From positions 1,431 through 65,430 of the forward strand of contig JAURXY010000031.1 in the NCBI GenBank assembly GCA_030654225.1: a DNA stretch of 64,000 bases, read 5' to 3'. The notes beneath the pieces are model-generated. The model was not told where the DNA came from, did no database searches, and saw only the letters and a program-made list of their open reading frames with translations. Numbering within the stretch: the first letter of the stretch is position 1; every line of letters starts with the position of its first letter. Position numbers and translations under genes: made by a program. Shown here piece by piece: positions 1 through 64,000 of this stretch. Source of the DNA: a bacterium. GTDB lineage: Bacteria > Patescibacteriota > Minisyncoccia > Moranbacterales > UBA2206.

Positions 1-221
1 TTTTGCGATAATCTAATTACTAGTCCAGAAAATTCCTCATCACTTACAAGAATATTGCTTCCTCCACCCAACACAAAAATTTCCAAATTATTTTCTTTGG
101 CAAAATCCAACGCTTCTAAAATTTCATCTTCAGAGCCCGCTTCTACGAAGTATTTCGCCGGCCCGCCAATTTTGAAAGTAGTCAGTGGCGCCAGCGAAAT
201 GTTTTTTTGAATGTTAATCAT
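1..221 (-). CDS. murB: UDP-N-acetylenolpyruvoylglucosamine reductase MurB, N-terminal part (gene continues beyond window start)
   Basis: Reverse-complement translation from ATG at 221: MINIQKNISLAPLTTFKIGGPAKYFVEAGSEDEILEALDFAKENNLEIFVLGGGSNILVSDEEF, a typical MurB FAD-binding N-terminus. Position downstream of murC fits the dcw cluster order. Confidence 0.6.
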   Translation of the reverse strand, partial: MINIQKNISLAPLTTFKIGGPAKYFVEAGSEDEILEALDFAKENNLEIFVLGGGSNILVSDEEFSGLVIRLSQ

Positions 222-228
222 AATATTA

Positions 229-2952
229 TTATTTATTCTCCGCTTTTCTTATTTCCTCCCAATAAAATACTGCTAGTGTTGAAAGAGCAACTATCACCCA
301 GTCAATCCAGTCAATCGGCGACATATGCAGATATTTTTGAAAAAATGGAATATACATAAATGCCAGAAGCATAAACACAGAAAACCCTATCGCGCCCAAA
401 ACATATTTATTTTTGAAAAATCCCAATTGAAACGGCGAGAGTTTAGCACTGCGAGATTGCAAGAGATTGGCCATTTGCGTCATTGAAATAATTGCGTAGG
501 CTGCTGTGGTGGATTTGATATATAAAAGTGAAGTTGCATCAATCTTGCCTCCAAAATGCCAGCCACCGCGAAGCATCGACCAGATAAATGCTACTGTTGC
601 TCCAGCTGCCATAATTATACCAAGATATATGATTCTTCGAAAGCCCGCAAAATCCATTACCTGTCTTTTTTTGGAATTTTCTCCTTCCTTACTATCTGGC
701 TCTGGCGGTTCCAAACTCAAAGAAAAAGACGGCAAAATATCTGTGCCTAAATCAACCGCTAAAATTTGAATGGCTGAAATCGGAGAAGGAATTTGCAAAA
801 TTACTCCAAAAAGAACAGTGAAAAGTTCACTGGTATTAGAAGTGAAAACATAATGCACAAATTTTTTGAGATTGGAAAAAATTGTCCGTCCTTCTCGCAC
901 GCCCTTCACAATCGAAGCAAAATTGTCATCCATCAGAATCATGTCCGATGCTTCTTTGGAAACGTCAGTGCCAATTATCCCCATCGCCACTCCAATATCC
1001 GCTTTTTTCAGTGCTGGCGCATCATTGACGCCGTCCCCTGTCATTGCGATAACTTCACCATATTTTTTGAGCACTGTGGCGATGCGCAATTTTTGTTCTG
1101 GCGCAATTCTGGCAAACACACAAGTTCCATTATTGATTCTTCTGTATATTTCTTTGTCGCTCAAACTATCCAAAACTTTTCCGTTAATTACTAATTTATT
1201 TTCTTGATCACTGGTCATCGATTCTTGTTCACTGATTAATCCAGCTTTTTTAGCAATCGCCCGACCAGTTATCTCGTAATCCCCCGTTATCATAATAACT
1301 TTTATCCCCAACTTTTTGCAGTCCGATATTGCTTGCGCTACGTCAGCTCTCGGCGGATCAATCATAGCCATCATACCCACCCAAACTAAATCTTTTTCAG
1401 CTTCATCCTTTGCACTTTCTAATTTTTTATAAGCAAAAGCCAAAACACGCAGAGCTTCTTCGGACATCGAGTTATAAACTTTTTTTATTTTTTCTTTTTC
1501 TTCTTGATTAAATGGCAAAATATTTTCTCCGATTTTTATCTGCGTGCAAAGATCTAAGAGAACATCCGGCGAGCCTTTGACATAAGAAATTATTTTGTCA
1601 TTCTTAAAAATCACACTCATCCTCATTCGCTCGGAAGAAAAAGGATTTTCGGTGATTTTCTTTTCACTTTTTTCAAAAAAACCTTTCTGCGAATTGAATT
1701 TTTGCCCCGCCACAATTATCGCGCCTTCGGTCGGATCACCAATTATTGAGTAGATTTTTTTATTTTTCTTGAGCACGGCATCATTGCAAAGTGTTCCAAT
1801 TCTGAAAAGCATTTCAGCGTTAGGAATTTTAGCAATTTCAACTGTCTTTCCATTTTGCAAAAATTCACCTTTTGGCTCATAGCCCGTGCCCAAAACATCA
1901 ATTATTTCATCATTGAGAAAAATTTTTGTCACTGTGAGTTCATTTTTGGTTATCGTGCCAGTTTTGTCGGTACAAATTATCGAAACTGACCCCAGAGTTT
2001 CCACTGCATTCAATTTTTTCGCTAAAACATTATCCTTCAAAAGCCGTTTCATTCCCAGTGACAACGCCACTGAAATTGCGGCTGGCAACCCTTCCGGCAC
2101 AACCGAAACAGAAAGCGCCAGAGCAAAAAGAAAATTTTGATAGAGCGACATTTTGAAATATTGCCCACCGATCACCACTAAAACTCCAACCATCACCGAA
2201 AGGATTGTCACATCTCTCCCAAGTACTCGCATTTGTGATTGTAGCGGGGTTGGAGTATCCTCAACAGTTTGCACCGTGTCAGCAATGCGTCCGAGCTCCG
2301 TATTCATACCAGTTCCAATCACTAAAAACTTCGCTTCTCCAACGGAAACTGTTTCACCCATAAAAACCATATTAGTTATATCCGCTAGCGCAACTTTTTT
2401 TTCTTCCAAAATTCCCACTTCTTTTCTTTTGGGTTTTGTTTCACCAGTAAAAATAAAATTATTCACTTTCAAATCATAACTTTCCAAAATATATCCATCG
2501 GCTGGGATGTTATCACCAGAAGAAACAGAGATAACATCCCCTGGTACCACGAGCTTAGCATCGATTTCTTTTTTTTCACCTTCACGGATAACTACCGCTC
2601 TTTCTTTGGTAAGTTTTTTGATGCTATCCAAAATTCGTTCAGCTTTGAATTCTTGAAAAAATCCAATACTAGCATTGATAAAAACAATAATCAAAATTAT
2701 CGTCACATCGCGGTATTCGGAAAATAAAAACGCCAAAAAAGCCGCAACTAGCAAAATCCAAACCAACGCATCATTAAATTGCGCAAAAATAATCTTCGCC
2801 CATTTCCAATTCTGTTTCTTCTTAATTTCATTAAATCCATATTTTTTGATTCTTTCTTTCACTTCAAGCTCCGTTAGCCCCTGCTCACTAGCACTATATT
2901 TTTTCAAAACTTCTTGGAGTGTTAGGTTGTAATTTTGTTTTTTGTTTTTCAT
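229..2952 (-). CDS. P-type cation-transporting ATPase (Ca2+/Mg2+-type, P2 family)
   Basis: 907 aa. Phosphorylation motif CTDKTGTIT, hinge motif TGDGVNDAPALKKADIGVAMG, and about 10 TM segments. Confidence 0.85.
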   Translation of the reverse strand: MKNKKQNYNLTLQEVLKKYSASEQGLTELEVKERIKKYGFNEIKKKQNWKWAKIIFAQFNDALVWILLVAAFLAFLFSEYRDVTIILIIVFINASIGFFQEFKAERILDSIKKLTKERAVVIREGEKKEIDAKLVVPGDVISVSSGDNIPADGYILESYDLKVNNFIFTGETKPKRKEVGILEEKKVALADITNMVFMGETVSVGEAKFLVIGTGMNTELGRIADTVQTVEDTPTPLQSQMRVLGRDVTILSVMVGVLVVIGGQYFKMSLYQNFLFALALSVSVVPEGLPAAISVALSLGMKRLLKDNVLAKKLNAVETLGSVSIICTDKTGTITKNELTVTKIFLNDEIIDVLGTGYEPKGEFLQNGKTVEIAKIPNAEMLFRIGTLCNDAVLKKNKKIYSIIGDPTEGAIIVAGQKFNSQKGFFEKSEKKITENPFSSERMRMSVIFKNDKIISYVKGSPDVLLDLCTQIKIGENILPFNQEEKEKIKKVYNSMSEEALRVLAFAYKKLESAKDEAEKDLVWVGMMAMIDPPRADVAQAISDCKKLGIKVIMITGDYEITGRAIAKKAGLISEQESMTSDQENKLVINGKVLDSLSDKEIYRRINNGTCVFARIAPEQKLRIATVLKKYGEVIAMTGDGVNDAPALKKADIGVAMGIIGTDVSKEASDMILMDDNFASIVKGVREGRTIFSNLKKFVHYVFTSNTSELFTVLFGVILQIPSPISAIQILAVDLGTDILPSFSLSLEPPEPDSKEGENSKKRQVMDFAGFRRIIYLGIIMAAGATVAFIWSMLRGGWHFGGKIDATSLLYIKSTTAAYAIISMTQMANLLQSRSAKLSPFQLGFFKNKYVLGAIGFSVFMLLAFMYIPFFQKYLHMSPIDWIDWVIVALSTLAVFYWEEIRKAENK

Positions 2953-2962
2953 TTTATATAAT

Positions 2963-3619
2963 TTATTCTAAAATATATTCTTCCAATTCTTTCTTCTCCC
3001 TAAAATAATCCGCGTTATTTTTTATATACTTTTCATATTCGCCAAAATTATTATCAAACTGTCCCAAAATTATTTCCTTATTGCACAACTTTCCATCTCT
3101 CTTCCCAGTATAATCCAAAAAGCTCGAATATGGCCAATCCTTTTCCAAGAACCCATGAATTTCGTGATTCGCATTCACATAAGCCGAAAGCAGAAGAAGA
3201 TATTCATTGGAGTTGATGTGAATGGATTTGAAAGGGCCCTGAAATAAAGATCCTGATCTTTCATGCTTAATATTAAAATATTTTGTATAGCTAGTGCCCA
3301 TCCTATGCATAAATTTTTCCACTCCCTTATTTTTTGATTGTTTCAGCATAAAATGATAATGATTAGGATTTAAACAATATGCCACTATTTCTACAAGAGG
3401 AGAAACAGAAGCTAAGCTTCGGGCTAGCCCGAAGCTTAGCTTCTGTTTCTCTTGCTTTTGTTTATCCCTTAAACTTCCAACTAATTTTTCATCATTAAAT
3501 TCATTCATCCCCAAAATAAACCTCTCATAATCTTTTCCACCCAAAAAAACCTCCCGCTTATCTACTCCGCGATTATATATGTGGTAATATTCGCCATTGG
3601 CAAATTCGGTTTTTCGCAT
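2963..3619 (-). CDS. IS200/IS605-like HUH (Y1) transposase / REP-associated tyrosine transposase (RAYT)-like protein
   Basis: 218 aa. Has YHIYNRG near the N-terminus and an HYHF (HUH) motif. Contains a 17-aa in-frame segment encoded by a perfect 52-bp palindrome. Confidence 0.55.
   Translation of the reverse strand: MRKTEFANGEYYHIYNRGVDKREVFLGGKDYERFILGMNEFNDEKLVGSLRDKQKQEKQKLSFGLARSLASVSPLVEIVAYCLNPNHYHFMLKQSKNKGVEKFMHRMGTSYTKYFNIKHERSGSLFQGPFKSIHINSNEYLLLLSAYVNANHEIHGFLEKDWPYSSFLDYTGKRDGKLCNKEIILGQFDNNFGEYEKYIKNNADYFREKKELEEYILE
3399..3450. repeat. perfect 52-bp palindrome (gagaaacagaagctaagcttcgggc ta gcccgaagcttagcttctgtttctc) inside the RAYT-like CDS
   Basis: Read directly from the sequence. 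The 25-bp arms are exact reverse complements around the central 'ta'. Confidence 0.9.
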
Positions 3620-3633
3620 TTAAATTTTATTTT

Positions 3634-4998
3634 TTATTTTTCCTTTAATTTCTCGGCGACTTCCCAGCCGTTGCCGGCGCCGATGGTGATGACGACATCA
3701 TCTGCTCCAATTCTATCTTGCAAAAATTCCACTGCGTCATCGATTGTTTTCAAATACTCGGCCTTATCTCGATCAAATTTGTTGATTAATTTCACTAAAT
3801 CACCAGAATTTACTTTTCCGTTATTTTCTCGGGCCGAACCATAAATATCCAAAACAATCACATGGTCAGCGTCGCCAAAAGATTGTGAGAATTCTTGCAA
3901 GAGCGCTTCCGTTCTTGAATATGAATGCGGATGAAAAACCGCCCAAATATTTTTCTCGGGATAAATTTCACGGGCACCTTTCAATGTCACCTTGAGTTCT
4001 TCAGGATGATGACCATAATCATCAATTAGAATTGCTCCATTTCGTTCTCCAATATATTCAAACCTTCTTTTGGTGCCTTGAAAATTTTTGAGCGCTTCTT
4101 TGGCTCTTTCTAAATCTAAATTTAATTTATGGCAAACGGCAATCACCGCCACCGCATTTAACACATTGTGTTTGCCGATTAATTTAGTTGCAAATTCTCC
4201 CAAAATTTTTCCATTATGTTCAACTTCAAATTTTTGTATTTCTTTACTTATAATTCGATATTCACATTCTTCGCCAAATCCATACGTCAAAACTGGGCAA
4301 GTAGCTTCTTTTGAAACTTCTAAGGTATCCACACTATCCCCCCAGACAACCAAAAATCCAGCCCTAGGAATTCTCGCTACAAAATCTTTGAATGTTTTTT
4401 TGTAATCAACAAAGGTTGGGAAAAAATCAGGATGATCAAAATCAACGCTCGTGAGAACCACAGCCTTTGGGTTATAAAATCTCAATTTATTTTGAAATTC
4501 ATCCGCTTCAATCACAAAAAACTCACCTTTGCCAATTAGGGCATTGCCTCCCCAATCAATAACTTTGCTACCAATTATCGCACTCGGATCAGTCCCCACC
4601 TCTTTCAAGATATGTGCGAGCATTGCAGATGTTGTTGTTTTGCCATGCGTTCCCGTGACGGCAATACCATATTTCTCATTAAAAAGTTCGCCTAAAATTT
4701 CTGGGTAACTAATCATCTCCAAGTTTCTTTTTTTCGCTTCCTGAAATTCACAATTATTATTTTCATTATAAGCCGTGGAATAAACCACCAGATCAACATC
4801 GGACGGAATATTTTTTACTTCAAATTTTTCAAAATATGGGATATTAAGTTTTTGCAAAATTTCATCAGTGAAAAATTTCTCGTTTGTATCAGAGCCCAAA
4901 ACTTCCACTCCCATAGAATGCAAAAATTCCACCGCCGCAATCACGCCTGAACCTTTGATACCAATCACATAAGCTTTCTTTATTTTTTCTAAATTCAT
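3634..4998 (-). CDS. murC: UDP-N-acetylmuramate--L-alanine ligase
   Basis: 454 aa. N-terminal GIKGSGVIAAVEFLHSMGVEVLGSD, P-loop GTHGKTTTSAML, and C-terminal IDDYGHHPEE are typical of MurC. Confidence 0.85.
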   Translation of the reverse strand: MNLEKIKKAYVIGIKGSGVIAAVEFLHSMGVEVLGSDTNEKFFTDEILQKLNIPYFEKFEVKNIPSDVDLVVYSTAYNENNNCEFQEAKKRNLEMISYPEILGELFNEKYGIAVTGTHGKTTTSAMLAHILKEVGTDPSAIIGSKVIDWGGNALIGKGEFFVIEADEFQNKLRFYNPKAVVLTSVDFDHPDFFPTFVDYKKTFKDFVARIPRAGFLVVWGDSVDTLEVSKEATCPVLTYGFGEECEYRIISKEIQKFEVEHNGKILGEFATKLIGKHNVLNAVAVIAVCHKLNLDLERAKEALKNFQGTKRRFEYIGERNGAILIDDYGHHPEELKVTLKGAREIYPEKNIWAVFHPHSYSRTEALLQEFSQSFGDADHVIVLDIYGSARENNGKVNSGDLVKLINKFDRDKAEYLKTIDDAVEFLQDRIGADDVVITIGAGNGWEVAEKLKEK

Positions 4999-5013
4999 AA
5001 TAATATTTTTAGA

Positions 5014-6130
5014 TTATTTTTTACCCAAAAAATCATCCCATCCTTTCCAACCCTTATCTTGATAAGCATTATATGGCGAACTAGGAAGATCTGCGAATTC
5101 TTTATATCTTGATTTATAATCATCCTGACTAGTAAATCCAATTTCTCGTACTTTTTTTTGAGCTTCTTCGAAGGATAGAATCTTTTTTGTTGTTCGCATC
5201 TCTCTGCCAGTACCTAAAAAGTCTCCCCAATCTATCCATCCTTTATCTTTGTAAAATTTACTAGCATCGCCTGGAAGTCCAAAAACATTTTTATATCTCA
5301 ATCCATAATCTTTTACACTCTTGAATCCATATTCTCTAGCTTTTATTCTCGCTTCTCCAAAAGATAAAAGATGCTCTGCTTGTTGCTTCATTCTCTCTGT
5401 TCCTAAAAAATCCAGCCAGTCTATCCATCCTTCCTTTTTATAAGATTCGTTCGGATTGTATAAGAGTCCTGAAAAATCCTTGTATCTTGATTTATAATCC
5501 TCTACATTTTTAAATTTACATGCTCTCGCTTTTTCTCGAGATTTCTCAAAAGATAATCTCTCCTGTTCCATTCCTAAAAAATTAGTCCAATTTTTCCAAC
5601 CCTTATCTCGATAAGCATTGTTTGGTGCACTAGGAAGACCTGCGAATTCTTTATATCTTAATTTATAATCATCATAACTCTTAAGCCCAATCTCTCTTAC
5701 TTTTTTTTGAGCTTCTTCGAATGATAGAATCTTTTTTATTGTTCGCATCTCTCTGCCAGTACCTAAAAAATCCCCCCAATCTATCCATCCCTTATCTTTA
5801 TAAACTGTATTTGGATTTCTTGGAAGGCCTAGAGCTTTTTTATATCCATCCTGATAGTCTTGACTGCTGGTAAATTTAAGTTCTCTGGCTTTATTTCTAG
5901 CTTCATCAAAAGAAAAAAGCTGTTCTGATTTTTGCTTTTCTCTTTCCTTATTTAAAAAATCTGTCCAATCTGTCCAACCTGCATCCTTATAAGCATAATC
6001 TGGATGACTTGGAAGTCCTGAAAAAAATTTATATTTTTCTCTATAATCCTTCCTGCTGTTTATTCCCAAACTTTTAATTTTTTCTCGAGCATCATTAAAT
6101 GACAAAATATTTTCGGATTTTCTATATTCT
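5014..6130. repeat. intragenic tandem coding repeats (~190 bp unit; ~540-bp super-repeat duplicated, e.g. 5153-5230 vs 5693-5770 nearly identical)
   Basis: Near-identical DNA blocks 'tcttttttgttgttcgcatctctctgccagtacctaaaaa...ctatccatcc' occur 540 bp apart. Confidence 0.7.
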
Positions 6131-6867
6131 TTTTTTTCTCTTAATGACTCGTTTTCAACTCTTGGTCCATTCTCTAAAAAATCTTTCATCGCCATTTTCC
6201 ATTTTTCCTTATCTCCTGGATAAATAAGTTCAGAAAAAATTTCTTGCGGTAGATCTTTCAATTCTTCTTTGGACATTTCCAGATAATTTTTTGCCTCTTC
6301 AAATCCTCCTTCGAATTGATGGATAATAAATGTAGCATTTCCCTCTTCATTGTTAATCAAAGCTAATTTATTTATCTTTTGAATTATAAAAGCGTAGTAA
6401 CTCAGTTGTCGCATCATATTAGGAGAATTCTCTCCCTCGATAACATTGTAATCTAAATTCATTTCACTCAAAAGTTCTACCAGAAATTGACTTCGTGGAA
6501 TGATTTTTTTTGGATCGATCCCTTCTCCGCTACCAATTATAATTTCTCCGGAATCAGGTGGCAAAATAACTTCATTTGTTTTCAAAAATTCTCCTGGTAA
6601 TTTCAAAAATGTTTTTTGGGCAATTTGATCATCCACAAAAGATTTAACATTAAAATGATAGGTAGGAGAAGTTCCTCTTGTCTGAATAACTTCCAAATAT
6701 TTTTCTGCACCCAAAAGAACTGCTACTCTTCTCAGATCTGTGTTTGTTTTTAATAATTCTTGTATTCCTTTATTTGTTTCTGCACGAAAAATCGTAGCTT
6801 CAGCTGATTCTTTTTCTGGAACTTTTATTTGGTTAACATTTGGAAAATTTGAAAAATGTTCAGGCAT
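5014..6867 (-). CDS. tandem-repeat protein of unknown function (six ~62-aa repeats with consensus LSFEEA..KARE.GFKS..DY...YK.F.GLP..P...YKDKGW.DW.DFLG) inserted between murG and murC
   Basis: 617 aa. An N-terminal ~250-aa unique domain is followed by 6 repeats. Repeats 2-3 and 5-6 are near-identical at the DNA level. Confidence 0.5.
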   Translation of the reverse strand: MPEHFSNFPNVNQIKVPEKESAEATIFRAETNKGIQELLKTNTDLRRVAVLLGAEKYLEVIQTRGTSPTYHFNVKSFVDDQIAQKTFLKLPGEFLKTNEVILPPDSGEIIIGSGEGIDPKKIIPRSQFLVELLSEMNLDYNVIEGENSPNMMRQLSYYAFIIQKINKLALINNEEGNATFIIHQFEGGFEEAKNYLEMSKEELKDLPQEIFSELIYPGDKEKWKMAMKDFLENGPRVENESLREKKEYRKSENILSFNDAREKIKSLGINSRKDYREKYKFFSGLPSHPDYAYKDAGWTDWTDFLNKEREKQKSEQLFSFDEARNKARELKFTSSQDYQDGYKKALGLPRNPNTVYKDKGWIDWGDFLGTGREMRTIKKILSFEEAQKKVREIGLKSYDDYKLRYKEFAGLPSAPNNAYRDKGWKNWTNFLGMEQERLSFEKSREKARACKFKNVEDYKSRYKDFSGLLYNPNESYKKEGWIDWLDFLGTERMKQQAEHLLSFGEARIKAREYGFKSVKDYGLRYKNVFGLPGDASKFYKDKGWIDWGDFLGTGREMRTTKKILSFEEAQKKVREIGFTSQDDYKSRYKEFADLPSSPYNAYQDKGWKGWDDFLGKK

Positions 6868-6877
6868 AAAATTTTAA

Positions 6878-7978
6878 TTATTTAATCATACCAATTATCC
6901 CATCCGCAATTCTCAAAGCAGCGTCAGGATGATAGAAAGCTTTTATGTTAGTTGATAATTTATTTCTAAGCTCCTCATTGTTCATGATTTCATCAATTTT
7001 AAAAAGCAACATATGCTCACCTAAATTACCTTCTTCCAAAACTATACAACCACCAATTTTCGCGATGGAATAAGCGTTCATTCTTTGATGATCATTTCCT
7101 GAATTTTCAAGAGGAATTATAATGGCTGGTTTTCCATTAGCGGCGATTTCGGAAATTGAAGAACTACCAGCGCGAGAAATTACTAAATCCGTTACAGCTA
7201 AGATGTCTTTCATTTCTTCCCCGATAAAAGACAGAGCATGATAGCCTTCTCTCCCATTTTTTATCCCAAGCTCTCCAGCTCTTTTCACTACTTCTTCAAA
7301 ATTATTCTCGCCAGTTTGATGAATGACTTGATATTTTCGCAAAAGCTCCGGCAGAACTTCCAATATTTTGTCATTAATGGCTTTTGCCCCTTGAGAACCA
7401 CCCCAAACAAAAATAGTTTTCTTCGATTCCAAAAGAGAAAAAATTTTTATGGCATTTTCTTTGTCGCCCTTATTGATGTCATCTCGCAAAGGACTTCCCG
7501 TGATCACAACTTGCTCAGCCGGAAAATAGCTTTCTGCGCTTGGGTACGATACGGCTACTCTTGTTGAAAATTTTGCCAAAAATGAATTGGCCATCCCTGG
7601 CTTAGCATCTGACTCATGGATAAGAACTGGGATTCGATATACCCATCCAGCTATAACAACCGGGAGCGATGCACAACCACCCTTAGAAAAAATTGCATCT
7701 GGCATAAACCAAAGGAGATGCCAAAGAGCTTGAATAACTCCCATTGGAATCCTAAAAAAATCAACAAAATTTTTCAGTGAAAAATATCGTCTCAACTTTC
7801 CCGTCATAACTGACTTAATTGATATCCCTTCAGCCTCCATAAGTCTTTTTTCTAATTTGCCATTGGGCCCAATAAACATAAACTCCGTATCAAGAGCTTT
7901 TTCCTTTATTTTTCGCGCCACAGCAATTAGGGGAATTATGTGCCCACCTGAATCACCACTCGTTAGAACTATTTTCAT
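6878..7978 (-). CDS. murG: undecaprenyldiphospho-muramoylpentapeptide beta-N-acetylglucosaminyltransferase
   Basis: 366 aa. N-terminal SGDSGGHIIPLIAV (MurG G-loop) and GGSQGA motif. Sits in dcw cluster context. Confidence 0.85.
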   Translation of the reverse strand: MKIVLTSGDSGGHIIPLIAVARKIKEKALDTEFMFIGPNGKLEKRLMEAEGISIKSVMTGKLRRYFSLKNFVDFFRIPMGVIQALWHLLWFMPDAIFSKGGCASLPVVIAGWVYRIPVLIHESDAKPGMANSFLAKFSTRVAVSYPSAESYFPAEQVVITGSPLRDDINKGDKENAIKIFSLLESKKTIFVWGGSQGAKAINDKILEVLPELLRKYQVIHQTGENNFEEVVKRAGELGIKNGREGYHALSFIGEEMKDILAVTDLVISRAGSSSISEIAANGKPAIIIPLENSGNDHQRMNAYSIAKIGGCIVLEEGNLGEHMLLFKIDEIMNNEELRNKLSTNIKAFYHPDAALRIADGIIGMIK

Positions 7979-8070
7979 ATATTTTATTTTAATAAATTAT
8001 TTTCGAAATATGTTTTTTTAAATTCAGTTGTACGATTTTTTCGTACACCTCACTAACTCCTTATTATTTT

Positions 8071-9204
8071 TTAATCATTATTAGAATGCTTTGAAATATT
8101 CAAAAGAATTCCGGCGGCTGACATGAGGAAAATAATTGAAGTTCCGCCGTAGCTGATAAAGGGCAAGGGAATTCCCGTGAGCGGAATAAGTCCGGAAATG
8201 GCTGCAATGTTTATGAAAGCTTGAAAAATTATCCAAGCAATTATTCCCACTGCCATAAATTTTCCAAAATTATCCGGGGCATTATTGGCAATTTTCAGAG
8301 CTCTTATCGCCAGATACACAAACAAACAAATCAAAAAACCGGCACCTAAAATTCCTAGCTCTTCAGCTATTATAGCAAAAATAGAATCCCCCACTGGCTC
8401 AGGCAGATAATTGAATTTTTGCAAGCTATGTCCTAATCCTACACCAAAAATCCCGCCTGTTCCAATCGCCAAGAGCGCCTGATTAATTTGATAACCTACT
8501 CCGCGTGGATCTAATTCCGGATGAAGAAAAACTAAAAATCTGTCCATGCGATATGATTCCATTTTGACAATTATCCCAAGAGCCATAAGTCCAGATATTC
8601 CCATAAAAAACATATGCGAAATTTTGGCGCCGGAAACAAAAAAGATCGAAATTGAAATTAGTATTATTACTCCTAGCGTTCCAACGTCCGGCTGTTTGAT
8701 CAAGAGAAAGCTCACGGCACCAAGCACAATGAGAAATGGCACCAGCCCCTCATAGAAATCTTTCACCTTATCCGATCGACTTTCGAGCCATGCTGAAAGA
8801 TAAATAATGATCGACAATTTCAACATTTCCGAAGGCTGAAAAGAAAAAGACCCCAGCCGAAGCCAGCGACTAGCGCCATATATTTTTGAACCAAAATTTG
8901 GGACAAAAACTAAAATCAAGCAAATTATACTCACAATAAAAAATAACAATGATATTTTTTTCCAAAATTTATAATTTATTTTTTGCATAACATACAAGGC
9001 CACAAGCCCTGGCATGACCCCGTAAATTAGTTGATGCTTGAAAAAATAATATGAGTCGCCAAAACGAGAGCGTGAATATGAAATTCCAGCCGAAGCAATC
9101 ATAACCAAGCCAAAAACAATCAAAATTAGAATGGTTGACAATAATTTTGAATCTATTTGGTTTCCTGCCTGCTGATGAGGCAGGTCGACTTTTCTTTTCT
9201 CCAT
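8071..9204 (-). CDS. ftsW: SEDS-family peptidoglycan glycosyltransferase FtsW/RodA
   Basis: 377 aa with about 10 TM helices and SEDS-like loops. Sits immediately upstream of murG. The annotated N-terminus overlaps the trmD 3' end, so the true start may be downstream. Confidence 0.75.
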   Translation of the reverse strand: MEKRKVDLPHQQAGNQIDSKLLSTILILIVFGLVMIASAGISYSRSRFGDSYYFFKHQLIYGVMPGLVALYVMQKINYKFWKKISLLFFIVSIICLILVFVPNFGSKIYGASRWLRLGSFSFQPSEMLKLSIIIYLSAWLESRSDKVKDFYEGLVPFLIVLGAVSFLLIKQPDVGTLGVIILISISIFFVSGAKISHMFFMGISGLMALGIIVKMESYRMDRFLVFLHPELDPRGVGYQINQALLAIGTGGIFGVGLGHSLQKFNYLPEPVGDSIFAIIAEELGILGAGFLICLFVYLAIRALKIANNAPDNFGKFMAVGIIAWIIFQAFINIAAISGLIPLTGIPLPFISYGGTSIIFLMSAAGILLNISKHSNND

Positions 9205-9830
9205 TCTGTTATTTTTTTATGATTACCTGACAATAAAATTGTTGGCACTTTCCATTCTTTTTTGGAAACCGAAAAAACTTCTGGTTTAGTATATTGCGGA
9301 TATTCCAGATAACCTTCACTGCTATGTGATTCGTCCTTTGCGCTTTCACTGTTTCCCAAAACTCCCGGGAGTAATCTAGAGATACTGTCGACTACTATCA
9401 TCGCTGGAATTTCTCCGCCAGTCAGAACATAATCACCAATAGAAATTTCTTCCTCCACTAAATTCTGAGCTACTCGCTCATCCACACCCTCATACCGCCC
9501 ACAAACAAAAATCAGATTGTCATATTTTGATAAACGCTTAGCATCGCTTTGGGTATATTTCTTCCCTTTAGCTGAAAATAATATTATCCGAGTTTTTTTT
9601 GGTTTTTTTATCGATTTTAAACATTTGTAAATTGGCTCTACTTTCATCACCATTCCGGCGCCACCGCCGTACGGCGTGTCGTCCACAGTCTGATGTTTGT
9701 CAGTAGTATAATCACGAAGATTATGAATTTTAATCTTAATTAATTTATTTTTCTGCGCCCGCGCTAAAATTGACTCGCCAAAATAAGAGTCAAATATTTG
9801 TGGAAAGATTGTAATAATATCAAACTTCAT
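9153..9830 (-). CDS. trmD: tRNA (guanine37-N1)-methyltransferase
   Basis: MKFDIITIFPQIFDSYFGESILARAQ...DDTPYGGGAGMV is a TrmD SPOUT signature. The ORF track extends the N-terminus to 10004 through a GC-rich repeat. The start at ATG 9830 (MKFD) is more plausible. Confidence 0.8.
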   Translation of the reverse strand: MKFDIITIFPQIFDSYFGESILARAQKNKLIKIKIHNLRDYTTDKHQTVDDTPYGGGAGMVMKVEPIYKCLKSIKKPKKTRIILFSAKGKKYTQSDAKRLSKYDNLIFVCGRYEGVDERVAQNLVEEEISIGDYVLTGGEIPAMIVVDSISRLLPGVLGNSESAKDESHSSEGYLEYPQYTKPEVFSVSKKEWKVPTILLSGNHKKITEWRKEKSTCLISRQETK

Positions 9831-9861
9831 ACAATTTAATTTCGTAGATTCGCATTTAATT

Positions 9862-9908
9862 CGCCCGCCTCGCGTCGACAAGCGGCCTCCGCGAGTCGAG
9901 GCGGGTAG
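9862..9908. repeat. GC-rich REP-like palindromic element, copy 1 (cgcccgcctcgcgtcgacaagcggcctccgcgagtcgaggcggg)
   Basis: An island of ~70% GC in a 35% GC genome. Arms gcctcg/cgaggc plus internal symmetry. A near-identical copy lies at 50845-50888. Confidence 0.45.
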
Positions 9909-10043
9909 TTTCGCATCGGTTATATAATACCATATTAAAACTAAACAAAAAAGACCCCGCAAGTGCAGAGTCTTTCTATAAATATAAACACAAATTATTC
10001 GCATGTCCGGCGTTCGTAGTGCCGGTCCATCAAAGATGGATAA

Positions 10044-10373
10044 CTATATTTTGATATCACCAACTACTTCATCAATAGTTTTTCGTCCAGTTGATCCTGC
10101 ATCCATTCTTCTTTCACTTCCTTCTGGTTCATTGATTTTCAAATTAACGCGAGCATTGTTTCGCGCTCCGATAACTCGAAGGAGTGTTCGAAGAGCTTTA
10201 GCTGTAGCGCCTTCTCGTCCAATGATCATTCCCATATCTTCGGCATTTACATCCAAAGTTATGAGTACTCCCATTTCATCAATTTTTCGGTCAACTTTCA
10301 CATCTTCCGGGTGGTTTACAATTTGTTTAACGACGTATTCTACGAAATCTTTGTCGGTTGCTTGTTCTGCCAT
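10044..10373 (-). CDS. KH-domain RNA-binding protein (YlqC/UPF0109 family)
   Basis: 109 aa. GMIIGREGATAKALRTLL is a KH GXXG-type motif. Conserved position upstream of trmD. Confidence 0.7.
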   Translation of the reverse strand: MAEQATDKDFVEYVVKQIVNHPEDVKVDRKIDEMGVLITLDVNAEDMGMIIGREGATAKALRTLLRVIGARNNARVNLKINEPEGSERRMDAGSTGRKTIDEVVGDIKI

Positions 10374-10506
10374 ATGTGTGTACTGAAAATTAAGTATTAT
10401 TTATCCGATATTTAATCGGAATTATTTCCAAGAATCTAAGGATGAAAGAAAGATCGACCGAGCTATCTAATCCTCTTCTTCTTTTGCCTATATTATAATT
10501 TATATC

Positions 10507-11262
10507 TTAGTCTTTGTCAACCGAAATTTTGACTGCATATTTCCCCGAAAAATAGTTCGTTCTGATACGAATTAGATCAACTAGCATATTGAACGAATCG
10601 CGATATATTCGAATACTACTTTCTGTTGGATTTTGCAAAACTATCGGTAATTCTTTTATCCGGTATCCATTTTTGACAGCGATAAAAATAACTTCCGCGT
10701 CAAAAGCAAATCGATCTATAGTCATCAAAGGAAAAATTTTCATGGCCGTTTCTCGAGAAAAAACCTTAAAACCGCATTGCGTATCTTGAATTGAATAGTT
10801 GTTGGTAATTGCCATGCGTAAAAGTCGAAAAATCTTTTCCATAAATTGACGATACCAAAGCACTGGCTTGGTCACTTTCAATCCTGGCACAAATCTCGAA
10901 GCAATGGCGATGTCAAATCCATCATTTAATGCTTCGATAAAATTTTCCAAGCTTTCAATAGGAATGGCCAAATCGGCGTCCAAAAACATGACTGTCTCGT
11001 AACGACTTTTCAAGATTCCACTCTTAACTGCATGCCCCTTGCCGGAATTGATTTTATTGTCAACTAAAATCAGCTTTGGCAAATTCTTTTTGGCTTGCAA
11101 AATTTCTTCTCGCGTGTTGTCAAAACTACCATCATTAACAATGATAATTTCATAATCTAAAAAATTATTTTCCAAATGGTCATTTATCTTTTCAACATTT
11201 TGACGAATGAATTTTCCGCCATTGTAACAAGGGATAATGACTGATATTTTTTTATTTCTCAT
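10507..11262 (-). CDS. family 2 glycosyltransferase (polyprenol-phosphate sugar transferase-like)
   Basis: 251 aa. VIIPCYNGGKFI and IVNDGSFDNT GT-A motifs, plus a DAD motif (FLDADL). Confidence 0.7.
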   Translation of the reverse strand: MRNKKISVIIPCYNGGKFIRQNVEKINDHLENNFLDYEIIIVNDGSFDNTREEILQAKKNLPKLILVDNKINSGKGHAVKSGILKSRYETVMFLDADLAIPIESLENFIEALNDGFDIAIASRFVPGLKVTKPVLWYRQFMEKIFRLLRMAITNNYSIQDTQCGFKVFSRETAMKIFPLMTIDRFAFDAEVIFIAVKNGYRIKELPIVLQNPTESSIRIYRDSFNMLVDLIRIRTNYFSGKYAVKISVDKD

Positions 11263-11265
11263 CGA

Positions 11266-11712
11266 TTATAAAAGTTTGATCGCATCAGCCACAGTGATTA
11301 TACCAATTAACACTCCATCCGCATCTGTGACAGGATAGGAATTGAAACTTCTTTCTTTGATTAGTTTCACAAAATCTTCCACTTCCATTTCCGGCGAGAC
11401 ATTTTCACATTTACTACTCATAATGTCTTTGGCAGTAGCATGAAGCACAGCGTGCATAGCTTCTTTTTCTCCTTCGCCATATTTCATTTTTCCACTATTG
11501 ATAAAATCAATCATTGATGGCATATAAACCATGTTAGAAGAATCCTTGGTGAAAAAATCCGTTTCGGTGATAATTCCCAGAACTTTGTCCTCCGCGTCTA
11601 GCACTGGCACTGCATGAATTTTTTCTTTTGACATAATCTGCGCAATTTCCGAAATAGGAGTATCCTCTTTCACGGAAATTACATCTTTAGACATAATTTC
11701 TTTTATTTTCAT
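11266..11712 (-). CDS. CBS-domain pair protein
   Basis: 148 aa. Two CBS repeats (HAVPVLD..., YPVTDADGVLIGIIT). Confidence 0.75.
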   Translation of the reverse strand: MKIKEIMSKDVISVKEDTPISEIAQIMSKEKIHAVPVLDAEDKVLGIITETDFFTKDSSNMVYMPSMIDFINSGKMKYGEGEKEAMHAVLHATAKDIMSSKCENVSPEMEVEDFVKLIKERSFNSYPVTDADGVLIGIITVADAIKLL

Positions 11713-11850
11713 AAATTTAAAATTAAAAATTAAAACATAGAGATCATTTTCCCTATACTAATACTAGCATAAAAGAATAATTATTCCAAATAAAAATCAA
11801 AAAACTGTCCTTCAGGGACAGTTTTAAAAAAATTGTATATTTTTTTAGTA

Positions 11851-11937
11851 TTATTTTCCCATCGTTTCCATTTTATAGATAATTCCAAATGCAAGGATGA
11901 TAGAAATCACAGCGATAATAAATCCAGACATATTCAT
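11851..11937 (-). CDS. possible small hydrophobic peptide (28 aa, MNMSGFIIAVISIILAFGIIYKMETMGK)
   Basis: Unannotated short ORF in a 470-bp intergenic region with a single predicted TM helix. No strong RBS is seen. Confidence 0.2.
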   Translation of the reverse strand: MNMSGFIIAVISIILAFGIIYKMETMGK

Positions 11938-12185
11938 AATTTTATACTTAATGATTAGTTTCTTATTTTATATAACCTATAACTCTAGCATATTTTCACA
12001 CTTTTGTCAAGATTAATTAGCCCCCTAGTATTTTAGGCTTTATACAAAGCAAATATATGTCTAGCCCTTTGATTATATTATTAATTAGGGTATAATATAT
12101 TTAGTATCTTGAGTTATTCAACTCAGGGCTCGGTCGATTACCCGCGTTTGAAACTCTTAATAATTTAATTAATAATTTAATCATC

Positions 12186-12512
12186 ATGAATCAAAAATCA
12201 AAAATAATCATCTCGGCTTTGGGAATTTTTGTATTGTTAGTTGTTGGAGTTGTTGTTTTCAACTCTAGCAAAAACATCCCAGGTAAAATTGTAACCACTC
12301 CAAAAGCAAAAACCATTGCCAAGGACGTAGCCATCACCACTACAACTGCAGTAATTGGAGACAAACAAACTGATGCCTCAATTAACACGACAATAAATGA
12401 TGTACTGTCTGACAATGATCTTGACTCAGAATTTGCTGATATCGACCTAGCGCTTTCTGACGAAGGAGAAATTGATCAAATTAATAATTTATACAACGAC
12501 AATGAATTATAA
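12186..12512 (+). CDS. hypothetical membrane-anchored protein
   Basis: 108 aa. N-terminal TM/signal anchor followed by a Thr/Asp-rich tail. Confidence 0.4.
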   Translation: MNQKSKIIISALGIFVLLVVGVVVFNSSKNIPGKIVTTPKAKTIAKDVAITTTTAVIGDKQTDASINTTINDVLSDNDLDSEFADIDLALSDEGEIDQINNLYNDNEL

Positions 12513-13332
12513 AAAACTATCTAAAATTTCTTTGATTGCTTTTCTCGCACTCACATTTATTTTTCCTTCAGTTTCTTTGGCCGTGGGAAACGCTCCTTCG
12601 CAAGAAGCCCGAGACGCCAAAAAAGCTGAGATACAAGAAGCCAAAGATGCCAAAAAAGAAGAAATTCAAACCAACAAAACGGAAAAAACTTGCGCCATGA
12701 TTTCAAATCAAGCTGAGCAAATTCAAAATCGATTGACTGAAAGAATTGCTAAACTAACGCAAAAAAGAACCGAAACTCAGGCCAGCATCGATGAGCGCGT
12801 CGCGCAAAGAACTGCCAAAAGAACTGAACGCAGAGCTAAGTGGGAAGCGACAAAAACAGCTAATTGGGAAAAGCTTCGCACCAAAGCTGGAACTGATGAA
12901 CAAAAAACAGCTGTGGAAAAATTCATTGCAACTGTGCAAACTGCGGTGAAAACCAAAAATGATGCGATTGACGCAACTCTCACTCAACTTCGCGCCGAAA
13001 TTCAAACTCGAAACAATGAAAGAAAATCAGAAATTGATGCACAAATAGCTAGTTATAAAAATGCGGTTGCTTCAATCACTAGTCAAGTTCAATCTGATTG
13101 CTCTGCCGGCAAAGACGCCAAAACAATTCGCGAATCATATCGCACGCAAATGCAACAAGCGCGCGAAACATTTCAAAACAGAGAAAGAAACCGCGAAGAG
13201 TTCAACGCTGAGATAAAGACATTGAAAGACGCCAAGAAAAGTGAAGTAACCGCTATCCTCGAAACTTTCAAAAAAACTGTCGAGGATGCCAAGGCTGAAT
13301 TGCGCTCTGCCTTTCCTGCAACAACTAAATAA
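12472..13332 (+). CDS. secreted Lys/Glu/Ala/Thr-rich coiled-coil protein
   Basis: 286 aa. Signal peptide (LIAFLALTFIFPSVSLA) and low-complexity helical repeats. Confidence 0.45.
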   Translation: MIKLIIYTTTMNYKKLSKISLIAFLALTFIFPSVSLAVGNAPSQEARDAKKAEIQEAKDAKKEEIQTNKTEKTCAMISNQAEQIQNRLTERIAKLTQKRTETQASIDERVAQRTAKRTERRAKWEATKTANWEKLRTKAGTDEQKTAVEKFIATVQTAVKTKNDAIDATLTQLRAEIQTRNNERKSEIDAQIASYKNAVASITSQVQSDCSAGKDAKTIRESYRTQMQQARETFQNRERNREEFNAEIKTLKDAKKSEVTAILETFKKTVEDAKAELRSAFPATTK

Positions 13333-13354
13333 TTCCGACTCTCAAATTTAGACA

Positions 13355-13390
13355 AAAAACCATCCCGAGTACTCGGGATGGTTTTTATTT
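13355..13390. terminator. bidirectional rho-independent terminator (aaaaaaccatcccgagtactcgggatggttttt)
   Basis: Perfect 11-bp stem flanked by an A-run and a T-run. Lies between convergent genes. Confidence 0.6.
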
Positions 13391-13413
13391 GCGCATTTAT
13401 TAATAAAATTTTT

Positions 13414-13968
13414 CTAATCAAAATAATTTTTCTCCACAAATTCAATCGCCAACAATGTATTTTTGTCTTTTATTAATTCCCTCGCCTCTTCCAAGGTTTT
13501 CCAGCCGGCTTCGTGGAATTCTTCCAATAAATTTTCTTCTACTGGATGAAAAATATTTTTGTCCACAGCGATAAAATTCCACAAATCATAATGGATTCTG
13601 CAAGGTTGTTTGGTCGGATTGTCAATTTCCGTAATCGTCAAAAGAGCGGGTGGTTTAATTGCAAAATCATTGGCGTCCAGTCCCCATTCCTCTTTCATTT
13701 CTCGAATTAAAGTTTCTCTCATTGTTTCTCCTTCATCAATATGTCCACCATTGAAAAGCCAAAATCCAGATTTTTTATGATGCCCGATAAAAACTTGTTT
13801 GGCAATTGGATCATACGTCGCAAAATAAGCGCAAACATGCGACTTGGGATTTTCATCTCTAGTTATTTTCCCTTCTTCAATTCTTTCCAAAAATTTCATC
13901 GCCAGCGCATCACCCTCAAAATTATTTTTGAGAATTTTTTCCAATTCTTCAATTTGTTTGTTTATCAT
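13414..13968 (-). CDS. NUDIX hydrolase
   Basis: 184 aa. Nudix box GGHIDEGETMRETLIREMKEEWGL. Confidence 0.75.
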   Translation of the reverse strand: MINKQIEELEKILKNNFEGDALAMKFLERIEEGKITRDENPKSHVCAYFATYDPIAKQVFIGHHKKSGFWLFNGGHIDEGETMRETLIREMKEEWGLDANDFAIKPPALLTITEIDNPTKQPCRIHYDLWNFIAVDKNIFHPVEENLLEEFHEAGWKTLEEARELIKDKNTLLAIEFVEKNYFD

Positions 13969-13972
13969 AAAA

Positions 13973-14896
13973 TTATTGAGCTTTTCTTAGTTCAATTTTA
14001 GATTTCCAGAAGAAATATCCGACTACGCCAAAAGTTGTCATGGGCGAAACCCAACTCGGAATATGCACGCCGAAACTGTCCGCTAGCATAATTGCGCCGA
14101 GAAACAAAATAGAGTACATCGCACCGTTCTTGAGATAGGCATATTTTTTGATTCGATCAATGTTGCCAACAGTGAGTTGACGAAGCACCAAGGCGCCCAA
14201 ACCATTACCAATTATGATAAGTGGCACAGATAGTGTAAAGGCAAACGCCCCAAGCACTCCATCGATGGAAAAAGTTGTGTCAATGACTTCCAAATACAAA
14301 ATTTTGCTTATATCTGACAAACCGCGACTGTTGCCTATTAATTGTTTTTCTCTTTGCTCAGCATTTTGCTTGAAGCCGTGCGTGATGAAAAAGGCCGTTG
14401 AGCCAACTACTGCGCCAAAAGCCATCATTGGATTTATTTTCATCGCAAACCACACAATAGTTGTGAGCAAAATTGAAACAACCGCATAAAACCACATTCC
14501 TTGCGAATGAAAAAATCTTTCTCCTTTGAGCCCATAGTTTTTCGGTTCGATAAACAACCAATGAAAGAAAAGAAAAATCAAAAAAACTCCACCACCAGAC
14601 AAAAGAATCGGCGCAGAAAGTTCAATCGCTTCAATTACTTTTGGATCATTGCTGAAAGTGGCGGTAAGCGATCCCAAAAATCCCAAGCTTGGAGTGGCTG
14701 CCCAAACAATCATCCAAGGCAAAAGTCCTCGCACCACAAAAACCGCAAACAAAAGTCCCCAAAGCAAAAACCATTTGCGAGCCCTTTGCCCCATCGTCGA
14801 CAAAACCTCCGCATTGACAATTGCGTTGTCGATGCTACTAATTATCTCAAACAAACACAAACCTCCAACCATCAAAATAATCGATATCCAATCCAT
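13973..14896 (-). CDS. TerC/DUF475-family integral membrane protein
   Basis: 307 aa, multi-TM. SSIDNAIVNA motif near the N-terminus as in TerC-like proteins. Confidence 0.5.
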   Translation of the reverse strand: MDWISIILMVGGLCLFEIISSIDNAIVNAEVLSTMGQRARKWFLLWGLLFAVFVVRGLLPWMIVWAATPSLGFLGSLTATFSNDPKVIEAIELSAPILLSGGGVFLIFLFFHWLFIEPKNYGLKGERFFHSQGMWFYAVVSILLTTIVWFAMKINPMMAFGAVVGSTAFFITHGFKQNAEQREKQLIGNSRGLSDISKILYLEVIDTTFSIDGVLGAFAFTLSVPLIIIGNGLGALVLRQLTVGNIDRIKKYAYLKNGAMYSILFLGAIMLADSFGVHIPSWVSPMTTFGVVGYFFWKSKIELRKAQ

Positions 14897-14979
14897 AAAT
14901 TATTTTTTAAATTATTATTAAATTCACAACTCCCTCCGCCACCTCCTCTGGCGTCAAATTCGATGTGTCTATTATAGCA

Positions 14980-15483
14980 CTATTTCTTAAGCTTATTCAA
15001 AAACTCATCCACATCCCTATCCGATTTCAAAACAAAAACGTTCTTTTCTTTTCTAATAGTTTCAAGTCTTTTGATTATATCTTTTCTGTTATCCCTTGGG
15101 AATTTCCATAAAACCCATTTCAATAAATTGAAAGATATTCTTTCTTTACAACCGGAAATTTCATCCACTCGATTTTTTTTGAGTCTTCGCTTTAGCAGTC
15201 GTCTAAGACAAGTCATACGAGGAAAATCCAGCCAAATTACAGTGTCAGATTGAGGTAAACGAATATCCAAAGTACTTCGATAATTTCCATCGATAATCCA
15301 TCGTTCGCCTTTAATAAGTTCTTCGACTTTCTTTTCCCATTCTTCACTTTCAGTTTTTGTCCAATTAGGCTTCCAGTAATGTTGATCGAGATGAATAATT
15401 TCTATATCCAAAATACTTTGCATTTTTCTAGCAAGCGTCGACTTCCCCGCCCCGCAAGATCCTAATATTAGAATTTTTTTCAT
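14980..15483 (-). CDS. P-loop NTPase / adenylate-kinase-like (topology modulation protein-like) kinase
   Basis: 167 aa. Walker A GSCGAGKSTLARKM and a small kinase fold. Confidence 0.55.
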   Translation of the reverse strand: MKKILILGSCGAGKSTLARKMQSILDIEIIHLDQHYWKPNWTKTESEEWEKKVEELIKGERWIIDGNYRSTLDIRLPQSDTVIWLDFPRMTCLRRLLKRRLKKNRVDEISGCKERISFNLLKWVLWKFPRDNRKDIIKRLETIRKEKNVFVLKSDRDVDEFLNKLKK

Positions 15484-15501
15484 ACTTTAATTTTTACCAC
15501 C

Positions 15502-16419
15502 CTAATTATTTTTCCCCTCAAAAACAGCACTTATTTTCCAGACGCCCTTTTCTCTAAAGGCTGGGATGCTTTGACGACGAGCGGAGTTGAGCAGTGCGTT
15601 CACAGACTTAATATTCTTTTTTGCATAATCAGATAATTTTACAATCTCCTCTCCTTTTAGATATGTTATTCTTTTGTGCAAGGATTCTATAAGCGCAAGA
15701 GCAATAACTTTTTCCATTGTCTTTGTTTTCCCGCTTATTCTATATTCTCCGAATGACTTATAATATTGCGCCTTTTCTTTGTCTCGAATAATAACAACCG
15801 GTAAACCGAACCTCATTAGTTGATAATTCATAAGCACTCGACCAATTCTTCCATTGCCATCGCAAAAAGGATGAACAGTTTCAAAGTCCAAATGAAATTT
15901 AGCAATTTTGTCTACAAAATATTTATCTAAATTATTCGCGTAGTAATCAAGTATCATTGTGATCATTAACTCAACTTTTTCTGGAGACGGCGCAATATGA
16001 GTTCCAACCCTCACATATTCACCTGGCTTCCTAAATTGTCCAGCAATTTTATCATTAATTCCACCAATAAGCATTTGGTGAAGAAGTAAAATTGTTTCTC
16101 TGTCAATTTCCTTTTCCTTGGATTTATCTCGGATATAGTTAATAACCCTGGATAAATTTTTTGCTTCATACACCTCTCGCACGCTCACATCTCGCGAAAC
16201 TTCCATTTCCAAAAGAATCTTTTCCGTTTCTTTGAGAGTTAGCGTTGAATTTTCAATCGCATTGGAATTATAAACAGACTCTGGAATTTCAGCTTCATCA
16301 ATCAGCGCCAAGAGCGACTCTTTGCCTTTTTTCAATTTATCATATTCTTGTTTGAGATCTTGGATACGTTTTTTGACTAGGTTTGCAATTGGCATATTTT
16401 TCACGTTAATATTATGCAC
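15502..16419 (-). CDS. Fic/DOC family protein (class II Fic AMPylase with N-terminal inhibitory motif)
   Basis: 305 aa. Canonical Fic motif HPFCDGNGRIGR. N-terminal SNAIEN matches the (S/T)xxxE(G/N) inhibitory helix. Confidence 0.85.
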   Translation of the reverse strand: MHNINVKNMPIANLVKKRIQDLKQEYDKLKKGKESLLALIDEAEIPESVYNSNAIENSTLTLKETEKILLEMEVSRDVSVREVYEAKNLSRVINYIRDKSKEKEIDRETILLLHQMLIGGINDKIAGQFRKPGEYVRVGTHIAPSPEKVELMITMILDYYANNLDKYFVDKIAKFHLDFETVHPFCDGNGRIGRVLMNYQLMRFGLPVVIIRDKEKAQYYKSFGEYRISGKTKTMEKVIALALIESLHKRITYLKGEEIVKLSDYAKKNIKSVNALLNSARRQSIPAFREKGVWKISAVFEGKNN

Positions 16420-16489
16420 TAATTATACATTATTAACGATTTTATGTCAATATATCGTTAATTTATATCAAATATTGATAATATTAACG

Positions 16490-16562
16490 CATTATTTCTG
16501 CATTAATACTGATAGCGTCGACTTCCCCGCCCCACAAGATATTAATATCAAAATTCTTTTCA
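16490..16562 (-). pseudogene. truncated 5' remnant of a paralogous P-loop kinase gene (MKRILILISCGAGKSTLSVLMQK*)
   Basis: ~85% nucleotide identity to the first 55 nt of the kinase gene at 15428-15483. Stop after 23 codons. Confidence 0.5.
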
Positions 16563-16767
16563 TGATTTTATTGCTTAATTTGAAAACATTCCGTATTTCT
16601 GCAGAATATCAGAATGTCATTATTTTAGCAATCTCATATTCTTTGACATTTTTCTAACTTCGTCTATAATACCATAATAATAAATTTGATGGTTTTTCGA
16701 TAAGTTCTTTGTGTGATATAATAAAATCAACCAAAACAAATATTAAAAATAGGAAGGAAGGTGAATT

Positions 16768-17400
16768 ATGAAAAAATACATTTTTATAGGAGTAGCTTCT
16801 TTTGTGGTGTTGCTTTTGGCTGGTTGCGGAACTCAAACCTCCACAAAAACCCAGACTGGCAATCCAACTCAAGAGAAGAAAGTAGCTTTGAATGCAGAAG
16901 GAGGAACCTGCACTGCTGACGCAAATTGTCAGACTGGACTAAAATGCGTTAGTAATAAATGTTCGTCAGGAAAGGTTAGCTCGGTTTGTGCGACATACAA
17001 AGATTGTAATACTGGGCTTTATTGCGTAAAATCAGTTTGTTCCAACCCTCCATCATATTCAAAATATTTCACTAAAATCACTATTGCCAAAATGAAAGCT
17101 GGAATGCCTCCAAGTCTGAAAAATATCCCTGTTCCAGCCACTGAATTCAACGCCACCACCGATGCCATAGAAATTGATGTTGACCCCAAGGCTGGCGTGA
17201 CTGGAGAAATATATTATGAATTGATAAATTCCACTACTGGAGAAATCACAATGTCTTCAGCTGGCAATAAAATGAAAGTCGGCAACGGTTCAACTGGAAC
17301 TGGTTTTGGAGTTCCGATGGGAACAGTTGGAGATTTTGAATTGAATATCTATTTCAATAACGAAATAGTTCACACTGTGGCAGTTAAAATCAGCCAATAA
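16768..17400 (+). CDS. Cys-rich lipoprotein
   Basis: 210 aa. Lipobox LLLAGCG. Repeated C..C.TGLKCV..KCS motifs. Confidence 0.5.
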   Translation: MKKYIFIGVASFVVLLLAGCGTQTSTKTQTGNPTQEKKVALNAEGGTCTADANCQTGLKCVSNKCSSGKVSSVCATYKDCNTGLYCVKSVCSNPPSYSKYFTKITIAKMKAGMPPSLKNIPVPATEFNATTDAIEIDVDPKAGVTGEIYYELINSTTGEITMSSAGNKMKVGNGSTGTGFGVPMGTVGDFELNIYFNNEIVHTVAVKISQ

Positions 17401-17480
17401 AAACACTTTCAAAAAAACAGTCTCAACAAGAGGCTGTTTTTGTTTTCTGAAAATAGAAAGCGGAGCGGTGGACTAAAACT

Positions 17481-17794
17481 GCTGAAAAACTCTCCCTGGA
17501 ATTGACTCATTTCCTGTCAAAGCCAACACAAAAAACACCATTTAAGGTGTTCCTGCGTATGTTCAAGCAAAGTAATAAGTTTCACAATCTTATGCGATTA
17601 GTCCAAGAGTCTATCATGTCCTGTACTAAAAGACACTGCAGATTCATATAGCTCTGCTGGGCATTGACGTTCCCCGATAAATCGGGGTCGACCGTCGGAT
17701 GAAATCCATACTGCACAACAACGGTTTTGAGGCCTATTGTCTTTAATGTGCAATACTCTGGAATTTCATCGGTTCTCCCTAGAAAGGAGGTGAT
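17481..17794. repeat. displaced copy of 16S rRNA 3' trailer (includes last ~13 nt of 16S and a processing-stem strand tcacaatcttatgcgattagtcc); candidate att site of the 30 kb island
   Basis: Blockwise ~70% identity to 47661-47979. The terminal 22 nt ttctccctagaaaggaggtgat are identical. Confidence 0.6.
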
Positions 17795-17914
17795 TCGTGG
17801 GAAGAATCGCAAAAAACAAGGATTATTTTCAAAATACTATCAATTTCATCACTGGAATATCATATCTCTTGGCATCTTTTTTGTCAAGAATTTAGTTTAT
17901 TTAGTTTATTTTTG

Positions 17915-18736
17915 TTAATTAAATATTTCATCACGATAAGCGATAACTCCATCTACCACTTCTTCAAATTTTGGCAAATCCCCCACCAAGGTTACCAGAT
18001 GAGCCTCCCAATATTTCTTAAATTGCTCTAGATGTTTTTTGTCCATCTGATAAATCAAATCTTTATCAATTTTTCTAAAATCACATTTTTCAAAAAAAGA
18101 ATCTTTAATCAATTTCAAGTCTAGCTTCTTGTTTTCGGAAATATACCAAATATCAAATAAATCTCGACTTCTAGGATAAGTTCGAATAGAGGCTGATGCC
18201 ATCAGTTTATCTATAATTATCTCCTCCATTTTGGTTGTTACTATTCTTGGTTTTCCAAAGATGTCAATATCAGAATATGGATGGAAAATTTCTTGCTCTG
18301 CTGGAGTAGTAAAAAGTTTGTCCACAAAAGAAAGGTCTATTTTTATTTTCGATTTTCCCTTAACACTTTGAAAATGCATCGTTCCCTTGAAAGCTTCCTC
18401 ACCATAATCCTCTCGCTCTTGTTTTACACTAAAAAATTCCAGTGTTGTGCCAAATTGCTGGTTAGCAATATTGCAAATCTGTTCTAAGACTGTCTTAACT
18501 TCTTCTTCAGTTTTTAAATTTCGATTGAATAGAGTGAAGTCCAAATCTTCAGAAAAGCGATATTCGGTGAAGTAGCATTTTTTGAGAGCAGTGCCACCAC
18601 GAAAAACCCAGTCTTTAGTTGCTGGATTTTCTGCGATAATTTTCAGAGCCACACCCAAGTGATAATCTTTTTCGATTATGCTGGGGTCGACTTTTGCTTG
18701 GGCTGCTTTTTGATAGACTTCATCTCGTGTAATCAT
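17915..18736 (-). CDS. AbiEii/DUF1814-family nucleotidyltransferase toxin (type IV TA / abortive infection)
   Basis: 273 aa. GGTALKKCYF...YRFSEDLDF motif. Sits directly downstream of an AbiEi-like gene. Confidence 0.7.
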   Translation of the reverse strand: MITRDEVYQKAAQAKVDPSIIEKDYHLGVALKIIAENPATKDWVFRGGTALKKCYFTEYRFSEDLDFTLFNRNLKTEEEVKTVLEQICNIANQQFGTTLEFFSVKQEREDYGEEAFKGTMHFQSVKGKSKIKIDLSFVDKLFTTPAEQEIFHPYSDIDIFGKPRIVTTKMEEIIIDKLMASASIRTYPRSRDLFDIWYISENKKLDLKLIKDSFFEKCDFRKIDKDLIYQMDKKHLEQFKKYWEAHLVTLVGDLPKFEEVVDGVIAYRDEIFN

Positions 18737-18743
18737 ATTATTT

Positions 18744-19541
18744 TTATGTAGTTTTCCAATTTAATAAATCTTCTTTGACAATATTTACATTCAACTTCCA
18801 CTTAGAATTCCATTGTGAATTTTCAGCTGGCAATAACGGTTCCAAAACCACTGGATTTGGGTTAGTTATAAAACTCTTTATTTTATCCAGTTCTTCCTTA
18901 TTGGAAACTTCTAAAATTTCTAGTAAATATCCTAGCCTCTTAAGAACTGGTTGTCCCATCTTATTGGCATAGTCAATTAGATTTTTTGATTGGTTAGTTT
19001 GATAAAAATTATACAGCCCCTTTATGACCTCGCTGATTCCACCACAATAAGCAGGAAAAGCCAAACAGTCTACTAGCGTCTTTTCTTGGTCAGTAATATT
19101 AACTTGGTGATTGGCTACCCAGATTTGCGTAATGCCAAAAAATCTCTTCGAATTAAGTCTAATAAACTGATATTCGCTTCCTAATATATTCTTGGAATAG
19201 TTTACAATACCCTTATTAGTTTGAATATATGTTCGCTTAGGTAATTGCTCCGTTAATCCCCAATGATTCAAGGCTGACCAAAAAGATACCGCATAGGGTT
19301 GAACCAAGTTAGCTCCAATCCAAAAATTACTGGCTGTCCAGTTTTCCTGATATCCCTCGGGCACATACAAATACACTTCTCTTTTTAATCGAATAAGCCG
19401 ATTTTCCTTTGATAATTCCGATAAGACCTTCCGAACAGTTCCCTGACTAAGGTCATTAACAATACTCCGAATCTCTGTAAAAGTGTATATCTCCTTACCA
19501 CCTCTATTTAGTTGGGCTAAAATATTATCCTTTGAACTCAT
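18744..19541 (-). CDS. AbiEi-like antitoxin / transcriptional regulator
   Basis: 265 aa. N-terminal winged HTH (FTEIRSIVNDLSQGTVRKVLSELSKENRLIRL). Canonical AbiEi-AbiEii gene order. Confidence 0.6.
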   Translation of the reverse strand: MSSKDNILAQLNRGGKEIYTFTEIRSIVNDLSQGTVRKVLSELSKENRLIRLKREVYLYVPEGYQENWTASNFWIGANLVQPYAVSFWSALNHWGLTEQLPKRTYIQTNKGIVNYSKNILGSEYQFIRLNSKRFFGITQIWVANHQVNITDQEKTLVDCLAFPAYCGGISEVIKGLYNFYQTNQSKNLIDYANKMGQPVLKRLGYLLEILEVSNKEELDKIKSFITNPNPVVLEPLLPAENSQWNSKWKLNVNIVKEDLLNWKTT

Positions 19542-19750
19542 ATGATTAACATTTAGACTTGATTAGTGGCTATTTATATGCATTATCTTAGCATATATGT
19601 TAAAAATTTGCAAATTTCATATAACAACGTCTTGTCCATTTCATTCGGTATATGTAATAGAATATTGATATTTTATAACATATACCTGTTCCTATATAAT
19701 AAAATTAGACTTTTTTATATAACCAACCATAGGATGAGATTATTGTAAAA

Positions 19751-20662
19751 TTATACCCAATTATCCATATTCATCCCCTTTTCGTGAGCCTGCTTAGCTT
19801 CGTCATCACTCAAAATTCCCAGATAGTGCTTGCTGGTGGTTTGGATGTCTGAATGTCCGAGCAAAACTTGAATATGTCCGAGACTGACACCTTTTTTCAT
19901 AAGAAGCGTAGCGAAGCTGTGACGAATTGTGTGAGCAGTGAAGCTTGCGGATAATCCTAGTTTCCTGCGGTAATTTCTGAAATTCCGCTGGGCATCATTT
20001 CTATCCCAGCGATTTGCCTTACTTTCAGCCACAAAAATAAATTTTCCTTCATAGCCTCTTTTTTCAATATATTCCCTGATACATTTCAATGACCAGTCTG
20101 TAAAATATAATTTTCTTTGTTTGTTGCCTTTACCAACAATAGTCACTTCTTTTTTCTCCCAATCCATATCTTGAATTTTCAAATTCAATGCTTCACTGAT
20201 GCGACAACCTGTTGAAATAAGGACTGAAACAAACGCTCTGAATCTAAAATCTCTGATACTGCGTTTTCCGATTGAATCAAAAAACTTTTTCAGTTCTTCT
20301 TCTGTGAGATAGTCAACTCTTCTTTTTGGAATCTTTGGTCTTTTTATTTTTTCAAAATCCATTACCTTAATATGCAATTCATCCTGACAAAATCTCAACG
20401 CTTCTCTGATAACAGATAAGTTATGGGCTCTTGTAGTTGGTTTCAATTCTCGTCTGTTATATTCTTTCTTGAGTTTTGCAATGTGTTCTTCACTCATTTT
20501 TCCAACTTCAAAATCCCCAAGTATTTCAACTGTCCATCTTATAACTTTACTGTATTCATAAATTGAAGCAGGACTCATCTCCTTTTCCAATTCACAATAA
20601 TCCAGATATTTTTTACCAGCTTCGCTAAATTTTATTGAATTTTGTTTTTTAAAAAATAACAT
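19751..20662 (-). CDS. tyrosine recombinase / phage integrase
   Basis: 303 aa. C-terminal HTIRHSF...LLGHSDIQTTSKHY (R-H-R-Y catalytic residues). Confidence 0.85.
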   Translation of the reverse strand: MLFFKKQNSIKFSEAGKKYLDYCELEKEMSPASIYEYSKVIRWTVEILGDFEVGKMSEEHIAKLKKEYNRRELKPTTRAHNLSVIREALRFCQDELHIKVMDFEKIKRPKIPKRRVDYLTEEELKKFFDSIGKRSIRDFRFRAFVSVLISTGCRISEALNLKIQDMDWEKKEVTIVGKGNKQRKLYFTDWSLKCIREYIEKRGYEGKFIFVAESKANRWDRNDAQRNFRNYRRKLGLSASFTAHTIRHSFATLLMKKGVSLGHIQVLLGHSDIQTTSKHYLGILSDDEAKQAHEKGMNMDNWV

Positions 20663-20730
20663 TGGATTTTATGGTTTGTCCAATGTTAGCTTGCGTGTGG
20701 ATTAAGTCAAATCGAGTTATGCACCGTCTA

Positions 20731-22614
20731 TTATGCCATTTCCATATACGCCTTTATTTTAGTAATTGCATCTACTACTTCGCTATTTAATCCATCAATC
20801 GATTTAAGCTCATCAATTATTTTTATCAATCGTTGAAATTTAGTATCCCCGCTTAAACCAGAAACTCCAAGAAGTTTTTCAAGGCTCGTTGAGAACATAA
20901 CATATTTTTCATCTTGGGAGCCTAGTTTTAATGCGTTATTTTCTTTCTCATTATTATTAGAATCAGTATGACTAGCTCCAGCGTCTCCATCGAATATGGT
21001 GAAGTAATTTAAATCAAATGCCTTGCAAATCATTTGATATACCTTTAATTTACTCTTTCCCCAAACTGGGATAATTGATACTGAGTATTTATCAACATTA
21101 CAGCCGATTAGATTTAAAAGTTTTGGCAATGCATATTTATCCCCTGGACCCTCAACTATTATTATTTTTTCTGTAAAAAATATCTCTAGATTTCCTCTTA
21201 AAATCAAACTAACATCTAAGCATCTTTTGGCATAACTATCTAGGTATTCTTCCATCCTATACTCATTGCCGTTGGTTGCGACTTCTTTTTGTAATAGCTT
21301 GTCTTTTTCTGGATATATCTTTCTTTTCTGAACTAGCTTTATTTGCTTCCAGTTTCTCAGTGATATAAAATTTTCTGATTGGGTTGAATAAATTATATGC
21401 AAATTTTTCTGCTCCGAAAATATATTATACATTTTCAATTGCCAGTCAACGTGAAGATGTAATTCTGGTTCGTCAATTAGTAGAATTATCGGCACTTTTT
21501 CTAAACTCGCTACATAATTAAACAGTGCATAAGATACAATGATATTAAATCCAGAACCAAGGTTTTCTGGCAATAATAATTTGTTCTGTTCTTTTTTTGC
21601 AATAAAAGCTGACTTATAGGGTTGCTCCAAATCAATGAAATCAATTTGCGCTTCAATATCAACAGAACATACGTCCTTAATGATTCGATTGACTGTTTTA
21701 ATTAAAGTACTTTTTTCATCAACTATTCCCCTCAAGTTCTGCGCTAATGTTTCATATTTTTCAGCTATATCACTAAAATTCGTCTTCTTTTCTGATTGTC
21801 TTTTCCATTTCCAATGCAAATCACCTAAAATTTTACTTACAAATGAATAGTCTCCAGAGACATCCTTGTCTCTATTCTTTGTTAAATAATAAACTTTTGG
21901 GAAATTTTTTAATCTACTGAGATTGAATGACAGAGAAAACGCAGGAAAATCTGCTGAACGTTCTCCTCCATTTTTTAATTTAAAATTTACACTATAAAAT
22001 CCGCCTCCAGTATTATCAAAGTCAACTTTTGTAGCATTGCCCAAACAACATTCTTTTACTAATTTTTTTAACTCTTCGATATCATCAACACCATCTATTT
22101 TTTCAATTGAAGAAACTTCATATGCCTTCGATTTTAGACTAGCATATATTTCTTGTCCAATTATTCCAGTTAGCGGAATAACTTCTTTATTTATTGTATA
22201 AGCATCATCGAGTATTTTTTCTTGCTTTTCTCTTCTTTTGATGGTTAATCTCACTTTATTGCACGGGACAAGGATTGTATGAGAAATTTGTTTTTCTGAT
22301 ATCACATCAATACTCGTAAAAAATGGATTGACCGTCTCCCCTTCAATAACAATTTTATCTTTAATTCCAGACGCATCACAATGAAAATCTCTTTCACATA
22401 TTTTTGTGGGAAGATAATCCTGTCCAAATAAAAAGTTTATCGCATCTAAAATAGAAGTCTTGCCACTTCCATTTCTGCCAATTATAGATGCTACGGATTC
22501 GCTATCGCAGAAATCAACAACAATTCCCTCATTATCATAACATCTGAAGTTTTTAATTGTTATGCTTTTTAATAACATACACAAAATATCTAATCTCTTA
22601 GTTATATTTCCCAA
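20731..22614 (-). CDS. OLD-family ATP-dependent nuclease (ABC-type ATPase + C-terminal TOPRIM)
   Basis: 627 aa. N-terminal IIGRNGSGKTSILDAINFLFG. C-terminal IIVEGPGDKYALPKL and FDGDAG (Toprim E and DxD). Confidence 0.7.
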   Translation of the reverse strand: MGNITKRLDILCMLLKSITIKNFRCYDNEGIVVDFCDSESVASIIGRNGSGKTSILDAINFLFGQDYLPTKICERDFHCDASGIKDKIVIEGETVNPFFTSIDVISEKQISHTILVPCNKVRLTIKRREKQEKILDDAYTINKEVIPLTGIIGQEIYASLKSKAYEVSSIEKIDGVDDIEELKKLVKECCLGNATKVDFDNTGGGFYSVNFKLKNGGERSADFPAFSLSFNLSRLKNFPKVYYLTKNRDKDVSGDYSFVSKILGDLHWKWKRQSEKKTNFSDIAEKYETLAQNLRGIVDEKSTLIKTVNRIIKDVCSVDIEAQIDFIDLEQPYKSAFIAKKEQNKLLLPENLGSGFNIIVSYALFNYVASLEKVPIILLIDEPELHLHVDWQLKMYNIFSEQKNLHIIYSTQSENFISLRNWKQIKLVQKRKIYPEKDKLLQKEVATNGNEYRMEEYLDSYAKRCLDVSLILRGNLEIFFTEKIIIVEGPGDKYALPKLLNLIGCNVDKYSVSIIPVWGKSKLKVYQMICKAFDLNYFTIFDGDAGASHTDSNNNEKENNALKLGSQDEKYVMFSTSLEKLLGVSGLSGDTKFQRLIKIIDELKSIDGLNSEVVDAITKIKAYMEMA

Positions 22615-22915
22615 TCTGAGCCGATATACAGCCTACTCTTTCTTTGTTTTTTCCTTTTTCTGATTTTTATCTTTACGCAACGATACTTTGTAAGCACCTT
22701 CGTTTACCTCATTTACATTCGGGCTTATTTTCAGAAATGCTGGTTGTTTTTCTGTTCCCCAAAATTCTTTGTTCGGTTTTGTTACTTTTGTCATATATTT
22801 TTTTGTTAATAATTTTCCTATTATTACTGTTGGTAACTTTAATAGGAAAAATTGAAAGAATAATTTTTTTTATAGAGTTTATTAAGCTGTAACTTATAAG
22901 TTTCATCTTTGAGTT

Positions 22916-23326
22916 CTAATAATTAGCAGATTCAATGATTCCAATATTATCTAGAAACTTCTGTAACACATTTTCAGCTAAGACTTTTTCAAGAAACATT
23001 TTTTCTCCTTGCGGGATAATAATATATACCCAAGAATTAACGCCATTTTTATTCAAGCTTGAAAATAATTTATATTGAGTTATTGAATGTTCAGACTCAA
23101 TATCCCCATTGCCTATCTTTGCTTCTCCCCTAATTACTCTTTTATTAAGTTCGTCATAAGCCTCAATATCAGGAATTTTGTTTTGGCAATCTCCTATATT
23201 ATTGTTATTTTCTACAGCACTAGGACATTTCACTGTTACTCCATCAACTGCATAAACATTGAATCCATTTTTCCCAAAAATACTTGCCAATTCTCTTACG
23301 AGAGAATTATGTTTTTCGCTTTCCAT
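22916..23326 (-). CDS. small PD-(D/E)xK-type nuclease-like protein
   Basis: 136 aa. IPDIEAYDE...VIRGEAK fits a PD-(x)n-ExK pattern. Confidence 0.4.
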   Translation of the reverse strand: MESEKHNSLVRELASIFGKNGFNVYAVDGVTVKCPSAVENNNNIGDCQNKIPDIEAYDELNKRVIRGEAKIGNGDIESEHSITQYKLFSSLNKNGVNSWVYIIIPQGEKMFLEKVLAENVLQKFLDNIGIIESANY

Positions 23327-23575
23327 TTTTTGTGATATAATTAGGTTAGTTAGAGAGGGTGACCGAGACCACCTTCCAAAGCAATCTCGGTCGCTCTTTT
23401 TATTTACATCGACTTGTGCGAATGCGTTCAGTCTCGGTTGTGCGAGGACTTTTTTTTACTTGTCCTTTTTTGACAAACCTACCACTGACAGAACTACGGT
23501 GAACCGTTTTTATCTTTGCCATTTGGTTTTTCTTTAATGATTATGTATATCAAAGCCAGCCCAGCTGGAAGATAT

Positions 23576-24211
23576 TTAAAAAACAGGGATATATTGAATT
23601 TCATCACTGTTCGGAACTGGAATTGAGCAAACTACTTTCCCGGCTATGTGGACATTCTCATTAGTTACAATAGGTTTATGAGATTCGTCATTTGTCACGG
23701 GCATTAGCATTAGAGCGGATTTACCCTTATAAAATCTTTTAATACAAGCAGTTCCATCAAGCACCGCAACAACATCATCGCCATTTTCGTAATAATCTTT
23801 TTGAAAAACTAAAACAAAGGATGAATCGCTTATCCCAGCCTGAAGCATTGACGTTCCCGAAGCACGGAGAAAATAATATCTATCTCGCTCATCCTTAATA
23901 AGACTCCTACTAACACTTATATAATCATCAATATTGTCCTGAGCATAAAATTCTGGGGTTCCGCACGAGGCTATCCCACGTAATGGTATTAGAACTTCAT
24001 TCTCTTTCTCGTAATGAATCTCTTGTTCTTTTTCTGCGATTGGTTCCTGCATACTTTTTACAATATCCTGTGTCCTGAAGCGTCTATCGCCTCTTTTTCC
24101 AAATCTAATTGCCTGAACTTTGCCATCATCAGCCCACTTACGAAGTGTGTTAGGATGGCAATTGAGCAATTTGCAAGCTTTTTTAAGCGTTAAAAGTTCA
24201 TTATTATTCAT
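23576..24211 (-). CDS. LexA/CI-like repressor (N-terminal HTH + C-terminal S24 peptidase)
   Basis: 211 aa. HTH LLNCHPNTLRKWADDGKV. S24 motif ASGTSM and a Lys downstream. Confidence 0.7.
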   Translation of the reverse strand: MNNNELLTLKKACKLLNCHPNTLRKWADDGKVQAIRFGKRGDRRFRTQDIVKSMQEPIAEKEQEIHYEKENEVLIPLRGIASCGTPEFYAQDNIDDYISVSRSLIKDERDRYYFLRASGTSMLQAGISDSSFVLVFQKDYYENGDDVVAVLDGTACIKRFYKGKSALMLMPVTNDESHKPIVTNENVHIAGKVVCSIPVPNSDEIQYIPVF

Positions 24212-24324
24212 TTTTATTGTTAGGTTATAGTATTAACTTACCTAATTCTAACATAACTACACTGATTGTCAACAAAAAAACAGGGTATTCCCCGTTTTAA
24301 GCCTCCTTAAATGACTACTCTAAA

Positions 24325-24837
24325 TTATTTACGTTTTTCCACACTATTCACTGCCTTAACATAATTGCAATAATCGCAATCATCTGATGCTTTTGGTATT
24401 TCAGAACTCATTAGACACTTTTTTGCATCTGCCAATGTGTTTTCTACCCAACTATCATCCAACTTATATGGAATAACTTTTATATCAAACTCCAGCTTGC
24501 CATCAAAGGCTTCCTTGTCAGCATCTCCATTGCAATAGACGAAATATCCAGTCTTGGAAACTTTGAACCCATTTTTTCTGAAAAGCCACTAATAAATCTC
24601 CATCTGTCTTTTATATCCAATCTGCCAATCAGCATCTAAGCTAACTTCTCCATTTTTTGAAGTCGCTTTATAATCCACAATCATTAGTTCTCCACTAGAA
24701 CTAACCCAAACATCATCCACTCTTTCACCAAGACTCAATATCACTAAGTTTGTTTGGTTTATATTTATCCCACTCCTCCTGTTTAACATACAACATCTTA
24801 TATTCAATCTTTTTCTGCCTATCATTTGCATCTTCAC
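24325..24837 (-). pseudogene. Cas4/RecB-like PD-(D/E)xK nuclease remnant with in-frame TAG (24589-24591) and missing N-terminus
   Basis: One frame reads ...GERVDDVW..ELMIVDYKATS...RQMEIY*WLF...CDYCNYVKAV. Motifs II, III and QhxxY are present plus a C-terminal Cys cluster. The 5' end overlaps the res stop. Confidence 0.45.
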
Positions 24838-27397
24838 ACCACTGCTTCAAGCGTGCGATTTTCAATGGGTCATCTAAATCTTCCCTGCCCTTGGTTTCAA
24901 TAATATAGACGGTTTTGTCATCTTTTTTTACAAAGAAGTCGGGATAGTAATATGAGATTGAACCATCAGCGTTCTTATAATCAATTTTGAAGTGAATTTC
25001 AAAGTAATTTTTCGCAAATGAAATCACATCGTCACTTTTCTCAAGAAAATCAGAAAACTCCAATTCGAAGTTGCTGTCGCCCACGATTTTATTGAAAACA
25101 CTTTTCTTGGGAATAAGATACGACCTATCCGTAACCACAAATGGACGACTACTACTTATCTTTATGTAATTTTTTATTTCAGCATCTCCCTTGTCTTCAA
25201 TAGTGAGAGCATTTATTTCTTTTTTGAAAGTTTCCCTGATAGTTTTGATGGCTTCAAGTTCAGATAAGTTTCTCAACACATTCAGGTCTTCAAGATTAAC
25301 TTGTTTCTCAAAAAGATAATCTCGCACAAATTCCTTAACTTTTTCAAATAAAATATCATAGCAACCAAACATTCTCATATCCCTCATTATTGTTTGAGCA
25401 AAAAATCCGACAGCACTTTGATAGTTCGGCTCAATTTCAGAATCTAAAACTGTTTTGTGATGAATTTTACCATCCACAACTTCTTGAAAAACAATCTCCT
25501 TCTTTTCCTGTTCAGAAAATTCCTTGATTTTCAATTTAGTATGGGGAAAGTTGGCAACATTCAATGTATGCAAATTTTTGTATTCTCTCTGAATTCTTGG
25601 GGTAAGAATTGGAAGCTCGATGTCTAATTTCGCAATATCCTTTTTAACATTTTCATTATCAATCTCAATAACAATAGGAGTGATTGGCTTAGTTCCAACA
25701 TCCATCGCTTTCTTATCCAAAATAACACCTTCGCTATTTATAGACTTAACAAAATCCATAAATGCAGGGGTTCCGATAATACTCACATATTCTTCAATAT
25801 CATTTCTTCCAAAATACATTCTACGCAAACCTCTTCCTAATGTTTGCTCTGGCAAAATGTTAGCAGTAGATGAATATGCCCTCAATCCAACAATTGTAGT
25901 CACATTCTTCACATCCCAACCCTCTTTAAGCATAAGGACAGAGATTATAGCTTTAAATGGACTATCGTTGCTATCAATATCGTTTGCTTGTTCACGTAAT
26001 TTTATAAGTTCCTTTTCATCTTTTCCTGAAACTTTTTCCGATATATCTCCGCTTTTATTTGTATGAATTGTTAAAACTGCGCCTTTTAAATCTTGAAATG
26101 TTTTTTCCAAATATTCTGCCACTTCATCACAATTCTTCGTATCGTCAGTCATTATAAAAAGGATGGATTTTTTTCCTGTTGGTTTCAACGCTTCATAAGT
26201 CTTCCTCCATTCAGCGACTCCCAAATTCAGATAGTCTTTATATCTTTCTGAAAACAAGGAGCTTTGATTTTCTTGTAGTTTCGCTCTGCTTGCTTCATCT
26301 GGAATGACAGGATTTTTTACAACTCGTTGATGGATAGCTTCAACCAATGGATAGTCAGAAACAGTCTGCACGAAAATTCCTCCATTATTATGCTTTGGTG
26401 TGGCAGTAACATCAATTTGAAGCGAAAGCTTTCCGCCTTTTAATTTGAGCTTATTATGAATATCCTGAATTGATTTAAACCAAGCCAATTTTTCATCGTG
26501 AATGTGATGAGCTTCATCGTTTATAACAACCAATTCATCAACATCACGAATAATTTCTCCCAAGTCAACTTTTGAATCGTTCGTTTTTCCCGCTGGCTTT
26601 GTGCCAAGAAAATATTCTGAAGTGTCTTCATCTTCAAAACTAGCATCTACAACATCACTTTCAAAAACTCTATGTATATTAGTAAGAAAAATATTTCCCG
26701 CATCTGAAATGTGTCCTACGGCATCCTGAAGATGAAGTGTCAATTGAAAATCATCTTCCCAGTTTTGTCCATCATAACCATTGTCGGGAAGCACTGGGTC
26801 GTCGTGAAATATCTTTAGACCTTCAAAATCACTTTTTATTCTTTCTAAAACTATGATGTTTGGAGTAATAAGTAAAAAGTTTTTTGCCAATTGAGAATCA
26901 GTTTCATATAACTTGTGAAAATATGACCACGCTAAAATTAGACTCATTACTTTTGTCTTTCCACTACCAGTAGCCATTTTAATTACAAAACGAAGCCAGT
27001 CTTCATAAAACATATTAGGACTGACTCTGCCTAATGCATCAAACTTGAGCATATCATACTTACTTTCAACTTTTTCAACATCATAAAGCCAGACAACAGT
27101 TTCTACCGCTTCTCTTTGAGCAAAATAATATCTGAATGAAACTGGAATTCCATCTTTACCAAAAATCTGGTGTTCTTCTTTGAACCACCAATTTAAAAGA
27201 CTTTTTGATGTCTGACTAGCACCTTCGTAATTCTTGCCCCTCCAATCCTTCACTTCTTTGCGAAGTTCCGACACGAAAGGAGGCAATAGTTTTTCATATC
27301 CATTGTCCTTGCGTAAATCCTCATCAGCAGGAAACCACCGAACACTTGGGTCTAATATTTCATATGGATTTTGTGGGAAGTCTTTATGTAGTGCCAT
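24725..27397 (-). CDS. res: Type III restriction enzyme Res subunit (SF2 helicase + endonuclease)
   Basis: 890 aa. Walker A ATGSGKTKV and DEAH box INDEAHH. Sits directly downstream of mod. Confidence 0.85.
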   Translation of the reverse strand: MALHKDFPQNPYEILDPSVRWFPADEDLRKDNGYEKLLPPFVSELRKEVKDWRGKNYEGASQTSKSLLNWWFKEEHQIFGKDGIPVSFRYYFAQREAVETVVWLYDVEKVESKYDMLKFDALGRVSPNMFYEDWLRFVIKMATGSGKTKVMSLILAWSYFHKLYETDSQLAKNFLLITPNIIVLERIKSDFEGLKIFHDDPVLPDNGYDGQNWEDDFQLTLHLQDAVGHISDAGNIFLTNIHRVFESDVVDASFEDEDTSEYFLGTKPAGKTNDSKVDLGEIIRDVDELVVINDEAHHIHDEKLAWFKSIQDIHNKLKLKGGKLSLQIDVTATPKHNNGGIFVQTVSDYPLVEAIHQRVVKNPVIPDEASRAKLQENQSSLFSERYKDYLNLGVAEWRKTYEALKPTGKKSILFIMTDDTKNCDEVAEYLEKTFQDLKGAVLTIHTNKSGDISEKVSGKDEKELIKLREQANDIDSNDSPFKAIISVLMLKEGWDVKNVTTIVGLRAYSSTANILPEQTLGRGLRRMYFGRNDIEEYVSIIGTPAFMDFVKSINSEGVILDKKAMDVGTKPITPIVIEIDNENVKKDIAKLDIELPILTPRIQREYKNLHTLNVANFPHTKLKIKEFSEQEKKEIVFQEVVDGKIHHKTVLDSEIEPNYQSAVGFFAQTIMRDMRMFGCYDILFEKVKEFVRDYLFEKQVNLEDLNVLRNLSELEAIKTIRETFKKEINALTIEDKGDAEIKNYIKISSSRPFVVTDRSYLIPKKSVFNKIVGDSNFELEFSDFLEKSDDVISFAKNYFEIHFKIDYKNADGSISYYYPDFFVKKDDKTVYIIETKGREDLDDPLKIARLKQWCEDANDRQKKIEYKMLYVKQEEWDKYKPNKLSDIESW

Positions 27398-27477
27398 AAT
27401 CTTTTATATGCAAAAAAATAATTTATTTTATAAGACAAAACCCAATATGACTAGGGCATTGAAATATAGCTAAGTTT

Positions 27478-29715
27478 CTATACATTTATCTCAATTACTT
27501 TTGTTGTATCGTTTCCAAAAATATCAACCACTTTTACAGCGATTTTATGTTTTCCCTTTGGCATATCTTTTGATGCAGAAACGAATTCCAACTTCCTGTC
27601 TTTTTTGGTTCGAAATGATTGCCATTCATTTTCAAAGACATAATGCCCTGTCCATTCTTCTTTTTCTTCTCCAGTTTCAGAATTAGTAAATCTGACGACT
27701 TCCTTTTTGCTCTCAAAGTCAAAATCGACCGCCCAATAATCAATCCAATCAGTCCAATTTTTTGTAAGAACTTCACGCTCCACAATATCCGTTTTCTTAT
27801 CTTTGGAAATTTTGATAACTTGCCCATTCTCAATCACGACCCTGCTACCACCAGATTTCAATTTTTCTTCAACTTCTCCAGTGTCATCTTGATTATAAAA
27901 TACGCTAAAATCACTGAGTTCAATTGCTACACTACCCTTTTTCACAATTGGTTTTATTTCAATATAGGCAACATCATAAAACTTAACTTGTCCTTTTTCT
28001 ACCGCCCTTTTATCAAAAACCTCTCTTGGAATTACTTTAAATTGTAAGTCTATGCCTTTACTTTGCATCTCTGAAAAATCCAGCCCCATTTCCCAATCAA
28101 ATCCCAAAACATCAGCCTTAGTGATTCCTTTTTCTTTGCATTCTTTTATTATTTCTTCAATAAACACATCCGAGACTGGGGCATTTACAGGTCCGACTGC
28201 TATAAGTCTATCTCGTTTTTTCCCAACAAACGTTACGAATGAATCAACTGGCTCAGCTTTATATGCTGAAAGAATAAGTTTTATAAATTCCCTTTCTTTA
28301 TTTTCCAAAACTCTTTGTCTTTCTTCTTCTCGTAAATCCGAATGCACCTCAATATAATGCTCCCTTTCGTATCTGCCAACATTCAAAATTTCAAAAGCAC
28401 GAAAATCTTTACTAGCCTTCTTGAGTTCCCGCTGAACACTAATCATTCTTTTTCTAGCAGTGTGGATTGAAAATCTTCCTAGGTCTGAACCAATCCATTT
28501 TCTGCCAAGTTTTTCCGCTACCGCTAAAGTCGTGCCAGAGCCACAAAAAAAGTCAGCCACCAAATCACCTTCGTTTGAAGATGCTTTTATTATTCTTTCA
28601 AGCAAGGATTCTGGTTTTTGGGTTGGATAGTCGTATCTTTCAGATGCATTTGCAGACAATGGAGCAACCCCTTCATCTGACCATAAATCACCAACGTAGT
28701 TTCCTTCTTTTTCGTCCAAATATCTCTTTACCCTTGGCACTCCATTCTTAGTAAAAATAATTCTATTTTCTCTTATTCCTTGGTTAATTTTTTCCTGAGA
28801 CCATATCCAATGCTTTCCAGCGGGTGGAGTTAAAACTTTATCGCCAAATATTTTTGCAGACCCTGAGCCTTTTTGAGTAAAATCAAACGAACCATATCTT
28901 CTTCCCGTAATTTCTTCAACATTAGAGTAATTTTTATCATCTTTACTGCTTTCAATAAACTGAGCATTGAAAAGTGAATTTTCAGATTTTGTATAATGAA
29001 AAATTGAATCCTTCACATTGCTAAAATATTTACTTTGAGCTTTTGCTGAAGTCAATTTATTCCATATTATTTCACTTCTGTAATTTCCTTTTCCAAAAAT
29101 TTCATCCAAAACTAATCTTATACTACTATTTACTCTCCAATCACAATGAATATAGATACTTCCATTATCGGCAAGCAATTCGTGCATTATTCTCAATCGC
29201 TCATAAATCATAGCAACAAAGCTATCCATTCCTCTTCCCCAAGTATCACGAAAAGCAATTTCTTCAATTACTGAAGGCTTTTTTGTAAACTCCTCTTCGC
29301 CTATTTGAACATTCATTGAAAAATCAGCTCCAACATCAAATGGAGGGTCAATATATATCAATTTTAGACCACCTTGTTTTTCTATTTCTTTTCTAAGCGG
29401 TCCATTTTTTAATGAAGAAAGAATAAGTTTGTTGTCTCCCCAAATAAGCTTGTTTGTCCACCCCTGAATTTGTCGCCCTGAAGTATCAAACAAAGATTGT
29501 TGCAATTCAATTTTCCCCTCGCTTCTTGGTTCGTCAATTTGCTCAATTGTCTGAAACGGAAGAACTAGATTGCAAACTTCATTGGTTTTCCCATTCCATA
29601 AAAGCTCAACTTCCCTAGCATCATCAAAAAGCAAAAAGCGATACTTCTCAGGAAGTGACTTATTTTTTTCAAGATATTTAATAATATCCCGTTTTTCGTT
29701 ATCGCTTAGATTCAT
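27478..29715 (-). CDS. mod: Type III R-M Mod subunit (beta-class N6-adenine DNA methyltransferase)
   Basis: 745 aa. Motif IV IDPPFD precedes motif I FFCGSGTT (beta order). Carries a ~300-aa C-terminal extension. Confidence 0.85.
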   Translation of the reverse strand: MNLSDNEKRDIIKYLEKNKSLPEKYRFLLFDDAREVELLWNGKTNEVCNLVLPFQTIEQIDEPRSEGKIELQQSLFDTSGRQIQGWTNKLIWGDNKLILSSLKNGPLRKEIEKQGGLKLIYIDPPFDVGADFSMNVQIGEEEFTKKPSVIEEIAFRDTWGRGMDSFVAMIYERLRIMHELLADNGSIYIHCDWRVNSSIRLVLDEIFGKGNYRSEIIWNKLTSAKAQSKYFSNVKDSIFHYTKSENSLFNAQFIESSKDDKNYSNVEEITGRRYGSFDFTQKGSGSAKIFGDKVLTPPAGKHWIWSQEKINQGIRENRIIFTKNGVPRVKRYLDEKEGNYVGDLWSDEGVAPLSANASERYDYPTQKPESLLERIIKASSNEGDLVADFFCGSGTTLAVAEKLGRKWIGSDLGRFSIHTARKRMISVQRELKKASKDFRAFEILNVGRYEREHYIEVHSDLREEERQRVLENKEREFIKLILSAYKAEPVDSFVTFVGKKRDRLIAVGPVNAPVSDVFIEEIIKECKEKGITKADVLGFDWEMGLDFSEMQSKGIDLQFKVIPREVFDKRAVEKGQVKFYDVAYIEIKPIVKKGSVAIELSDFSVFYNQDDTGEVEEKLKSGGSRVVIENGQVIKISKDKKTDIVEREVLTKNWTDWIDYWAVDFDFESKKEVVRFTNSETGEEKEEWTGHYVFENEWQSFRTKKDRKLEFVSASKDMPKGKHKIAVKVVDIFGNDTTKVIEINV

Positions 29716-29773
29716 ATTATATTTAATATTTATATACCTTCATATTACCGCCATCCAGCCATAAAGTAAAGAA

Positions 29774-31114
29774 TTATACTTTTTTGGGCAAATTTTCCTT
29801 ACTAATATTTTTCTCCACAAATTCTTTCTGTTTCTTTCTTTTTTCAAAAAATCCCATAGCATCGATTTCACCGGAATTTATATCCGAAAGCCTTTCTAAT
29901 TCCTTGTCCAGTTCGCACATTTCTGGATTAACTTCCAAGGCAGTTTCATTGATACCCAGCAGTTTTATACCGTCCAATCTTCTAACTCTCGACAAGGCTA
30001 CATAGCCCATTCCATATTCAAATGATTTGCTCAAATCCATTTCCACCGCGTCCAGTGTCATACCCTGACTTTTGTGAACTGTGATTGCCCACGCTAATCT
30101 AAGTGGCACTTGCGTCACTGAAGCTAATATCACTTCATCTTCTTCAATAGACCATTTTTCAGGAGTGGCAACAATTATTTTACCAGAAAGTGTTTGCACG
30201 ATTGGCAATCCGCTTTCTTCAAAATCAGTGACAACTCCAAGTGTGCCATTGACAAAACCTCTTTCGAAATTATTTTTCACAAACATTACCACCGCACCTT
30301 TTTTGAGAATAAGTTTTTCAGGAGCCAGACATCCCCGCTTAATCGTAGTCACTAAATTTTCTATGCCGGTAGCAGTCATCAAAAATTCTTTCGGCTCTTC
30401 TTTGATTTTTTGCAATTCAAAATCGTTGATAGCATCCACATTGGCATTGTGAGTATATAGTCGTGTAGGAGCAATATTGTTTTTTATAGTTTTATTTTCT
30501 CTGGAAAGAATCATTCCCATCGTTTCGCTGTCGCAAGTCCTGTTTCTAATATCACCCAGGATTTTTAACATCTGCCTATCTTCTTGCCGGTGCTGTTCTT
30601 CCAAATAGCAAATCCTCAAATTCATTTCATCCCACGCTCTGGATTCAATTACAAATTTTGCCCTGCTTCCATATCTTGCTACGGGAGGCAATTGAAAAAA
30701 ATCCCCGCAAAGAATAACTTGCAATCCTCCAAATGGAAAAAATGGCTCTTTGAATCTTTTGCAAATGCTATTTACAATGTCCAACTGATGAGCGTGAAGC
30801 ATAGACACTTCATCTATTATCAGCACTTTGGTTTTTTTAATTCGACTTTTATAGAAAGGTCTTTTTTTAAGTTTAGAAAAATCCGCTTCAGTAAATATAT
30901 CTTTAATGCCCATACCAGACCAACTATGAATAGTTTGTCCATTCATATGTGTCGAAGCAATCCCAGTTGAAGCTGTTATCGCTACTCCTATTTTTTTACT
31001 TTTAAGATATTGAATATATTGATTTAGCAAATATGTTTTTCCGCTTCCTGCAGGACCCGTCAAAAACACATTGTGTCCCAATTTCAAAATATCCAGAGCC
31101 GTTGCTTGTTTCAT
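29774..31114 (-). CDS. Pif1/RecD-like SF1B DNA helicase
   Basis: 446 aa. LTGPAGSGKTYLL Walker A, IIDEVSM Walker B, and a C-terminal RecD-like domain. Confidence 0.75.
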   Translation of the reverse strand: MKQATALDILKLGHNVFLTGPAGSGKTYLLNQYIQYLKSKKIGVAITASTGIASTHMNGQTIHSWSGMGIKDIFTEADFSKLKKRPFYKSRIKKTKVLIIDEVSMLHAHQLDIVNSICKRFKEPFFPFGGLQVILCGDFFQLPPVARYGSRAKFVIESRAWDEMNLRICYLEEQHRQEDRQMLKILGDIRNRTCDSETMGMILSRENKTIKNNIAPTRLYTHNANVDAINDFELQKIKEEPKEFLMTATGIENLVTTIKRGCLAPEKLILKKGAVVMFVKNNFERGFVNGTLGVVTDFEESGLPIVQTLSGKIIVATPEKWSIEEDEVILASVTQVPLRLAWAITVHKSQGMTLDAVEMDLSKSFEYGMGYVALSRVRRLDGIKLLGINETALEVNPEMCELDKELERLSDINSGEIDAMGFFEKRKKQKEFVEKNISKENLPKKV

Positions 31115-31317
31115 TGATTTTTGCCTTATTTATACTTCAATTCTAGCAAGAAACAGCCTCGGAGTAAAGCTAAATTATGCCTATCTTTCGCTAAATTTTA
31201 GCTTGTGTGCGATTCATTGGCTCAATTAGTATAAATATAGCCACTCAGTCTTTTTTATACACAAATAGCCAGTTTTTTAGCTGGCTATTTTATGGTTTCA
31301 AAGTTCAACTTTTTAAA

Positions 31318-32277
31318 CTAGTCAACAGCCACTTCGTCTTTAGTCCCATCCTCATAAATTATCGTACTTGGCAACCATTCATATTTCATATTGCTTAAAT
31401 CAGCACTTTTCAATTGCTTATCTTCCTCTAAGAATTGATTGAATCTTTTATTAGCTAAATACTCCTTTGTTTCTCCACTTTTAATCCCTTCTTCATATTT
31501 TAAAGGACTGGAAATTATCTCTTTATCAAACATATCTAAAAATCTGAGCTTACCCTGAAAGCCTTTGATATTTTTATCAGAATGATTTGTAAAGTTAAAT
31601 TTTATCTGAATGTAATCATCATAAGCTCCTTTCATATAATCTGAAGGAATGAATGTTTTTTCTTTCACTTCAACTAGAATCACACCTCTCAACTTTTCAT
31701 ATTTTTGATTTTCTTCCTCAGCCTTCTTTTTCTTTTCATCTTCTGCTATCTTTTTGGCATCTGTCGCTTCAGGATTGGCTTTTTTAAAATCATCAAAATT
31801 TACTCCGACAACCTTCCAATATCCTTCGGGTGTTTTTATCATATTCAAGCGAATCTCTTCATTTTTTGAGTTAAGTAATATTATATTAGCAGATTTGCCT
31901 TCTTTTTTTATTTCTTTTATTTTCGCTTCTGCAAAAATGTTTTGCTTACCATCCGAAATTTCTTCGATACTTTTATTTATGCTGTTCTTAAGACCTTCTT
32001 TTATAGTTGGCAAAAAAGCATTTACTAATCCTTTGCCCAACTCTCCCAGAGAATCCGTCGAGGAATTCATCTCACTCTCAATACTCTTTGAGCCTTCATC
32101 TGTCAGATTATTCACAATTCTATCTACATCCACATATTTGTTAAAAGAAATACTGTCGTGGTCTTGAATCGCCTTTTTTGTCTGCCATAGCGAGTATCTC
32201 AGCGTGCCTTTAAAATAATAAAAAGATGAACCAATAACTACTAATACAACAACTGCAATTACGATTAGTTTTTTCAT
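31318..32277 (-). CDS. hypothetical N-terminally membrane-anchored protein
   Basis: 319 aa. One N-terminal TM and a Lys/Glu-rich extracytoplasmic region. Confidence 0.4.
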   Translation of the reverse strand: MKKLIVIAVVVLVVIGSSFYYFKGTLRYSLWQTKKAIQDHDSISFNKYVDVDRIVNNLTDEGSKSIESEMNSSTDSLGELGKGLVNAFLPTIKEGLKNSINKSIEEISDGKQNIFAEAKIKEIKKEGKSANIILLNSKNEEIRLNMIKTPEGYWKVVGVNFDDFKKANPEATDAKKIAEDEKKKKAEEENQKYEKLRGVILVEVKEKTFIPSDYMKGAYDDYIQIKFNFTNHSDKNIKGFQGKLRFLDMFDKEIISSPLKYEEGIKSGETKEYLANKRFNQFLEEDKQLKSADLSNMKYEWLPSTIIYEDGTKDEVAVD

Positions 32278-32295
32278 TTGATTTATTTTTAATAA

Positions 32296-32751
32296 TTATA
32301 AATTTGTGATTTGTTTATTAAATTCATAAGCGTTCTTGAATTCTTCCGCATTATTTTTATTTATTTTCAATCCCCACTCTGGTCGGCTCTTCTTATTTTC
32401 GTAATCATTCTCACTGAAAAACTTCTCTTGTTTTCTCTCCCATTCCAAAGATGGTACAAGACATAGCGTTGACTGTTCGCCTTCTTCAAAAAGCACTAAA
32501 GCTAACAAAAAGTTTTTTCTGAGAGCAAAGACTTCTTTTCGCATAAAGACATAATTGTAATTCCGCACCGATTTCACTTGAATGTCATAATGTTCGCTTT
32601 CATTTTTTCTAATCACAAAATCTATGCCCTTGTCGTCCACTTCTGAAGTGTAAACATCAAAGCCAGCTTTCGTAAATTCCATCTTGGCAAAATACTCGCC
32701 GTATTTTCCAAGTTGCAGATGACTTAATTTTGACCAGTTGTTGTTTTCCAT
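32296..32751 (-). CDS. Hjc/restriction-endonuclease-fold (PD-(D/E)xK) nuclease-like protein
   Basis: 151 aa. GEYFAKMEF...GFDVY...DDKGIDFVI...YDIQVKS matches an E...D...(E/Q)xK pattern. Confidence 0.4.
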   Translation of the reverse strand: MENNNWSKLSHLQLGKYGEYFAKMEFTKAGFDVYTSEVDDKGIDFVIRKNESEHYDIQVKSVRNYNYVFMRKEVFALRKNFLLALVLFEEGEQSTLCLVPSLEWERKQEKFFSENDYENKKSRPEWGLKINKNNAEEFKNAYEFNKQITNL

Positions 32752-32945
32752 ATTATTTTTTTATAACAAAAAGGGACAACCCTTAATTGGATTGCCCTAG
32801 CCGACAAAGACTGGTAACGCACCTTTCAGAGTTGCCCCTTATTATGCGTTACCTAAAAACTTTGCAATGATTAGTTGCTTTATTTTTTGTCGGCTAGGTA
32901 TTTAATTAACTTTATCTTACCTTTTTAAAGAACTTTGGTCAATCT

Positions 32946-33830
32946 TCAAATTTGTGCCAGCCTCACCTCCTTTCTGAGCCGTGATTTGGCTATGTGCAAA
33001 TATCTTTCAGTAGTCGAGATATTTTTGTGCCCTGCCAATATCTGAATTGTTTTCAGGTTCACGCCTTTTTCCAAAAGTCTGGAACAGAAGCTGTGGCGGA
33101 GGGAATGCACTGAGATGTTCGACTTGGTTATTCCAGCCAATTTCAAATATTTCTGAACCAGCATTCCCACTCTTCTTTGCGTGATTCTTTTTTTGAAACT
33201 ACTCATAAACAATGGTTCTGATATTTTTTTGCCTTTAGACAACTGCTTGATATTTTTTGCCAGCTCTGTGTTTATCGGAATACTTTGTTTTTGTCCGCCC
33301 TTCCTTTTGACAATTATCGTTTTTGCTTCTGTATCAATATCTTCAATGCTTAAATTTGTCAGCTCTGAAATTCTAATGCCCGTTTCAATAAAAATTTTTA
33401 TCATTAGCTCGTTTCTTTTTTTATGTTTGCTTTTATCATCCCTAACAACTTTGATTAGTTTTTTCAATTCTGACTCAGTCAAATAGCTCGGCTCTTTTTC
33501 TTTGACTTTCGGCATCGCGATATTTTTAGCTGGACTATTCTTCATCAAACTCTCATTTTCTAAAAATCCAAAGAAATTTTTAAGCGAAGTAAGTTTTCTT
33601 CTTCTGGTTATCGGCTGATTATTTTTCTCCGATAAAAAAACAAGAAAGCTCCGAATGGAGCCTCTTGCTAATTTATTAACCGAGAAATTCTTGATGAAAT
33701 GACCGAATTCAAAAATATCTCGCTGATAAACCTCAATGGTCTTTTCGCTCAGTCCTTTTTCTATACGCAGATATTCTAAATATTTCTTTGTATATTTTTG
33801 CATTGATGTGTGCCTCGTTACTTGTGACAC
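32946..33830 (-). CDS. tyrosine recombinase / integrase
   Basis: 294 aa (GTG start; ATG at 33803 possible). SLRHSFCSRLLEKGVNLKTIQILAGHKNISTTERY. Confidence 0.8.
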   Translation of the reverse strand: MSQVTRHTSMQKYTKKYLEYLRIEKGLSEKTIEVYQRDIFEFGHFIKNFSVNKLARGSIRSFLVFLSEKNNQPITRRRKLTSLKNFFGFLENESLMKNSPAKNIAMPKVKEKEPSYLTESELKKLIKVVRDDKSKHKKRNELMIKIFIETGIRISELTNLSIEDIDTEAKTIIVKRKGGQKQSIPINTELAKNIKQLSKGKKISEPLFMSSFKKRITQRRVGMLVQKYLKLAGITKSNISVHSLRHSFCSRLLEKGVNLKTIQILAGHKNISTTERYLHIAKSRLRKEVRLAQI

Positions 33831-33868
33831 ACATTAGCTCGCAAAGCTAAATGAAGTCAAGGGCTTTA
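33825..33868. repeat. direct repeat A (gtgacacacattagctc...gaagtcaagg) at start of integrase cassette
   Basis: Shares 15/17 + 10/10 nt blocks at the same spacing with 45698-45739. Confidence 0.5.
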
Positions 33869-34329
33869 ATTTCAGCCATAACTCGCTTGAAAACTCCAAG
33901 GTTAGTTACCTCCAATAGATTATTTCTGTCTGAGGAAACCTTGCGGATTCCTTCGCCATTTCTATCTTTGAACTCAACATAGAAATTCATTCCTTCATCA
34001 AAGAAGAATTTGGTATCAATGAATCTGACCACAGCTTTTTCATTGATGGCTTCCAGCAAATCAAACACCAACAGCGATTCCAATTTTCCGAAATCGCAAG
34101 GCTGACATTCAATGTCCACCAGATTATCATCGGGATAAAAATCCATTTCAAAAGAAACGATTACTTTATTTTCTTCATTACTGATGTGAAACGAAACTTT
34201 ATCTTTTGCCTCCTCAATAAGCTTGTGATACAAATGCTTATACTCAGAATTTTTCTTTTTGGCGTTCACCAGATTATGCAGAAATTTATTCTGCGTCACT
34301 GGCTTTAGAAACTTAATTTTTACTGTCAT
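33847..34329 (-). CDS. hypothetical protein
   Basis: 160 aa. No recognisable motif. Confidence 0.3.
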   Translation of the reverse strand: MTVKIKFLKPVTQNKFLHNLVNAKKKNSEYKHLYHKLIEEAKDKVSFHISNEENKVIVSFEMDFYPDDNLVDIECQPCDFGKLESLLVFDLLEAINEKAVVRFIDTKFFFDEGMNFYVEFKDRNGEGIRKVSSDRNNLLEVTNLGVFKRVMAEIKALDFI

Positions 34330-34448
34330 ATTATTGAATTATTACAAATTAAAAACTTCCGATAACATACATTATAGGAACATTTAGAATATTAGATGCA
34401 AAATCAGAATTGACACGCATATACTATAAATTACAAAAAATATTTCAC

Positions 34449-35993
34449 TCATAGTTGTTGAGACTTCCTCCACTCTTCAAGTTCTTTGAGTGTGGGGAAA
34501 TTCTGTTTATGATTTATACTTTCTTTTGCTCTTTCCTCTTTAGTTTCAATTTTGGTCGGCTGTTCTAACAATAACTTCTCCGCTTTTATTTGTTCTTGGA
34601 ATTTTTCCAAAGTCGGTGCTCCTGTTATTACAAAGCCTGCATCACCTCTATCCTCTTGCACTGCATACATTGAACACATTCCCAGACTCACGCTGTGGTC
34701 TGAAAAGCCTCCAGATTTATGGTCAATTCGCCAGCCATAACTTTTCTCTTCAGCGTTCAGACTTAACAATTCTTCTTCCAATAGTTTGTGCGGAAAAATT
34801 CTGATTAAGCCATTGTGGAACAAATAGTAAAGATTCTGAGAGAGTTTTTGGATAGATGTTGATGTAAAAGTAAATTCTTCAACCTTAATCAATCGCTTTA
34901 ATCTTTCTGCTGTCGACTTCATCTGCCACGGGTCGAAAATATTTCGGATAATATTGAAACTTTTATTGCAAGCCATTATCGCCTCTTCCACATCGCTTAT
35001 CAGCACTGGATTATTTTTCGTTCCGCTGAAGGTGCGAATATAATCCAAATAGACCAAGTTGTCAGCATCGCTTTTATGGCAAACCGTGAGCACAGTCTTG
35101 TCCCTTGTCAGTCCCAAGTCAACCGCCAAATAATACCCTGTATTATCCCTCCCGCTTAACTGTGGTTTTAATAATGAGTCAATACATTTATCTAGTTCCG
35201 ATTTTGAGATGAAAGCATTTTCTCCTTGCACCCATCTATTCTCGTGAAGCCGTTGATACACGCCCGCTGGTAACCGCATTCGTTGCTGTTCCAGATATTC
35301 CTTGGTCACCCAGCTAGACAAATTTTCCTCTGACCAAAAGAAAAACATTTTAGCATCTCGCTCTTTCACTCCAGTCTGATATAACTCAAAGAGCAAACTG
35401 GTCTGGTCAGTGCCTGCATATGTAACAATAAATGTAAGTGGTTCTTTTCTGACTGGCGACTGCGTGAGAGCGTCATATAAATCTCGTGATGGTTGATTCC
35501 ACAATTCATCAAATACGACACAGGTTGGATTCAAGCCGTGAGCTGTGGGGGCGTCAGCCGAGAGAACTTTATAGATTGAATTTGTGCTAGGAACAACAAT
35601 TTCGTCTTTGTAGATTTTAACTGAGTCTAGTAATATCGGATTTCGTTCAATGGCACGCTTAGTCATTTGAAATATAATCTTAGCTTGGTCTTTATCGCCT
35701 GCCACAGAATATACTTCAGCATTCACAACATCGGCAAAAAGCATATATAAGGCGATGCCAGAGGCTAGTGTTGATTTTCCATTTTTCTTTGGAATACCCA
35801 CTAGTGCCAAATTATATTTCCTGAAACCATTTGCATCTTTGACTTGAAAAATATTCATTAAAATTTTCTTTTGAAATTCTTCCAGTACAATAGGCTTGCC
35901 AGTTTCCAGAATATATTGTTCCTGCAAAAACACTACGATATCTTTTTTGTATTCAATGAGTTTTTCCCGTGTGATTGGTTTAATCTTTGTCAT
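34449..35993 (-). CDS. phage terminase large subunit
   Basis: 514 aa. P-loop GIPKKNGKST, Walker B CVVFDELW, and a C-terminal RNaseH-like nuclease region with conserved Asp residues. Confidence 0.6.
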   Translation of the reverse strand: MTKIKPITREKLIEYKKDIVVFLQEQYILETGKPIVLEEFQKKILMNIFQVKDANGFRKYNLALVGIPKKNGKSTLASGIALYMLFADVVNAEVYSVAGDKDQAKIIFQMTKRAIERNPILLDSVKIYKDEIVVPSTNSIYKVLSADAPTAHGLNPTCVVFDELWNQPSRDLYDALTQSPVRKEPLTFIVTYAGTDQTSLLFELYQTGVKERDAKMFFFWSEENLSSWVTKEYLEQQRMRLPAGVYQRLHENRWVQGENAFISKSELDKCIDSLLKPQLSGRDNTGYYLAVDLGLTRDKTVLTVCHKSDADNLVYLDYIRTFSGTKNNPVLISDVEEAIMACNKSFNIIRNIFDPWQMKSTAERLKRLIKVEEFTFTSTSIQKLSQNLYYLFHNGLIRIFPHKLLEEELLSLNAEEKSYGWRIDHKSGGFSDHSVSLGMCSMYAVQEDRGDAGFVITGAPTLEKFQEQIKAEKLLLEQPTKIETKEERAKESINHKQNFPTLKELEEWRKSQQL

Positions 35994-36519
35994 ATTCCAA
36001 TTCGCTTAATTCTTTAGCTAGGCTGTATGTTTGAGCCACATTCAACCCTATTCTGCTTCTAGCATCAGGCGTAAGCCCCAAAGCACTACAAAAATGAATC
36101 ACTAATCGCTCATATACCGCTCTGGTTTTCAGAATAGGCTGAAAGTCAAATTGGTTATTATCCAATAAAAATGGCGAGGTTTTGGACAACCATTTGTCGG
36201 TGATATATAAGAAAGCGTAATTACGACAGAGCCTTTTGACCAAGATGCGGTCTATTTCTTGAATCTGAGGCAAAACCATAATTTGCTCTTCCAATTCGTT
36301 CTCAAATTTCAACACTGAACGGCAAATTTTGGCTTCAGGCGAGTAATATTCGCACTCTTGGCTGAATATACAGCTCTGACATCCAGGGGCTAAACCTGAC
36401 TTTAAAAAGGCAAATCCGCCCGATTTCAAAACCGATTCCCTATTTAGATTTTGGGTAACTTTCTTTATGCCTTCTTCTGTTTTGGGTCCCATTGACACTG
36501 GTTTTTGTATTTCAGCCAT
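35980..36519 (-). CDS. hypothetical protein (position consistent with terminase small subunit)
   Basis: 179 aa. Immediately upstream of and overlapping terL. No motif recognised. Confidence 0.25.
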   Translation of the reverse strand: MAEIQKPVSMGPKTEEGIKKVTQNLNRESVLKSGGFAFLKSGLAPGCQSCIFSQECEYYSPEAKICRSVLKFENELEEQIMVLPQIQEIDRILVKRLCRNYAFLYITDKWLSKTSPFLLDNNQFDFQPILKTRAVYERLVIHFCSALGLTPDARSRIGLNVAQTYSLAKELSELEYDKD

Positions 36520-36525
36520 TTGATT

Positions 36526-37170
36526 TTATTGATTTTCAGTTTTTAGTTTGATATAAGCTTTGCATACTTTCACTAGCCCTTCGCCTCTGGTCTTTTGACC
36601 TACTAATTCCAATGCTTCTTCCACTACTTCCAATTCCTCTTTTATGATTGAAAAAGTAAGCAATACGGGAAGATTTTTATTTTGTTCCGTAGCATCATTT
36701 TCCAATTTTTTAATCAAATCATCATCAATTTTTATTGCCTCCAATTTTTCCTTTATTTCTGAGTTATTGAATCCCAATTTTTCCGCCAATTCTTCCAGAT
36801 TGTATTTTCCTGAATCGTGAATGCTTTTGATGAGGTTATGCAGTTTCTGCTCGTTGAATGTTCCGTGTTTTTGATTCCAAGCGATGCTCAAAAGTTTATG
36901 CTCTGTTTCATCTGCTGGTTCATAGAAAATTACTGGCACTTCCGTATAGCCTAATTCTTCCATCGCTTTTTTTCTGTGATGCCCATCCACTAGCGTATTA
37001 TCTTTTGGATTGACGATTAAACTTTGCCCCACAAGTCCGTGCTCTTCTATGTCTTTTTTAAGAGAGGCGAATAATTCCTCTGAAAACTCATTTGCATTTT
37101 CAAACGGACTTGGCTTTATTTCTCCAATCGGAACCAACTTAACCTCTGCGTATATCTTTTTGTCTGTCAT
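36526..37170 (-). CDS. ParB-like nuclease domain protein
   Basis: 214 aa. LVDGHHR motif of the ParB/Srx fold. Confidence 0.65.
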   Translation of the reverse strand: MTDKKIYAEVKLVPIGEIKPSPFENANEFSEELFASLKKDIEEHGLVGQSLIVNPKDNTLVDGHHRKKAMEELGYTEVPVIFYEPADETEHKLLSIAWNQKHGTFNEQKLHNLIKSIHDSGKYNLEELAEKLGFNNSEIKEKLEAIKIDDDLIKKLENDATEQNKNLPVLLTFSIIKEELEVVEEALELVGQKTRGEGLVKVCKAYIKLKTENQ

Positions 37171-37189
37171 ATTTTTGTTAGTTAAATAA

Positions 37190-38257
37190 TTATTTTTCTG
37201 CGATTACAATAAATTCTTCACACTCCTTGGGACTCTTCCCGCTCAGAGAATTTATACTCCAAGAGAAATTTTCCAATTTTAGCAGTCTCGCTTTTGGTCT
37301 GTGCTTTTTTACCATTTCCAGAAATTTAGCTGAATGCAATGCATCAGGCTCCCCGACCTTTGCCCCGTAAGTTAGCAACCATAAATCAATATGCTGACAC
37401 TCTTGAAAAAATTTATCAAACCATTCTTCTACCTCTTTGCTATTAAACGCACTATTACTCTTTGGGATTTTTTTACCCAATAATATTTCTGAAAAAGCAT
37501 CGTACATTGAATAACTCGTGCTCTCCGCGTAGGGGGCATCTGCCATCATCACCGCTTCATATCCAAATTCTTTTGTTTTTGGCAAAAACTCAAATACATC
37601 ATTACAATAAGCGATATTCGTTTTATTGTTATTCGTTACTCCAGCGTTTATTTTCTCCGCCAATTTTTTCAAAATAACCAATGGAGGCTGGACACTTTTA
37701 AGCAATTTGCTACATCGTGAATCCGAAGAGAGAGTTGCCTTATCCATTGCTTCCACTAGTCCTTTTTCTCTAACTTCTCGTATGTCTGCAACGCATCCAA
37801 ATTTTCCATAAGGCAAAATGTGGAGAATATAGTAGACGATGAGATGCGATAAAAGAAATTTTTTATATCCTTCTGGCATTTGCCTTATATTTTCAGTGGC
37901 TGTGTCTAAAAATTCGCAGACTTCATCCAACATATATCTAGAATAATTTTCTTTTACAAAACCATTATGTTTCACTGGTCTGAAGAGAGAATAAATATCA
38001 TTCAATTCAATTTTCACCTGATTGTTTTCCAGTAAAGCTTTCTGAGCCACATAGGAAATTAACGACCAATCATTTGAGACTATCTTCAATCCCAGTTTAT
38101 GTTTGGCGAATAATTCAAATGAACATCCGCCAGCAAAAGGGCTTATTAGCACCTTGTGCCTTTCTGGGTCTACATAACTCGCCAGCGTGGAGCTTTGTCT
38201 GATTTTACTTCCCAAATATGGGAATGATGCTGATTGGAAATTATATTTTTTCGCCAT
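37190..38257 (-). CDS. Dam-family (D12 class) N6-adenine DNA methyltransferase, orphan
   Basis: 355 aa. YLGSKIR...SPFAGGCS (motif I) and MMADAPY (DPPY-type motif IV). Confidence 0.7.
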   Translation of the reverse strand: MAKKYNFQSASFPYLGSKIRQSSTLASYVDPERHKVLISPFAGGCSFELFAKHKLGLKIVSNDWSLISYVAQKALLENNQVKIELNDIYSLFRPVKHNGFVKENYSRYMLDEVCEFLDTATENIRQMPEGYKKFLLSHLIVYYILHILPYGKFGCVADIREVREKGLVEAMDKATLSSDSRCSKLLKSVQPPLVILKKLAEKINAGVTNNNKTNIAYCNDVFEFLPKTKEFGYEAVMMADAPYAESTSYSMYDAFSEILLGKKIPKSNSAFNSKEVEEWFDKFFQECQHIDLWLLTYGAKVGEPDALHSAKFLEMVKKHRPKARLLKLENFSWSINSLSGKSPKECEEFIVIAEK

Positions 38258-38498
38258 TTTTTTCTGTTATTCCAATTTCACTTTCAATTTCCGAAAGAAC
38301 ATATCCACATAGAATTGTAATTACTCTCCCACGCCCAGAAATATCATATTTTTCTCTGAATACTTTTTCTACTTCCAAGAGTAATTGTTTTTGTTCTTCA
38401 AAAAATGAAATGAATTCTTGCGAGAGTTTACGATTTATAACATCAATATCAACTTCTCTTATTTTTTCTTCAAATGTTTTCTTTTTATTGTTCGTCAT
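38241..38498 (-). CDS. hypothetical protein
   Basis: 85 aa ORF overlapping the end of the MTase gene. No motif recognised. Confidence 0.3.
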   Translation of the reverse strand: MTNNKKKTFEEKIREVDIDVINRKLSQEFISFFEEQKQLLLEVEKVFREKYDISGRGRVITILCGYVLSEIESEIGITEKNGEKI

Positions 38499-38546
38499 AC
38501 TTTTTTAAATTAGTTAATTACCTGCTCGTTACTTATCCTCTTACCT

Positions 38547-39026
38547 TTATACAAAACTGATTTTTAGTCTTTTGTATTTTCCTTCAGTTCTCAGTGCCCG
38601 ACTCAAAACTCCTCTCGGCAATTTGAATTTCAACTCTGCTTTTCTGGCTGAAAGAAAAATCAATTCCTTTTTGTCACTATTGATTACTTTTACCGCTTTC
38701 CCGTTTTTTCTGTTTTTATCGCTTTGGCACACCCACATTATATTATCCAAACCGTATCCCTTGCTTTTGTTTTTTAGTTCAATGACTGGAGAATATTTTT
38801 TATCTCCAAATTCTGCATACTTTTCATAAGCCCCTGCAAATCCAGCGTCCTCTAGCGACCACTGCCTGAACTCCCTCTTGTCTACGGCAAACTGAAATTC
38901 GCCTTTAGTTTCATATCGTATTTTGGAAAAGCGAAGAGTTATAATATTTCTATCACTTTTTATCTTTTTTTCTTCGGGAACTGTTTTTGCCCCGAACGCT
39001 TTCCAGAAATTAGAATTGTCGCTCAT
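38547..39026 (-). CDS. HNH_3-like (possibly degenerate) endonuclease-like protein
   Basis: 159 aa. GLDNIMWVCQSDKNRKNG resembles the DNLxWVTxxENxxN block of phage HNH_3 proteins. A catalytic His was not identified. Confidence 0.35.
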   Translation of the reverse strand: MSDNSNFWKAFGAKTVPEEKKIKSDRNIITLRFSKIRYETKGEFQFAVDKREFRQWSLEDAGFAGAYEKYAEFGDKKYSPVIELKNKSKGYGLDNIMWVCQSDKNRKNGKAVKVINSDKKELIFLSARKAELKFKLPRGVLSRALRTEGKYKRLKISFV

Positions 39027-39069
39027 TGAATTAAGTTACGCCTGCACTAGATTAGTTCAAAAGGCGTCA

Positions 39070-39279
39070 TTATTGTTTGTTTACATCAAACTTCCAATCT
39101 GGCCGATTAGTGCCTTGGTCTTTAAATTGATTGGCAAAAGCCACTAGTTTATATTCCTTGCCATCAATCGTCACTACTCCTGCCAAATACTCATTTCCTT
39201 TTTTTGACGCTTTTTTCCAAATCGCACACTTTTGAACTTGTGGCATCTCACCAAAGTTTTTCTTTTCTTCTTGTTGCAT
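39070..39279 (-). CDS. hypothetical small protein
   Basis: 69 aa, Lys-rich. Confidence 0.3.
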   Translation of the reverse strand: MQQEEKKNFGEMPQVQKCAIWKKASKKGNEYLAGVVTIDGKEYKLVAFANQFKDQGTNRPDWKFDVNKQ

Positions 39280-39295
39280 ATGTTTAAATTAAAAA

Positions 39296-40933
39296 TTATA
39301 AATTATAATTCGGCTGATAACCCTCGCTTTGTGTCCCATATTGCCAATCTCCCAGTGGCTTATAATCATTTACTGCTGGGTCAAATTTTACTTCAATAGT
39401 CGCCTCGCCATTTGGGTTTCTAGCTTTTGGAATAGAGAAGTAGGTGTTATATTGGTCAGCACCATCACTTCTATCCCTCCAGATATTGATTACATAATTA
39501 GCATTTTGCACGATTGAAATACTATCTTTGAAACTATCCAGAGTCGGCCGTGAGCCTCCTAATTTTTTATAATGAACCACCATAATTATTCTTGCCCCAG
39601 TTCTCCGTTGGATAGTTTTTATGCGAACCATAACCTTTTCAATGTAGTCAGCTTTTGTATCTTTGCCTCGTGACAAGTCAAAGTAATGCAGATGGTCAAT
39701 TAAAAATAATTCCACGCCCTGCTTCACTTGCTCTTCAATGGCTTTTTCCAATTCTTCAACTGTTATTACGCTATCCACTTTGGCAAAAAGGATGTTATCG
39801 TTTTTCAAATTCAAATAGGCTTCATTGAAGTATGTCAGAAATCTATCATCATTTTGCAATTCATTTTTACGAAATTCATTCCAGTAATAATTCTGTGCCT
39901 TGCTACCTTCGTGCTTTTTTATGACCTTGCCCAGTTCAAAATATAAAGCCTTATGCGAATAATCATTCAGCCTATCTTCTAGGGCAAATACCGCACACTT
40001 TCTATTCTTACTGGCTTTATAAATTATATTCGTCGTAAATGTGGTCTTGCCTGTGCCACTTTCACCGCCTACAACAATCAATTCCCCCGGGAACAACCCC
40101 GTGAGCTTATTATCCAACCAGTCGTATCCAAGACTAACTACATCTTCAGGTTTAGTTGTTGTTAATTCACACATTCCATCAAAAAGAACTTTAGAAAAAG
40201 GAATAAATTCAATTACCTCATTTTTTATTGTTTCACGCTGAGCAAATTCCTTATTAACGATGCTTTCGTATGTTGCTCTTAATTCTTTTTCTTGCAGAGG
40301 CTCAGAATTTTTATTATTCCAGTCTTTTAAAATTTCCCAGACTATAGATTCCCATTCTTCAGGTTTAAACCGCTTAAGTAACAGTCCGCAAAATTGTGTT
40401 GCTGATTGATTTCTCATTCCACTACTTACGCCTTTTACAATTTTATTCCAATCAGTTTTTTGATTTTCTTGAGGAAATAAATTCACAGGAAAAGGTGCGA
40501 CTTCTTCGCTCAGTGACCATTCGTAACATTTGCCAGATTTATGCTTGCTTGGAGGTGCGATAACATATCCACCTTCACCCCTAATATCTACTAGCTTATC
40601 CCCTATCCTTGTCTTATTTCTAACACCATCTATAAAGTTGTAATAATAATGCCAACCATCTCCACCAGTCTTTGCGACTAATGTTACTGGCAATTTTGAG
40701 AAAAAATCTTTGTCATCCATTCCAGCCTCTATATCAACTACTGCCAAATTAGAAATTTTACCCGTTACAATACCAATCTGAGCATCAGGAAATTGTTGCC
40801 ACCATTTTTCAACTTCTTCTTTAGTTGGCAATCTTTTTTGATACTCCGCCCATTCAATCAAAGGCTTTTTATCCAAACCAACTGGAATAACTGATTTATT
40901 TTTTGCTAAATAATTCAATGCGTGTTTTAACAT
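39296..40933 (-). CDS. PrimPol-type primase fused to RecA-like/DnaB-like P-loop helicase domain (phage/plasmid replication protein)
   Basis: 545 aa. N-terminal bifunctional primase-polymerase-like region. C-terminal GGESGTGKTTFTTNI Walker A and a DHLHY segment. Confidence 0.65.
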   Translation of the reverse strand: MLKHALNYLAKNKSVIPVGLDKKPLIEWAEYQKRLPTKEEVEKWWQQFPDAQIGIVTGKISNLAVVDIEAGMDDKDFFSKLPVTLVAKTGGDGWHYYYNFIDGVRNKTRIGDKLVDIRGEGGYVIAPPSKHKSGKCYEWSLSEEVAPFPVNLFPQENQKTDWNKIVKGVSSGMRNQSATQFCGLLLKRFKPEEWESIVWEILKDWNNKNSEPLQEKELRATYESIVNKEFAQRETIKNEVIEFIPFSKVLFDGMCELTTTKPEDVVSLGYDWLDNKLTGLFPGELIVVGGESGTGKTTFTTNIIYKASKNRKCAVFALEDRLNDYSHKALYFELGKVIKKHEGSKAQNYYWNEFRKNELQNDDRFLTYFNEAYLNLKNDNILFAKVDSVITVEELEKAIEEQVKQGVELFLIDHLHYFDLSRGKDTKADYIEKVMVRIKTIQRRTGARIIMVVHYKKLGGSRPTLDSFKDSISIVQNANYVINIWRDRSDGADQYNTYFSIPKARNPNGEATIEVKFDPAVNDYKPLGDWQYGTQSEGYQPNYNL

Positions 40934-40937
40934 ATTT

Positions 40938-41684
40938 TTATTTGTTTATAAATTTAACGAAGCCATTGTCTTGTTTAATGAATTCATAAAAGGAAAAGCG
41001 TCTGATAGCATAATCACTTGCAGGATTTCTAAGTAATATCTCTTTGACATAATTATCTATAGCAAGCTTAAAATCGCTTTCGCCATATCCCTTTCCGACC
41101 AATTTGGAATAAGCGTCTTTTAATTCAGGGGTCGTTCTTTTACATTCAGGCAAAAGTTTATTGAGAGCAGACTTATTGAATATTTTGCCACTAGGTATCC
41201 CTGTGTCTCTACTGGTTCTAAATTTATTCCAATAATCCATAACTGTTGCCATATTGGTTTCCTTAACCATATGTGTTTCCTTATTAGGCAAATCCTGCCG
41301 TTGGCTATTGTCATCATCTGCCGTCGGCACAGATTGCTGATGGCTTGTATCGCTTACGGTTTTTATCCATTCACTCTTGTCCAGAAGAATATATGTCAAA
41401 TTTTTAAACTTTCCATCTTTCTTTCTGCCTGCTTTTGTCACTTTAATGACGCAATGCATTTCCAATTTTTTAATAGCATCATAAACAGTCCTCTCTCCTA
41501 TATTCAACTTTTCAGCTATCAGCCTTTTGGATGGAAAGCATTCCTGCTCATTACTTGCGTGTCGACACAACGCCATATACACTCCAGTGGCGTTTATGCC
41601 ACAAATTTTTGCATATCCATTTAAATATGCATCATCTACTTGAAATTTTTCTTTGTTCCTTTGGTCTATAATTCGCTTTATCAT
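40938..41684 (-). CDS. winged-helix replication initiator-like protein
   Basis: 248 aa. GVYMALCRHASNEQECFPSKRLIAEKLNIGERTVYDAIKKLE is a typical Rep/DnaD-like N-terminal wHTH. Confidence 0.45.
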   Translation of the reverse strand: MIKRIIDQRNKEKFQVDDAYLNGYAKICGINATGVYMALCRHASNEQECFPSKRLIAEKLNIGERTVYDAIKKLEMHCVIKVTKAGRKKDGKFKNLTYILLDKSEWIKTVSDTSHQQSVPTADDDNSQRQDLPNKETHMVKETNMATVMDYWNKFRTSRDTGIPSGKIFNKSALNKLLPECKRTTPELKDAYSKLVGKGYGESDFKLAIDNYVKEILLRNPASDYAIRRFSFYEFIKQDNGFVKFINK

Positions 41685-42032
41685 TTTTTTAACAAAAATA
41701 GTTACACCGCCTTATGAGTGATGTAACTATTTTTTTTCATAAGGCTTATATTTAATTTTCTCTTTGCTCCTAAATAACAAAAATCTGCAATACGCTAAAA
41801 CAAACAGAATCACTTTGATTTCTGTGTGTTTGCATTGTATTGCAGACATTTTATAGTGGCCGATTGTATTCGGACCGTATTCTATTGTATCTATAGTGTA
41901 ACGCATAAATTTATGTGTGTCAATGATGAAGCCCTGTATTTATGGGCTAAAAATAGCTTTTTAGTTTGTCGTCAAGTCATAATTAACTTGTGTCCGAGCA
42001 GTAAAATTACCGCTCAAAACAAGCCAACTATT

Positions 42033-42332
42033 TTAACCTTCTAATACCTTCTTTGAAATCAAATCCTGTATTCCATTGACTAACCACCAGTAGTTCCCAT
42101 CAAATTCAACCAACTTATTAACTTTCAGCCATGCCATTCTGCGACTAAAACAATTTCCACAATAACCAGACACTATCATTAATTCTTCACATCTACTGCC
42201 TGGAAAATTCTCCAAAATACTCAGCATTTCTTCTGACTCGTTTTGTCTAATATTTATTACCTCATCAGTAAGTTCTTCGGCAATATCTTTTATGATTTCT
42301 TCGTTTACATTTTTTTGATTCTTTTTTTTCAT
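42033..42332 (-). CDS. hypothetical protein
   Basis: 99 aa. Cys pairs (CEEL...CGNC). Confidence 0.3.
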   Translation of the reverse strand: MKKKNQKNVNEEIIKDIAEELTDEVINIRQNESEEMLSILENFPGSRCEELMIVSGYCGNCFSRRMAWLKVNKLVEFDGNYWWLVNGIQDLISKKVLEG

Positions 42333-42366
42333 TGTTTTAAAATTGGTTTATTAATTGCTTTTCAAA

Positions 42367-42558
42367 TTATCGCAGATAATTTATGTCGAACTTTTTGTTG
42401 CCTTGAATGTCATTGAAATACAATAACTTTTCAATCGCAAACTCACACTCCTCCCTGCTTATTCCCAGTCTTCTAGCAATAACCACCTTAGATTTCAGAG
42501 GATTATTAGAAATAAAATCAAACACCTTGTAAATACTAGCCTTTTGTTTCTTGTTCAT
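42367..42558 (-). CDS. small HTH protein (possible excisionase/regulator)
   Basis: 63 aa. Directly downstream of and overlapping an integrase gene. Confidence 0.3.
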   Translation of the reverse strand: MNKKQKASIYKVFDFISNNPLKSKVVIARRLGISREECEFAIEKLLYFNDIQGNKKFDINYLR

Positions 42559-43502
42559 CTTGAGTTCACCTCCTCTCCAGATTTCATCTCTTTCCCAAAA
42601 TTCATTATTTCACTATGGTGCTTTTTAACTTCTTCAAAATCCAAATTTCCTATGTAAAATTTAGTCGTTACCTGACTAGAGCTGTGATTCAAAAATTTCT
42701 GAATTACGCCCAGCGGAACACCCTCCTTAAACATCAAAGTTGCAACGGAGCGTCTGGCAATTAAGTGTGGCGTAACATTTATTTTAAATCCTAATTTTTT
42801 GCCTAAATTACGAAGTCCTCGTTGCAAATCGTTAACTTGAAGTCTATTTATATTATTCATATTGATTGTTGCAAACAGTGCATCACACGCATCGTTGCCT
42901 CTCATTTCTAAATATTCTTGAATTGCCATTTGCGAAGCAGAGTTAAAAATTATTTGATGCGGACGATTTCCCTTTGTCCTAATGCTCAACACAGAACTTG
43001 TTTCAAAATCTATTTGGCTTTTGTTGAGTCCTAGAAGTTCCGAAACACGACAGCCCGTGCTGATTGCAGTCTGGATTATGGCTCTCATCCTAAGTCCAGT
43101 TATAGTCTTATTACTTGGAGCTGAAGCCAGTGTTATTAACTGTTCCTTAGTAAGATAACTGACTTCTTTCTGAGGAACTGTAAATTTTGTAACTTTGGAT
43201 TGGTCAAAAACTTTTATCCCATCTCTTTCGCATTGAGCTAAAATATGTCTCAAAATTATTAAAAAATGGTTTTTTCGGCTGGCACTAAGATTTCGTTGAT
43301 TAAGTTTTTGCTTTAGTTCAATTACAGCCATTTCATTGATTCTTTTGATATTTATGTCACCCAAAATCCTTATGAGCATTCCAGCCACTTCTTTGTATTT
43401 CTGAATAGTCCTCGGAGCTAAAATTGCATCCGCTTCGGCTTTAGCAAAAAATCTCTTGAGGCATTCAGACAGGTTGAGTTTTTTAGAAAATAGAAAATTC
43501 AT
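42555..43502 (-). CDS. tyrosine recombinase / integrase
   Basis: 315 aa. HLIARRSVATLMFKEGVPLGVIQKFLNHSSSQVTTKFY. Confidence 0.8.
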   Translation of the reverse strand: MNFLFSKKLNLSECLKRFFAKAEADAILAPRTIQKYKEVAGMLIRILGDINIKRINEMAVIELKQKLNQRNLSASRKNHFLIILRHILAQCERDGIKVFDQSKVTKFTVPQKEVSYLTKEQLITLASAPSNKTITGLRMRAIIQTAISTGCRVSELLGLNKSQIDFETSSVLSIRTKGNRPHQIIFNSASQMAIQEYLEMRGNDACDALFATINMNNINRLQVNDLQRGLRNLGKKLGFKINVTPHLIARRSVATLMFKEGVPLGVIQKFLNHSSSQVTTKFYIGNLDFEEVKKHHSEIMNFGKEMKSGEEVNSR

Positions 43503-43584
43503 ATTTTTGTCATTTATCTATCTCTATTTTCTCAAGCATTTTACTCCCTGAAAATACAGCTTGCTCAGAAATAAAATAGCAAAA

Positions 43585-43615
43585 AACCGCTCATTAAAGC
43601 GGTTTCTTTCTAGTA
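43585..43615 (-). terminator. rho-independent terminator (aaaccgctttaatgagcggttt + T-rich tail on minus strand)
   Basis: Hairpin plus U-tract downstream of the 43637..44563 gene. Confidence 0.45.
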
Positions 43616-43636
43616 AAAATATTTCTTACTCAGAAA

Positions 43637-44563
43637 TCAACTTGAAAGATATTTTAATTGCTCTTTTGTAAGATTCACCTTAGCTATTGTTCTTATAGCA
43701 ATATCGTTGTTTATTCTAAAATAACCACCATCCTTTTTTACTATTGTTTTTTGTTTATATCTTCCCTTAATAACGCTTCTTTCAAATATTTTTGAATTTA
43801 TTGAAGAGGCTATTTGGGAATCATATCTCACCTGATTATATTTTTCAGCCACCTCGCACAATGTTTTTATATAACTATGCATACCATGCTTACCTTCAGT
43901 TGAAAATTCAACATCGTGATTAAAATCATTGTTGAAAACAAGCCACACTTTTTCTTTGTGATTGCCTGGATATTTCGTAATAATAAGGATAGACTCAATC
44001 TGGAATGGGTCATTCTCTTTATTTTTAACTAAATCTACACTAGTATTGTTCTCAATATCCGCTTTTTTGACGACAACATTAGGGATGCTTAATTTTTCAA
44101 AAAGATATGCTTGTATTTTTTCCACATACTGCTTGCAACCATTGATATTATATTTCTCTGATTTTATACCATCCCACGCATCCCATAGTTTTTGTTTCTT
44201 TGTTATTTTCTTTTCCAACGCTGACAACTTCGAATAAGATTCGGAAAAATATTTGTTCACAAGATAATAAAAATTATTTTCAAATTCTTCTGAATTTTTC
44301 CTTTCGCTATTTACTCCTACTATTTTTTTAACTTCTGAGTCTATATTTTTTGCATCTTCCAACTCACTTAAAACCTTATCCTTTAATTTCAGCTTTTCTT
44401 CTAAAAGTTCGTCTTTTTGCTTTTGCATATCAGCAATAATAGCACTACATTTTTCATTTTCACTGATAAAATCAATATAATCATCAAGTAAAGATGAAAA
44501 AGCATTTATATCCTCTTGATTTATAAGGCGTTCGTAGCGATTTTGTAGTATATCTCTTTCCAT
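43637..44563 (-). CDS. hypothetical protein (N-terminal coiled coil)
   Basis: 308 aa. No recognisable motif. Confidence 0.35.
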   Translation of the reverse strand: MERDILQNRYERLINQEDINAFSSLLDDYIDFISENEKCSAIIADMQKQKDELLEEKLKLKDKVLSELEDAKNIDSEVKKIVGVNSERKNSEEFENNFYYLVNKYFSESYSKLSALEKKITKKQKLWDAWDGIKSEKYNINGCKQYVEKIQAYLFEKLSIPNVVVKKADIENNTSVDLVKNKENDPFQIESILIITKYPGNHKEKVWLVFNNDFNHDVEFSTEGKHGMHSYIKTLCEVAEKYNQVRYDSQIASSINSKIFERSVIKGRYKQKTIVKKDGGYFRINNDIAIRTIAKVNLTKEQLKYLSS

Positions 44564-44599
44564 AATGAAATTCTACCACAAAATCTCCTTGGAATCACG

Positions 44600-45487
44600 C
44601 TAGTAATGTAAATACTGAGCATGAGCTTCTTTAGCACGTGCTTTATCGGTCAATCCTACATAATAACGAATTGTGGTATCTAATCTTTCGTGTCCGCATA
44701 AAGTCTTAATTTCTGTAAATGGACAATTATTGAAAGCTAGATGCGAGGCAAAGCAATGTCGCAAACAATGAGGAGTGATTTTTTTATTGATTCCTGCAAT
44801 TATTCTTTGTCTTTTAAAATATCTCGTATTGTCTTGATTTGTTAGTCTCTTAGGAATTTTGCCTGTAGTCACAAACAAAGCTGGGTTTTTATCAATACGT
44901 CTTTCTAGATATTGCTTTATCCAACTTATAGATTCTTGAGTAAAAAATACAGTTCTTTGTTTTGAGCCTTTTCCGATGACCAAACATTCTCGAGTCTGAA
45001 AATCAATGGAGGTTCTGTCTAATGAAAGTGCCTCACTAATTCGCATTCCAGTGCCGAGCAAAACTTCAACTAATGTGCGAAATCGCAAACCAACAAGTAA
45101 TCTCGTATTGATTGATTCTCTAAAACGTTTAATTTCAGAATTAGTTAAAAAAACAACCTCTCTTCGAGGACGTTTAGGAATTGTGATTAAGTCTGGATTT
45201 ATCTGAAGCTGAGCGGAGTAGTGGTCACGATAATATTTCAGAAGTCCTTTGATACAAGCCAGGCAGACTCCGATAAAAACTTCTGAATTTTCTCGTTGAT
45301 ATAAAATCTGTTTAAGTCTGAAAATATGCTCCATTGTGAATTTTTCTAATTCTATATCTCCTACATCACGAATAAAACATTTTAATCTTGACCGATAACT
45401 AACAATGGAACTTTGGGCAAATCTTTTTTCAACCTGAAGCCAAGTTAGAAATTCCTCACTGGTATTTTTTATAGTTTTATTTTCCAT
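44600..45487 (-). CDS. tyrosine recombinase / integrase
   Basis: 295 aa. TPHCLRHCFASHL...LCGHERLDTTIRYY. Confidence 0.8.
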   Translation of the reverse strand: MENKTIKNTSEEFLTWLQVEKRFAQSSIVSYRSRLKCFIRDVGDIELEKFTMEHIFRLKQILYQRENSEVFIGVCLACIKGLLKYYRDHYSAQLQINPDLITIPKRPRREVVFLTNSEIKRFRESINTRLLVGLRFRTLVEVLLGTGMRISEALSLDRTSIDFQTRECLVIGKGSKQRTVFFTQESISWIKQYLERRIDKNPALFVTTGKIPKRLTNQDNTRYFKRQRIIAGINKKITPHCLRHCFASHLAFNNCPFTEIKTLCGHERLDTTIRYYVGLTDKARAKEAHAQYLHY

Positions 45488-45672
45488 AATAATTTAGCTT
45501 CCAAATATTTTCTGCGGTATTTATCATAATTGAGCATAATGTCAAAGCAGTCTTTTTTTGTGAGCGTCTGTTCGTATTTTTTTGCTAGTTTAATAACTAC
45601 ATTTATATCAAACATATTTGCCAGTCCATTTCTTCTCACTTTTTCAAAGGCTATGAATTTGGCTTTGGTCAT
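45469..45672 (-). CDS. hypothetical small protein upstream of integrase
   Basis: 67 aa, Lys-rich. Confidence 0.3.
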   Translation of the reverse strand: MTKAKFIAFEKVRRNGLANMFDINVVIKLAKKYEQTLTKKDCFDIMLNYDKYRRKYLEAKLLWKIKL

Positions 45673-45697
45673 AATTTTGAAGCTAATAATTAGGTCA

Positions 45698-45739
45698 GTG
45701 ACACATTAGCTCTTGGGACAAGGAAGTCAAGGAGAGTTA
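45698..45739. repeat. direct repeat B (gtgacacattagctc...gaagtcaagg)
   Basis: Matches 33825-33868. Confidence 0.5.
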
Positions 45740-45809
45740 TCCACTCCAGCGGAAAACGGAGGTAATAGTAAAAAACCACCAGCTTGTGGCGATAAAACGG
45801 AGCGAACCT

Positions 45810-47027
45810 CTAGTTTCCCTGAAATTTAAGTTTTCGTATTTTGATTAACGGATACAGCCCAATTAAAAGAAAAATTGCTACCGAAGTAGCCATTAAAATC
45901 ATCATTGAAAACTTATCCAGTATTATTCCACCAGTAAACATGAATGCAGTTGCTCCTGCACGTATAAGCAGGCTATTTAAAGAGAGAACGCTGGAACGCA
46001 CCGACTTTGTAATGACTGCGTTCATATCAACCATAAGTTTTGTTTCAAAATACCCACGCATCAAATGAGCAACGAACATTCCAGCAAGAGCAACTATGGG
46101 CAAGCTGGTTATTCCAACGGACAAAACAGCAACTAATAAAATAAGCGTTGCGATAACAACATTCAATTTTGAAAATTTCTCGTAAAACTTTATGCCAACA
46201 GCTATGAGCAGTGTAGCTGTGCCTGCCAATACACCCCAAGAAGCAACATTGAGTCCCAGACTTAAAAACAGCGGATTATACAACCACTTAAAATTGAAGA
46301 AAAAAGCACCTATCAGAGCAGAAACAATCATTATATTTAGGAGCTGTTTATTGGTTACTGCATATTTCAAACCTTCAATGCCAACACTAATCAGATTATT
46401 GTTTTCAGTTTTTCCACTCACTCTGATTTTGGTCGTGATAACCACAACTGATGCACTAATAAGGAAAACAGCTGTAAGGTATAACGGAATTCTCAAATCA
46501 ACCGCAGAAACAAAACCCCCAATCGAAACGGCTAAAAATGTCACGGTTATCCCATACGCCTTAACTTGCGAATAATCTTTTTTGAAATCATTGGATACTG
46601 TATGCAAAAGAGCATTGTCGCTTCCTGACACAAGAGACCCACCCAACGCTAACAAAAACAATGTTAGTCCATAAAACCAAATAGTGCCTGAAAGTGAAAG
46701 TAATATATACGACAAGGCAAGAATTATGTAGCCCCAGAACACGGATATTCTGTGAGAATAATAATCCCCAATAACGCCAGTCGGATATTCCAAAAGCACA
46801 CTCATTGCATAATAAAAACCTATCAGCTGAAAAACGAGAGCTGTAGAAATATCCCTGCTGGTTAAATATAAAACCATCGTTGCCACCCAGAAGCGTGCAG
46901 AGAAAAGTATTTTTGCTATTTTTACTTTTGTCAGGTCAGTCATAAATATATAATACCACAAAAGCACAGCGGAGCGGAGTAATCTAAATAAAAAAAGAGA
47001 GGGACTCAATCGCAGATTTCTCTGCAA
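45810..47027 (-). CDS. MFS-type transporter
   Basis: 405 aa, about 12 TM helices. Confidence 0.65.
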   Translation of the reverse strand: MQRNLRLSPSLFLFRLLRSAVLLWYYIFMTDLTKVKIAKILFSARFWVATMVLYLTSRDISTALVFQLIGFYYAMSVLLEYPTGVIGDYYSHRISVFWGYIILALSYILLSLSGTIWFYGLTLFLLALGGSLVSGSDNALLHTVSNDFKKDYSQVKAYGITVTFLAVSIGGFVSAVDLRIPLYLTAVFLISASVVVITTKIRVSGKTENNNLISVGIEGLKYAVTNKQLLNIMIVSALIGAFFFNFKWLYNPLFLSLGLNVASWGVLAGTATLLIAVGIKFYEKFSKLNVVIATLILLVAVLSVGITSLPIVALAGMFVAHLMRGYFETKLMVDMNAVITKSVRSSVLSLNSLLIRAGATAFMFTGGIILDKFSMMILMATSVAIFLLIGLYPLIKIRKLKFQGN

Positions 47028-47039
47028 CCAAATCCCTCT

Positions 47040-47567
47040 TTAATACATAGCTACCAGAAGCAGGAATCCTGCGAGAGATAGCCACTCTGATGCACCAATG
47101 ACATTGAGTCTGAAATAGATATTTCTTACCCAATCATCGTCCCCAAATTTATCTGCCTCAACATCCACCTCGTCTTGATTCCAAGCTGTCAGAACCCGCC
47201 CTCTGTAAAACATCTTGTAGGTCTTTTTACTGAGCGGATAAAACAGTTTAACGCCCCAGCCGATTCCAATTAAGTCGAGAAACGGATGAGTCAGCATAGC
47301 CACGCCCACTGCGATTACCATCTTGTAATCAAGCAGAACCGCAATGACCAAAACTATACCAGGGAAGAATATTGAGTGAGAAAAATTGTCCCTGTGAGTA
47401 TGTGACCATTTGTTGAATTTGACTGCCCACGACAGAATGTAGCTGATTGGGTCAGGAACAATACCCCAAAAAGCTCCAAGCAACAAATACATTCTGCCGA
47501 CCTCGAAATCAAAAAATTTGCCAAACAACAGAAACACTAGACTGCCAGCCAACAGATGTATAAACAT
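47040..47567 (-). CDS. membrane-bound metal-dependent hydrolase-like protein (YdjM/DUF457-like)
   Basis: 175 aa. About 4 TM helices with conserved His residues (MFIHLL..., THPFLD). Confidence 0.45.
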   Translation of the reverse strand: MFIHLLAGSLVFLLFGKFFDFEVGRMYLLLGAFWGIVPDPISYILSWAVKFNKWSHTHRDNFSHSIFFPGIVLVIAVLLDYKMVIAVGVAMLTHPFLDLIGIGWGVKLFYPLSKKTYKMFYRGRVLTAWNQDEVDVEADKFGDDDWVRNIYFRLNVIGASEWLSLAGFLLLVAMY

Positions 47568-47660
47568 CGCTTTTTACCTCCCTTTTGAATTGTCAGTGAA
47601 CAACAAGATATACTAGCATAAAATATACCAAAAGTCAACATTTGGCTTCTACCTAAAAAT

Positions 47661-47979
47661 GCTAAAAAACTCACCCAGGAAACGAACTCGTTCTAGGGAG
47701 ATACACAAAAACAGGGTTTTATCCCTGCCTTGTGTTATGTCTAAACTATATCAAAGTTTCACAATCTTTTGCGATTAGTCCAAAGTCTAAACGTGCACTG
47801 TACTAAAATACACTTCAGATTCATATAGCTCTGATTGGCATTGGCGTTCTCTTAAATAAATTCAAGAGTCGACCGCCGGACAATAACCAATGCATCCCAT
47901 TATATCTTTTGACGGATATAACTTTAAATTAGGACACATCTCTGGATTATTGTCAAATTCTCCCTAGAAAGGAGGTGAT
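47661..47979. repeat. 16S rRNA 3' trailer adjacent to 16S (contains processing-stem strand tcacaatcttttgcgattagtcc at 47759-47781); paralogue of 17481-17794
   Basis: Blockwise similarity to 17481-17794. The 22-nt terminal core is identical. Confidence 0.6.
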
Positions 47980-49036
47980 CCATCGACAGCTTCCGCTACC
48001 GATGCCTTGTTACGACTTCACCCTTATCATCGATCCCACCCTGGCCCCCGATTTAATTCGGGGTCTTCCGGTGTTACCGACTCTCTTGGTGTGACGGGCG
48101 GTGAGTACAAGATCCGAGAACGTATTCACCGTGACATGGCTGATTCACGATTACTAGTGATTCCGGCTTCATGAGGTCGAGTTGCAGACCTCAATCCGAA
48201 CTGAGACCATCTTTATGGGATTAGCTCCATCTTGCGATTTGGCTACCCTTTGTAATGGCCATTGTAGCACGTGTGTAGCCCAGGGCGTCAAAGGGCCACG
48301 CTGATCTGACGTCATCCCCGCCTTCCTCCCAGAACTTTACTCATAAAAACTTTATGAACAAAGTTCTGGGCAGTCTCGTGTGACATAATAACACACGATA
48401 GGGGTTGCGCTCGTTTCCTGACTTAACAGAACATCTTACGACACGAGCTGACGACGACCGTGCAACGCCTGCCTAGCACCCTCGAAGGCTTGTACATTTC
48501 TGTACAATGCAGCTAGGTTTCAAGCCCTGGTGAGGTTCCTCGCTTGTCGTCGAATTAAACCACATGCTCCACCACTTGTGCGGATCCCCGTCTATTCCTT
48601 TGAGTTTTAAGCTTGCGCTCGTACTTCCCAGGCGGCATACTTAACGCGTTAGCTACGACACTACGAGGGTCGATTCTCGTAATACCAAGTATGCATCGTT
48701 TACGGCGTGGACTACTGGGGTATCTAATCCCATTCGCTACCCACGCTTTCGCATCTCAGCGTCAGAAAAGTGCCAATCAAATGCCTTCGCCTTTGGTGTT
48801 CCGTATGATATCAACGCATTTCACTGCTACACCATACGTTCCATTGATCTCTCACTTCCTCAAGATATACCGTTTCAAATGCAGTTTTCGAGTTGAGCTC
48901 GAAGATTTGACATCTGACTAATATATCCGCCTACATGCTCTTTACGCCCAATAAATCCGGATAACGCTTGAGGTCTCTGTATTACCGCTGCTGCTGGCAC
49001 AGAGTTAGCAACCTCTTATTCGCAAGGTACCGTCAT

Positions 49037-49190
49037 TGGTCGCTTCTCGCTTCGCTCAAAAGCGCCCCGCAGACTATCACAGACTTGACGCAGAATTTCG
49101 CAGACAAAAACTTTTCAGTTTCGTCCGCGTCTTTCCGCGTTTCGTCCGCGTGTTTCCGCGGGTCGTTTCGAACAGAGTGAGAAACGACCA
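49037..49190 (-). repeat. ~154-nt insertion element in 16S V3 region (between E. coli ~440 and ~480), copy 1
   Basis: ~97% identical to 49527-49678. Internal tandem gtttcgtccgcgtgtttccgc repeats and terminal hairpins. Confidence 0.7.
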
Positions 49191-49526
49191 TTCTTCCCTT
49201 ACAAAAGCGGTTTACAACCCAAGGGTCTTCTTCCCGCACGCGGCGTCGCTCCATCAGGCTTTCGCCCATTGTGGAATATTCTCGACTGCAGCCACCCGTA
49301 GGTGTTTGGACAGTGTCTCAGTTCCAATGTTGGGGATCACGCTCTCACGCCCCCTACCCGTCATAGCCTTGGTAAGCCATTACCTTACCAACTAGCTGAT
49401 AGGACACAGGCCGCTCCTCAAGCGATAAATCTTTACTCCGTAGAGATTATCGTGTATTATTCCAGATTTCTCTGGATTATTCACGACTTGAGGGTACGTT
49501 CCTATGTATTACTAACCCGTTTGCCG

Positions 49527-49678
49527 TGGTCGCTTCTCGCTTCGCTCGACCGCCCCGCAGACTATCGCAGACTTGACGCAGAATTTCGCAGACAAAAACT
49601 TTTTAGTTTCGTCCGCGTGTTTCCGCGTTTCGTCCGCGTGTTTCCGCGGGTCGTTTCGAACAGAGTGAGAAACGACCA
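49527..49678 (-). repeat. ~152-nt insertion element in 16S V1 region (between E. coli ~65 and ~100), copy 2
   Basis: Same element as 49037-49190, in a different 16S helix. Confidence 0.7.
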
Positions 49679-49698
49679 CTCGACTTGCATGCCTTATC

Positions 49699-49738
<40 letters not shown>

Positions 49739-49831
49739 AAAAAATGTTTAGAATTTTACTTCTAAATATATAAAGAAAAAATTTCTTTTATTTGAATAGA
49801 CTCAATTGTTGTCCCGATAAAATCGGGACGA

Positions 49832-49855
49832 GGACTAATCGCAAAAAATTGTGAT
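49832..49855 (-). promoter_or_regulatory. 16S leader strand of pre-rRNA processing stem (complementary to trailer 47759-47781); candidate -35/-10 (TTGACC ... CACAAT) immediately upstream in sense orientation (~49857-49900)
   Basis: ggactaatcgcaaaaaattgtgat is the reverse complement of the trailer tcacaatcttttgcgattagtcc with 1 mismatch, the classic RNase III stem flanking 16S. Confidence 0.45.
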
Positions 49856-50475
49856 TAATTAAATTGTTAAGGTCAAATCAATAACTGCAAAGTAATGATG
49901 GGAAACATTGTTTCCCGTAACTTCTTTGAAGTTATTTTTCTTGGTAATCAGGATTCGCTCCCTCAGGTAAGGGCACTTGCCCGCACGGTCAAAGGAAAGG
50001 AGCTTATACTTACCTGATTACCAAGAAAAATTTTAGCAGTTGAAAAACATTTGAGAGCAATGTTGCCCGACTACAAAAAAGTAGCCCTTCGACTAGAAAC
50101 GGCAGTGCACGCTCCCCAGTCTTATTTCTCAACTGCTAAACTATATAAACGAGGCGACAGATGCCACTCTTCCTTCATGGCTAGAGCAAGCCGGTAAATC
50201 TCGCCCTGTATTAATTTAGAAGGCACGAGTACAAACTGACATCTGTCGCGAAAAAAATAAATGAACTAAAAAGACACATCTCCGCGCACCAATATAATAA
50301 TGCACAAAGATGTATCTTTGTTTCACCCTTGTCGCGTGATCCGAAGGATTTTACGCGACGAATTTTAAAGTAATTTTTTGAGTTAAATTATTGTGCCTTT
50401 TTGGACTTAAATAATTATATGCAACTCGTACTATCTATATTAAACAACTTTATAAATCCTGTCAATAGCTAAATA

Positions 50476-50805
50476 TTATGCCTTCACCAATGACATTTTT
50501 TCTAGCTTAATTAGGCGTTTTTCGTGGTTATCTGTAACCTCATCAATCTCCTTAAATCTCTCGCTTTTATCAACTAAATTAGACTTTACATAATCCATAT
50601 CTTCTTTTAGCATCGTCACATCTTCTGAGACAGTTGCCAATTGTTCTCCAAAAACTTTAAATTGACTCTTGAGTTCTTCAGAAACAACATCAAAGTGCCT
50701 TTTAGTTTCTTCTGTTTTAAGGTCGAAATGCTTTTTAACTTCTTCTGTTTTTACATCAAAATGCTTCTTGACCTCTTCTATTAAATTTTTATTTTCTTCA
50801 TTCAT
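50476..50805 (-). CDS. hypothetical protein with 11-aa tandem repeats (EEVKKHFDVKT x4)
   Basis: 109 aa, helical repeat. Confidence 0.4.
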   Translation of the reverse strand: MNEENKNLIEEVKKHFDVKTEEVKKHFDLKTEETKRHFDVVSEELKSQFKVFGEQLATVSEDVTMLKEDMDYVKSNLVDKSERFKEIDEVTDNHEKRLIKLEKMSLVKA

Positions 50806-50835
50806 AAAGATATTTTACCACAATCAAAAATACCG

Positions 50836-52110
50836 TCAAATTTCCCCGCCTCGCGTCGACGAGCGGTCATCTCCGCGAGTCGAGGCGAGCACTTCATTAC
50901 CCTTACAAATCTTCGCATATTCATAAAAACTCTTTCTAGGTTTTCGCTCAAGCGTTTCAAAATCAATTTCAATTAGTCCAAAGCGAGGTTCATAGCCATA
51001 TAACCATTCAAAATTATCCAGAAGCGACCAATGATTATACCCGCGCACATCCACGCCTTCCGAAATAGCTTTATGCACAAATTTCAAATGTTCCTTAATA
51101 AAAACAATGCGCTCTTCGTCGTCCAGTCCAGTATCAGTTGGTACTCCGTTTTCGGTAATATAAATTGGCAAGTTATGCTTTTTTTTCACTTCCATCAAGA
51201 CCTTATAAATCCCCTTAGGATAAGTTATCCATTTCATCAAATTTTTCTCATTTTTTTCAATCGTGAAACCAAAATAAACTTGATTTTTTGAATCCATTTT
51301 GATATTTTTCCAATCAAACTTAATTCTACCTAAACGATAATATTGAATTGCCACAAAGTCCAAATTTTCTCTGATCTTATTATCAATCGAATCAACTCGA
51401 TACCATTTAGATAAACGATTTATAATCGCCACCAAAAAACCCAAATTTTCTGATTCATACCAATTATATAGATAACTAACGCCAACTGGCACGCTCGGAT
51501 ATTTTTCTTTGATAATTTGATAGGCTTTTTTATGCGAACTAGCAACATTGTTCAGCGCTTTCCAAAATTTTATCGGATTCTTGTATCCCGGTGGAAAAAC
51601 TCCAGCCAGATATCCTTGCCCGAGAGGAACCATTGGCTCATTGAAAACTTGATAGAGGTCAATTAAATCTCCGAGCTCTTTCACCACTTTTTGCACATAG
51701 CGCGTAAAAAGTTCCACAGATTTTTTGTTGTGAAATCCATATTTTTTCGAAAACCACAGCGGACTCACCCACCACCACAGCGTCACTTGCGTTTTTATAT
51801 TTCTATTTTTCAAATCCGTCAAAACTTCACGATAATGCGCGAATTCTTTTTGGGAAAAATTTCCCTCCTCGCTTTCAACTCTACTCCACTCAATTGAAAG
51901 ACGATAAGCCTTGCACCCGAGCTCGGTCAAAAAATCATGATCGGTTTTGAATCGATTATAATAATCGCAAGATATTCCAGACCCCTCTATTACTTTTCCC
52001 CGCTCTTCCCATTCCCACCAATCAGTATTGGAATTATTCCCTTCAACCTGATAGGAAGAAGTCGCCGCGCCCCACAAAAAACCATCTGGAAATTTTAATT
52101 TTTTTGACAT
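50836..52110 (-). CDS. glycoside hydrolase family 1 beta-glucosidase
   Basis: 424 aa. QVFNEP acid/base motif and YITENG nucleophile motif. The C-terminus reads through the REP-like element. Confidence 0.8.
   Translation of the reverse strand: MSKKLKFPDGFLWGAATSSYQVEGNNSNTDWWEWEERGKVIEGSGISCDYYNRFKTDHDFLTELGCKAYRLSIEWSRVESEEGNFSQKEFAHYREVLTDLKNRNIKTQVTLWWWVSPLWFSKKYGFHNKKSVELFTRYVQKVVKELGDLIDLYQVFNEPMVPLGQGYLAGVFPPGYKNPIKFWKALNNVASSHKKAYQIIKEKYPSVPVGVSYLYNWYESENLGFLVAIINRLSKWYRVDSIDNKIRENLDFVAIQYYRLGRIKFDWKNIKMDSKNQVYFGFTIEKNEKNLMKWITYPKGIYKVLMEVKKKHNLPIYITENGVPTDTGLDDEERIVFIKEHLKFVHKAISEGVDVRGYNHWSLLDNFEWLYGYEPRFGLIEIDFETLERKPRKSFYEYAKICKGNEVLASTRGDDRSSTRGGEI
50845..50888. repeat. GC-rich REP-like palindromic element, copy 2 (ccccgcctcgcgtcgacgagcggtcatctccgcgagtcgaggcg)
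   Basis: Near-identical to 9862-9908. Fused in-frame to the 3' end of the GH1 ORF (…LASTRGDDRSSTRGGEI). Confidence 0.45.
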
Positions 52111-52130
52111 AAAAAATTTTTCTTATAAAC

Positions 52131-52751
52131 CTAAGGAAGCTTTGGGATGTTTACTCCGGCTGGAATGTTGGCTCCAGCTGGCATACTGTTTAGTATTCCT
52201 TTGAGCATTTCGCATTGGTCAGTGAAGGTAATGTTGGTTGGAACTGAAAAATCAGCGCCGGAATATGGAACGCAACTCACATCCGTGGCATCGTCAAAAA
52301 ATTCTTCGTCCGTTTTTGAATCTGAAAGTGGTTCACTGCCACCTTGTTCTTTTGGAATATTTTTTTCCATTTCTTCCATGCAGACCTTTGTCATTTTCAT
52401 CCCGATTTTTTCTCCCTCCGCCCAAGAATACATGGCTGTTTCATCAAAAATCACCAATTGTTTTTTTCCCATTACAGTTGACTCGGCTTTATATTTTTTT
52501 CCATTAACGTAAGCTGTCGAAATTATGTCTCCTGCCTCGCCTTTGAATTTATAGGCGCATTTCATGGCTTTTCCAAGTCCCATTGCATCTTTGATTGAAC
52601 TGATCACTCCGCCTTTTTCAGTCTTTGTTTCTGTCGCGACATCATTCTTATTTTCTTTTCCCACTTCACCAGCCTTATCCGCCGGCTTATTTCCACATCC
52701 TGCTAAAAGCAAGATTCCTACTGCCAACAAAACAACTTTTGTTTTTTTCAT
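52131..52751 (-). CDS. lipoprotein of unknown function
   Basis: 206 aa. Lipobox LLLAGCG. Confidence 0.5.
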   Translation of the reverse strand: MKKTKVVLLAVGILLLAGCGNKPADKAGEVGKENKNDVATETKTEKGGVISSIKDAMGLGKAMKCAYKFKGEAGDIISTAYVNGKKYKAESTVMGKKQLVIFDETAMYSWAEGEKIGMKMTKVCMEEMEKNIPKEQGGSEPLSDSKTDEEFFDDATDVSCVPYSGADFSVPTNITFTDQCEMLKGILNSMPAGANIPAGVNIPKLP

Positions 52752-52767
52752 ATTTTTTAAAAATAAA

Positions 52768-53376
52768 TTAATTATATTTTTTTAACTTCAAAATATCCAC
52801 GCCCATTTTTTTCAATTCTGGATAAATTTTGTTGAGTGGCAAACCAATCACGGAATAGAAATCTCCTTCGATGCTTTCAATTAGAACCGCTCCTAACTCC
52901 ATCATACCATAAGATCCGCCTCTTGATAACGGTTCCTTCGTTGCCACATAGTCTGCAATTTCTTCTTCACTCAGATCTCTAAATTTCACTTGCGCTTTGT
53001 CGAAATCATTGACTACGATTTTGTTTTTAGTATCAATAATCGCAAAGCCACTGACCATTTCATGCGTTTTTCCAGAAAAATTCCTGAGCGTTTGAAAGGC
53101 ATCTTCTTCATCTTTAGGTTTTCCGATAAACTTTCCCTCGAAAATAGTAAAGGTATCGCCACTGATGATGATTGCGTCTTCATAATGCTTGGCCACATCC
53201 TCCCCCTTTTTCCGCGCCAAAAATTTCACCAACTCATAGGGATCACTCATCGCCGTCATATCTTCCTCATACTCACTTTCACGCACCTCAAATTCCAGCC
53301 CCATTTGCTCCAAAAGAGCTTTTCTCCTCGCCGATCGCGAAGCTAAAATTATTTTTCGCTGTTGCATAATATTCAA
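52768..53376 (-). CDS. maf: Maf-like nucleoside triphosphate pyrophosphatase
   Basis: 202 aa. N-terminal ILASRSARRKALLEQMGL. Confidence 0.8.
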   Translation of the reverse strand: MNIMQQRKIILASRSARRKALLEQMGLEFEVRESEYEEDMTAMSDPYELVKFLARKKGEDVAKHYEDAIIISGDTFTIFEGKFIGKPKDEEDAFQTLRNFSGKTHEMVSGFAIIDTKNKIVVNDFDKAQVKFRDLSEEEIADYVATKEPLSRGGSYGMMELGAVLIESIEGDFYSVIGLPLNKIYPELKKMGVDILKLKKYN

Positions 53377-53400
53377 AAAATATTCTATACTTGCTACTTT

Positions 53401-54723
53401 CTACTTCCTACCTATTTTCTCCATCCCCTCCGGCATATATTTTTTCAAAACTTCCGGAATCAAAACTGAGCCATCAGCTTGTTGATAATTTTCGAGGATT
53501 GAGATGAAGGTTCGAGGAGAAGCCAAGGCAGTGTTGTTTAGCATATAGACATATTTTTTCTCTCCATTTTTGTCGACATATTTCACATTCAATCTTCTTG
53601 ATTGCCAATCCAAAAAGTTAGAAGCACTTCCGGTTTCGCCATAAGAATTTCGACTTGGAATCCAAGCCTCAATATCAAACATTTTATATTTCCCCGCACT
53701 CATATCCCCAGTGCAAATTTTTAGTTGTCGATATGGCAATCCCAATTCTTCATGCATTTCTTTGGAAATTCCCACCATTTCTTGTTGCAACGCATCAGAT
53801 TCTTCAATGTTAGCTTTTGACAAAATAACTTGTTCAACTTTCATAAATTCATGAACACGGTAAAGTCCTTTTGTGTCTTTGCCATAACTGCCAATCTCAC
53901 TGCGATAGCATTGGGAATACCCACAAAGTTTCATTGGCAAATCTTCCTCTTTTAAAATATCCCCTGAATAATAAGCTAGAAGAGATGGCTCAGCTGTGCC
54001 TACGAGAAATTTTTTGTCTTTACTTGTTTTTCCATCAGCTTCCCTATCGGAAGATGCTACTTGATATATTTCATCTATCTCTGGATTATATTCCTTACCC
54101 TTGAAATATCCACTTCCAAAAAGCGCGAAATCTTTGACTAAAGTTGGCACAATCATCGGAGAATATCCTTTTGATATCATTTTTTGCAAAGCATACATCA
54201 TAAATCCCATCATCAAACTTACTCCTTCATTTTTCACATAATATCCGCGATATCCCGAGACTTTTGCACCTCTTTCTAAGTCCAAAATATCCAAGTCCTT
54301 TCCCAATTGAATGTGATCTTTTATTTCAAAATCAAATTTTGGAATTTCTCCCCAAGTATAAATTTCTACATTTTCTTTTTCACTTTTTCCAATTGGAACA
54401 TCCTCAGCTGGAATTACTGGCACCTTCACCATCAAATCATCAAAGTGTTTTTTTATATCAGAATATTCCGGTTCTGCAATTGCCATTTTTTCCTTGACCG
54501 CTTTCCCTTGCTCAATCAAAGTTTTTCTCTCGTCCCCTTGCGATTTTTGAATCAAATCATTAAGCACGTTCTTTTCCGCGTTTAATTCTTCGATATATTG
54601 CAAGGCTCTCACCCTTTCTCCATCCGTCTCCAAAAGTCCATCCAAATCCAAATCGATATTCTTATTCTTAATCGCTTCCTTTATTTTGTCCGCATTTTCC
54701 CTAATGAATTTTATATCTAACAT
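53401..54723 (-). CDS. serS: seryl-tRNA synthetase
   Basis: 440 aa. N-terminal coiled-coil MLDIKFIRENADKI and class II aaRS motifs. Confidence 0.9.
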   Translation of the reverse strand: MLDIKFIRENADKIKEAIKNKNIDLDLDGLLETDGERVRALQYIEELNAEKNVLNDLIQKSQGDERKTLIEQGKAVKEKMAIAEPEYSDIKKHFDDLMVKVPVIPAEDVPIGKSEKENVEIYTWGEIPKFDFEIKDHIQLGKDLDILDLERGAKVSGYRGYYVKNEGVSLMMGFMMYALQKMISKGYSPMIVPTLVKDFALFGSGYFKGKEYNPEIDEIYQVASSDREADGKTSKDKKFLVGTAEPSLLAYYSGDILKEEDLPMKLCGYSQCYRSEIGSYGKDTKGLYRVHEFMKVEQVILSKANIEESDALQQEMVGISKEMHEELGLPYRQLKICTGDMSAGKYKMFDIEAWIPSRNSYGETGSASNFLDWQSRRLNVKYVDKNGEKKYVYMLNNTALASPRTFISILENYQQADGSVLIPEVLKKYMPEGMEKIGRK

Positions 54724-54806
54724 ATATTTAAGTTTAATAATTTATACTAAAATCTAACTTTTATCACTATATCACAGCTTTTTATTTTAGCAAAAGTCTC
54801 ACGCCA

Positions 54807-55886
54807 TTACATCGTTAGCTTATCAATAGTTTCCCAATTAATACCAAGTTTCATCCCAGCTTTTTTGATTTCATCATCTAACCGACCTTTTATTATTTCT
54901 ACGGTCTCACTTCTTTTATCACCAGAAAATAAAAGCTTTACAAATAGTGAATTCTCATCTTTCTCATACTCGGTTTCTGGGTCACTATTTAATCCTTTCA
55001 GACTAACAATAATTTCCTTTTGAACATTTTCAAATATATCATTTTCTTTTAAATAATCAAAAATCTTTTTTACATCATCGATTCTTTTTGTCGCCATCCT
55101 TTTCGCCAATGGAGTTAAAACTACGCCATCCAATATGACCACGTCTTCCATTACATTTTTAAAAGACTCTTCAATGACGCTACTGCCAGTTCTAGCTTCC
55201 ATCAAATCCTCCTGTATATTATCTTCAACAGACAACCGAAAAGCTACGTTCTTAAAGCCAATATTTGCCAACATATCTGCGTCATATACTACCTTATCGA
55301 CAATATTTTCCGGCTCAGGAAATTTTTTTCCACCATTCTTCCTAATCAACCACGGATAGTTCATATGCCTCTCGATTGCCCAGATTATTTTTTGTCTAAT
55401 TTCATCATTCAGTTTAACTCCTTCAAATTCAAAATCATTTTCTTCCATTTCCAAAAACATTTCATCCACATATTCAATTCCTTTTTCATGATGACTCAAG
55501 ACATCGGAGGATAATTTTCCACTATCATGCATAGCTGTAGCAATGATAGCCGCCACCCCATCCTCCAAGCTAAGATTATTACCTCTAATCAAATCGATTC
55601 CATCACTCAAAACAATTTTGTTATGTTTTTGTAGAGCTTTCAAGATGCTTTCTGATATTTTATTGTCTGAATTTTTATTTTCAACATCTTGCGCATATTT
55701 TTCTTCTCGAAAATCAAAAACACTTTTATATTTTTCATAAATCTCCGCCTCTCTTTTTTCTTTTCTTTTTTGTTTTTCCTTATCTAAATAAATAACTTCA
55801 CCAACTTGATTATCATCGGGAATATTTCTTGCACCTTCTCTACTACTTCTAAAATCAGTTATTTTACTTTCTGATGTTTTTTCCAT
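54807..55886 (-). CDS. HD-domain protein
   Basis: 359 aa. ...IATAMHDSGK... and ...YDADMLANIGF fit an H..HD..D pattern. Confidence 0.45.
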   Translation of the reverse strand: MEKTSESKITDFRSSREGARNIPDDNQVGEVIYLDKEKQKRKEKREAEIYEKYKSVFDFREEKYAQDVENKNSDNKISESILKALQKHNKIVLSDGIDLIRGNNLSLEDGVAAIIATAMHDSGKLSSDVLSHHEKGIEYVDEMFLEMEENDFEFEGVKLNDEIRQKIIWAIERHMNYPWLIRKNGGKKFPEPENIVDKVVYDADMLANIGFKNVAFRLSVEDNIQEDLMEARTGSSVIEESFKNVMEDVVILDGVVLTPLAKRMATKRIDDVKKIFDYLKENDIFENVQKEIIVSLKGLNSDPETEYEKDENSLFVKLLFSGDKRSETVEIIKGRLDDEIKKAGMKLGINWETIDKLTM

Positions 55887-55904
55887 AATTTTTGTTAAAA
55901 ATAT

Positions 55905-57017
55905 TTACCCTGCCCAATAATTATTCACAAAAAGAATAATGTCCAGTGCCAAAAAAAGAGTTGAGGCGAAAATCCAGACAAACTGAATCGTTTTGTTTTT
56001 TATGCTTGCAAGCAGAATAAAAAGCGGAAACATTACCAAGCTATAGCGCCCCACACTCATTAACGTTCCGGAAGTAAAGGCGGCGATAAGCGTAGTGGAC
56101 ATAAAAATTGCGTAGAGTGGCGACAATTTTCGATAGACTGCCACAACAGCCGAAATGATGAAAATTGCCAGAAAAATATCAATGCCCATATTGGCAATTG
56201 AAGGATGCGAAAAAAAAGAAAAATGTTCCCAATTTATAGAAAACGCTCTTCCCCAATTGCTTTGAATATTGAAAAACAAAAATGGGTTGCCAAATTTCCA
56301 AAAATCATATCCCAAAAACAAAAAACTTCCGATCGGCGCAAAAACTACTGGGACAAGTTTTGACCAATTTTTTGGTCGGATCATTTCTTTCCACCCATTC
56401 ATTTCAACTATTTTCCAAAAAATTGGCAGTGCCAAAAAAACTCCATTGCTATGTGCTAGCGCCCCCAAGAAAGCAATAAGCCCAGCTAAATAAAAATTTT
56501 TCTTGAAAGCATAATAGAAAGTTGCGATGGTGAGAAACAGAAAGATTGATTCAGTGTAAATTACATTGAAAAAAAATGCCGTCGGGAAAATTAGCATCAA
56601 AAATATCGGGAGTTCCGGATCAATTTCCGGATGGAATTCTTTCAAAAATTTGAAAAAATATATGCAAGACAAAAGCAAAAAAACCATACTCAAAATCCAA
56701 CCCGCCAGCACAAAATTTCCTAGCAGAATTGTTCCGAGAATTTTGATGAGCGCCGGATAAAGCGGAAAGAAAACTACATTCGCCAAAGTGTTGTCAGTTC
56801 GCAGATAGTATCCATTGTTCACAATGTCGAGATACCAATACGAATCCCAACGATTATGCATGTCGACAAAATCGCTATTTTTAGCAACCGGAAAGCTTTC
56901 TGGCGTGATCCAAGTATAGGCCGTGTCCGGTTCAAGATTAAAACGGTTCATTACCACAAACCCAAAAACATTCACGATAATAAGCCACGATACAACTATT
57001 AGTATTATTTTTTTCAT
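55905..57017 (-). CDS. polytopic membrane protein, possible GT-C-type glycosyltransferase
   Basis: 370 aa. More than 9 TM helices with a periplasmic loop after TM1. Confidence 0.35.
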   Translation of the reverse strand: MKKIILIVVSWLIIVNVFGFVVMNRFNLEPDTAYTWITPESFPVAKNSDFVDMHNRWDSYWYLDIVNNGYYLRTDNTLANVVFFPLYPALIKILGTILLGNFVLAGWILSMVFLLLSCIYFFKFLKEFHPEIDPELPIFLMLIFPTAFFFNVIYTESIFLFLTIATFYYAFKKNFYLAGLIAFLGALAHSNGVFLALPIFWKIVEMNGWKEMIRPKNWSKLVPVVFAPIGSFLFLGYDFWKFGNPFLFFNIQSNWGRAFSINWEHFSFFSHPSIANMGIDIFLAIFIISAVVAVYRKLSPLYAIFMSTTLIAAFTSGTLMSVGRYSLVMFPLFILLASIKNKTIQFVWIFASTLFLALDIILFVNNYWAG

Positions 57018-57406
57018 TATTTTTTTAATTTTGATGATTTATAAATTTCCGGCTCATACGATTTCAATCGAACTATTTTTGCATTCAAATTAAATTCTTT
57101 TAATTTATCTTTAAGTTCAACCAAATCAACTTTCTGATCATACCCCAGCGCAATCACATCCGGTCGATATTTTTCAATTATTTTATATTTATCTTTCAAA
57201 TCTCCCAACGCAACCTCATCCGCTAAACCACTCTCTTCCAAAATTTTCTTTCTTTTTTGTTCCTTGTTTCTTGTCTCTTGTTTCTTGATGCGAAGCACGT
57301 TCTTATCTCTCGCCACTACCACAATCAAATATTCCCCCAGCTTTTTTGCCTGTTCAAGATAGTTCTCGTGTCCCTTATGATACACATCAAACGTCCCAAA
57401 CGCCAT
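57017..57406 (-). CDS. cytidylyltransferase-fold protein resembling archaeal-type FAD synthase RibL
   Basis: GTFDVYHKGH ((H/T)xGH motif) and ~130-aa size. Start taken at the internal Met (MAFGTFDV); the ORF track gives 57466. Confidence 0.55.
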   Translation of the reverse strand: MAFGTFDVYHKGHENYLEQAKKLGEYLIVVVARDKNVLRIKKQETRNKEQKRKKILEESGLADEVALGDLKDKYKIIEKYRPDVIALGYDQKVDLVELKDKLKEFNLNAKIVRLKSYEPEIYKSSKLKK

Positions 57407-57462
57407 CACCTTCTTTTTTTTCTCCCTCTCCTTTATAAGGAGAGGGCTGGGGTGAGGTAGTT

Positions 57463-58101
57463 TCATTTTCGTAAATATCTAGCCGCTTTTAAAATTAAAA
57501 CGCAACTCGCTCCGTGAGTGATAGAACTATTCATCACCATTTTTATCGCCTCTTCTAATTTTATTTTAACTAATTTAATATTCTCTGTTACTTCTTGATT
57601 ATCTTCTCCAAATGATAATTTTCTCGCCAAAAACATTTTCTGTGATGATTTCACCACTGTCGTGAAAGGATTTACCAATCCTAAATCAATCCACTCCTCA
57701 GCTTCCATTCCCAATTCTTCTTTCAATTCTCTCTTAGCTGAATCTATTGGCTTTTCATTTTCATCAATCGCGCCACTAACAGTTTCAACGTCTTTCATTT
57801 CAATAGCATAGTGAAATTCTTTAGTCAGATATACAAATCCATCATCGTCCAACGGCAAAACAGCCACACCATCTACCATCCTAACTATCCCAAAAATTCC
57901 TGGTTTTCCATCCGGTCGAATAACCTGATCTTCAGTGACCTCAATCCAAGGATTTTTATATTTTTGAACCGAATTTTTAATTATAAATTGTCCATTTCGT
58001 TTTTCTGGCATATTTTTTAATAAATTTTTTACATTCCCTTGTCCACCCCATAAAATAAAGAAATATAAATTGAGATTTTGGAGCGTTAAAAATTTACTCA
58101 T
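57463..58101 (-). CDS. NUDIX hydrolase (ADP-ribose pyrophosphatase-like)
   Basis: Nudix box GAIDENEKPIDSAKRELKEELGM. Confidence 0.7.
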   Translation of the reverse strand: MSKFLTLQNLNLYFFILWGGQGNVKNLLKNMPEKRNGQFIIKNSVQKYKNPWIEVTEDQVIRPDGKPGIFGIVRMVDGVAVLPLDDDGFVYLTKEFHYAIEMKDVETVSGAIDENEKPIDSAKRELKEELGMEAEEWIDLGLVNPFTTVVKSSQKMFLARKLSFGEDNQEVTENIKLVKIKLEEAIKMVMNSSITHGASCVLILKAARYLRK

Positions 58102-58224
58102 TCTGTGCCTAAGGGGAGTTAGTAAATTTAGCGATAAAATCGAAAATTTATTTCTTTATTTTATTTGGGTGGCCTTTTTCTTTTTTGCCACTTTTCTTTT
58201 GGGAAAAGAAAAATGGCGAGGATT

Positions 58225-59670
58225 CTATTTACTCTTCATCCCCGGAAAAATTACCGTCTCGCGAACTGAACGATTCATAATAAAAGCAAAGAATCTTTCT
58301 CCCATTCCAAATCCAAAAGCTGGTGGCATGCCATACTCCAAGGCTTCTACAAAATCTTCATCCATCATTTGTGCTTCGGCATCTCCAGCTTCGCGCATTT
58401 TCATTTGTTCGAGAAATCTGTTTCTTTGATCAATCGGATCATTGAGTTCAGAAAAACCATTTCCCAATTCTGATCTTCCCGCAATTGGCTGGACACGCAA
58501 AGTTTTTTTCGGATTTTTCGGATCAATTTTGGCCAGTGGAGAAACTTCCAATGGATGTCCCACCAGAAAACAAGGTTGAATTAATTTTTGTCGAATAGTT
58601 TTTTTGTAAATCGTATCAATCATCTTTCCCTTACCATATTCTTTTTCATATTTTATTCCCAATTCATCAGCCTTCTTTTTGAGATCTTCAATCGAAACCT
58701 CTCCCGACAAATCAAGACTCGTTGCTTTTTTGAATTCTTCAAAATAATCCACTCGAGGAAAATCAACTTCCCAGTTTATTTTTTCTCCCTCATATTCTGT
58801 CTCATATCCACCCGTCACATCGAACACTATTTTTTTATACATCGCTTCAATAAATTTCATTCCTTTTTCCAAGTCCCAATAACTAACATAAAACTCAGTG
58901 TTATCAAATTCTTGCAAATGCTCTCGATCGATTCCTTCATTGCGAAAGCATCTTCCAATCTCAAAAATTTTTTCATATCCACCTACTAGAAGTCTCTTTA
59001 GCGGAAGTTCCAAAGAAATTCGTAAATAGAAATCTTGGTCGAGTGCATTATGATGAGTGATAAATGGTTCTGCGTCAGCTCCACCAGGAATATGCTCCAG
59101 AACTGGCATCTGCACCTCCAAAAATCCTTCTGCAGTCAAAAAATTTCGAATAGTTTGCCAAAAAACATTTTTCTTTTTGAAAAGTTCGCGCGTTTCCAGA
59201 TTCATCATCAAATCTAAATAACGCCTCCGCAAAAGTTCTTCATCATCTTTCAAGCCAAAATATTCCGTCGGAATCGGGCGAATGTTTTTGGAAAGCATCT
59301 TCCACTCTCGCACTTCCAGAGATTTTTCATCTTGTTTGGTTTTGAAAAGAATTCCTTTCGCCTGCACGAAATCTCCCGTCTCAACATTTTTGGCAAAAAG
59401 CTTATATGCATCATCCCCCACAATTTTCTTGTTCAAAAACAATTGAATTTTGCCACTGCCGTCTTCAATATGCGCAAAAACCACATTTCCCATCGGACGA
59501 TTAGATCTCACCCGTCCGACTAAAGTTATCTCGTCTGTTATTTCGTCGAATTTTTCTAATGCTTCCGCATTTTTCATTGTTCTTTCGCATTTTTCCGGAT
59601 AAGCCGTCATCCCAGAATTTTTTATATTCTCCAATTTCTCCAATTTAGTTTTTTGAATGTCTTCTCGCAT
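58225..59670 (-). CDS. lysS: lysyl-tRNA synthetase (class II)
   Basis: 481 aa. OB-fold N-terminus and FRNEGIDREHLQEF motif 2. Confidence 0.9.
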   Translation of the reverse strand: MREDIQKTKLEKLENIKNSGMTAYPEKCERTMKNAEALEKFDEITDEITLVGRVRSNRPMGNVVFAHIEDGSGKIQLFLNKKIVGDDAYKLFAKNVETGDFVQAKGILFKTKQDEKSLEVREWKMLSKNIRPIPTEYFGLKDDEELLRRRYLDLMMNLETRELFKKKNVFWQTIRNFLTAEGFLEVQMPVLEHIPGGADAEPFITHHNALDQDFYLRISLELPLKRLLVGGYEKIFEIGRCFRNEGIDREHLQEFDNTEFYVSYWDLEKGMKFIEAMYKKIVFDVTGGYETEYEGEKINWEVDFPRVDYFEEFKKATSLDLSGEVSIEDLKKKADELGIKYEKEYGKGKMIDTIYKKTIRQKLIQPCFLVGHPLEVSPLAKIDPKNPKKTLRVQPIAGRSELGNGFSELNDPIDQRNRFLEQMKMREAGDAEAQMMDEDFVEALEYGMPPAFGFGMGERFFAFIMNRSVRETVIFPGMKSK

Positions 59671-59772
59671 AAATATTATTATAAATTTTATATCTTGATT
59701 CTATCCTATTTCAACCAAATTTGCAACAAAAAAGCAGGCTTTTAATTTCCCGCTTTTTTAAAAATTTTATTA

Positions 59773-60228
59773 TTACTTTACATCTAGTATTTCATACTTC
59801 ATTTTCCCCACTGGAGTATCAACTTCCACTTTATCGCCTTTAGCGTGTCCCATAAAAGCCTTGCCCATTGGTGATTCGTTGGAAATTTTCATTTCACTCG
59901 GGTTAGCTTCGTTGGATCCCACGATTTGGAATTCCATTTCTGATCCATCGAATTTGACTTTGACTTTTGAACCCATTTGCACCCCGCCGGAAGTTTTGTC
60001 ATATTTCACAACTGTTGATTCTTTGAGCATAAATTCCAATTCAGCAATTCTAGCCTCATTTTCCGCTTGTTGCCGTTTAGCTTCACTATATTCAGCGTTC
60101 TCGCTCAAATCGCCTTGCTCCTTAGCTTCTTTGATTGCATTAGCAATAGATTGACGAATAGTCACTTTTCTATTCTCCAATTCATCCTTGATTTTTTTGA
60201 GACCTTCTTCGGTAATAAATTTTCCCAT
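59773..60228 (-). CDS. greA: transcription elongation factor GreA
   Basis: 151 aa. ...GDLSENAEYSEAKRQQ... coiled-coil finger. Confidence 0.85.
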   Translation of the reverse strand: MGKFITEEGLKKIKDELENRKVTIRQSIANAIKEAKEQGDLSENAEYSEAKRQQAENEARIAELEFMLKESTVVKYDKTSGGVQMGSKVKVKFDGSEMEFQIVGSNEANPSEMKISNESPMGKAFMGHAKGDKVEVDTPVGKMKYEILDVK

Positions 60229-60377
60229 AAAATATTTTATTTAAATTAAAATGACAAAACCAATTGTAGCAGAATGAGATAATATGTCAATAACAACTAT
60301 CAGCGAACAATAATCAATGATCAATGAAAAATTTGATTTTCTGATTTGTATTGTTTTTATTGTTCATTGTTCTTTGT

Positions 60378-62267
60378 TTATTGATTTTTGTTCTGACTAA
60401 AATACCAACTCAGTACTTCTTTGGCCACAGGCACCGCCCCACTACTACTTTCTCCTCCTCCTGGCACAATTACTGCTATGGCAATCTCCGGATTATCATA
60501 CGGCGCAAAAGCAACAAACCAGGAATGTGTCTTACCTTCAGTTCCAAACTGCGCTGTTCCGGTTTTTCCCGCCACTTCTACTGGCAAAGTTTTCAGATTT
60601 TGTGCCGTTCCGGAAACAACTGTCATTCGCATACCTTCTCTGATAATTTTCATCACGTCTTGCGAAATAAAATTACTATTGAGAATTTTCGGACTAACAA
60701 TTTCTTCCGTGCCATCATTTTTTTTGATGCGATTCACAATGCGTGGAGAATAGAGTGTTCCGCCATTAGCAATTGAAGCGGTATAATTAGCCAGCTGAAT
60801 TGGCGTGGCCGTCACAAAACCTTGGCCAATTGATGAATTATAGCTATCGCCGATATACCATTTTTCACCAATTTTTTCTTGCTTCCAATCTTCACTCGGG
60901 ACAAAACCAGCTGACTCTCCAGAAATATCAACACCCGTAGGACTTCCAAAGCCAAACATGTTTTCATATTTTTTCATTCTTGACATTCCTAAGCCAGAAA
61001 CATTGCCATATCCTCCACCAATCGTATAAAAAAATACGTCATTACTTTCCGCAATGGCTTGGCGAACTGCGCTCGGACCATGCGTTTTCCAGTCGCCAAA
61101 ACGAAAACTGCCAATGTGAAGTGCTCCACCCAAACCATCAATTATTGTTTCAGGATTAATGGTTTTTTCTGAAAGAGCGGCCGAGGCCACTGCCATTTTC
61201 AAAGTTGAACCAGGTGGATAAGTTCCCGAAATACATCGATTGAAAAGTGGCAAATCTTGATCGCTAATCAAATTTTTATACTCCTGGTTAGAAATTCCTT
61301 TCGCAAAAAGATTATTATCATAACTTGGCAAGTTTACCATTGCCAACACTCCGCCATTTCTTGGATCAATAGCGATGACCGCTCCGGTTTTCACGCCAGT
61401 TTTTTGCAAAATTTCATTCAAGCTATCAAAAATCTTTTTTTGCAATTCCCCATTAATGTTAAGCACCAGATCACTGCCTGACTGTGGATTGATTATCCCT
61501 AAAGTTCTTTTAGTATTTCCCAAAGAATCCACTTCCAACTGCGTCGCACCATAAACTCCCCGCAAATTTTTTTCATAACTTTTTTCCAAACCATTTTTCC
61601 CAATATAATCCGTCATCAAATAATCCGGGTTGTCCTTGAGCTCTTCTCGGGTTATTTTTCCATCATAACCAACAAACCCCGAAAAAATTTGCCCGCTGTC
61701 ATATGAACGAATGGCTGTTTTTTCCAATTTTATCCCCGGAAAATCATTTTCTCTTTCTGCCAAAATTAAAGCTTGATCACGCGCGATATTTTCTTTGAGA
61801 AGCACCGGATCTAGTGACTTAGAATCTTGACTGGCAAGCATAATTTCGATGTTGCCCGAATTCATATCCAAAATTTCGGAAAGTTTTTGCGCAATTTCTT
61901 TTTTTCGCGATTCCTCTTTCGGAAGATCAGCTGGAATCACAATCGCATCGATACTTGGCACATTGCCTGCGAGTACATTGCCATGCTTGTCATAAATTGT
62001 TCCCCTAGGTGCTTTGATAACCACTGAACGAATACGATTACCTTTGGATATTTCGTTATAATATTTTCCTTGGTACAAATTCAAATAAACTACCCGAGAG
62101 GCTAGCACAAAAATAACAAGCACTGCGAATATCCACATCAAAGAAAGTCCTCGTCTTTCAAAAGGCGATTCAATTATCGCTTCTTCTTTTTGTGTCACGG
62201 TCATAATCGAATCTTCAATTTCCGCGCCCTTTCCCATTCTTCTTTGATTGAAAAATTTTTGAAACAT
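60378..62267 (-). CDS. mrdA: penicillin-binding protein 2 (class B transpeptidase)
   Basis: 629 aa. SxxK (STLK), SxN (SND) and KTG(T) motifs. Downstream of mreCD. Confidence 0.85.
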   Translation of the reverse strand: MFQKFFNQRRMGKGAEIEDSIMTVTQKEEAIIESPFERRGLSLMWIFAVLVIFVLASRVVYLNLYQGKYYNEISKGNRIRSVVIKAPRGTIYDKHGNVLAGNVPSIDAIVIPADLPKEESRKKEIAQKLSEILDMNSGNIEIMLASQDSKSLDPVLLKENIARDQALILAERENDFPGIKLEKTAIRSYDSGQIFSGFVGYDGKITREELKDNPDYLMTDYIGKNGLEKSYEKNLRGVYGATQLEVDSLGNTKRTLGIINPQSGSDLVLNINGELQKKIFDSLNEILQKTGVKTGAVIAIDPRNGGVLAMVNLPSYDNNLFAKGISNQEYKNLISDQDLPLFNRCISGTYPPGSTLKMAVASAALSEKTINPETIIDGLGGALHIGSFRFGDWKTHGPSAVRQAIAESNDVFFYTIGGGYGNVSGLGMSRMKKYENMFGFGSPTGVDISGESAGFVPSEDWKQEKIGEKWYIGDSYNSSIGQGFVTATPIQLANYTASIANGGTLYSPRIVNRIKKNDGTEEIVSPKILNSNFISQDVMKIIREGMRMTVVSGTAQNLKTLPVEVAGKTGTAQFGTEGKTHSWFVAFAPYDNPEIAIAVIVPGGGESSSGAVPVAKEVLSWYFSQNKNQ

Positions 62268-62270
62268 AAT

Positions 62271-62777
62271 TTATTTCATCATTAGTTTGCTTTCATTGAT
62301 CCCAAAAACTCCTTTGTATCTGGCAATTAAAAAATACATAAAAATTGCCACAACCAAATTGCTAGTTATTTTCATAAGAAGTAATTTCCAGGAAAAATTC
62401 ACCAAAAAGTTTGTCAGAAAATTTGTCGAAATCCAATTCAAAATTGTTCCGCCTGTCACAAGCGTCAGAGCGATGACAAAAGCGCCAGTTCGTTGCGCGA
62501 TAAAAAATCTTTCCCTAAGAAAACTCGCCATAAAAGAAATCACCACAAAAGAAACAGCGTTTATTCCAATTTTTCCAAATATTGCCAGATCCAAAAAAAA
62601 TCCACCCCAAATAGCCCACAGCCAAATATCTTCAAATTTTTTGCGAGAAGACCACAGAATAATGAGCACCAAAACCACATCCGGCACAATGGTTCCAGCA
62701 AAAAGTGCTGGGAAAAAAGAAGTTTCCAAAATAACCGCCAGAAAAATAATTATCAATATCCTAATTTTTGATGCCAT
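62271..62777 (-). CDS. mreD: rod shape-determining protein MreD-like membrane protein
   Basis: 168 aa, 4-5 TM helices. Sits between mreC and mrdA. Confidence 0.5.
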   Translation of the reverse strand: MASKIRILIIIFLAVILETSFFPALFAGTIVPDVVLVLIILWSSRKKFEDIWLWAIWGGFFLDLAIFGKIGINAVSFVVISFMASFLRERFFIAQRTGAFVIALTLVTGGTILNWISTNFLTNFLVNFSWKLLLMKITSNLVVAIFMYFLIARYKGVFGINESKLMMK

Positions 62778-62781
62778 AAAT

Positions 62782-63624
62782 TTATCTTTCCCCTTTTATC
62801 ACAAAAACAACATTCAAATCGGAATATTTAATTTTAGGTCGAACCACGGCTTGCTGAAAAAGTTTGTCAGAAGTATTGGAAATTTGTTCTATCTTGCCTA
62901 CCAAAAGCCCTCTCGGCATCAAACCGCCTAGTCCCGAAGTTATAATATCATCTCCCACCTTTATTATATCCGTCTGCTCTACCATACCAATCATCAGCCC
63001 CAATCCATATTCACCTGTCAAAATTCCCTTAGCGGAAGTCTGAACATCGGAAGCATTGATTGAGCTAGAAGAATCTGACAAAAGAAGCACCTTGGAACTT
63101 TTGTCATAAACTTCACTTATTTTCCCCACTAAAATTCCATCATAAACAATCACGGGCATACCTTCTGCTACTCCATCTGATTTTCCTCTATCTATCATTA
63201 TCCAACTGCCCGAACCGCGCTGATCTTGGCCAATTATCAAACTACTTTCCAATTCATATTTGTCCCGAGGAGAAAGTTCAAGTTGACGCCGGAGTTCATC
63301 ATTTTCTTTTTTTTGGTCTTCAAGGCTGGCAAGTCTTGCCAGAAACTCATTATTTTCTCGAATCAATTTTTCGTTTTCTTTTTTATAATCTCCAATAGAA
63401 AACAAGACACTAGAAAAATTATGTGTGGCTTGACCGGCAAAATAGAAAGTTTTTTGAAATGGATAGGCTAAAGCGAAAAAAAATCCCCGCACTGGAGCGA
63501 AAAAGTTTTTTGGATTGATCAAAATTAGCGCCAAGCAAATTGCAATAGCTAAAATTAATTTTATCAATTTTGAAGTTAGAAGTTTTTTAGGCATAACAAT
63601 CAATGAACAATAGACAACGAACAA
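62782..63624 (-). CDS. mreC: rod shape-determining protein MreC
   Basis: 280 aa. N-terminal TM, coiled coil, and GDDIITSGLGGLMPRGLLVG C-terminal motif. Confidence 0.75.
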   Translation of the reverse strand: MFVVYCSLIVMPKKLLTSKLIKLILAIAICLALILINPKNFFAPVRGFFFALAYPFQKTFYFAGQATHNFSSVLFSIGDYKKENEKLIRENNEFLARLASLEDQKKENDELRRQLELSPRDKYELESSLIIGQDQRGSGSWIMIDRGKSDGVAEGMPVIVYDGILVGKISEVYDKSSKVLLLSDSSSSINASDVQTSAKGILTGEYGLGLMIGMVEQTDIIKVGDDIITSGLGGLMPRGLLVGKIEQISNTSDKLFQQAVVRPKIKYSDLNVVFVIKGER

Positions 63625-63673
63625 TGAACAAAAAAAATTCTATTGATTCTTGCTCATTGGTCATTGATCATTG

Positions 63674-64000
63674 TTAACGAAGTGATTTTTCGTGTTGATT
63701 TTCCACAAGAACTTCTCGCAAAGCTTCGATGTCTTCCAGAACTATCCCTGTGCCTCGCACAACGGCCGTGAGTGGGTCTTCCATCATGCGCACTGGCATT
63801 TCTGTTTGATCAGCCACCAACTTGTCCAAGCCCCGGATAAGACTGCCTCCGCCAGCCAAAATAATTCCTCTTTGCATAATATCCGAAACAAGTTCCGGTG
63901 GAGTTTCTTCAATGGCAGTTTTTATATTATTAATAATAATTCTGATTGAGCGAGAAAGTGCTTCGCGCGCTTGTTCCGCCGTTATGATTATTTCTTTTGG
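63674..64000 (-). CDS. mreB: rod shape-determining protein MreB, C-terminal part (gene continues beyond window end)
   Basis: C-terminal GIILAGGGSLIRGLDKLVADQTEMPVRMMEDPLTAVVRGTG. Confidence 0.75.
   Translation of the reverse strand, partial: PKEIIITAEQAREALSRSIRIIINNIKTAIEETPPELVSDIMQRGIILAGGGSLIRGLDKLVADQTEMPVRMMEDPLTAVVRGTGIVLEDIEALREVLVENQHEKSLR

Follow-up and report, generated by a model that had tools for sequence, protein, structure and literature searches.

A RAYT-like endonuclease gene of Patescibacteria carrying an in-frame, REPIN-like palindrome, probably a copy of its own hairpin

The 64-kb stretch of DNA analysed here (hereafter the window) encodes on its minus strand, at positions 2963-3619, a protein of 218 aa that we assign, based on its open reading frame, Pfam match, AlphaFold model, fold matches and homologues, to the Y1 (HUH) single-strand DNA endonucleases, and more precisely to a RAYT/IS200-like clade of Patescibacteria. 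The reading frame runs through a perfect palindrome of 52 bp. Enzymes of the RAYT-like Y1 HUH class bind hairpins in single-stranded DNA and cut next to them, and the explanation in which we have good confidence is that this gene holds, in a permissive, structurally loose loop of roughly 30 aa between helix alphaB and the strand that leads to the HUH motif, an in-frame REPIN-like doublet of its own cognate hairpin.

The palindrome and the protein that spans it

The palindrome lies at positions 3400-3451 and consists of two arms of 26 nt (3400-3425 and 3426-3451) that are 100% complementary, with a spacer of 0. The initial annotation had recognized a perfect 52-bp palindrome, which holds, and had placed it at 3399-3450, one position off; its description as 25+2+25 denotes the same object as 26+26, because the central TA is self-complementary. 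Palindrome and arm searches, together with folding, describe it as a REPIN-like doublet in which a 25-nt hairpin unit is repeated head to head, with members of the same element family in two other loci, L093 and L084. Unit A (GAGAAACAGAAGCTAAGCTTCGGGC, 3400-3424, plus strand) contains a small hairpin, GAAGCT-A-AGCTTC, at 3408-3420, and unit B (3427-3451, minus strand) is its inverted copy, with the small hairpin at 3431-3443. The doublet structure of a REPIN is thus present (2 x 25 nt, with a GAAGCT-N-AGCTTC core in each), its repetition being seen across related genomes only. As single-stranded DNA the region is predicted to fold with -29.4 kcal/mol (z = -9.6 versus shuffles), and its G+C content is 50%, versus 32.6% for the rest of the gene. 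It is translated in frame as E57-S73 (EKQKLSFGLARSLASVS, aa 57-73), 13 residues ahead of H87-Y-H89, and hence just upstream of the HUH motif, as had been noted from the sequence. Canonical REPs need a GTAG tag 5' of the hairpin; neither GTAG nor CTAC occurs in 3400-3451, and GTAG is found inside the stem in a few relatives (L018, L030), most relatives being without it.

Within the window the element stands by itself. A search with the 25-nt arm at up to 3 mismatches found no third place in the 64 kb, just the two arms (shuffles with a match, 0 of 100), and weaker copies of a 17-nt unit, again at up to 3 mismatches over the 64-kb window, were limited to the same two arms. The spacers on either side of the gene are short, 14 bp to the gene for a MurC-type ligase (3620-3633), without the upstream flanking hairpin that most relatives have, and 10 bp to the gene for a P-type ATPase (2953-2962), without a downstream one. 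Since the window has neither flanking hairpins nor a second copy of the unit in 64 kb, its tie to a repeat population rests on other genomes: further copies of the palindrome or its half-sites, as suggested for a search at the outset, are absent from the window, and the same element was found in L084 and L093. Exact-sequence look-ups with the RAYT-like and MurC proteins of the window matched no record.

Other palindromic sequences were seen along the way. At 13355-13386 a perfect 32-bp palindrome (AAAAACCATCCCGAGTACTCGGGATGGTTTTT) lies between two convergent ORFs and looks like a bidirectional terminator; a TCCCGAG..CTCGGGA palindrome at 7575-7604 of L001 resembles it. A hairpin stem formed by CCCTCTCC and GGAGAGGG occurs at 57424-57446 of the window and in two Moranbacteria loci (L053, 2872-2894 and 11525-11547; L062, 12351-12373), and is unrelated to the RAYT hairpins.

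The encoded protein matches the Pfam family Y1_Tnp (PF01797) with 30.8 bits (gathering cut-off 23), the aligned part covering aa 76-150 only. When the loop at aa 46-72 is deleted, the score rises to 35.4 bits, and the alignment then spans the profile from end to end (positions 6-120 of 121). The NCBIfam equivalog for RAYT, NF047646, behaves in the same way, with 27.4 bits for the intact protein and 31.1 bits without the loop, both far below the cut-off of 80, and a full-length match (7-146 of 146) once the loop is removed. Because its removal makes both profile matches end to end, the segment aa 46-72 is an insertion with respect to canonical Y1/RAYT proteins. The check suggested at the outset, whether the 17 aa encoded by the palindrome are inserted, thus gives a yes against these canonical profiles and a no against close homologues, which all have a segment of similar length, each with a different palindromic cassette.

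The AlphaFold model, built with 41 homologues, has a mean pLDDT of 83.7, and its sole weak internal stretch is aa 50-70, with values below 50 at aa 63-69, the part encoded by the palindrome. The best fold match of this model in the PDB is 4ER8_A, the E. coli RAYT-REP complex (E 4.5e-7, TM 0.69 normalised to target); 2XMA, 2VJV and 2A6M are matched with the same probability of 1.00, the ISDra2 and IS608 transposases ranking after 4ER8. A PDB sequence search with the family profile gave nothing, even at E<=10, and the structural link is thus one of predicted fold only. The HUH motif H87-Y88-H89 (3353-3361, minus strand) and the catalytic tyrosine with the metal ligands, Y147-x3-N151-x3-H155 (YVNANHEIH; 3155-3181, minus strand), were read from the sequence, and H87, H89, Y147, N151 and H155 are invariant in the 41 sequences. 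They reproduce the pattern of the E. coli RAYT active site (H59/H61 and Y115/N119/H123; PMC3479197). The HUH/RAYT-like character first proposed for this gene is therefore borne out by the Pfam match, the best fold match and the invariant residues.

The palindrome falls within a hypervariable loop, aa 43-75 (3395-3493, minus strand), between helix 28-40 and strand 76-83. This loop has a similar length among homologues and no consensus in the alignment, contains the low-confidence part of the model, and forms the first of two sites for internal hairpins in the clade (site 1), occupied in 66 of 78 homologues. We also considered whether the variable loop might be diversity-generating or intein-like, and dropped the idea, as no feature supported it.

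Inheritance of the gene and variation of its hairpin

We found 4861 homologues at E<=1e-5, of about 210-250 aa, and those that carry a name all come from Moranbacteria, Parcubacteria or other Patescibacteria. The clade was sampled through 80 homologous loci from species-representative genomes, all of them metagenome assemblies, of which 78 with full-length genes were used for site counts. Perfect palindromes with arms of at least 9 nt are present in 67 of the 80 genes; shuffled genes contain one in 4.6% of cases, and stretches of equal size taken from other parts of the loci in 19.6%. When arms of 7 nt or more are counted, a hairpin occupies site 1 and/or a second site in 69 of the 78 full-length genes (88%), and just nine hairpins were found elsewhere in the coding sequences. 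Site 1 (nt ~150-260) lies ahead of the strand leading to the HUH motif, and site 2 (nt ~430-500) after the metal ligand H155; among 68 scored hairpins, 55 begin between nt 150 and 200 of the coding sequence and 11 between nt 430 and 500. What had been considered as a possible hit on one gene is instead a clade-wide architecture. The stems are GC-rich and near-perfect (4 mismatches in 1029 pairs, one of them G.T, without an excess of G.T), many are only 10-12 bp long, and their sequences vary from genome to genome. The longest elements seen are in L037, where a 64-nt palindrome (379-442) situated 5.5 kb upstream of the gene is nearly identical to a 62-nt one inside it (nt 193-254).

This recurrence bears on whether the palindrome could be an assembly artefact such as a fold-back chimera, a reading whose probability we regard as negligible. 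Chimeric reads can yield palindromes, and the contig of one orthologue (L022) ends beside such a doublet; yet the frame runs through the palindrome into conserved protein on both sides, the same feature is present in 67 independent assemblies, and the reading frame is intact in 77 of the 80 homologous loci.

On the minus strand of the window the gene order is ftsW, murG, a gene for an INT_rpt repeat protein, the MurC-type ligase gene, the RAYT-like gene and a gene for a P-type cation ATPase. The initial annotation had put the gene between murC and ATPase/murB, which is right for the ligase and the ATPase and wrong for murB, as none is adjacent. It had also judged this location unusual for a conserved cluster, an impression that comparison reverses, the position after murC being conserved in six related genomes: the order MurC-type ligase, RAYT-like gene, P-type ATPase is kept in L001, L004, L011, L018, L022 and L030, with neighbouring ATPases 56-93% identical to that of the window. 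Because of this conserved position, the gene is an old, vertically inherited resident, not an intruder. Its syntenic orthologues each have a different hairpin at the same site. Between the window and L001, for instance, the flanking coding DNA is about 85% identical by eye, and the two palindromes share little beyond a GGCTAGCC centre. Likewise, the proteins nearest to that of the window outside the loop (85-86% identical) have wholly different loop peptides, and the window's KLSFG..RSLAS loop type recurs in more distant members (70-77% identical). Among the homologues compared, none was found to carry the same peptide without palindromic DNA, a finding that would have spoken against the initial annotation. 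Judging from these comparisons, the loop cassette is turning over rapidly in a vertically inherited gene.

The synteny also argues against an active IS200/IS605-type transposase gene whose palindrome would be the end of an element left by a nested or abortive insertion. Such a reading, which we hold to be very unlikely, would agree with the hairpins found in relatives just outside both gene ends, as in IS200/IS605, and with the two or three family members present in some genomes. It does not fit the window, which has no end hairpins in its spacers of 14 and 10 bp and only one copy in 64 kb, nor a position that is syntenic across six genomes beside proteins 56-93% identical to those of the window; moreover, paralogues of one genome have their own hairpin families and are not identical copies, and the active site follows the RAYT pattern, Y-x3-N-x3-H.

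Several features of these loci deserve mention in their own right. In L022 (1-455) a close syntenic orthologue lacks aa 1-93, with 86% identity over aa 94-218 and an ATPase 92.6% identical; the break falls at a different 18+4+18 doublet (of the GACCCTTAGGGTC type), 43 nt short of where a 150-kb contig ends; either the gene is disrupted or the assembly broke off at a repeat. The orthologue in L001 (1889-2557) has one in-frame stop (ILG*FD), which, in an assembly with a coverage of ~1.1x, may be a sequencing error or mark a pseudogene. The INT_rpt gene of the window (5014-6867, minus strand) encodes a 617-aa protein made of INT_rpt (PF14882) repeats and lies between murG and the MurC-type ligase gene; as murG and murC are adjacent in L001 and L011, it looks like a genome-specific insertion into the cell-wall cluster. 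Farther away, the 16S rRNA gene (47968-49744, minus strand) is 1777 nt long versus the 1533 positions of the Rfam model, the extra ~240 nt suggesting one or more insertions, and just upstream of it a perfect 19-nt inverted repeat (49934-49952 and 50013-50031, 60 nt apart) in an ORF-free region may be a processing stem or a leader structure.

Relation of the internal hairpin to its gene

In most loci hairpins are also found around the gene, at a distance of 15-40 nt upstream of its start codon and of 3-15 nt downstream of its stop codon, the same layout as in REPtrons and IS200/IS605. The internal hairpin resembles the flanking ones of its own locus: the exact stretch that they share has a median of 16-17 nt, versus 6 nt with the flanks of other loci, and at least 10 nt are common to the internal hairpin and its own flanks in 63-71% of loci, versus 2.8% for the flanks of others. 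Internal and flanking hairpins occur together in 64 of 78 loci; the window gene belongs to a minority (5 of 78) with internal hairpins only. The correspondence extends to paralogues, as three of them in one genome (L005, L009, L024) each have a separate hairpin family, inside and outside the gene, those of L009 and L024 differing by a compensated stem change. Family members number two or three in some genomes and one in the window, further hairpin copies are scattered within the clade loci, and the loops of the upstream, internal and downstream copies do not share one constant orientation.

Copies of such elements were also found outside RAYT-like genes. A metagenome scan for the 18-nt centre of the palindrome returned 12 matches, only one of which, L084, is a true relative; the other 11 lie on unrelated contigs of higher G+C (47-68%), without wider similarity, and were rejected. 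L084 (35% G+C) has an identical 40-nt core in an intergenic position that adjoins dxs, with no RAYT-like gene nearby. In L093, the locus of homologue P0010, a 22+2+22 variant of the palindrome occupies site 1 of the RAYT-like gene, with a T>G change compensated by A>C, and a 34-nt doublet of the same family (5583-5616) is inserted in frame near the N-terminus of ybeY, which adjoins the RAYT-like gene, where it encodes KRSFGPARSFA. In L010 a 43-nt doublet (3582-3624) lies in frame in an Elp3-like radical-SAM gene and encodes GGSTSIMEVEPP, a peptide that homologue P0002 and several others also have in the RAYT loop. Given these copies in L084, ybeY of L093 and L010, the elements are dispersed, REPIN-like and able to sit in frame. 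Symmetry past the shared core is seen in the RAYT-like genes (GAGAAA/TTTCTC in the window, CTC/GAG in L093), not in the intergenic copy of L084.

The in-frame doublets in two unrelated genes and the intergenic copy of L084 would also agree with a selfish palindromic element, akin to the RPEs of Rickettsia, that landed in frame in a tolerant loop and has no enzyme-substrate relation to the host protein, and intragenic REPs and RPEs are documented elsewhere (PMC3733652). This account, which seems to us quite improbable, leaves unexplained the 88% occupancy of two fixed loops in one gene family, the match of the internal copy to the flanks of its own gene, even among the paralogues of one genome, and the covariation with one face of a protein helix that is described below.

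A hairpin selected mainly at the RNA level, with the 26-bp mRNA stem as an RNase III-type processing site or as a ribosome obstacle limiting expression of the nuclease, is unlikely too, if slightly less so, and could coexist with the cognate-hairpin explanation. The stem is transcribed and very stable, and the E. coli RAYT has been described as auto-inhibited and strongly down-regulated (PMC3479197). The stems show no tolerance of G.U, with one G.T among 4 mismatches in 1029 pairs, a comparison of RNA- and DNA-level selection that has little power because they are almost mismatch-free. The same hairpins are found beyond the transcript, on both sides of the gene and with flipped loops, and many relatives have stems of only 10-12 bp. 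Nor does any Rfam family exceed its threshold at 3400-3451, where the sub-threshold matches are all to generic long hairpins (microRNA precursors and similar).

The strongest indirect support for the in-gene hairpin being the enzyme's substrate comes from covariation with the helix alphaC region (aa 99-125; 3245-3325, minus strand). We grouped the loop peptides of 121 proteins into families and compared pairs of proteins whose remaining sequence was matched for identity. Pairs from the same family were 11 points more identical in aa 99-125, an excess reached by 0 of 300 label permutations; elsewhere the excess amounted to 2 to 5 points (N-terminal part, HUH region and aa 126-146); the tyrosine helix gave 0 and the C-terminal part -3. 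It peaks at H105, T109, K113 and I117, which form one face of the modelled helix 99-118. A second, independent test on GTDB loci, with hairpin families defined from the DNA by pairwise sharing of at least 11 or at least 13 nt, gave +0.10 for alphaC and values within +/-0.025 elsewhere. Clustering of the hairpins by shared 9-mers with single linkage was uninformative, as 49 of 60 loci fell into one cluster. In the E. coli RAYT, alphaC occupies the REP hairpin's minor groove, and its base-specific contacts are those of R78, K82 and R97 (PMC3479197). With the offset of +28 to +32 given by the active sites of the two proteins, the covarying face falls on these contact positions. The covariation points indirectly to the hairpin inside the gene as what the enzyme recognizes, and could in part reflect residual phylogeny or linked recombination tracts. 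The early suggestion that the gene may carry its own hairpin substrate is well sustained: hairpins at the same spot match the flanks of their own gene, and the hairpin family covaries with the predicted contact helix.

Proposed mechanism and comparison with known systems

How such an arrangement might arise can be outlined as follows. The enzyme would recognize the extruded hairpin in single-stranded DNA and cut beside it, as RAYTs and IS200/IS605 transposases do, and re-insertion or conversion with a preference for cis would place new hairpin copies mostly close to the gene; the REPs of Marinomonas are reported to show a marked physical association with tnpA-REP (PMC8266576). Two loops alone would tolerate an in-frame, stop-free insert, so that copies would persist only there, and the perfect arms would reflect either correction templated by the hairpin or renewal at frequent intervals. 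The window gene would have lost its flanking copies, leaving the internal doublet as the sole copy in 64 kb. A neutral account, local hopping combined with two permissive loops, is enough to explain where the copies lie and requires no function of the internal one.

The internal copy may nevertheless serve as a protected master or, acting through DNA or RNA, hold back the expression of its own gene. We therefore also put forward, as a tentative proposal to which we would give less than even chances, that the in-gene hairpin is a selected cis-element, the enzymes of this clade keeping a master copy of their substrate in their own reading frame, as RepC of pT181 does with its origin; specificity (the alphaC face, perhaps with the loop peptide beside the surface that binds the hairpin) and substrate would then be inherited, switched and possibly self-regulated as one cassette. 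If the master-copy reading were true, each sequenced gene of the clade, with its 4861 homologues, would be a natural enzyme-substrate pair.

RAYT/REP systems, the end hairpins of IS200/IS605 and in-frame palindromic repeats are all known already, and the function of RAYTs and the spread of REPs and REPINs have been unsettled for some 15 years, partly because the pairing of enzyme and substrate is inferred. In the present clade the presumed substrate is inside the enzyme gene, and therefore every homologue (at E<=1e-5), even on a short metagenomic contig, provides a linked protein-hairpin pair. The covariation points to positions 105, 109, 113 and 117 as candidate determinants of specificity, and an HUH recognition code would become directly testable, which would be useful for sequence-specific HUH tags. 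The finding would place a RAYT/REP-like system in the Patescibacteria, with their streamlined genomes, and the conservation of the gene beside a cell-wall cluster across species would argue for a host-level or tightly self-limited role, not plain parasitism. In the full-text literature that we could search, whose coverage is incomplete, we found nothing tying RAYT or REP to Patescibacteria, nor REPs inside a RAYT reading frame, which is absence of evidence only.

Known systems close to this one include the RAYT/TnpA-REP systems (REPtrons) of Proteobacteria. They share with the clade described here the Y1 HUH fold, the Y-x3-N-x3-H metal site, vertical inheritance and a usually low copy number, as well as cognate GC-rich hairpins that are flanking and dispersed, often as inverted doublets, and diverged enzyme-hairpin pairs that coexist in one genome. 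Yet REPINs have been described as extragenic and flanking (PMC5581495), whereas in the Patescibacteria clade a hairpin copy is part of the reading frame itself, in one or two loops of fixed position. The clade also differs in its hosts and in stems that are near-perfect palindromes without a 5' GTAG, the window protein scores below the NCBIfam cut-off for RAYT, and the window gene is without flanking copies. IS200/IS605 elements (TnpA of IS608 and ISDra2) belong to the same enzyme superfamily and have hairpins just inside or outside both gene ends, which are recognized as single-stranded DNA. They differ from the present genes, for which there is no sign of mobility (conserved synteny, no identical copies, no end hairpins in the window) and whose metal-ligand pattern is of the RAYT type; to our knowledge, these insertion sequences do not carry in-frame hairpins within their genes.

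The nearest functional parallel is found in rolling-circle plasmids of the pT181 family, in which the double-strand origin of RepC lies within the rep coding region and the encoded protein segment is dispensable (PMC5703833). In these plasmids, too, an HUH gene has its own hairpin cis-site in its reading frame, and the dispensable segment parallels the low-confidence loop of the RAYT-like protein. The pT181 site is, however, a plasmid replication origin, a single site without dispersed copies and served by another HUH family (Rep_trans), and no role in replication is suggested for the genes described here. RPEs and other intragenic REPs, finally, are in-frame short palindromic repeats that add 20-30 residues to proteins without destroying the genes (PMC3733652). 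They sit in assorted host genes without a link to a dedicated enzyme gene, whereas in the Patescibacteria genes described here the element keeps to a fixed site throughout a large clade, covaries with the protein and lies in the gene for what is presumed to be its own enzyme.

Follow-up and report, generated by a model that had tools for sequence, protein, structure and literature searches.

Genes and features of the island

The 64,000-nucleotide stretch of DNA analysed here (the window) holds a single rRNA gene, a minus-strand 16S gene, and no 23S, 5S, tRNA or tmRNA genes were found in it. Behind the 3' end of this gene lie about 30 kb of mobile and defence genes, bounded on the far side by a second copy of the sequence that follows the 16S gene (Table 1). 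Between the copies lie the genes that an earlier note on this DNA had described (integrases, Abi, restriction-modification, OLD nuclease and phage-like genes), with a YdjM-like membrane protein and an MFS transporter in addition.

Table 1. Features of the window, from the far side of the island to the 16S leader
Feature	Position	Strand	Basis or content
Probable older-element remnant	14989-17454		Pfam, PADLOC
AAA_18	14980-15483	minus	Pfam, PADLOC
Fic/SoFic-like	15502-16419	minus	Pfam, PADLOC
210 aa ORF	16768-17400	plus	within probable older-element remnant
P'-type arm on distal repeat	17455-17581	minus	aligns to the P' arms in L128, L130 and L133 and to L157 copy 2; terminator hairpin ~17529-17553, B1 motif 17481-17510, CCGCTCCGC motif
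Distal repeat unit O	17582-17794	minus	core 17773-17794, structured trailer, processing-stem strand 17582-17603
P arm, distal end of proposed newer element	17795-17914	minus	promoter-like site, identity drop against L003
AbiEi-AbiEii cassette with own promoter region	17915-19614	minus	Pfam, PADLOC
Defence/accessory cargo	19751-32751	minus	Pfam, PADLOC
Int1	19751-20662	minus	Pfam
OLD/GajA-like nuclease	20731-22614	minus	Pfam, PADLOC
Type III R-M	res 24725-27397, mod 27478-29715	minus	Pfam, PADLOC
Element backbone	32946-44563	minus	Pfam, PHROGs
Int2	32946-33830	minus	backbone gene
Int3	42555-43502	minus	backbone gene
Int4, tyrosine recombinase	44600-45487	minus	Pfam PF00589
Cargo slot between P' and integrase	45810-47567	minus	Pfam
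MFS transporter	45810-47027	minus	Pfam
YdjM-like membrane protein	47040-47567	minus	Pfam
P' arm of proposed newer element	47661-47758	minus	terminator hairpin with T-run ~47703-47728; B1 motif 47661-47690 (read)
Proximal repeat unit O (attL-like)	47759-47979	minus	comparison with distal copy and relatives
16S rRNA gene	47968-49744	minus	Rfam RF00177, 1409 bits, full model 1-1533
Pre-16S processing helix, leader (5') strand, CACAAUUUUUUGCGAUUAGUCC	49832-49853	minus	read from sequence

Four proteins in the window belong to PF00589 (Int1 to Int4). Beyond Int4, going away from the 16S gene, the backbone comprises a 308 aa ORF, Int3, an HTH/replication initiator, a PrimPol-DnaB helicase, a D12 methyltransferase, ParB, TerS, TerL, a 160 aa ORF and Int2, and this order is conserved behind Int4 homologues at L128, L130, L132, L133 and L134 (L numbers denote related loci). 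The slot between the P' arm and Int4 is filled by other genes in L133 (LexA with Multi_ubiq/ThiF/BubE), L132 and L041. The defence cargo further includes 151 aa and 319 aa ORFs, a Pif1 helicase, an S24/HTH repressor and a 136 aa ORF. The AbiE pair is a cassette that moves separately: it is 98-99.5% identical to positions 2029-3728 of L003 and is present again in L151-L153, flanked there by genes for a histidine kinase and a tRNA. The island as a whole is a composite. In the P arm, a promoter-like TTGACA-17-TATGAT (17887 to 17859; 11/12 matches) points into the distal repeat and is conserved in L003 and L145. The left copy had been described as lying 30 kb away next to housekeeping genes, but about 2.5 kb of accessory genes (the 210 aa ORF, Fic and AAA_18) separate it from these, which start at TerC. 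A Fic gene also comes after the last repeat in L157.

The 16S terminus and its two trailers

The two ~315 bp segments that bracket the island (17481-17794 and 47661-47979) are homologous and alignable from end to end (blastn 73.6% identity over 227 nt, E 1e-30), and their similarity breaks off sharply at 17794/47979. There both copies end in the 22-mer TTCTCCCTAGAAAGGAGGTGAT, which occurs at exactly two sites in the window when up to three mismatches are permitted (17773-17794 and 47958-47979) and had a match in 0 of 100 shuffles, so the shared blocks and identical core of the earlier note are borne out. Its description of the core as the last nucleotides of 16S rRNA applies to the 12 of 22 nt that fall inside the Rfam match, while the remaining 10 are trailer. 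A metagenome scan revealed the 22-mer to be a widespread 16S end across many lineages, with 16S helix 45 directly upstream in all but 2 of at least 120 matching loci; its identity between the two copies is thus not special by itself.

The right copy, contiguous with the 16S gene as had been observed, is the true trailer of that gene. Each copy contains a repeat unit, here called O, a structured trailer of ~215 nt whose last part is the 3' strand of the helix formed by leader and trailer for processing. Read by eye, the leader strand is complementary to 22 nt trailer blocks of both copies (perfect pairing with one G-U for the right copy, one mismatch for the left), in agreement with the earlier view that both retain the processing-stem strand. 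Such leader-trailer pairs are seen in relatives as reverse-complement matches and covary between lineages, and the trailer structure is conserved, with compensatory changes at 23 of 44 predicted pairs; no Rfam covariance model matched the trailer at E values up to 0.1. Both copies also carry a hairpin and T-run on the rRNA-sense strand. The B1 motif at 47661-47690 recurs in L157 copy 2 and in L128 and L130, unrelated hosts in which it lies in the P' arms of Int4-type elements. The proximal unit consists of the last 12 nt of 16S, a hairpin involving the anti-Shine-Dalgarno sequence and the structured trailer, together with the processing helix's 3' strand. Together with its P' arm it is 98.8-100% identical to its counterpart in L003, against only ~86% for the host flanks and flanking genes, which suggests that it is element-borne. 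The 16S gene itself is restored, the model being complete to position 1533. In the proximal trailer both the conserved structure and the strand complementary to the leader are retained; this trailer is predicted to work as a surrogate in rRNA processing.

Unoccupied sites, junctions and integrases in relatives

Site-specific integration into the 16S 3' end, as the earlier note had proposed, finds support in related genomes. The empty site that the note had asked to look for is there: an unoccupied arrangement, in which the 16S gene and trailer run into a conserved native flank, is present in L002, L004 and L005, the second of these sharing the SerRS-Maf-GH1-16S synteny of the window. In L001 and L003 the native flank is carried by the distal copies and leads to TerC-NUDIX genes, whose counterpart in the window is 12131-14988; the flank is absent from the window, where homology to L001/L003 begins only at 14988. 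The unoccupied site is assembled from several contigs, none of which spans GH1-16S-flank-TerC, and all sequences are metagenome assemblies, in which 16S regions are prone to chimeric joins. Direct repeats bracket an element in L003 and L157 as well. On the 226 kb contig of L157, repeats that share 99% identity over 103 nt, at 9824 and 16151, enclose a complete element of 6.3 kb; beyond it come the remains of an older one and a third copy, which is partial.

The starts of four independent non-16S junctions fall no more than 2 nt apart, at ATCACCTCC or CACCTCC, namely (a slash marking the junction) CACGA/ATCACCTCC in the window and L003, AACCCC/ATCACCTCC in L157, CTCAAA/CACCTCC in L156 and GGAAG/CACCTCC in L150. 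The P arms differ between these junctions while the junction position stays constant. In L156 the integrase protein is that of L154 and the core, trailer and P' arm are 100% identical between the two, with an RND-MFP gene on the left side where L154 has 16S; this locus (P arm, core, trailer and integrase without 16S) could be an attP, but is compatible with a tandem junction too.

Int4 has motifs that read as the catalytic tyrosine-recombinase residues, GMRISE (R), GKGSK (K), HCLRH (HxxR), GHE (H) and RYY (Y). It is the best match (42.6% identity) to the integrase of L006, which follows a trailer at the contig start, and further homologues lie behind 16S in L041, L128, L130, L132, L133 and L135. 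The clade of Int4 and its sister IntA is found 0.2-3.6 kb downstream of 16S 3' ends in 11 independent contexts, a count that covers this clade alone. Integrase starts lie 177-3558 nt past the 16S 3' end (window, L041/L135, L128, L130, L132, L133, L018, L111, L154/155 and L157), and the gene upstream of 16S varies among these loci (GH1, FtsX, MurD, an rpsI-containing region, DnaJ). The question of which of the four integrases is cognate can thus be answered with a candidate, Int4, which by this association is predicted to act at the 16S-end site and to catalyse integration. Int4 has a very large number of homologues, and these are well conserved; their spread may therefore be largely vertical. 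A search of the viral collection found no close relative of Int4 or TerL.

Repeats of this length could also make the trailer a recombination hot spot, entered by relatives' DNA anywhere in its ~215 nt through RecA-type (Campbell) exchange, with the integrases serving other purposes. Mosaic copies fit such an account (in the L003 distal copy the 5' half is L-type and the 3' half R-type, and in L002 the native flank adjoins an R-type trailer), as do the two copies of the JBAQNP01 MAG, identical over at least 127 nt, the lack of an integrase between the repeats of L003, and a microhomology deletion in L145. The mosaics do indicate that homologous exchange between copies also happens. Homologous recombination would not, however, fix the end of homology in unrelated elements, as the four junctions within 2 nt would demand, and the tie of one integrase clade to the site in 11 contexts likewise makes it unlikely that a hot spot is what we see.

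We regard as quite improbable a second account, in which elements integrate site-specifically past the trailer, at the processing-stem end or B1, so that the 16S-adjacent trailer is native and the far copy (12 nt of 16S plus trailer) is cargo from an earlier imprecise excision. B1-like motifs do stand at the outer ends of both window copies, and the internal junction of L003 lies exactly at the B1 start. Moreover, the trailer beside the 16S gene matches the leader of the same host, also in such distant hosts as L128 and L130, which would fit long co-residence or conversion but also a host-native trailer. Against this, the distal copies of L003 and L001 run into native flank rather than B1, the shared trailer, P' arm and integrase block of L154 and L156 has different left flanks, and L004, a close relative by upstream synteny, has the other trailer type beside its 16S. 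The distal trailer also differs strongly between the window and L003 where adjoining element DNA is 90-99% identical: beyond the AbiE cassette, identity is 90% in the P arm and 100% in the core and drops to 49-69% directly beyond it, an argument weakened by the mobility of the AbiE cassette on its own.

That the left copy is the leftover of a second rRNA operon minus its 16S gene, the alternative named in the earlier note, is scarcely credible: it does retain a 16S terminus, trailer structure, stem strand and terminator, but it has just 12 nt of 16S, abutting the 3' flank of AbiEii in a junction that recurs in L003, where an intact 16S gene lies 2.1 kb away, it bears an element-type P' arm, the related loci examined each have a single 16S followed by this flank, and Rfam finds nothing else in 17000-48000 even at E 0.1.

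A proposed array of elements at the 16S gene and its relation to known systems

We therefore favour, as the likely explanation, a tandem array of tyrosine-integrase elements inserted by site-specific recombination. Their target in this Moranbacteria-like (Patescibacteria/CPR) genome would be the 3' end of its 16S gene, which is single and unlinked. Attachment sites would start 10-12 nt ahead of the 16S 3' end, and the crossover would fall within the 22 nt core of the ~215 nt repeat. Each element would bring the final bases of 16S with the anti-Shine-Dalgarno CCUCC, a small hairpin pairing with that sequence, a structured trailer of ~200 nt that closes with the 3' strand of the processing helix, and a terminator. 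Integration would replace the host trailer by the element's surrogate and leave the rRNA precursor intact, and the earlier trailer would end up orphaned on the far side. The idea that the element reconstitutes the 16S terminus holds in this form, though what it supplies is mainly the ~215 nt trailer with processing-stem strand and terminator.

The newer element would span ~17795-47957 (surrogate trailer, YdjM/MFS cargo, Int4, backbone, defence cargo, Int1 and AbiE cassette) and may still be able to excise. It would have inserted beside an Int4-type element of greater age, now reduced to its proximal junction (17455-17794) and the Fic/AAA remnant. The P'-type arm at 17455-17581, which has no match to the native flank of L001-L005, marks the left copy as attL of this older element, hence the array; the left copy is probably the proximal junction of a decayed element and not a displaced native trailer.

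The closest known systems are the genomic islands and prophages integrated in tRNA and tmRNA genes (the Islander/TIGER concept; PMC4383910, PMC7192596). Common to both are a tyrosine integrase that usually adjoins the target, a target at the 3' end of a stable-RNA gene, an element-borne replacement for the displaced 3' part, a displaced fragment marking the far end, and tandem arrays with the newest element nearest the gene. The window shows a tyrosine recombinase, direct repeats of which one overlaps the 16S end, a restored target, unoccupied relatives and a site-associated integrase clade. In contrast to those islands, its repeats are diverged rather than identical, and its element replaces only 10-12 nt of mature RNA and must supply a precursor trailer of ~215-300 nt with processing-helix strand, structured spacer and terminator. 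Since the target is 16S rRNA, and the window lacks tRNA and tmRNA genes, we class the island as a variant of the tDNA type and not a member. Elements that supplant tmRNA genes ('gene replacement'; PMC7192596) likewise bring their own functional version of what they displace, whereas here the 3' terminus and trailer are replaced and not the whole gene.

A search of the literature found no earlier description of the 16S rRNA 3' end as an integration target. Eukaryotic rDNA elements (the R1/R2 retrotransposons and Pokey) use retrotransposon or transposase mechanisms, insert within the gene, inactivate that copy and rely on many rDNA copies. They too exploit an rRNA gene as a conserved, dependable target, but the 16S gene of the window is apparently single-copy and kept intact. 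CPR 16S genes reportedly contain insertions and introns with LAGLIDADG endonucleases, and insertions of this kind are seen in L002, L003, L133 and L154. They share host group, gene and the use of conserved rRNA sequence with the elements described here; they interrupt the gene itself, are excised from its RNA and spread through homing, whereas the latter are multi-gene, integrase-borne and located behind the gene.

With its integrase, replication initiator, primase-helicase, ParB, methylase, TerS/TerL, repressor and defence cargo, the island also resembles PICI-like satellites and cryptic prophages, from which it differs by the three recombinases in its conserved backbone. Pfam and PHROGs detected TerS and TerL only, with no hits to capsid, portal or tail genes among the other ORFs, so it is not a complete prophage. 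The gene set is compatible with a PICI-like satellite; such satellites have an integrase, a replication module and genes that redirect packaging, for which they need a helper phage, and none is known for this element.

An island of ~30 kb thus sits at the last 10-12 bases of the genome's only 16S gene with its own downstream processing region. Insertion at the 16S end is integration of the tRNA type with a new target, for which excision and integrase catalysis are predicted.

The 16S end and its two trailer copies

The sole rRNA gene in the window is 16S (Rfam), and the RNA gene search of the whole window gave no 23S, 5S or tRNA genes; we take the 16S of Moranbacteria to be single-copy and unlinked from 23S. 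The window genes lie almost all on the minus strand, and GC content is ~35%. Two segments of ~315 bp, which the earlier note had described as ending in an identical 22-nt core, indeed align end to end (73.6% identity over 227 nt, blastn E 1e-30), with similarity stopping abruptly at 17794/47979 and the 22-mer TTCTCCCTAGAAAGGAGGTGAT occurring exactly twice (0/100 shuffles). The note also took this core to be the last nucleotides of 16S, which is borne out only in part: each copy starts, in rRNA sense, with AUCACCUCCUUUCUAGGGAGAA, of which the first 12 nt lie inside the Rfam 16S match and the rest outside it. Approximately 190 nt past this start both copies carry GGACUAAUCGCA(A/U)AAGAUUGUG, complementary to the 16S leader CACAAUUUUUUGCGAUUAGUCC, and both retain the strand of the processing stem, as had been proposed, the right copy forming 22 bp with one G-U and the left copy having one mismatch. 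This 22 bp pairing is the putative pre-16S processing helix; predicted duplex energies for long leader versus trailer stretches were barely above those of shuffled controls, leaving only this specific helix informative. Past the stem strand, each window copy has a hairpin and then a T-run.

Alignment of nine copies delimits a repeat unit, O, of ~215 nt, bounded on one side by the last 12 nt of 16S and on the other by the end of the processing-stem strand. At occupied sites, O in the 16S-adjacent copies gives way to element-specific sequence; in distal copies and at unoccupied sites it is followed by a conserved native flank leading to TerC. The RNA structure of O is conserved, with compensatory changes at 23 of the 44 predicted pairs (10 copies). 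Its 5' half folds as one long hairpin, of which the two sequence types are compensatory variants, and a small invariant hairpin pairs CCUCCU with AGGGAG. The latter would mask the anti-Shine-Dalgarno sequence in the precursor. No Rfam family matched the trailer or sequence elsewhere in the island. In two relatives (L001 121-200; L005, after the stem strand) the stem-strand end is doubled ~50 nt apart, AATCGCATAAGATTGTGA ... AAATCGCAAAAAATTATGA, with a hairpin between, possibly a scar left when sequence was inserted or lost at the repeat's 3' edge.

The 16S gene itself varies by insertion. Two 131 nt segments of the window gene (49063-49193 and 49551-49681) are 97% identical and lie within stretches (~49037-49189 and ~49530-49675) mostly missing from the otherwise near-identical 16S of L004; from the sequence, they look like one short insertion at two positions of the gene. 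Insertions near the 3' end, none of which is present in the window 16S, occur in L002 (2592-3230 and 3506-3940), L003 (1101-1535), L133, L154 (9087-9632) and L157. Insertion ORFs of L002 (2592-3230) and L154 match LAGLIDADG_2 (Pfam), the remaining insertions being judged from sequence, and weak group-II-D1D4 matches (Rfam) occur in L003 and L157.

Unoccupied sites, junctions and the probable crossover

Species-representative genomes scanned with two conserved trailer blocks yielded six loci (L001-L160 denote related or comparison loci from genome, metagenome and viral collections), and the related loci with an organism label all belong to Candidatus Moranbacteria/Moraniibacteriota or the Parcubacteria group. 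In L004, whose upstream synteny is that of the window (SerRS-Maf-GH1-16S), the sequence past the processing-stem strand runs into the native flank, TACAAAAAAACAAAAATACTCG...CCGCAATCCGCAACGTCGGGTTG, as it does in L005 and L002. L001 and L006, two contigs of one MAG (JBAQNP01), have their first 127 nt (trailer) in common and then fork, the L001 branch continuing through native flank to TerC-NUDIX (83% identity to window 14988-12131) and the L006 branch through a terminator directly to an integrase, followed by TerS, a second integrase and GmrSD. L003 carries two copies 2.1 kb apart, in the order 16S-core-trailer-AbiEi-AbiEii-core-trailer-native flank-TerC, and lacks the 28 kb present in the window between ~19615 and 47679. 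An unoccupied site of the kind the earlier note had envisaged, GH1-16S-trailer-native flank-TerC, is thereby reconstructed from several relatives' loci combined, and these loci also show the same 16S-end place occupied by different elements. The window TerC protein had no identical-sequence match, possibly owing to a difference in annotated start codon.

The evidence for integration at the 16S end is comparative throughout, drawn from metagenome assemblies. At four independent junctions where non-16S sequence meets the repeat, the start points are no more than 2 nt apart: ATCACCTCC follows CACGA in the window and L003 and AACCCC in copy 2 of L157, and CACCTCC follows CTCAAA in L156 and GGAAG in L150. 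L157, from a contig of 226 kb, is a complete example, ordered 16S, core (9824), trailer, IntA, DpnI, REP, Int, DUF2441 and core (16151), its repeats at 9824 and 16151 being 99% identical over 103 nt; beyond 16151 lie a 2 kb remnant, a third partial copy (18154) and then Fic. L156 has the same IntA protein as L154 and a 100% identical core, trailer and P' arm (the stretch past the trailer on the integrase side), with an RND-MFP gene to the left of its core and no 16S, an arrangement that would be expected of an attP or of a junction inside a tandem array. The window and L003 are 98-99.5% identical over AbiE, 90% over the P arm (the distal element end) and 100% over the core, after which identity falls to 69% and 49%, with the 16S-adjacent trailer and the DNA following it 98.8-100% identical and the flanking genes ~86%. 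From the junction positions, L157, L156 and this identity profile we conclude that the crossover probably takes place at the core or very close to it, and that the element would have brought the trailer now next to 16S.

Exchange between trailer copies also takes place, as seen in the mosaic distal copy of L003, in L002, where native flank follows one of the trailer types, and in the JBAQNP01 copies, with at least 127 nt identical. In distant hosts the 16S-adjacent trailer matches the leader of its own host, which implies long co-residence with conversion or, less likely, a host-native trailer.

The AbiE pair is a movable cassette whose left boundary, TTTGCAAATTTTTAAC, is constant across the window, L003, L143-149 and L151-153; in the last of these groups it stands between a histidine kinase gene and a tRNA gene. 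The contexts of the window AbiEi-AbiEii cassette (91-98% protein identity) in L143-L149 and L151-L153 are unrelated, and also include neighbouring AAA_18 genes and a mutator-family transposase. L003 thus carries either a minimal version of the window element or a deletion derivative of it. L145 has no core, a loss that looks like a deletion between two TGATGAAATT repeats.

Integrases and island content

IntA, the trailer-adjacent integrase of L006, is closest to Int4 of the window (42.6% identity, E 1e-84), in which putative catalytic-residue motifs can be read. At E thresholds of 1e-20 and 1e-40, homologues of the two clades (Int4, IntA) numbered 922 and 1023, respectively. Wherever upstream DNA sufficed, the 16S 3' end was found 177-3558 nt ahead of the integrase start on the same strand, for the Int4 clade in the window, L041/L135-142, L128, L130, L132 and L133, and for the IntA clade in L018, L111, L154/155 and L157, with L006 beginning inside the trailer. 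That Int4 is a host Xer gene held beside 16S by synteny was rejected given its absence from the close relatives L003, L004 and L005, and is also at odds with the varying gene upstream of 16S among integrase loci (GH1, FtsX, MurD, an rpsI-containing region, DnaJ) and with the phage-like genes with which Int4 travels. No second trailer copy was found within 10 kb of the integrase in L128, L130, L132 and L133, because these elements are longer than the DNA examined. The viral collection contained no close relatives of Int4 or TerL, and the integrase-clade profile found relatives there only at 38% identity or less. L135 and L136-L141 have an identical Int4 homologue and 16S-trailer sequence in different upstream contexts (SerRS versus DnaJ); either the rearrangement is real or the assemblies are chimeric, joined through the conserved 16S.

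The genes reported between the copies in the earlier note (integrases, Abi, R-M, OLD nuclease, phage-like genes) were recovered with Pfam, PHROGs and PADLOC, to which an MFS transporter and a YdjM-like protein adjoining the right copy are added.

Features of the window
Feature	Position	Remark
MurG, FtsW, TrmD, TerC		left-flank housekeeping genes
Left (distal) copy	17481-17794
Core, left copy	17773-17794
P arm	17795-17914
AbiEi, AbiEii		between copies
Int1	19751-20662	tyrosine recombinase
Int2	32946-33830	tyrosine recombinase
Int3	42555-43502	tyrosine recombinase
Int4	44600-45487	tyrosine recombinase
OLD/GajA-like nuclease		between copies
S24 repressor		between copies
Type III restriction-modification pair		between copies
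Pif1		between copies
TerS, TerL, ParB, D12 methylase, PrimPol-DnaB, replication initiator		between copies
Right (16S-adjacent) copy	47661-47979
Core, right copy	47958-47979
16S	47968-49744	minus strand
16S leader pairing strand	49832-49853
GH1, Maf, SerRS, LysRS, GreA, PBP2, MreC		right-flank housekeeping genes

After the Int4 homologues comes a conserved backbone, X-Int3-replication genes-methylase-ParB-TerS-TerL-Y-Int2, which the window shows in the same order from 44563 down to 32946. In the slot between trailer and Int4 the cargo varies, with YdjM and MFS genes in the window, and LexA-like and Multi_ubiq/ThiF/BubE genes in L133. The L133 cargo (7143-9949) comprises LexA/S24 repressor, Multi_ubiq, ThiF/DUF6791 and BubE genes, which we read as ubiquitin-like (Bil-type) defence. 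A LOOT RNA (Rfam RF03000, 87-91 bits) lies just past the Int2-like backbone gene in L128 (19798-19924), L129 (10144-10270) and L133 (17842-17966), and the equivalent place in the window gave no LOOT match even at E 0.1 (Rfam). No further core copies occur inside the island, so Int1-Int3 mark no further insertions at the 16S-end site.

A probable older junction, orphan copies and implications

Past its stem strand the left copy lacks the native flank and has its own terminator and a motif, TTTGACAGGAAATG..TTCCAGGGAGAGTTTTTCAGCAG..CCGCTCCGC. This motif is also present directly upstream of the Int4 homologues of L128, L130 and L133, despite the otherwise unrelated trailers of these loci, and in L157 copy 2. 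The 2.5 kb to the left of this copy, with a 210 aa ORF, Fic (SoFic/PDC-S04 model match) and AAA_18, have no counterpart in L001 or L003. The left copy is most simply read as the old proximal junction of a decayed Int4-type element. An older element of this type would first have occupied the 16S site and later decayed; the present element would then have integrated at the 16S-adjacent core, displacing the older one outward, the same way in which tandem tRNA-gene islands arise. The 5' end of AAA_18 (15419-15492) is repeated at 16499-16572 (78% identity), ~80 nt beyond the Fic start codon (16419), which suggests a decayed second copy and fits 14989-17454 as accessory DNA.

A metagenome scan with the 22-mer gave at least 120 loci (L008-L127), directly after 16S helix 45 in all but two of those listed, and among the matches listed the right-copy 22-mer, ATCACCTCCTTTCTAGGGAGAA, is the 16S end in many unrelated lineages. 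As the core is the 16S terminus in many phyla, a speculative possibility is that the potential host range of these integrases is very broad. An orphan core in L051 was set aside as a chance match in the Shine-Dalgarno region of an opposite-strand gene. Neither a trailer block nor the 22-mer was informative in scans of viral contigs, where the one match (L007) is an ordinary 16S end. In L070 (oriented position 702) an orphan 16S tail with ~45 nt of trailer adjoins a putative MazF-like gene (read from sequence) and is 87% identical to the 16S-adjacent trailer of L086, whose 16S end differs in sequence and which is taken as non-CPR; the phenomenon may thus extend beyond Moranbacteria.

The orphan copies may be transcribed. 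A promoter-like site matching 11 of 12 consensus positions points into the window's orphan copy (17859-17887, minus strand) and is also found in L003 and L145; others occur at the orphan copies of L160 (6902-6930, 11/12) and L156 (1802-1830, 9/12), none was found in the L157 P arm, and each orphan unit has its own terminator. That these units of 16S tail and trailer are small genes, expressed from a P-arm promoter as an RNA acting in trans, is as a whole improbable. If true, the ~320 nt RNA would include the anti-Shine-Dalgarno sequence along with the 22 nt that can pair with the 16S leader, and could influence pre-16S processing in trans or mimic the anti-Shine-Dalgarno; through it the element could monitor or tune ribosome production in the host, or else regulate its own integrase across attP. 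In L160 (IMGVR_UViG_3300035208_000971, classed viral), a locus without 16S, an integrase 38% identical to IntA is followed 225 nt later by an orphan ATCACCTCCTTTCTAGGGAGA with ~170 nt of trailer-like sequence and a hairpin with T-run (7087-7260); this locus may represent a phage attP of this type. On the plus strand of the window (17684-17797), a 37 codon ORF starts with GTG, and 2 nt ahead of this codon the complement of the orphan anti-Shine-Dalgarno supplies a perfect ribosome-binding site, AAAGGAGGTGAT. L003 retains the ORF with a single amino-acid change; these two sequences, being closely related, are too few for a judgement.

The system resembles islands at tRNA and tmRNA genes (PMC4383910, PMC7192596) in its tyrosine integrase, the 3' end of a stable RNA as target, restoration by the element, a displaced far-end fragment and tandem arrays. 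In contrast to those islands, the defining target here is 16S, for which reason we count the element as a variant rather than a member of the tDNA type, and the restored part is mostly precursor trailer, not mature RNA. A full-text literature search, incomplete in coverage and thus absence of evidence only, found no report of an integrase targeting the 16S 3' end. An rRNA gene would join the stable-RNA integration targets, with an element that must rebuild the precursor-processing region and not just the mature end. The integrases could serve for putting DNA into bacteria that are not yet engineerable, since the short recognised site ends 16S in many phyla. Mobile elements would also be tied directly to a taxonomic marker in metagenomes, where they may help explain the frequent assembly breaks just behind 16S. 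For the Moranbacteria, the 16S 3' end would be a main landing pad for mobile and defence genes.

Follow-up and report, generated by a model that had tools for sequence, protein, structure and literature searches.

The region encoding the OLD-family protein is, with a probability of about 0.55, a mosaic defence island in a chromosome of Candidatus Moraniibacteriota (CPR), and not the dedicated three-gene module of repressor, 136-residue protein (p136) and OLD nuclease that an earlier note on this DNA had put forward. The island is best read as comprising a Type III restriction-modification (R-M) system, a repressor-p136 module, an OLD gene as cargo, a Xer-like recombinase, and an AbiE pair as further cargo. 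The repressor-p136 pair itself is a separately conserved, rare and so far undescribed module. We propose a conserved scaffold in which an HTH-S24 repressor, a small basic ORF, a hairpin and p136 would be followed at a distance by a Xer-like tyrosine recombinase, and that in turn by a structured non-coding region. Exchangeable cargo would occupy two slots of the scaffold, here a stand-alone Class 1-type OLD in slot 1 and AbiEi/AbiEii in slot 2, with the Type III R-M genes lying upstream. We refer to the whole 64-kb stretch of DNA that was analysed as the window; coordinates are those of the window, and genes given with coordinates are on the minus strand. PADLOC was used as a set of HMM models with matches read per protein, and the context samples are small (seven OLD contexts and about 21 p136 contexts). 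Gene content, domain and fold assignments, patterns of conservation and breakpoints were read from the data, and all biochemical activities, the regulatory wiring and its trigger are proposals derived from them.

Organization of the island and exchange of its cargo

The upstream part of the island contains the Type III methyltransferase gene (Mod, 27478–29715; N6_N4_Mtase, 1.5e-46; PADLOC MTase_III, 6e-114) and the restriction enzyme gene (Res, 24725–27397; ResIII, 1.7e-17; PADLOC REase_III, 8e-22), the product of which has a C-terminal endonuclease domain (RE_endonuc/TnsA-like N). These are followed by the 3' remnant of a Cas4-like PD-(D/E)xK gene (24325–24720), recognized from translations and from blastn homology to two related loci, L011 and L001, that begins at 24720. 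The Cas4-like gene is whole in both L011 (253 aa) and L001 (209 aa, with a PDDEXK_1 Pfam label), and in the window it is cut exactly at the Res gene. The ORFs for the repressor (23576–24211), p136 (22916–23326) and the OLD protein (20731–22578) were all confirmed, and are loosely spaced, with gaps of 249 nt (repressor to p136) and 337 nt (p136 to OLD). A 40-aa, strongly basic ORF (23400–23522) and a conserved hairpin occupy the first gap, and the truncated 5' part of another gene lies in the second. Beyond OLD is the Xer-like tyrosine recombinase (19751–20662; Phage_integrase, 2.2e-38), a conserved anchor between the two cargo slots, preceded by its conserved promoter region (20663–20724). Slot 2 contains a complete AbiE pair, with the AbiEi antitoxin (18744–19541; PADLOC, 5e-71) and the AbiEii nucleotidyltransferase (17915–18736; PADLOC, 4e-61). 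The far flank of the variable island is a structured region without ORFs (17525–17886, minus strand) that is conserved among relatives and is a candidate ncRNA; neither Rfam nor ARAGORN gave any match in this flank (17.5–17.9 kb).

In two relatives, with 96% and 83% nucleotide identity over the repressor-p136 block, other genes replace OLD. The alignment of L011 with the window is broken into three conserved segments, 24720–22727 (96%), 20724–19749 (91%) and 17869–17607 (82%), with a Zn-ribbon protein and a Schlafen/AlbA_2 protein in slot 1 (about 20725–22726 in the window) in place of OLD, and Fic and peptidase S51 proteins in slot 2 in place of AbiE. The L001 locus has the same breakpoints as L011, and proteins of 163 aa and 585 aa fill the OLD position. 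In a third locus, L039, OLD and the same recombinase are kept but the upstream genes are unrelated, the homology beginning exactly at the OLD ATG; its slot 2 carries a 360-aa unknown protein in place of AbiE.

The left breakpoint of the OLD slot lies at 22727–22915 (minus strand), the conserved tail of the repressor-p136 block, which contains the first ~38–50 codons of another gene. L001 has this gene complete (163 aa), and it is cut in both the window and L011. Directly after p136, 38 codons agree with the L001 gene at 33 of 38 residues before an abrupt break, from which we conclude that OLD took the place of part of an older gene. These precise breakpoints illustrate how cargo is turned over at a hotspot anchored by a recombinase.

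The recombinase is conserved in L011, L001 and L039, and scores under the XerC, XerD and IntI cut-offs. We considered an integron-like organization and rejected it, because a search of the cargo borders for att-like or attC-like repeats gave only short, AT-rich repeats at chance level, and because junction alignments show the conserved border blocks to be the recombinase promoter and a gene fragment instead of repeated sites. The integron-integrase models score 97 and 68 bits (cut-offs of 265 and 435), and one of the breakpoints is inside a gene.

The OLD protein and its relatives

The OLD ORF (20731–22614) was described in the earlier note as encoding a single-chain OLD-family protein of 627 aa. 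The family assignment is borne out by Pfam matches to AAA_15 (1.8e-20) and OLD-like_TOPRIM (4.6e-16), as well as SMC_N and AAA_23, and by PADLOC matches to GajA (2.4e-31) and Old (9.6e-29). [quoted passage not shown] The key residues (Walker A G34/K40/T41, Walker B D369/E370, Toprim E476 and D530xD532, in 615-aa numbering) are invariant in 21 homologues, and the motifs align with those of TsOLD. The length needs adjustment: the 627-aa ORF is present, but the true start is probably the ATG at 22578, giving 615 aa, as family profiles and homologues begin at residue 13 and DNA homology to relatives begins at 22579–22580. The 615-aa protein is 100% identical to a database protein.

Partner genes define the OLD classes (PMC10568477), and the gene described here has the single-gene character of Class 1 (PMC10568477, PMC12392090). 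Its neighbours are p136 and the tyrosine recombinase, its homologues have many unrelated neighbours, and a domain scan of neighbouring ORFs found no adjoining helicase, RT or split arrangement. Like P2 Old, the Thermus scotoductus OLD (PDB 6P74) and the Vibrio cholerae OLD it is without a helicase, RT or split partner, and the closest solved relative is TsOLD (6p74, Class 1, 4.4e-25), although identity to the characterized Class 1 proteins is low. In contrast to these, it is chromosomal and located in a CPR defence island, being neither isolated nor prophage-borne, and its clade is usually found at the 3' ends of Type I or Type III R-M operons. IMG/VR scans gave no relatives of p136 and only distant ones of OLD (23–27%), and a prophage origin is therefore not supported. 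The Class 1 trait of not being proximal to other defence genes (PMC10568477) does not apply to this gene, which lies between Type III R-M and AbiE. This trait is descriptive and not structural, and OLD relatives are also appended to R-M operons.

Other OLD-containing systems fit less well, and the earlier note was correct in setting aside Gabija and split PARIS. The top PADLOC matches are to GajA models and the ATPase-Toprim layout is shared with Gabija (GajA/GajB, Class 2), but there is no UvrD-like GajB next to OLD, which is flanked upstream by p136 and downstream by the recombinase. The sole nearby SF1 helicase is PIF1-like and is encoded on the far side of the Type III R-M genes, at a distance of about 7 kb, and no GajA chains were among the solved-structure matches at E ≤ 0.001. 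PARIS (Class 4) has separate AriA ATPase and AriB Toprim genes and was rejected, since OLD is a single fused 615-aa ORF here. A retron-associated (Class 3) arrangement was likewise rejected, as neighbouring ORFs have no RT domain and there is no retron RNA at Rfam gathering scores.

By comparison with characterized Class 1 proteins, OLD most likely acts alone, and would form an ABC-ATPase dimer that binds ATP and licenses a two-metal Toprim nuclease, with nucleic acid being cut on infection-associated signals. In five of seven independent contexts for its clade, OLD lies 2–35 nt after the final gene of a Type I or Type III R-M operon. This habit suits the idea of a second-line ABC-ATPase nuclease, as for other R-M back-up nucleases (PrrC in EcoprrI, PARIS, and the HEC-04 ATPase-Toprim fusion; bioRxiv 10.1101/2024.01.29.577857), and members of the clade are probably second-line partners of R-M systems. 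In the window, Type III R-M genes in the same orientation as OLD are found 2.1 kb upstream of it, but unlike the back-up nucleases OLD is parted from these genes by the repressor-p136 block, and a guard or back-up role is suggested by position.

The p136 family and the adjoining repressors

No match was found for p136 in Pfam, PADLOC or NCBIfam, and p136 together with 63 relatives has no described sequence family in these collections; one of the 63 gave a marginal match to Hjc (0.008, Pfam), and a search of PDB sequences with the family profile yielded nothing meaningful. Nonetheless, the PD...ExK signature that the earlier note had seen is genuine, with P52-D53 and E68-A69-K70 invariant in 23 homologues. 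The predicted nuclease fold is also upheld, in that the AlphaFold model (pLDDT 95) is restriction-endonuclease-like with an alpha-beta-beta-beta-alpha-beta topology (H4–19, E23–27, E54–58, E63–69, H79–89, E99–104). Almost all Foldseek matches are PD-(D/E)xK proteins, although each is weak (best E of 0.015 in PDB and 0.0013 in BFVD, TM 0.4–0.6). We therefore place p136 in the PD-(D/E)xK superfamily, in which D...(D/E)xK is carried by strands 2 and 3, on the basis of its core topology and the invariant D53, E68 and K70, with the proviso that the fold matches are weak. It resembles minimal members such as archaeal Hjc, AF1548-like proteins, MmcB-like repair proteins and CdiA-CT toxins in size (~136 aa), core topology and D...ExK motif, but differs in having no sequence-level family membership and only weak structural matches (TM 0.4–0.6, best E 1e-3 to 1e-2).

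In the approximately 21 informative and distinct contexts, p136 is adjacent to an S24 repressor in 11 and to an XRE protein with an IrrE/ImmA (Peptidase_M78) metalloprotease in three, whereas OLD adjoins it only in the window. The S24 repressors have two different DNA-binding domains and are found in both orientations. In the three metalloprotease cases (L029, L030 and L014), XRE HTH_3 and Peptidase_M78 genes precede or face the p136 homologue. Related loci also have a small basic ORF that stops about 75 nt short of p136, with differing sequence families. All genes downstream of p136 in such loci run in the same direction, and several of them are defence-like (OLD, Fic, GmrSD_N/NsnA-like, Schlafen-like).

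The repressor in the window (211 aa) has an HTH_17 domain of the excisionase/MerR type (1.4e-9) and a Peptidase_S24 domain (2.5e-19). As judged by sequence it has a candidate cleavage site at Cys83-Gly84 and a dyad of Ser121 and Lys158, as expected for the (Ala/Cys)-Gly site and Ser-Lys dyad of S24 autoproteases, in agreement with its earlier description as a LexA/CI-like self-cleaving regulator; cleavage itself is predicted. It is similar to LexA, lambda CI and UmuD in this dyad, in the Cys-Gly site (as in UmuD), and in a candidate operator over its own promoter, but differs from LexA in its HTH_17 N-terminus, which is not a winged helix, and its score of 72.9 bits is below the cut-off of the LexA equivalog TIGR00498 (110.95 bits).

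Consensus scans, which are weak evidence and especially so in CPR bacteria, place the only strong promoter match of the region, a sigma-70-like TTGACA-16-TAGAAT with TG, just 5' of the repressor gene (24245–24272, minus strand), preceded by a terminator-like hairpin (24277–24298). A 17-nt motif over the -10 of this promoter (TAACTTACCTAATTCTA, 24234–24250, plus strand) is one arm of a TTAGGT-N14-ACCTAA palindrome and is a candidate operator. A second copy (TAACTAACCTAATTATA, 23336–23352, minus strand) lies 10 nt 5' of the p136 ATG. In the window lineage the observed match is reached by 1/100 and 5/100 shuffles; there are no further copies in the window at up to 2 mismatches, and the shared motif is absent from three more distant loci (L017, L019 and L022). 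With a motif of weak significance that is absent at a distance, the wiring of repressor to p136 is thus suggested mainly by adjacency. The hairpin in the p136 leader (GACCGAGA...TCTCGGTC, 23359–23394, minus strand) is conserved, with 89% of cells paired, compared with 29–43% in slid controls, and compensatory changes at three of nine pairs among eight sequences. A plausible model is that the S24 protein keeps both p136 and its own promoter repressed, and that RecA-type or phage-derived signals would induce self-cleavage at Cys83-Gly84 by Ser121/Lys158, allowing the small PD-(D/E)xK nuclease to be made.

Alternative readings and implications

We find it very improbable that the repressor, p136 and OLD constitute a dedicated three-component system, in which p136 would be the obligate partner of a new OLD class. 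The three genes do lie side by side on one strand in the window, and OLD classes are defined by their partners, but the combination was found in no other locus: 37 p136 loci are without OLD, and all seven OLD contexts are without either p136 or the repressor, so that OLD commonly occurs alone, the outcome that the earlier note had named as contrary to its proposal. The near-identical scaffolds bearing other cargo, the long spacers, and the truncated gene between p136 and OLD also argue against it. A second alternative, which we regard as unlikely, is that this is a host SOS regulon unrelated to phage defence, with a LexA paralogue or orthologue controlling a damage-induced Hjc/MmcB-type repair or resolution nuclease, and OLD being only incidentally adjacent. 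Many of the partner repressors have a canonical LexA_DNA_bind and S24 architecture, some are divergent from p136 as in classical lexA-SOS gene pairs, and the structural neighbours of p136 include MmcB-like repair proteins, RecB-family nucleases and Holliday-junction resolvases, with the marginal Hjc match in the same direction. However, the window repressor is of excisionase type and below the LexA cut-off, and the p136 family is very rare (88 representatives at E ≤ 1e-3 among 1.84 billion), patchy in phylogeny (Moraniibacteriota, Parcubacteria, Saccharibacteria, Chloroflexota), and regularly located among R-M, toxin-antitoxin and recombinase genes. This rare, patchy and island-borne distribution makes p136 more likely an inducible defence or toxic effector than a repair enzyme.

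A third alternative, less probable than not but somewhat less doubtful than an SOS regulon, is that the repressor and p136 act by analogy with CapH/CapP or BrxR as a portable switch, responsive to damage or phage, that heads exchangeable defence cargo at its 5' end. OLD would then stay unexpressed until the repressor had cleaved itself, and would be transcribed by read-through from the promoters of the repressor and p136, a coupling that would be transcriptional with no protein complex. In the scans the interval from p136 to OLD has neither a promoter consensus nor a terminator-like site, and the strong promoter match precedes the repressor; OLD homologues elsewhere are usually the final genes of operons with 2–35 nt spacers, as expected if they have no promoters of their own. 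OLD may therefore be co-transcribed with and controlled by the repressor in this genome, and it is to this genome that the earlier idea of SOS-controlled expression can apply; as a conserved property it does not stand. The cargo genes that follow p136 always share its direction and are often defence-like, which fits such a switch better than full independence. The XRE and M78 regulators in L029, L030 and L014 tie p136 to CapH/CapP (an HTH protein with an IrrE/ImmA-type metallopeptidase; bioRxiv 10.1101/2022.04.27.489752, PMC13228613), and the logic of a damage-triggered proteolytic switch 5' of a potentially toxic effector is shared, although the switch in the window is a single S24 protein, and the p136 family is not among the known CapH/CapP-regulated systems according to PADLOC models. 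Against a cargo switch, several p136 loci (L019, L005) have housekeeping genes or small ORFs of unknown kind next in line, four others (L003, L012, L023 and L024) have no recognizable regulator, and promoter consensus scans carry little weight in these bacteria.

Within the preferred reading of a mosaic island, OLD is mostly a clean classification, another Class 1-type OLD in a poorly studied phylum. Of more use is the separation of a small PD-(D/E)xK family, so far undescribed, which is repeatedly coupled to three kinds of proteolytic, damage-responsive repressors in reduced-genome bacteria. We put forward, as a speculative proposal, that an S24 (or XRE and M78) repressor with p136 forms a new module, portable and triggered by damage or phage, in CPR and related bacteria. 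In it p136 would be an inducible nuclease effector, and the pair would also serve as the regulated head of an exchangeable cargo slot, making diverse defence genes that land downstream, here a Class 1-type OLD, inducible in an SOS-like manner. Should p136 prove to be an inducible effector, or the pair a switch for downstream cargo, the defence repertoire would gain a compact regulatory or effector module, and there would be a handle on how CPR bacteria control toxic immunity genes.

Gene order and protein assignments

The minus strand carries every gene of the region, in the order Type III Mod (27478-29715), Type III Res (24725-27397), the HTH-S24 protein that we refer to as the repressor (23576-24211), a 136-aa protein, p136 (22916-23326), the OLD-family protein (20731-22614 as listed), a Xer-like tyrosine recombinase (19751-20662), AbiEi (18744-19541) and AbiEii (17915-18736). 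Pfam identifies HTH_17 and Peptidase_S24 domains in the repressor and AAA_15 and OLD-like_TOPRIM in OLD, and the PADLOC GajA and Old models match OLD at 1e-31 to 1e-29, bearing out the domain calls made for both proteins in an earlier note on this DNA. The host is a CPR bacterium, and p136 and OLD have counterparts of 99-100% identity in Candidatus Moraniibacteriota and 'bacterium' MAGs. OLD probably starts at an internal ATG at 22578, giving a 615-aa protein, since the family profiles align from residue 13 of the listed ORF onwards, a database entry is identical to the 615-aa form, and nucleotide homology to three relatives sets in exactly at 22579-22580. A PIF1-like SF1 helicase gene (29774-31114, minus strand) lies directly upstream of Type III mod on the same strand, and may be an extra component of this Type III R-M/defence locus.

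No match to p136 was found in Pfam, PADLOC or NCBIfam, and neither a PDB sequence profile search nor a Pfam scan of distant relatives revealed a described sequence family that takes it in. Twenty-five close homologues were found, and an exhaustive profile search of 1.84 billion proteins returned just 88 cluster representatives; as judged by these searches, p136 and its relatives form a family that is rare, its members being stand-alone proteins 120-150 aa long. Residues P52-D53 and E68-A69-K70 do not vary within the core set and hardly vary among distant members, and the AlphaFold model (pLDDT 95, pTM 0.89) has the alpha-beta-beta-beta-alpha-beta order of restriction-endonuclease-like folds. 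Foldseek matches are weak one by one, but PD-(D/E)xK proteins predominate, including AF1548, CdiA-CT toxins, R2 endonuclease domains, MspJI, Cdn1/Card1, Bax1, MGME1 and SfsA in the PDB, and MmcB-like repair proteins, RecB-family nucleases, VRR-NUC proteins and resolvases in BFVD. Together, the invariant motif, the model and the fold matches uphold the initial 'PD...ExK' reading of p136 as a fold and motif assignment, and nuclease activity is predicted.

Separate contexts of p136 and OLD

We collected 37 loci with p136 relatives and annotated their neighbours, giving about 21 distinct contexts with enough flanking DNA. An S24 repressor directly adjoins p136 in 11 of these, either co-directionally upstream or divergently, with a DNA-binding domain of the HTH_17 type (as in the window) or a canonical LexA winged helix. 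The repressor position is occupied by XRE HTH_3 and/or an IrrE/ImmA-type Peptidase_M78 in three contexts (both in loci L029 and L030, M78 only in L014 from a Chloroflexota MAG), and a recognisable regulator is absent beside p136 in seven. Genes downstream of p136 run in its direction in every case but are mutually unrelated; they include 163-aa and 585-aa proteins of no assigned function, Fic, GmrSD_N/NsnA-like and Schlafen/AlbA_2 proteins, ~100-aa proteins and housekeeping genes; among the ~21 informative contexts, OLD adjoins p136 solely in the window. Parcubacteria-type loci have a second small protein of ~100 aa after p136 (L029 7678-7971, L030 2528-2821, L032 8394-8708), with a marginal Mrr_cat match in the L029 copy (E 0.003) and a PD...E-x-K-like motif, judged by eye, in the L029 and L032 copies, and the two proteins may form a two-nuclease arrangement.

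Seven independent OLD contexts were sampled by exact-protein look-ups in genomes and metagenomes, and none of the seven contains an S24 gene or p136. In five, OLD homologues with 50-72% identity start 2-35 nt past the last gene of an R-M operon, of Type I in L038, L041, L044 and L047 and Type III in L042. At L039/L040 (OLD 74% identical) the window's Xer-like recombinase follows OLD and two unrelated genes precede it, and at L049 OLD lies within an island beside smpB. At E <= 1e-10 the clade numbers at least 185 proteins, with named sources mostly in Patescibacteria and some in other phyla, and its catalytic residues are invariant throughout. Among solved structures, the Thermus scotoductus Class 1 OLD is the closest by sequence (6p74, 4.4e-25), and the Walker A, Walker B, Toprim Glu and DxD motifs all align; no GajA chain was found at E <= 0.001 in the solved-structure sequence search. 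By the published scheme, in which OLD proteins are classed by genetic context (PMC10568477, PMC12392090), the window OLD is of Class 1 type. Its relatives' position after R-M operons suggests an R-M-linked second-line role, in line with the known theme of ABC-ATPase nucleases that lie inside R-M loci or at their ends and provide back-up defence (bioRxiv 10.1101/2024.01.29.577857); judging by position, the OLD clade could have such a role.

The earlier note had proposed that the repressor, p136 and OLD could constitute a three-gene defence module, and this proposal is not borne out. From comparative evidence with small context samples (seven for OLD, ~21 for p136), we conclude that the window contains juxtaposed modules, and that the repressor and p136 form a conserved unit of their own.

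OLD as exchangeable cargo

The related MAG contig L011 has blocks in common with window positions 24720-22727 (96%), 20724-19749 (91%) and 17869-17607 (82%), with a Zn-ribbon protein and a Schlafen/AlbA_2 protein in the place of OLD, and a SoFic-like Fic protein and a peptidase S51 in the place of AbiE. A second related locus, L001 (83%), has the same breakpoints and the 163-aa and 585-aa proteins in the OLD place. The left breakpoint is within a gene: for 38 codons past p136 the sequence follows the L001 163-aa gene (33/38 identical), and then it diverges. The right breakpoint is the recombinase promoter region. At the upstream edge, homology begins at 24720 within a Cas4-like PD-(D/E)xK gene, which is intact in L011 and L001 and cut short in the window exactly at the end of Type III res. 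No repeated att-like sites were found at the cargo borders and the recombinase scores far under the integron-integrase and XerC/D cut-offs, so that integron-type cassette capture is a less likely route of cargo exchange than recombination between the conserved flanks.

Four tyrosine recombinase genes are present in the 64 kb [19751-20662, 32946-33830, 42555-43502 and 44600-45487 (-)], and positions 44600-45776 have 72% DNA identity to the recombinase after p136 in another locus (L017). A near-perfect palindrome (19647-19686; 19+19 nt, 89% complementary, 2-nt spacer) lies within the AbiE cargo between the recombinase stop and abiEi, and is plausibly an AbiEi operator. Just beyond the island is a gene for a Fic/DOC family protein (15502-16419, minus strand); Fic genes are also cargo in L003 and L011. 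On its outer side the variable island is flanked by an ORF-less region of ~330 nt (17525-17886, minus strand), conserved in L011 (82%) and over 40 nt in L039 (97.5%), with a near-consensus promoter (TTGACA-N17-TATGAT), a terminator-like hairpin and a CACCUCCUUUCU stretch like the 16S rRNA 3' end. This region folds strongly (MFE -94 kcal/mol, z = -4.5), matches nothing in Rfam significantly (best E 0.36, under the gathering score), is called as neither tRNA nor tmRNA, and is a candidate new ncRNA. A 16S rRNA match elsewhere (47968-49744, minus strand) covers 1777 nt where the model has 1533 positions, implying insertions; there is no 23S rRNA or tRNA gene beside it, and ARAGORN predicts zero tRNAs across the 64 kb.

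Proposed control of p136 and possible control of OLD

In several loci, including the window, a small basic ORF ends ~75 nt ahead of p136; its end position is kept although the ORFs belong to differing sequence families across related loci. The window copy (23400-23522, minus strand) encodes 40 very basic residues and is followed, before p136, by a conserved hairpin (23359-23394, minus strand) whose pairing is maintained through compensatory and G-U changes, with 89% of cells paired and 3/9 pairs altered on both sides among eight sequences, compared with 29-43% paired in slid controls. A 17-nt motif has just two copies in the 64-kb window, one overlapping the -10 of the repressor promoter and the other 10 nt before the p136 ATG, with none near OLD. 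Derived from these same two sites, it is a candidate operator of modest significance (1/100 shuffles), and was not reproduced in more distant p136 loci.

In the S24 protein, Cys83-Gly84 is a candidate cleavage site and Ser121/Lys158 make up a dyad. This protein would keep its own promoter and p136 repressed until it cleaves itself in response to a signal, either RecA-type or phage-derived, after which p136 would act as a small nuclease; OLD should work alone, as do Class 1 OLDs. A serious rival is that p136 is a housekeeping repair enzyme. We consider p136 more likely to be an inducible effector, either defensive or toxic, because the family is rare and patchy, its neighbours include R-M, toxin-antitoxin and recombinase genes, and in some loci it is coupled instead to CapH/CapP-like regulators. 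The region's only strong promoter match is in front of the repressor gene, there is no promoter-like or terminator-like site between p136 and OLD, and OLD relatives mostly lack their own promoter, so OLD expression in this genome may occur by read-through under repressor control. The earlier idea of control thus survives to the extent that the repressor possibly governs OLD, and fails as to a dedicated OLD partnership. Such read-through may reflect a general design of a regulated head plus cargo, or the chance location at which the cargo was acquired.

The OLD gene adds a new member to a kind already known. The repressor-p136 pairing seems undescribed in the sequence libraries and literature examined, and its logic is familiar, with a proteolytic repressor controlling a nuclease. 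In a more novel and rather unlikely reading, the pair would be a portable switch by which CPR bacteria make defence cargo inducible.
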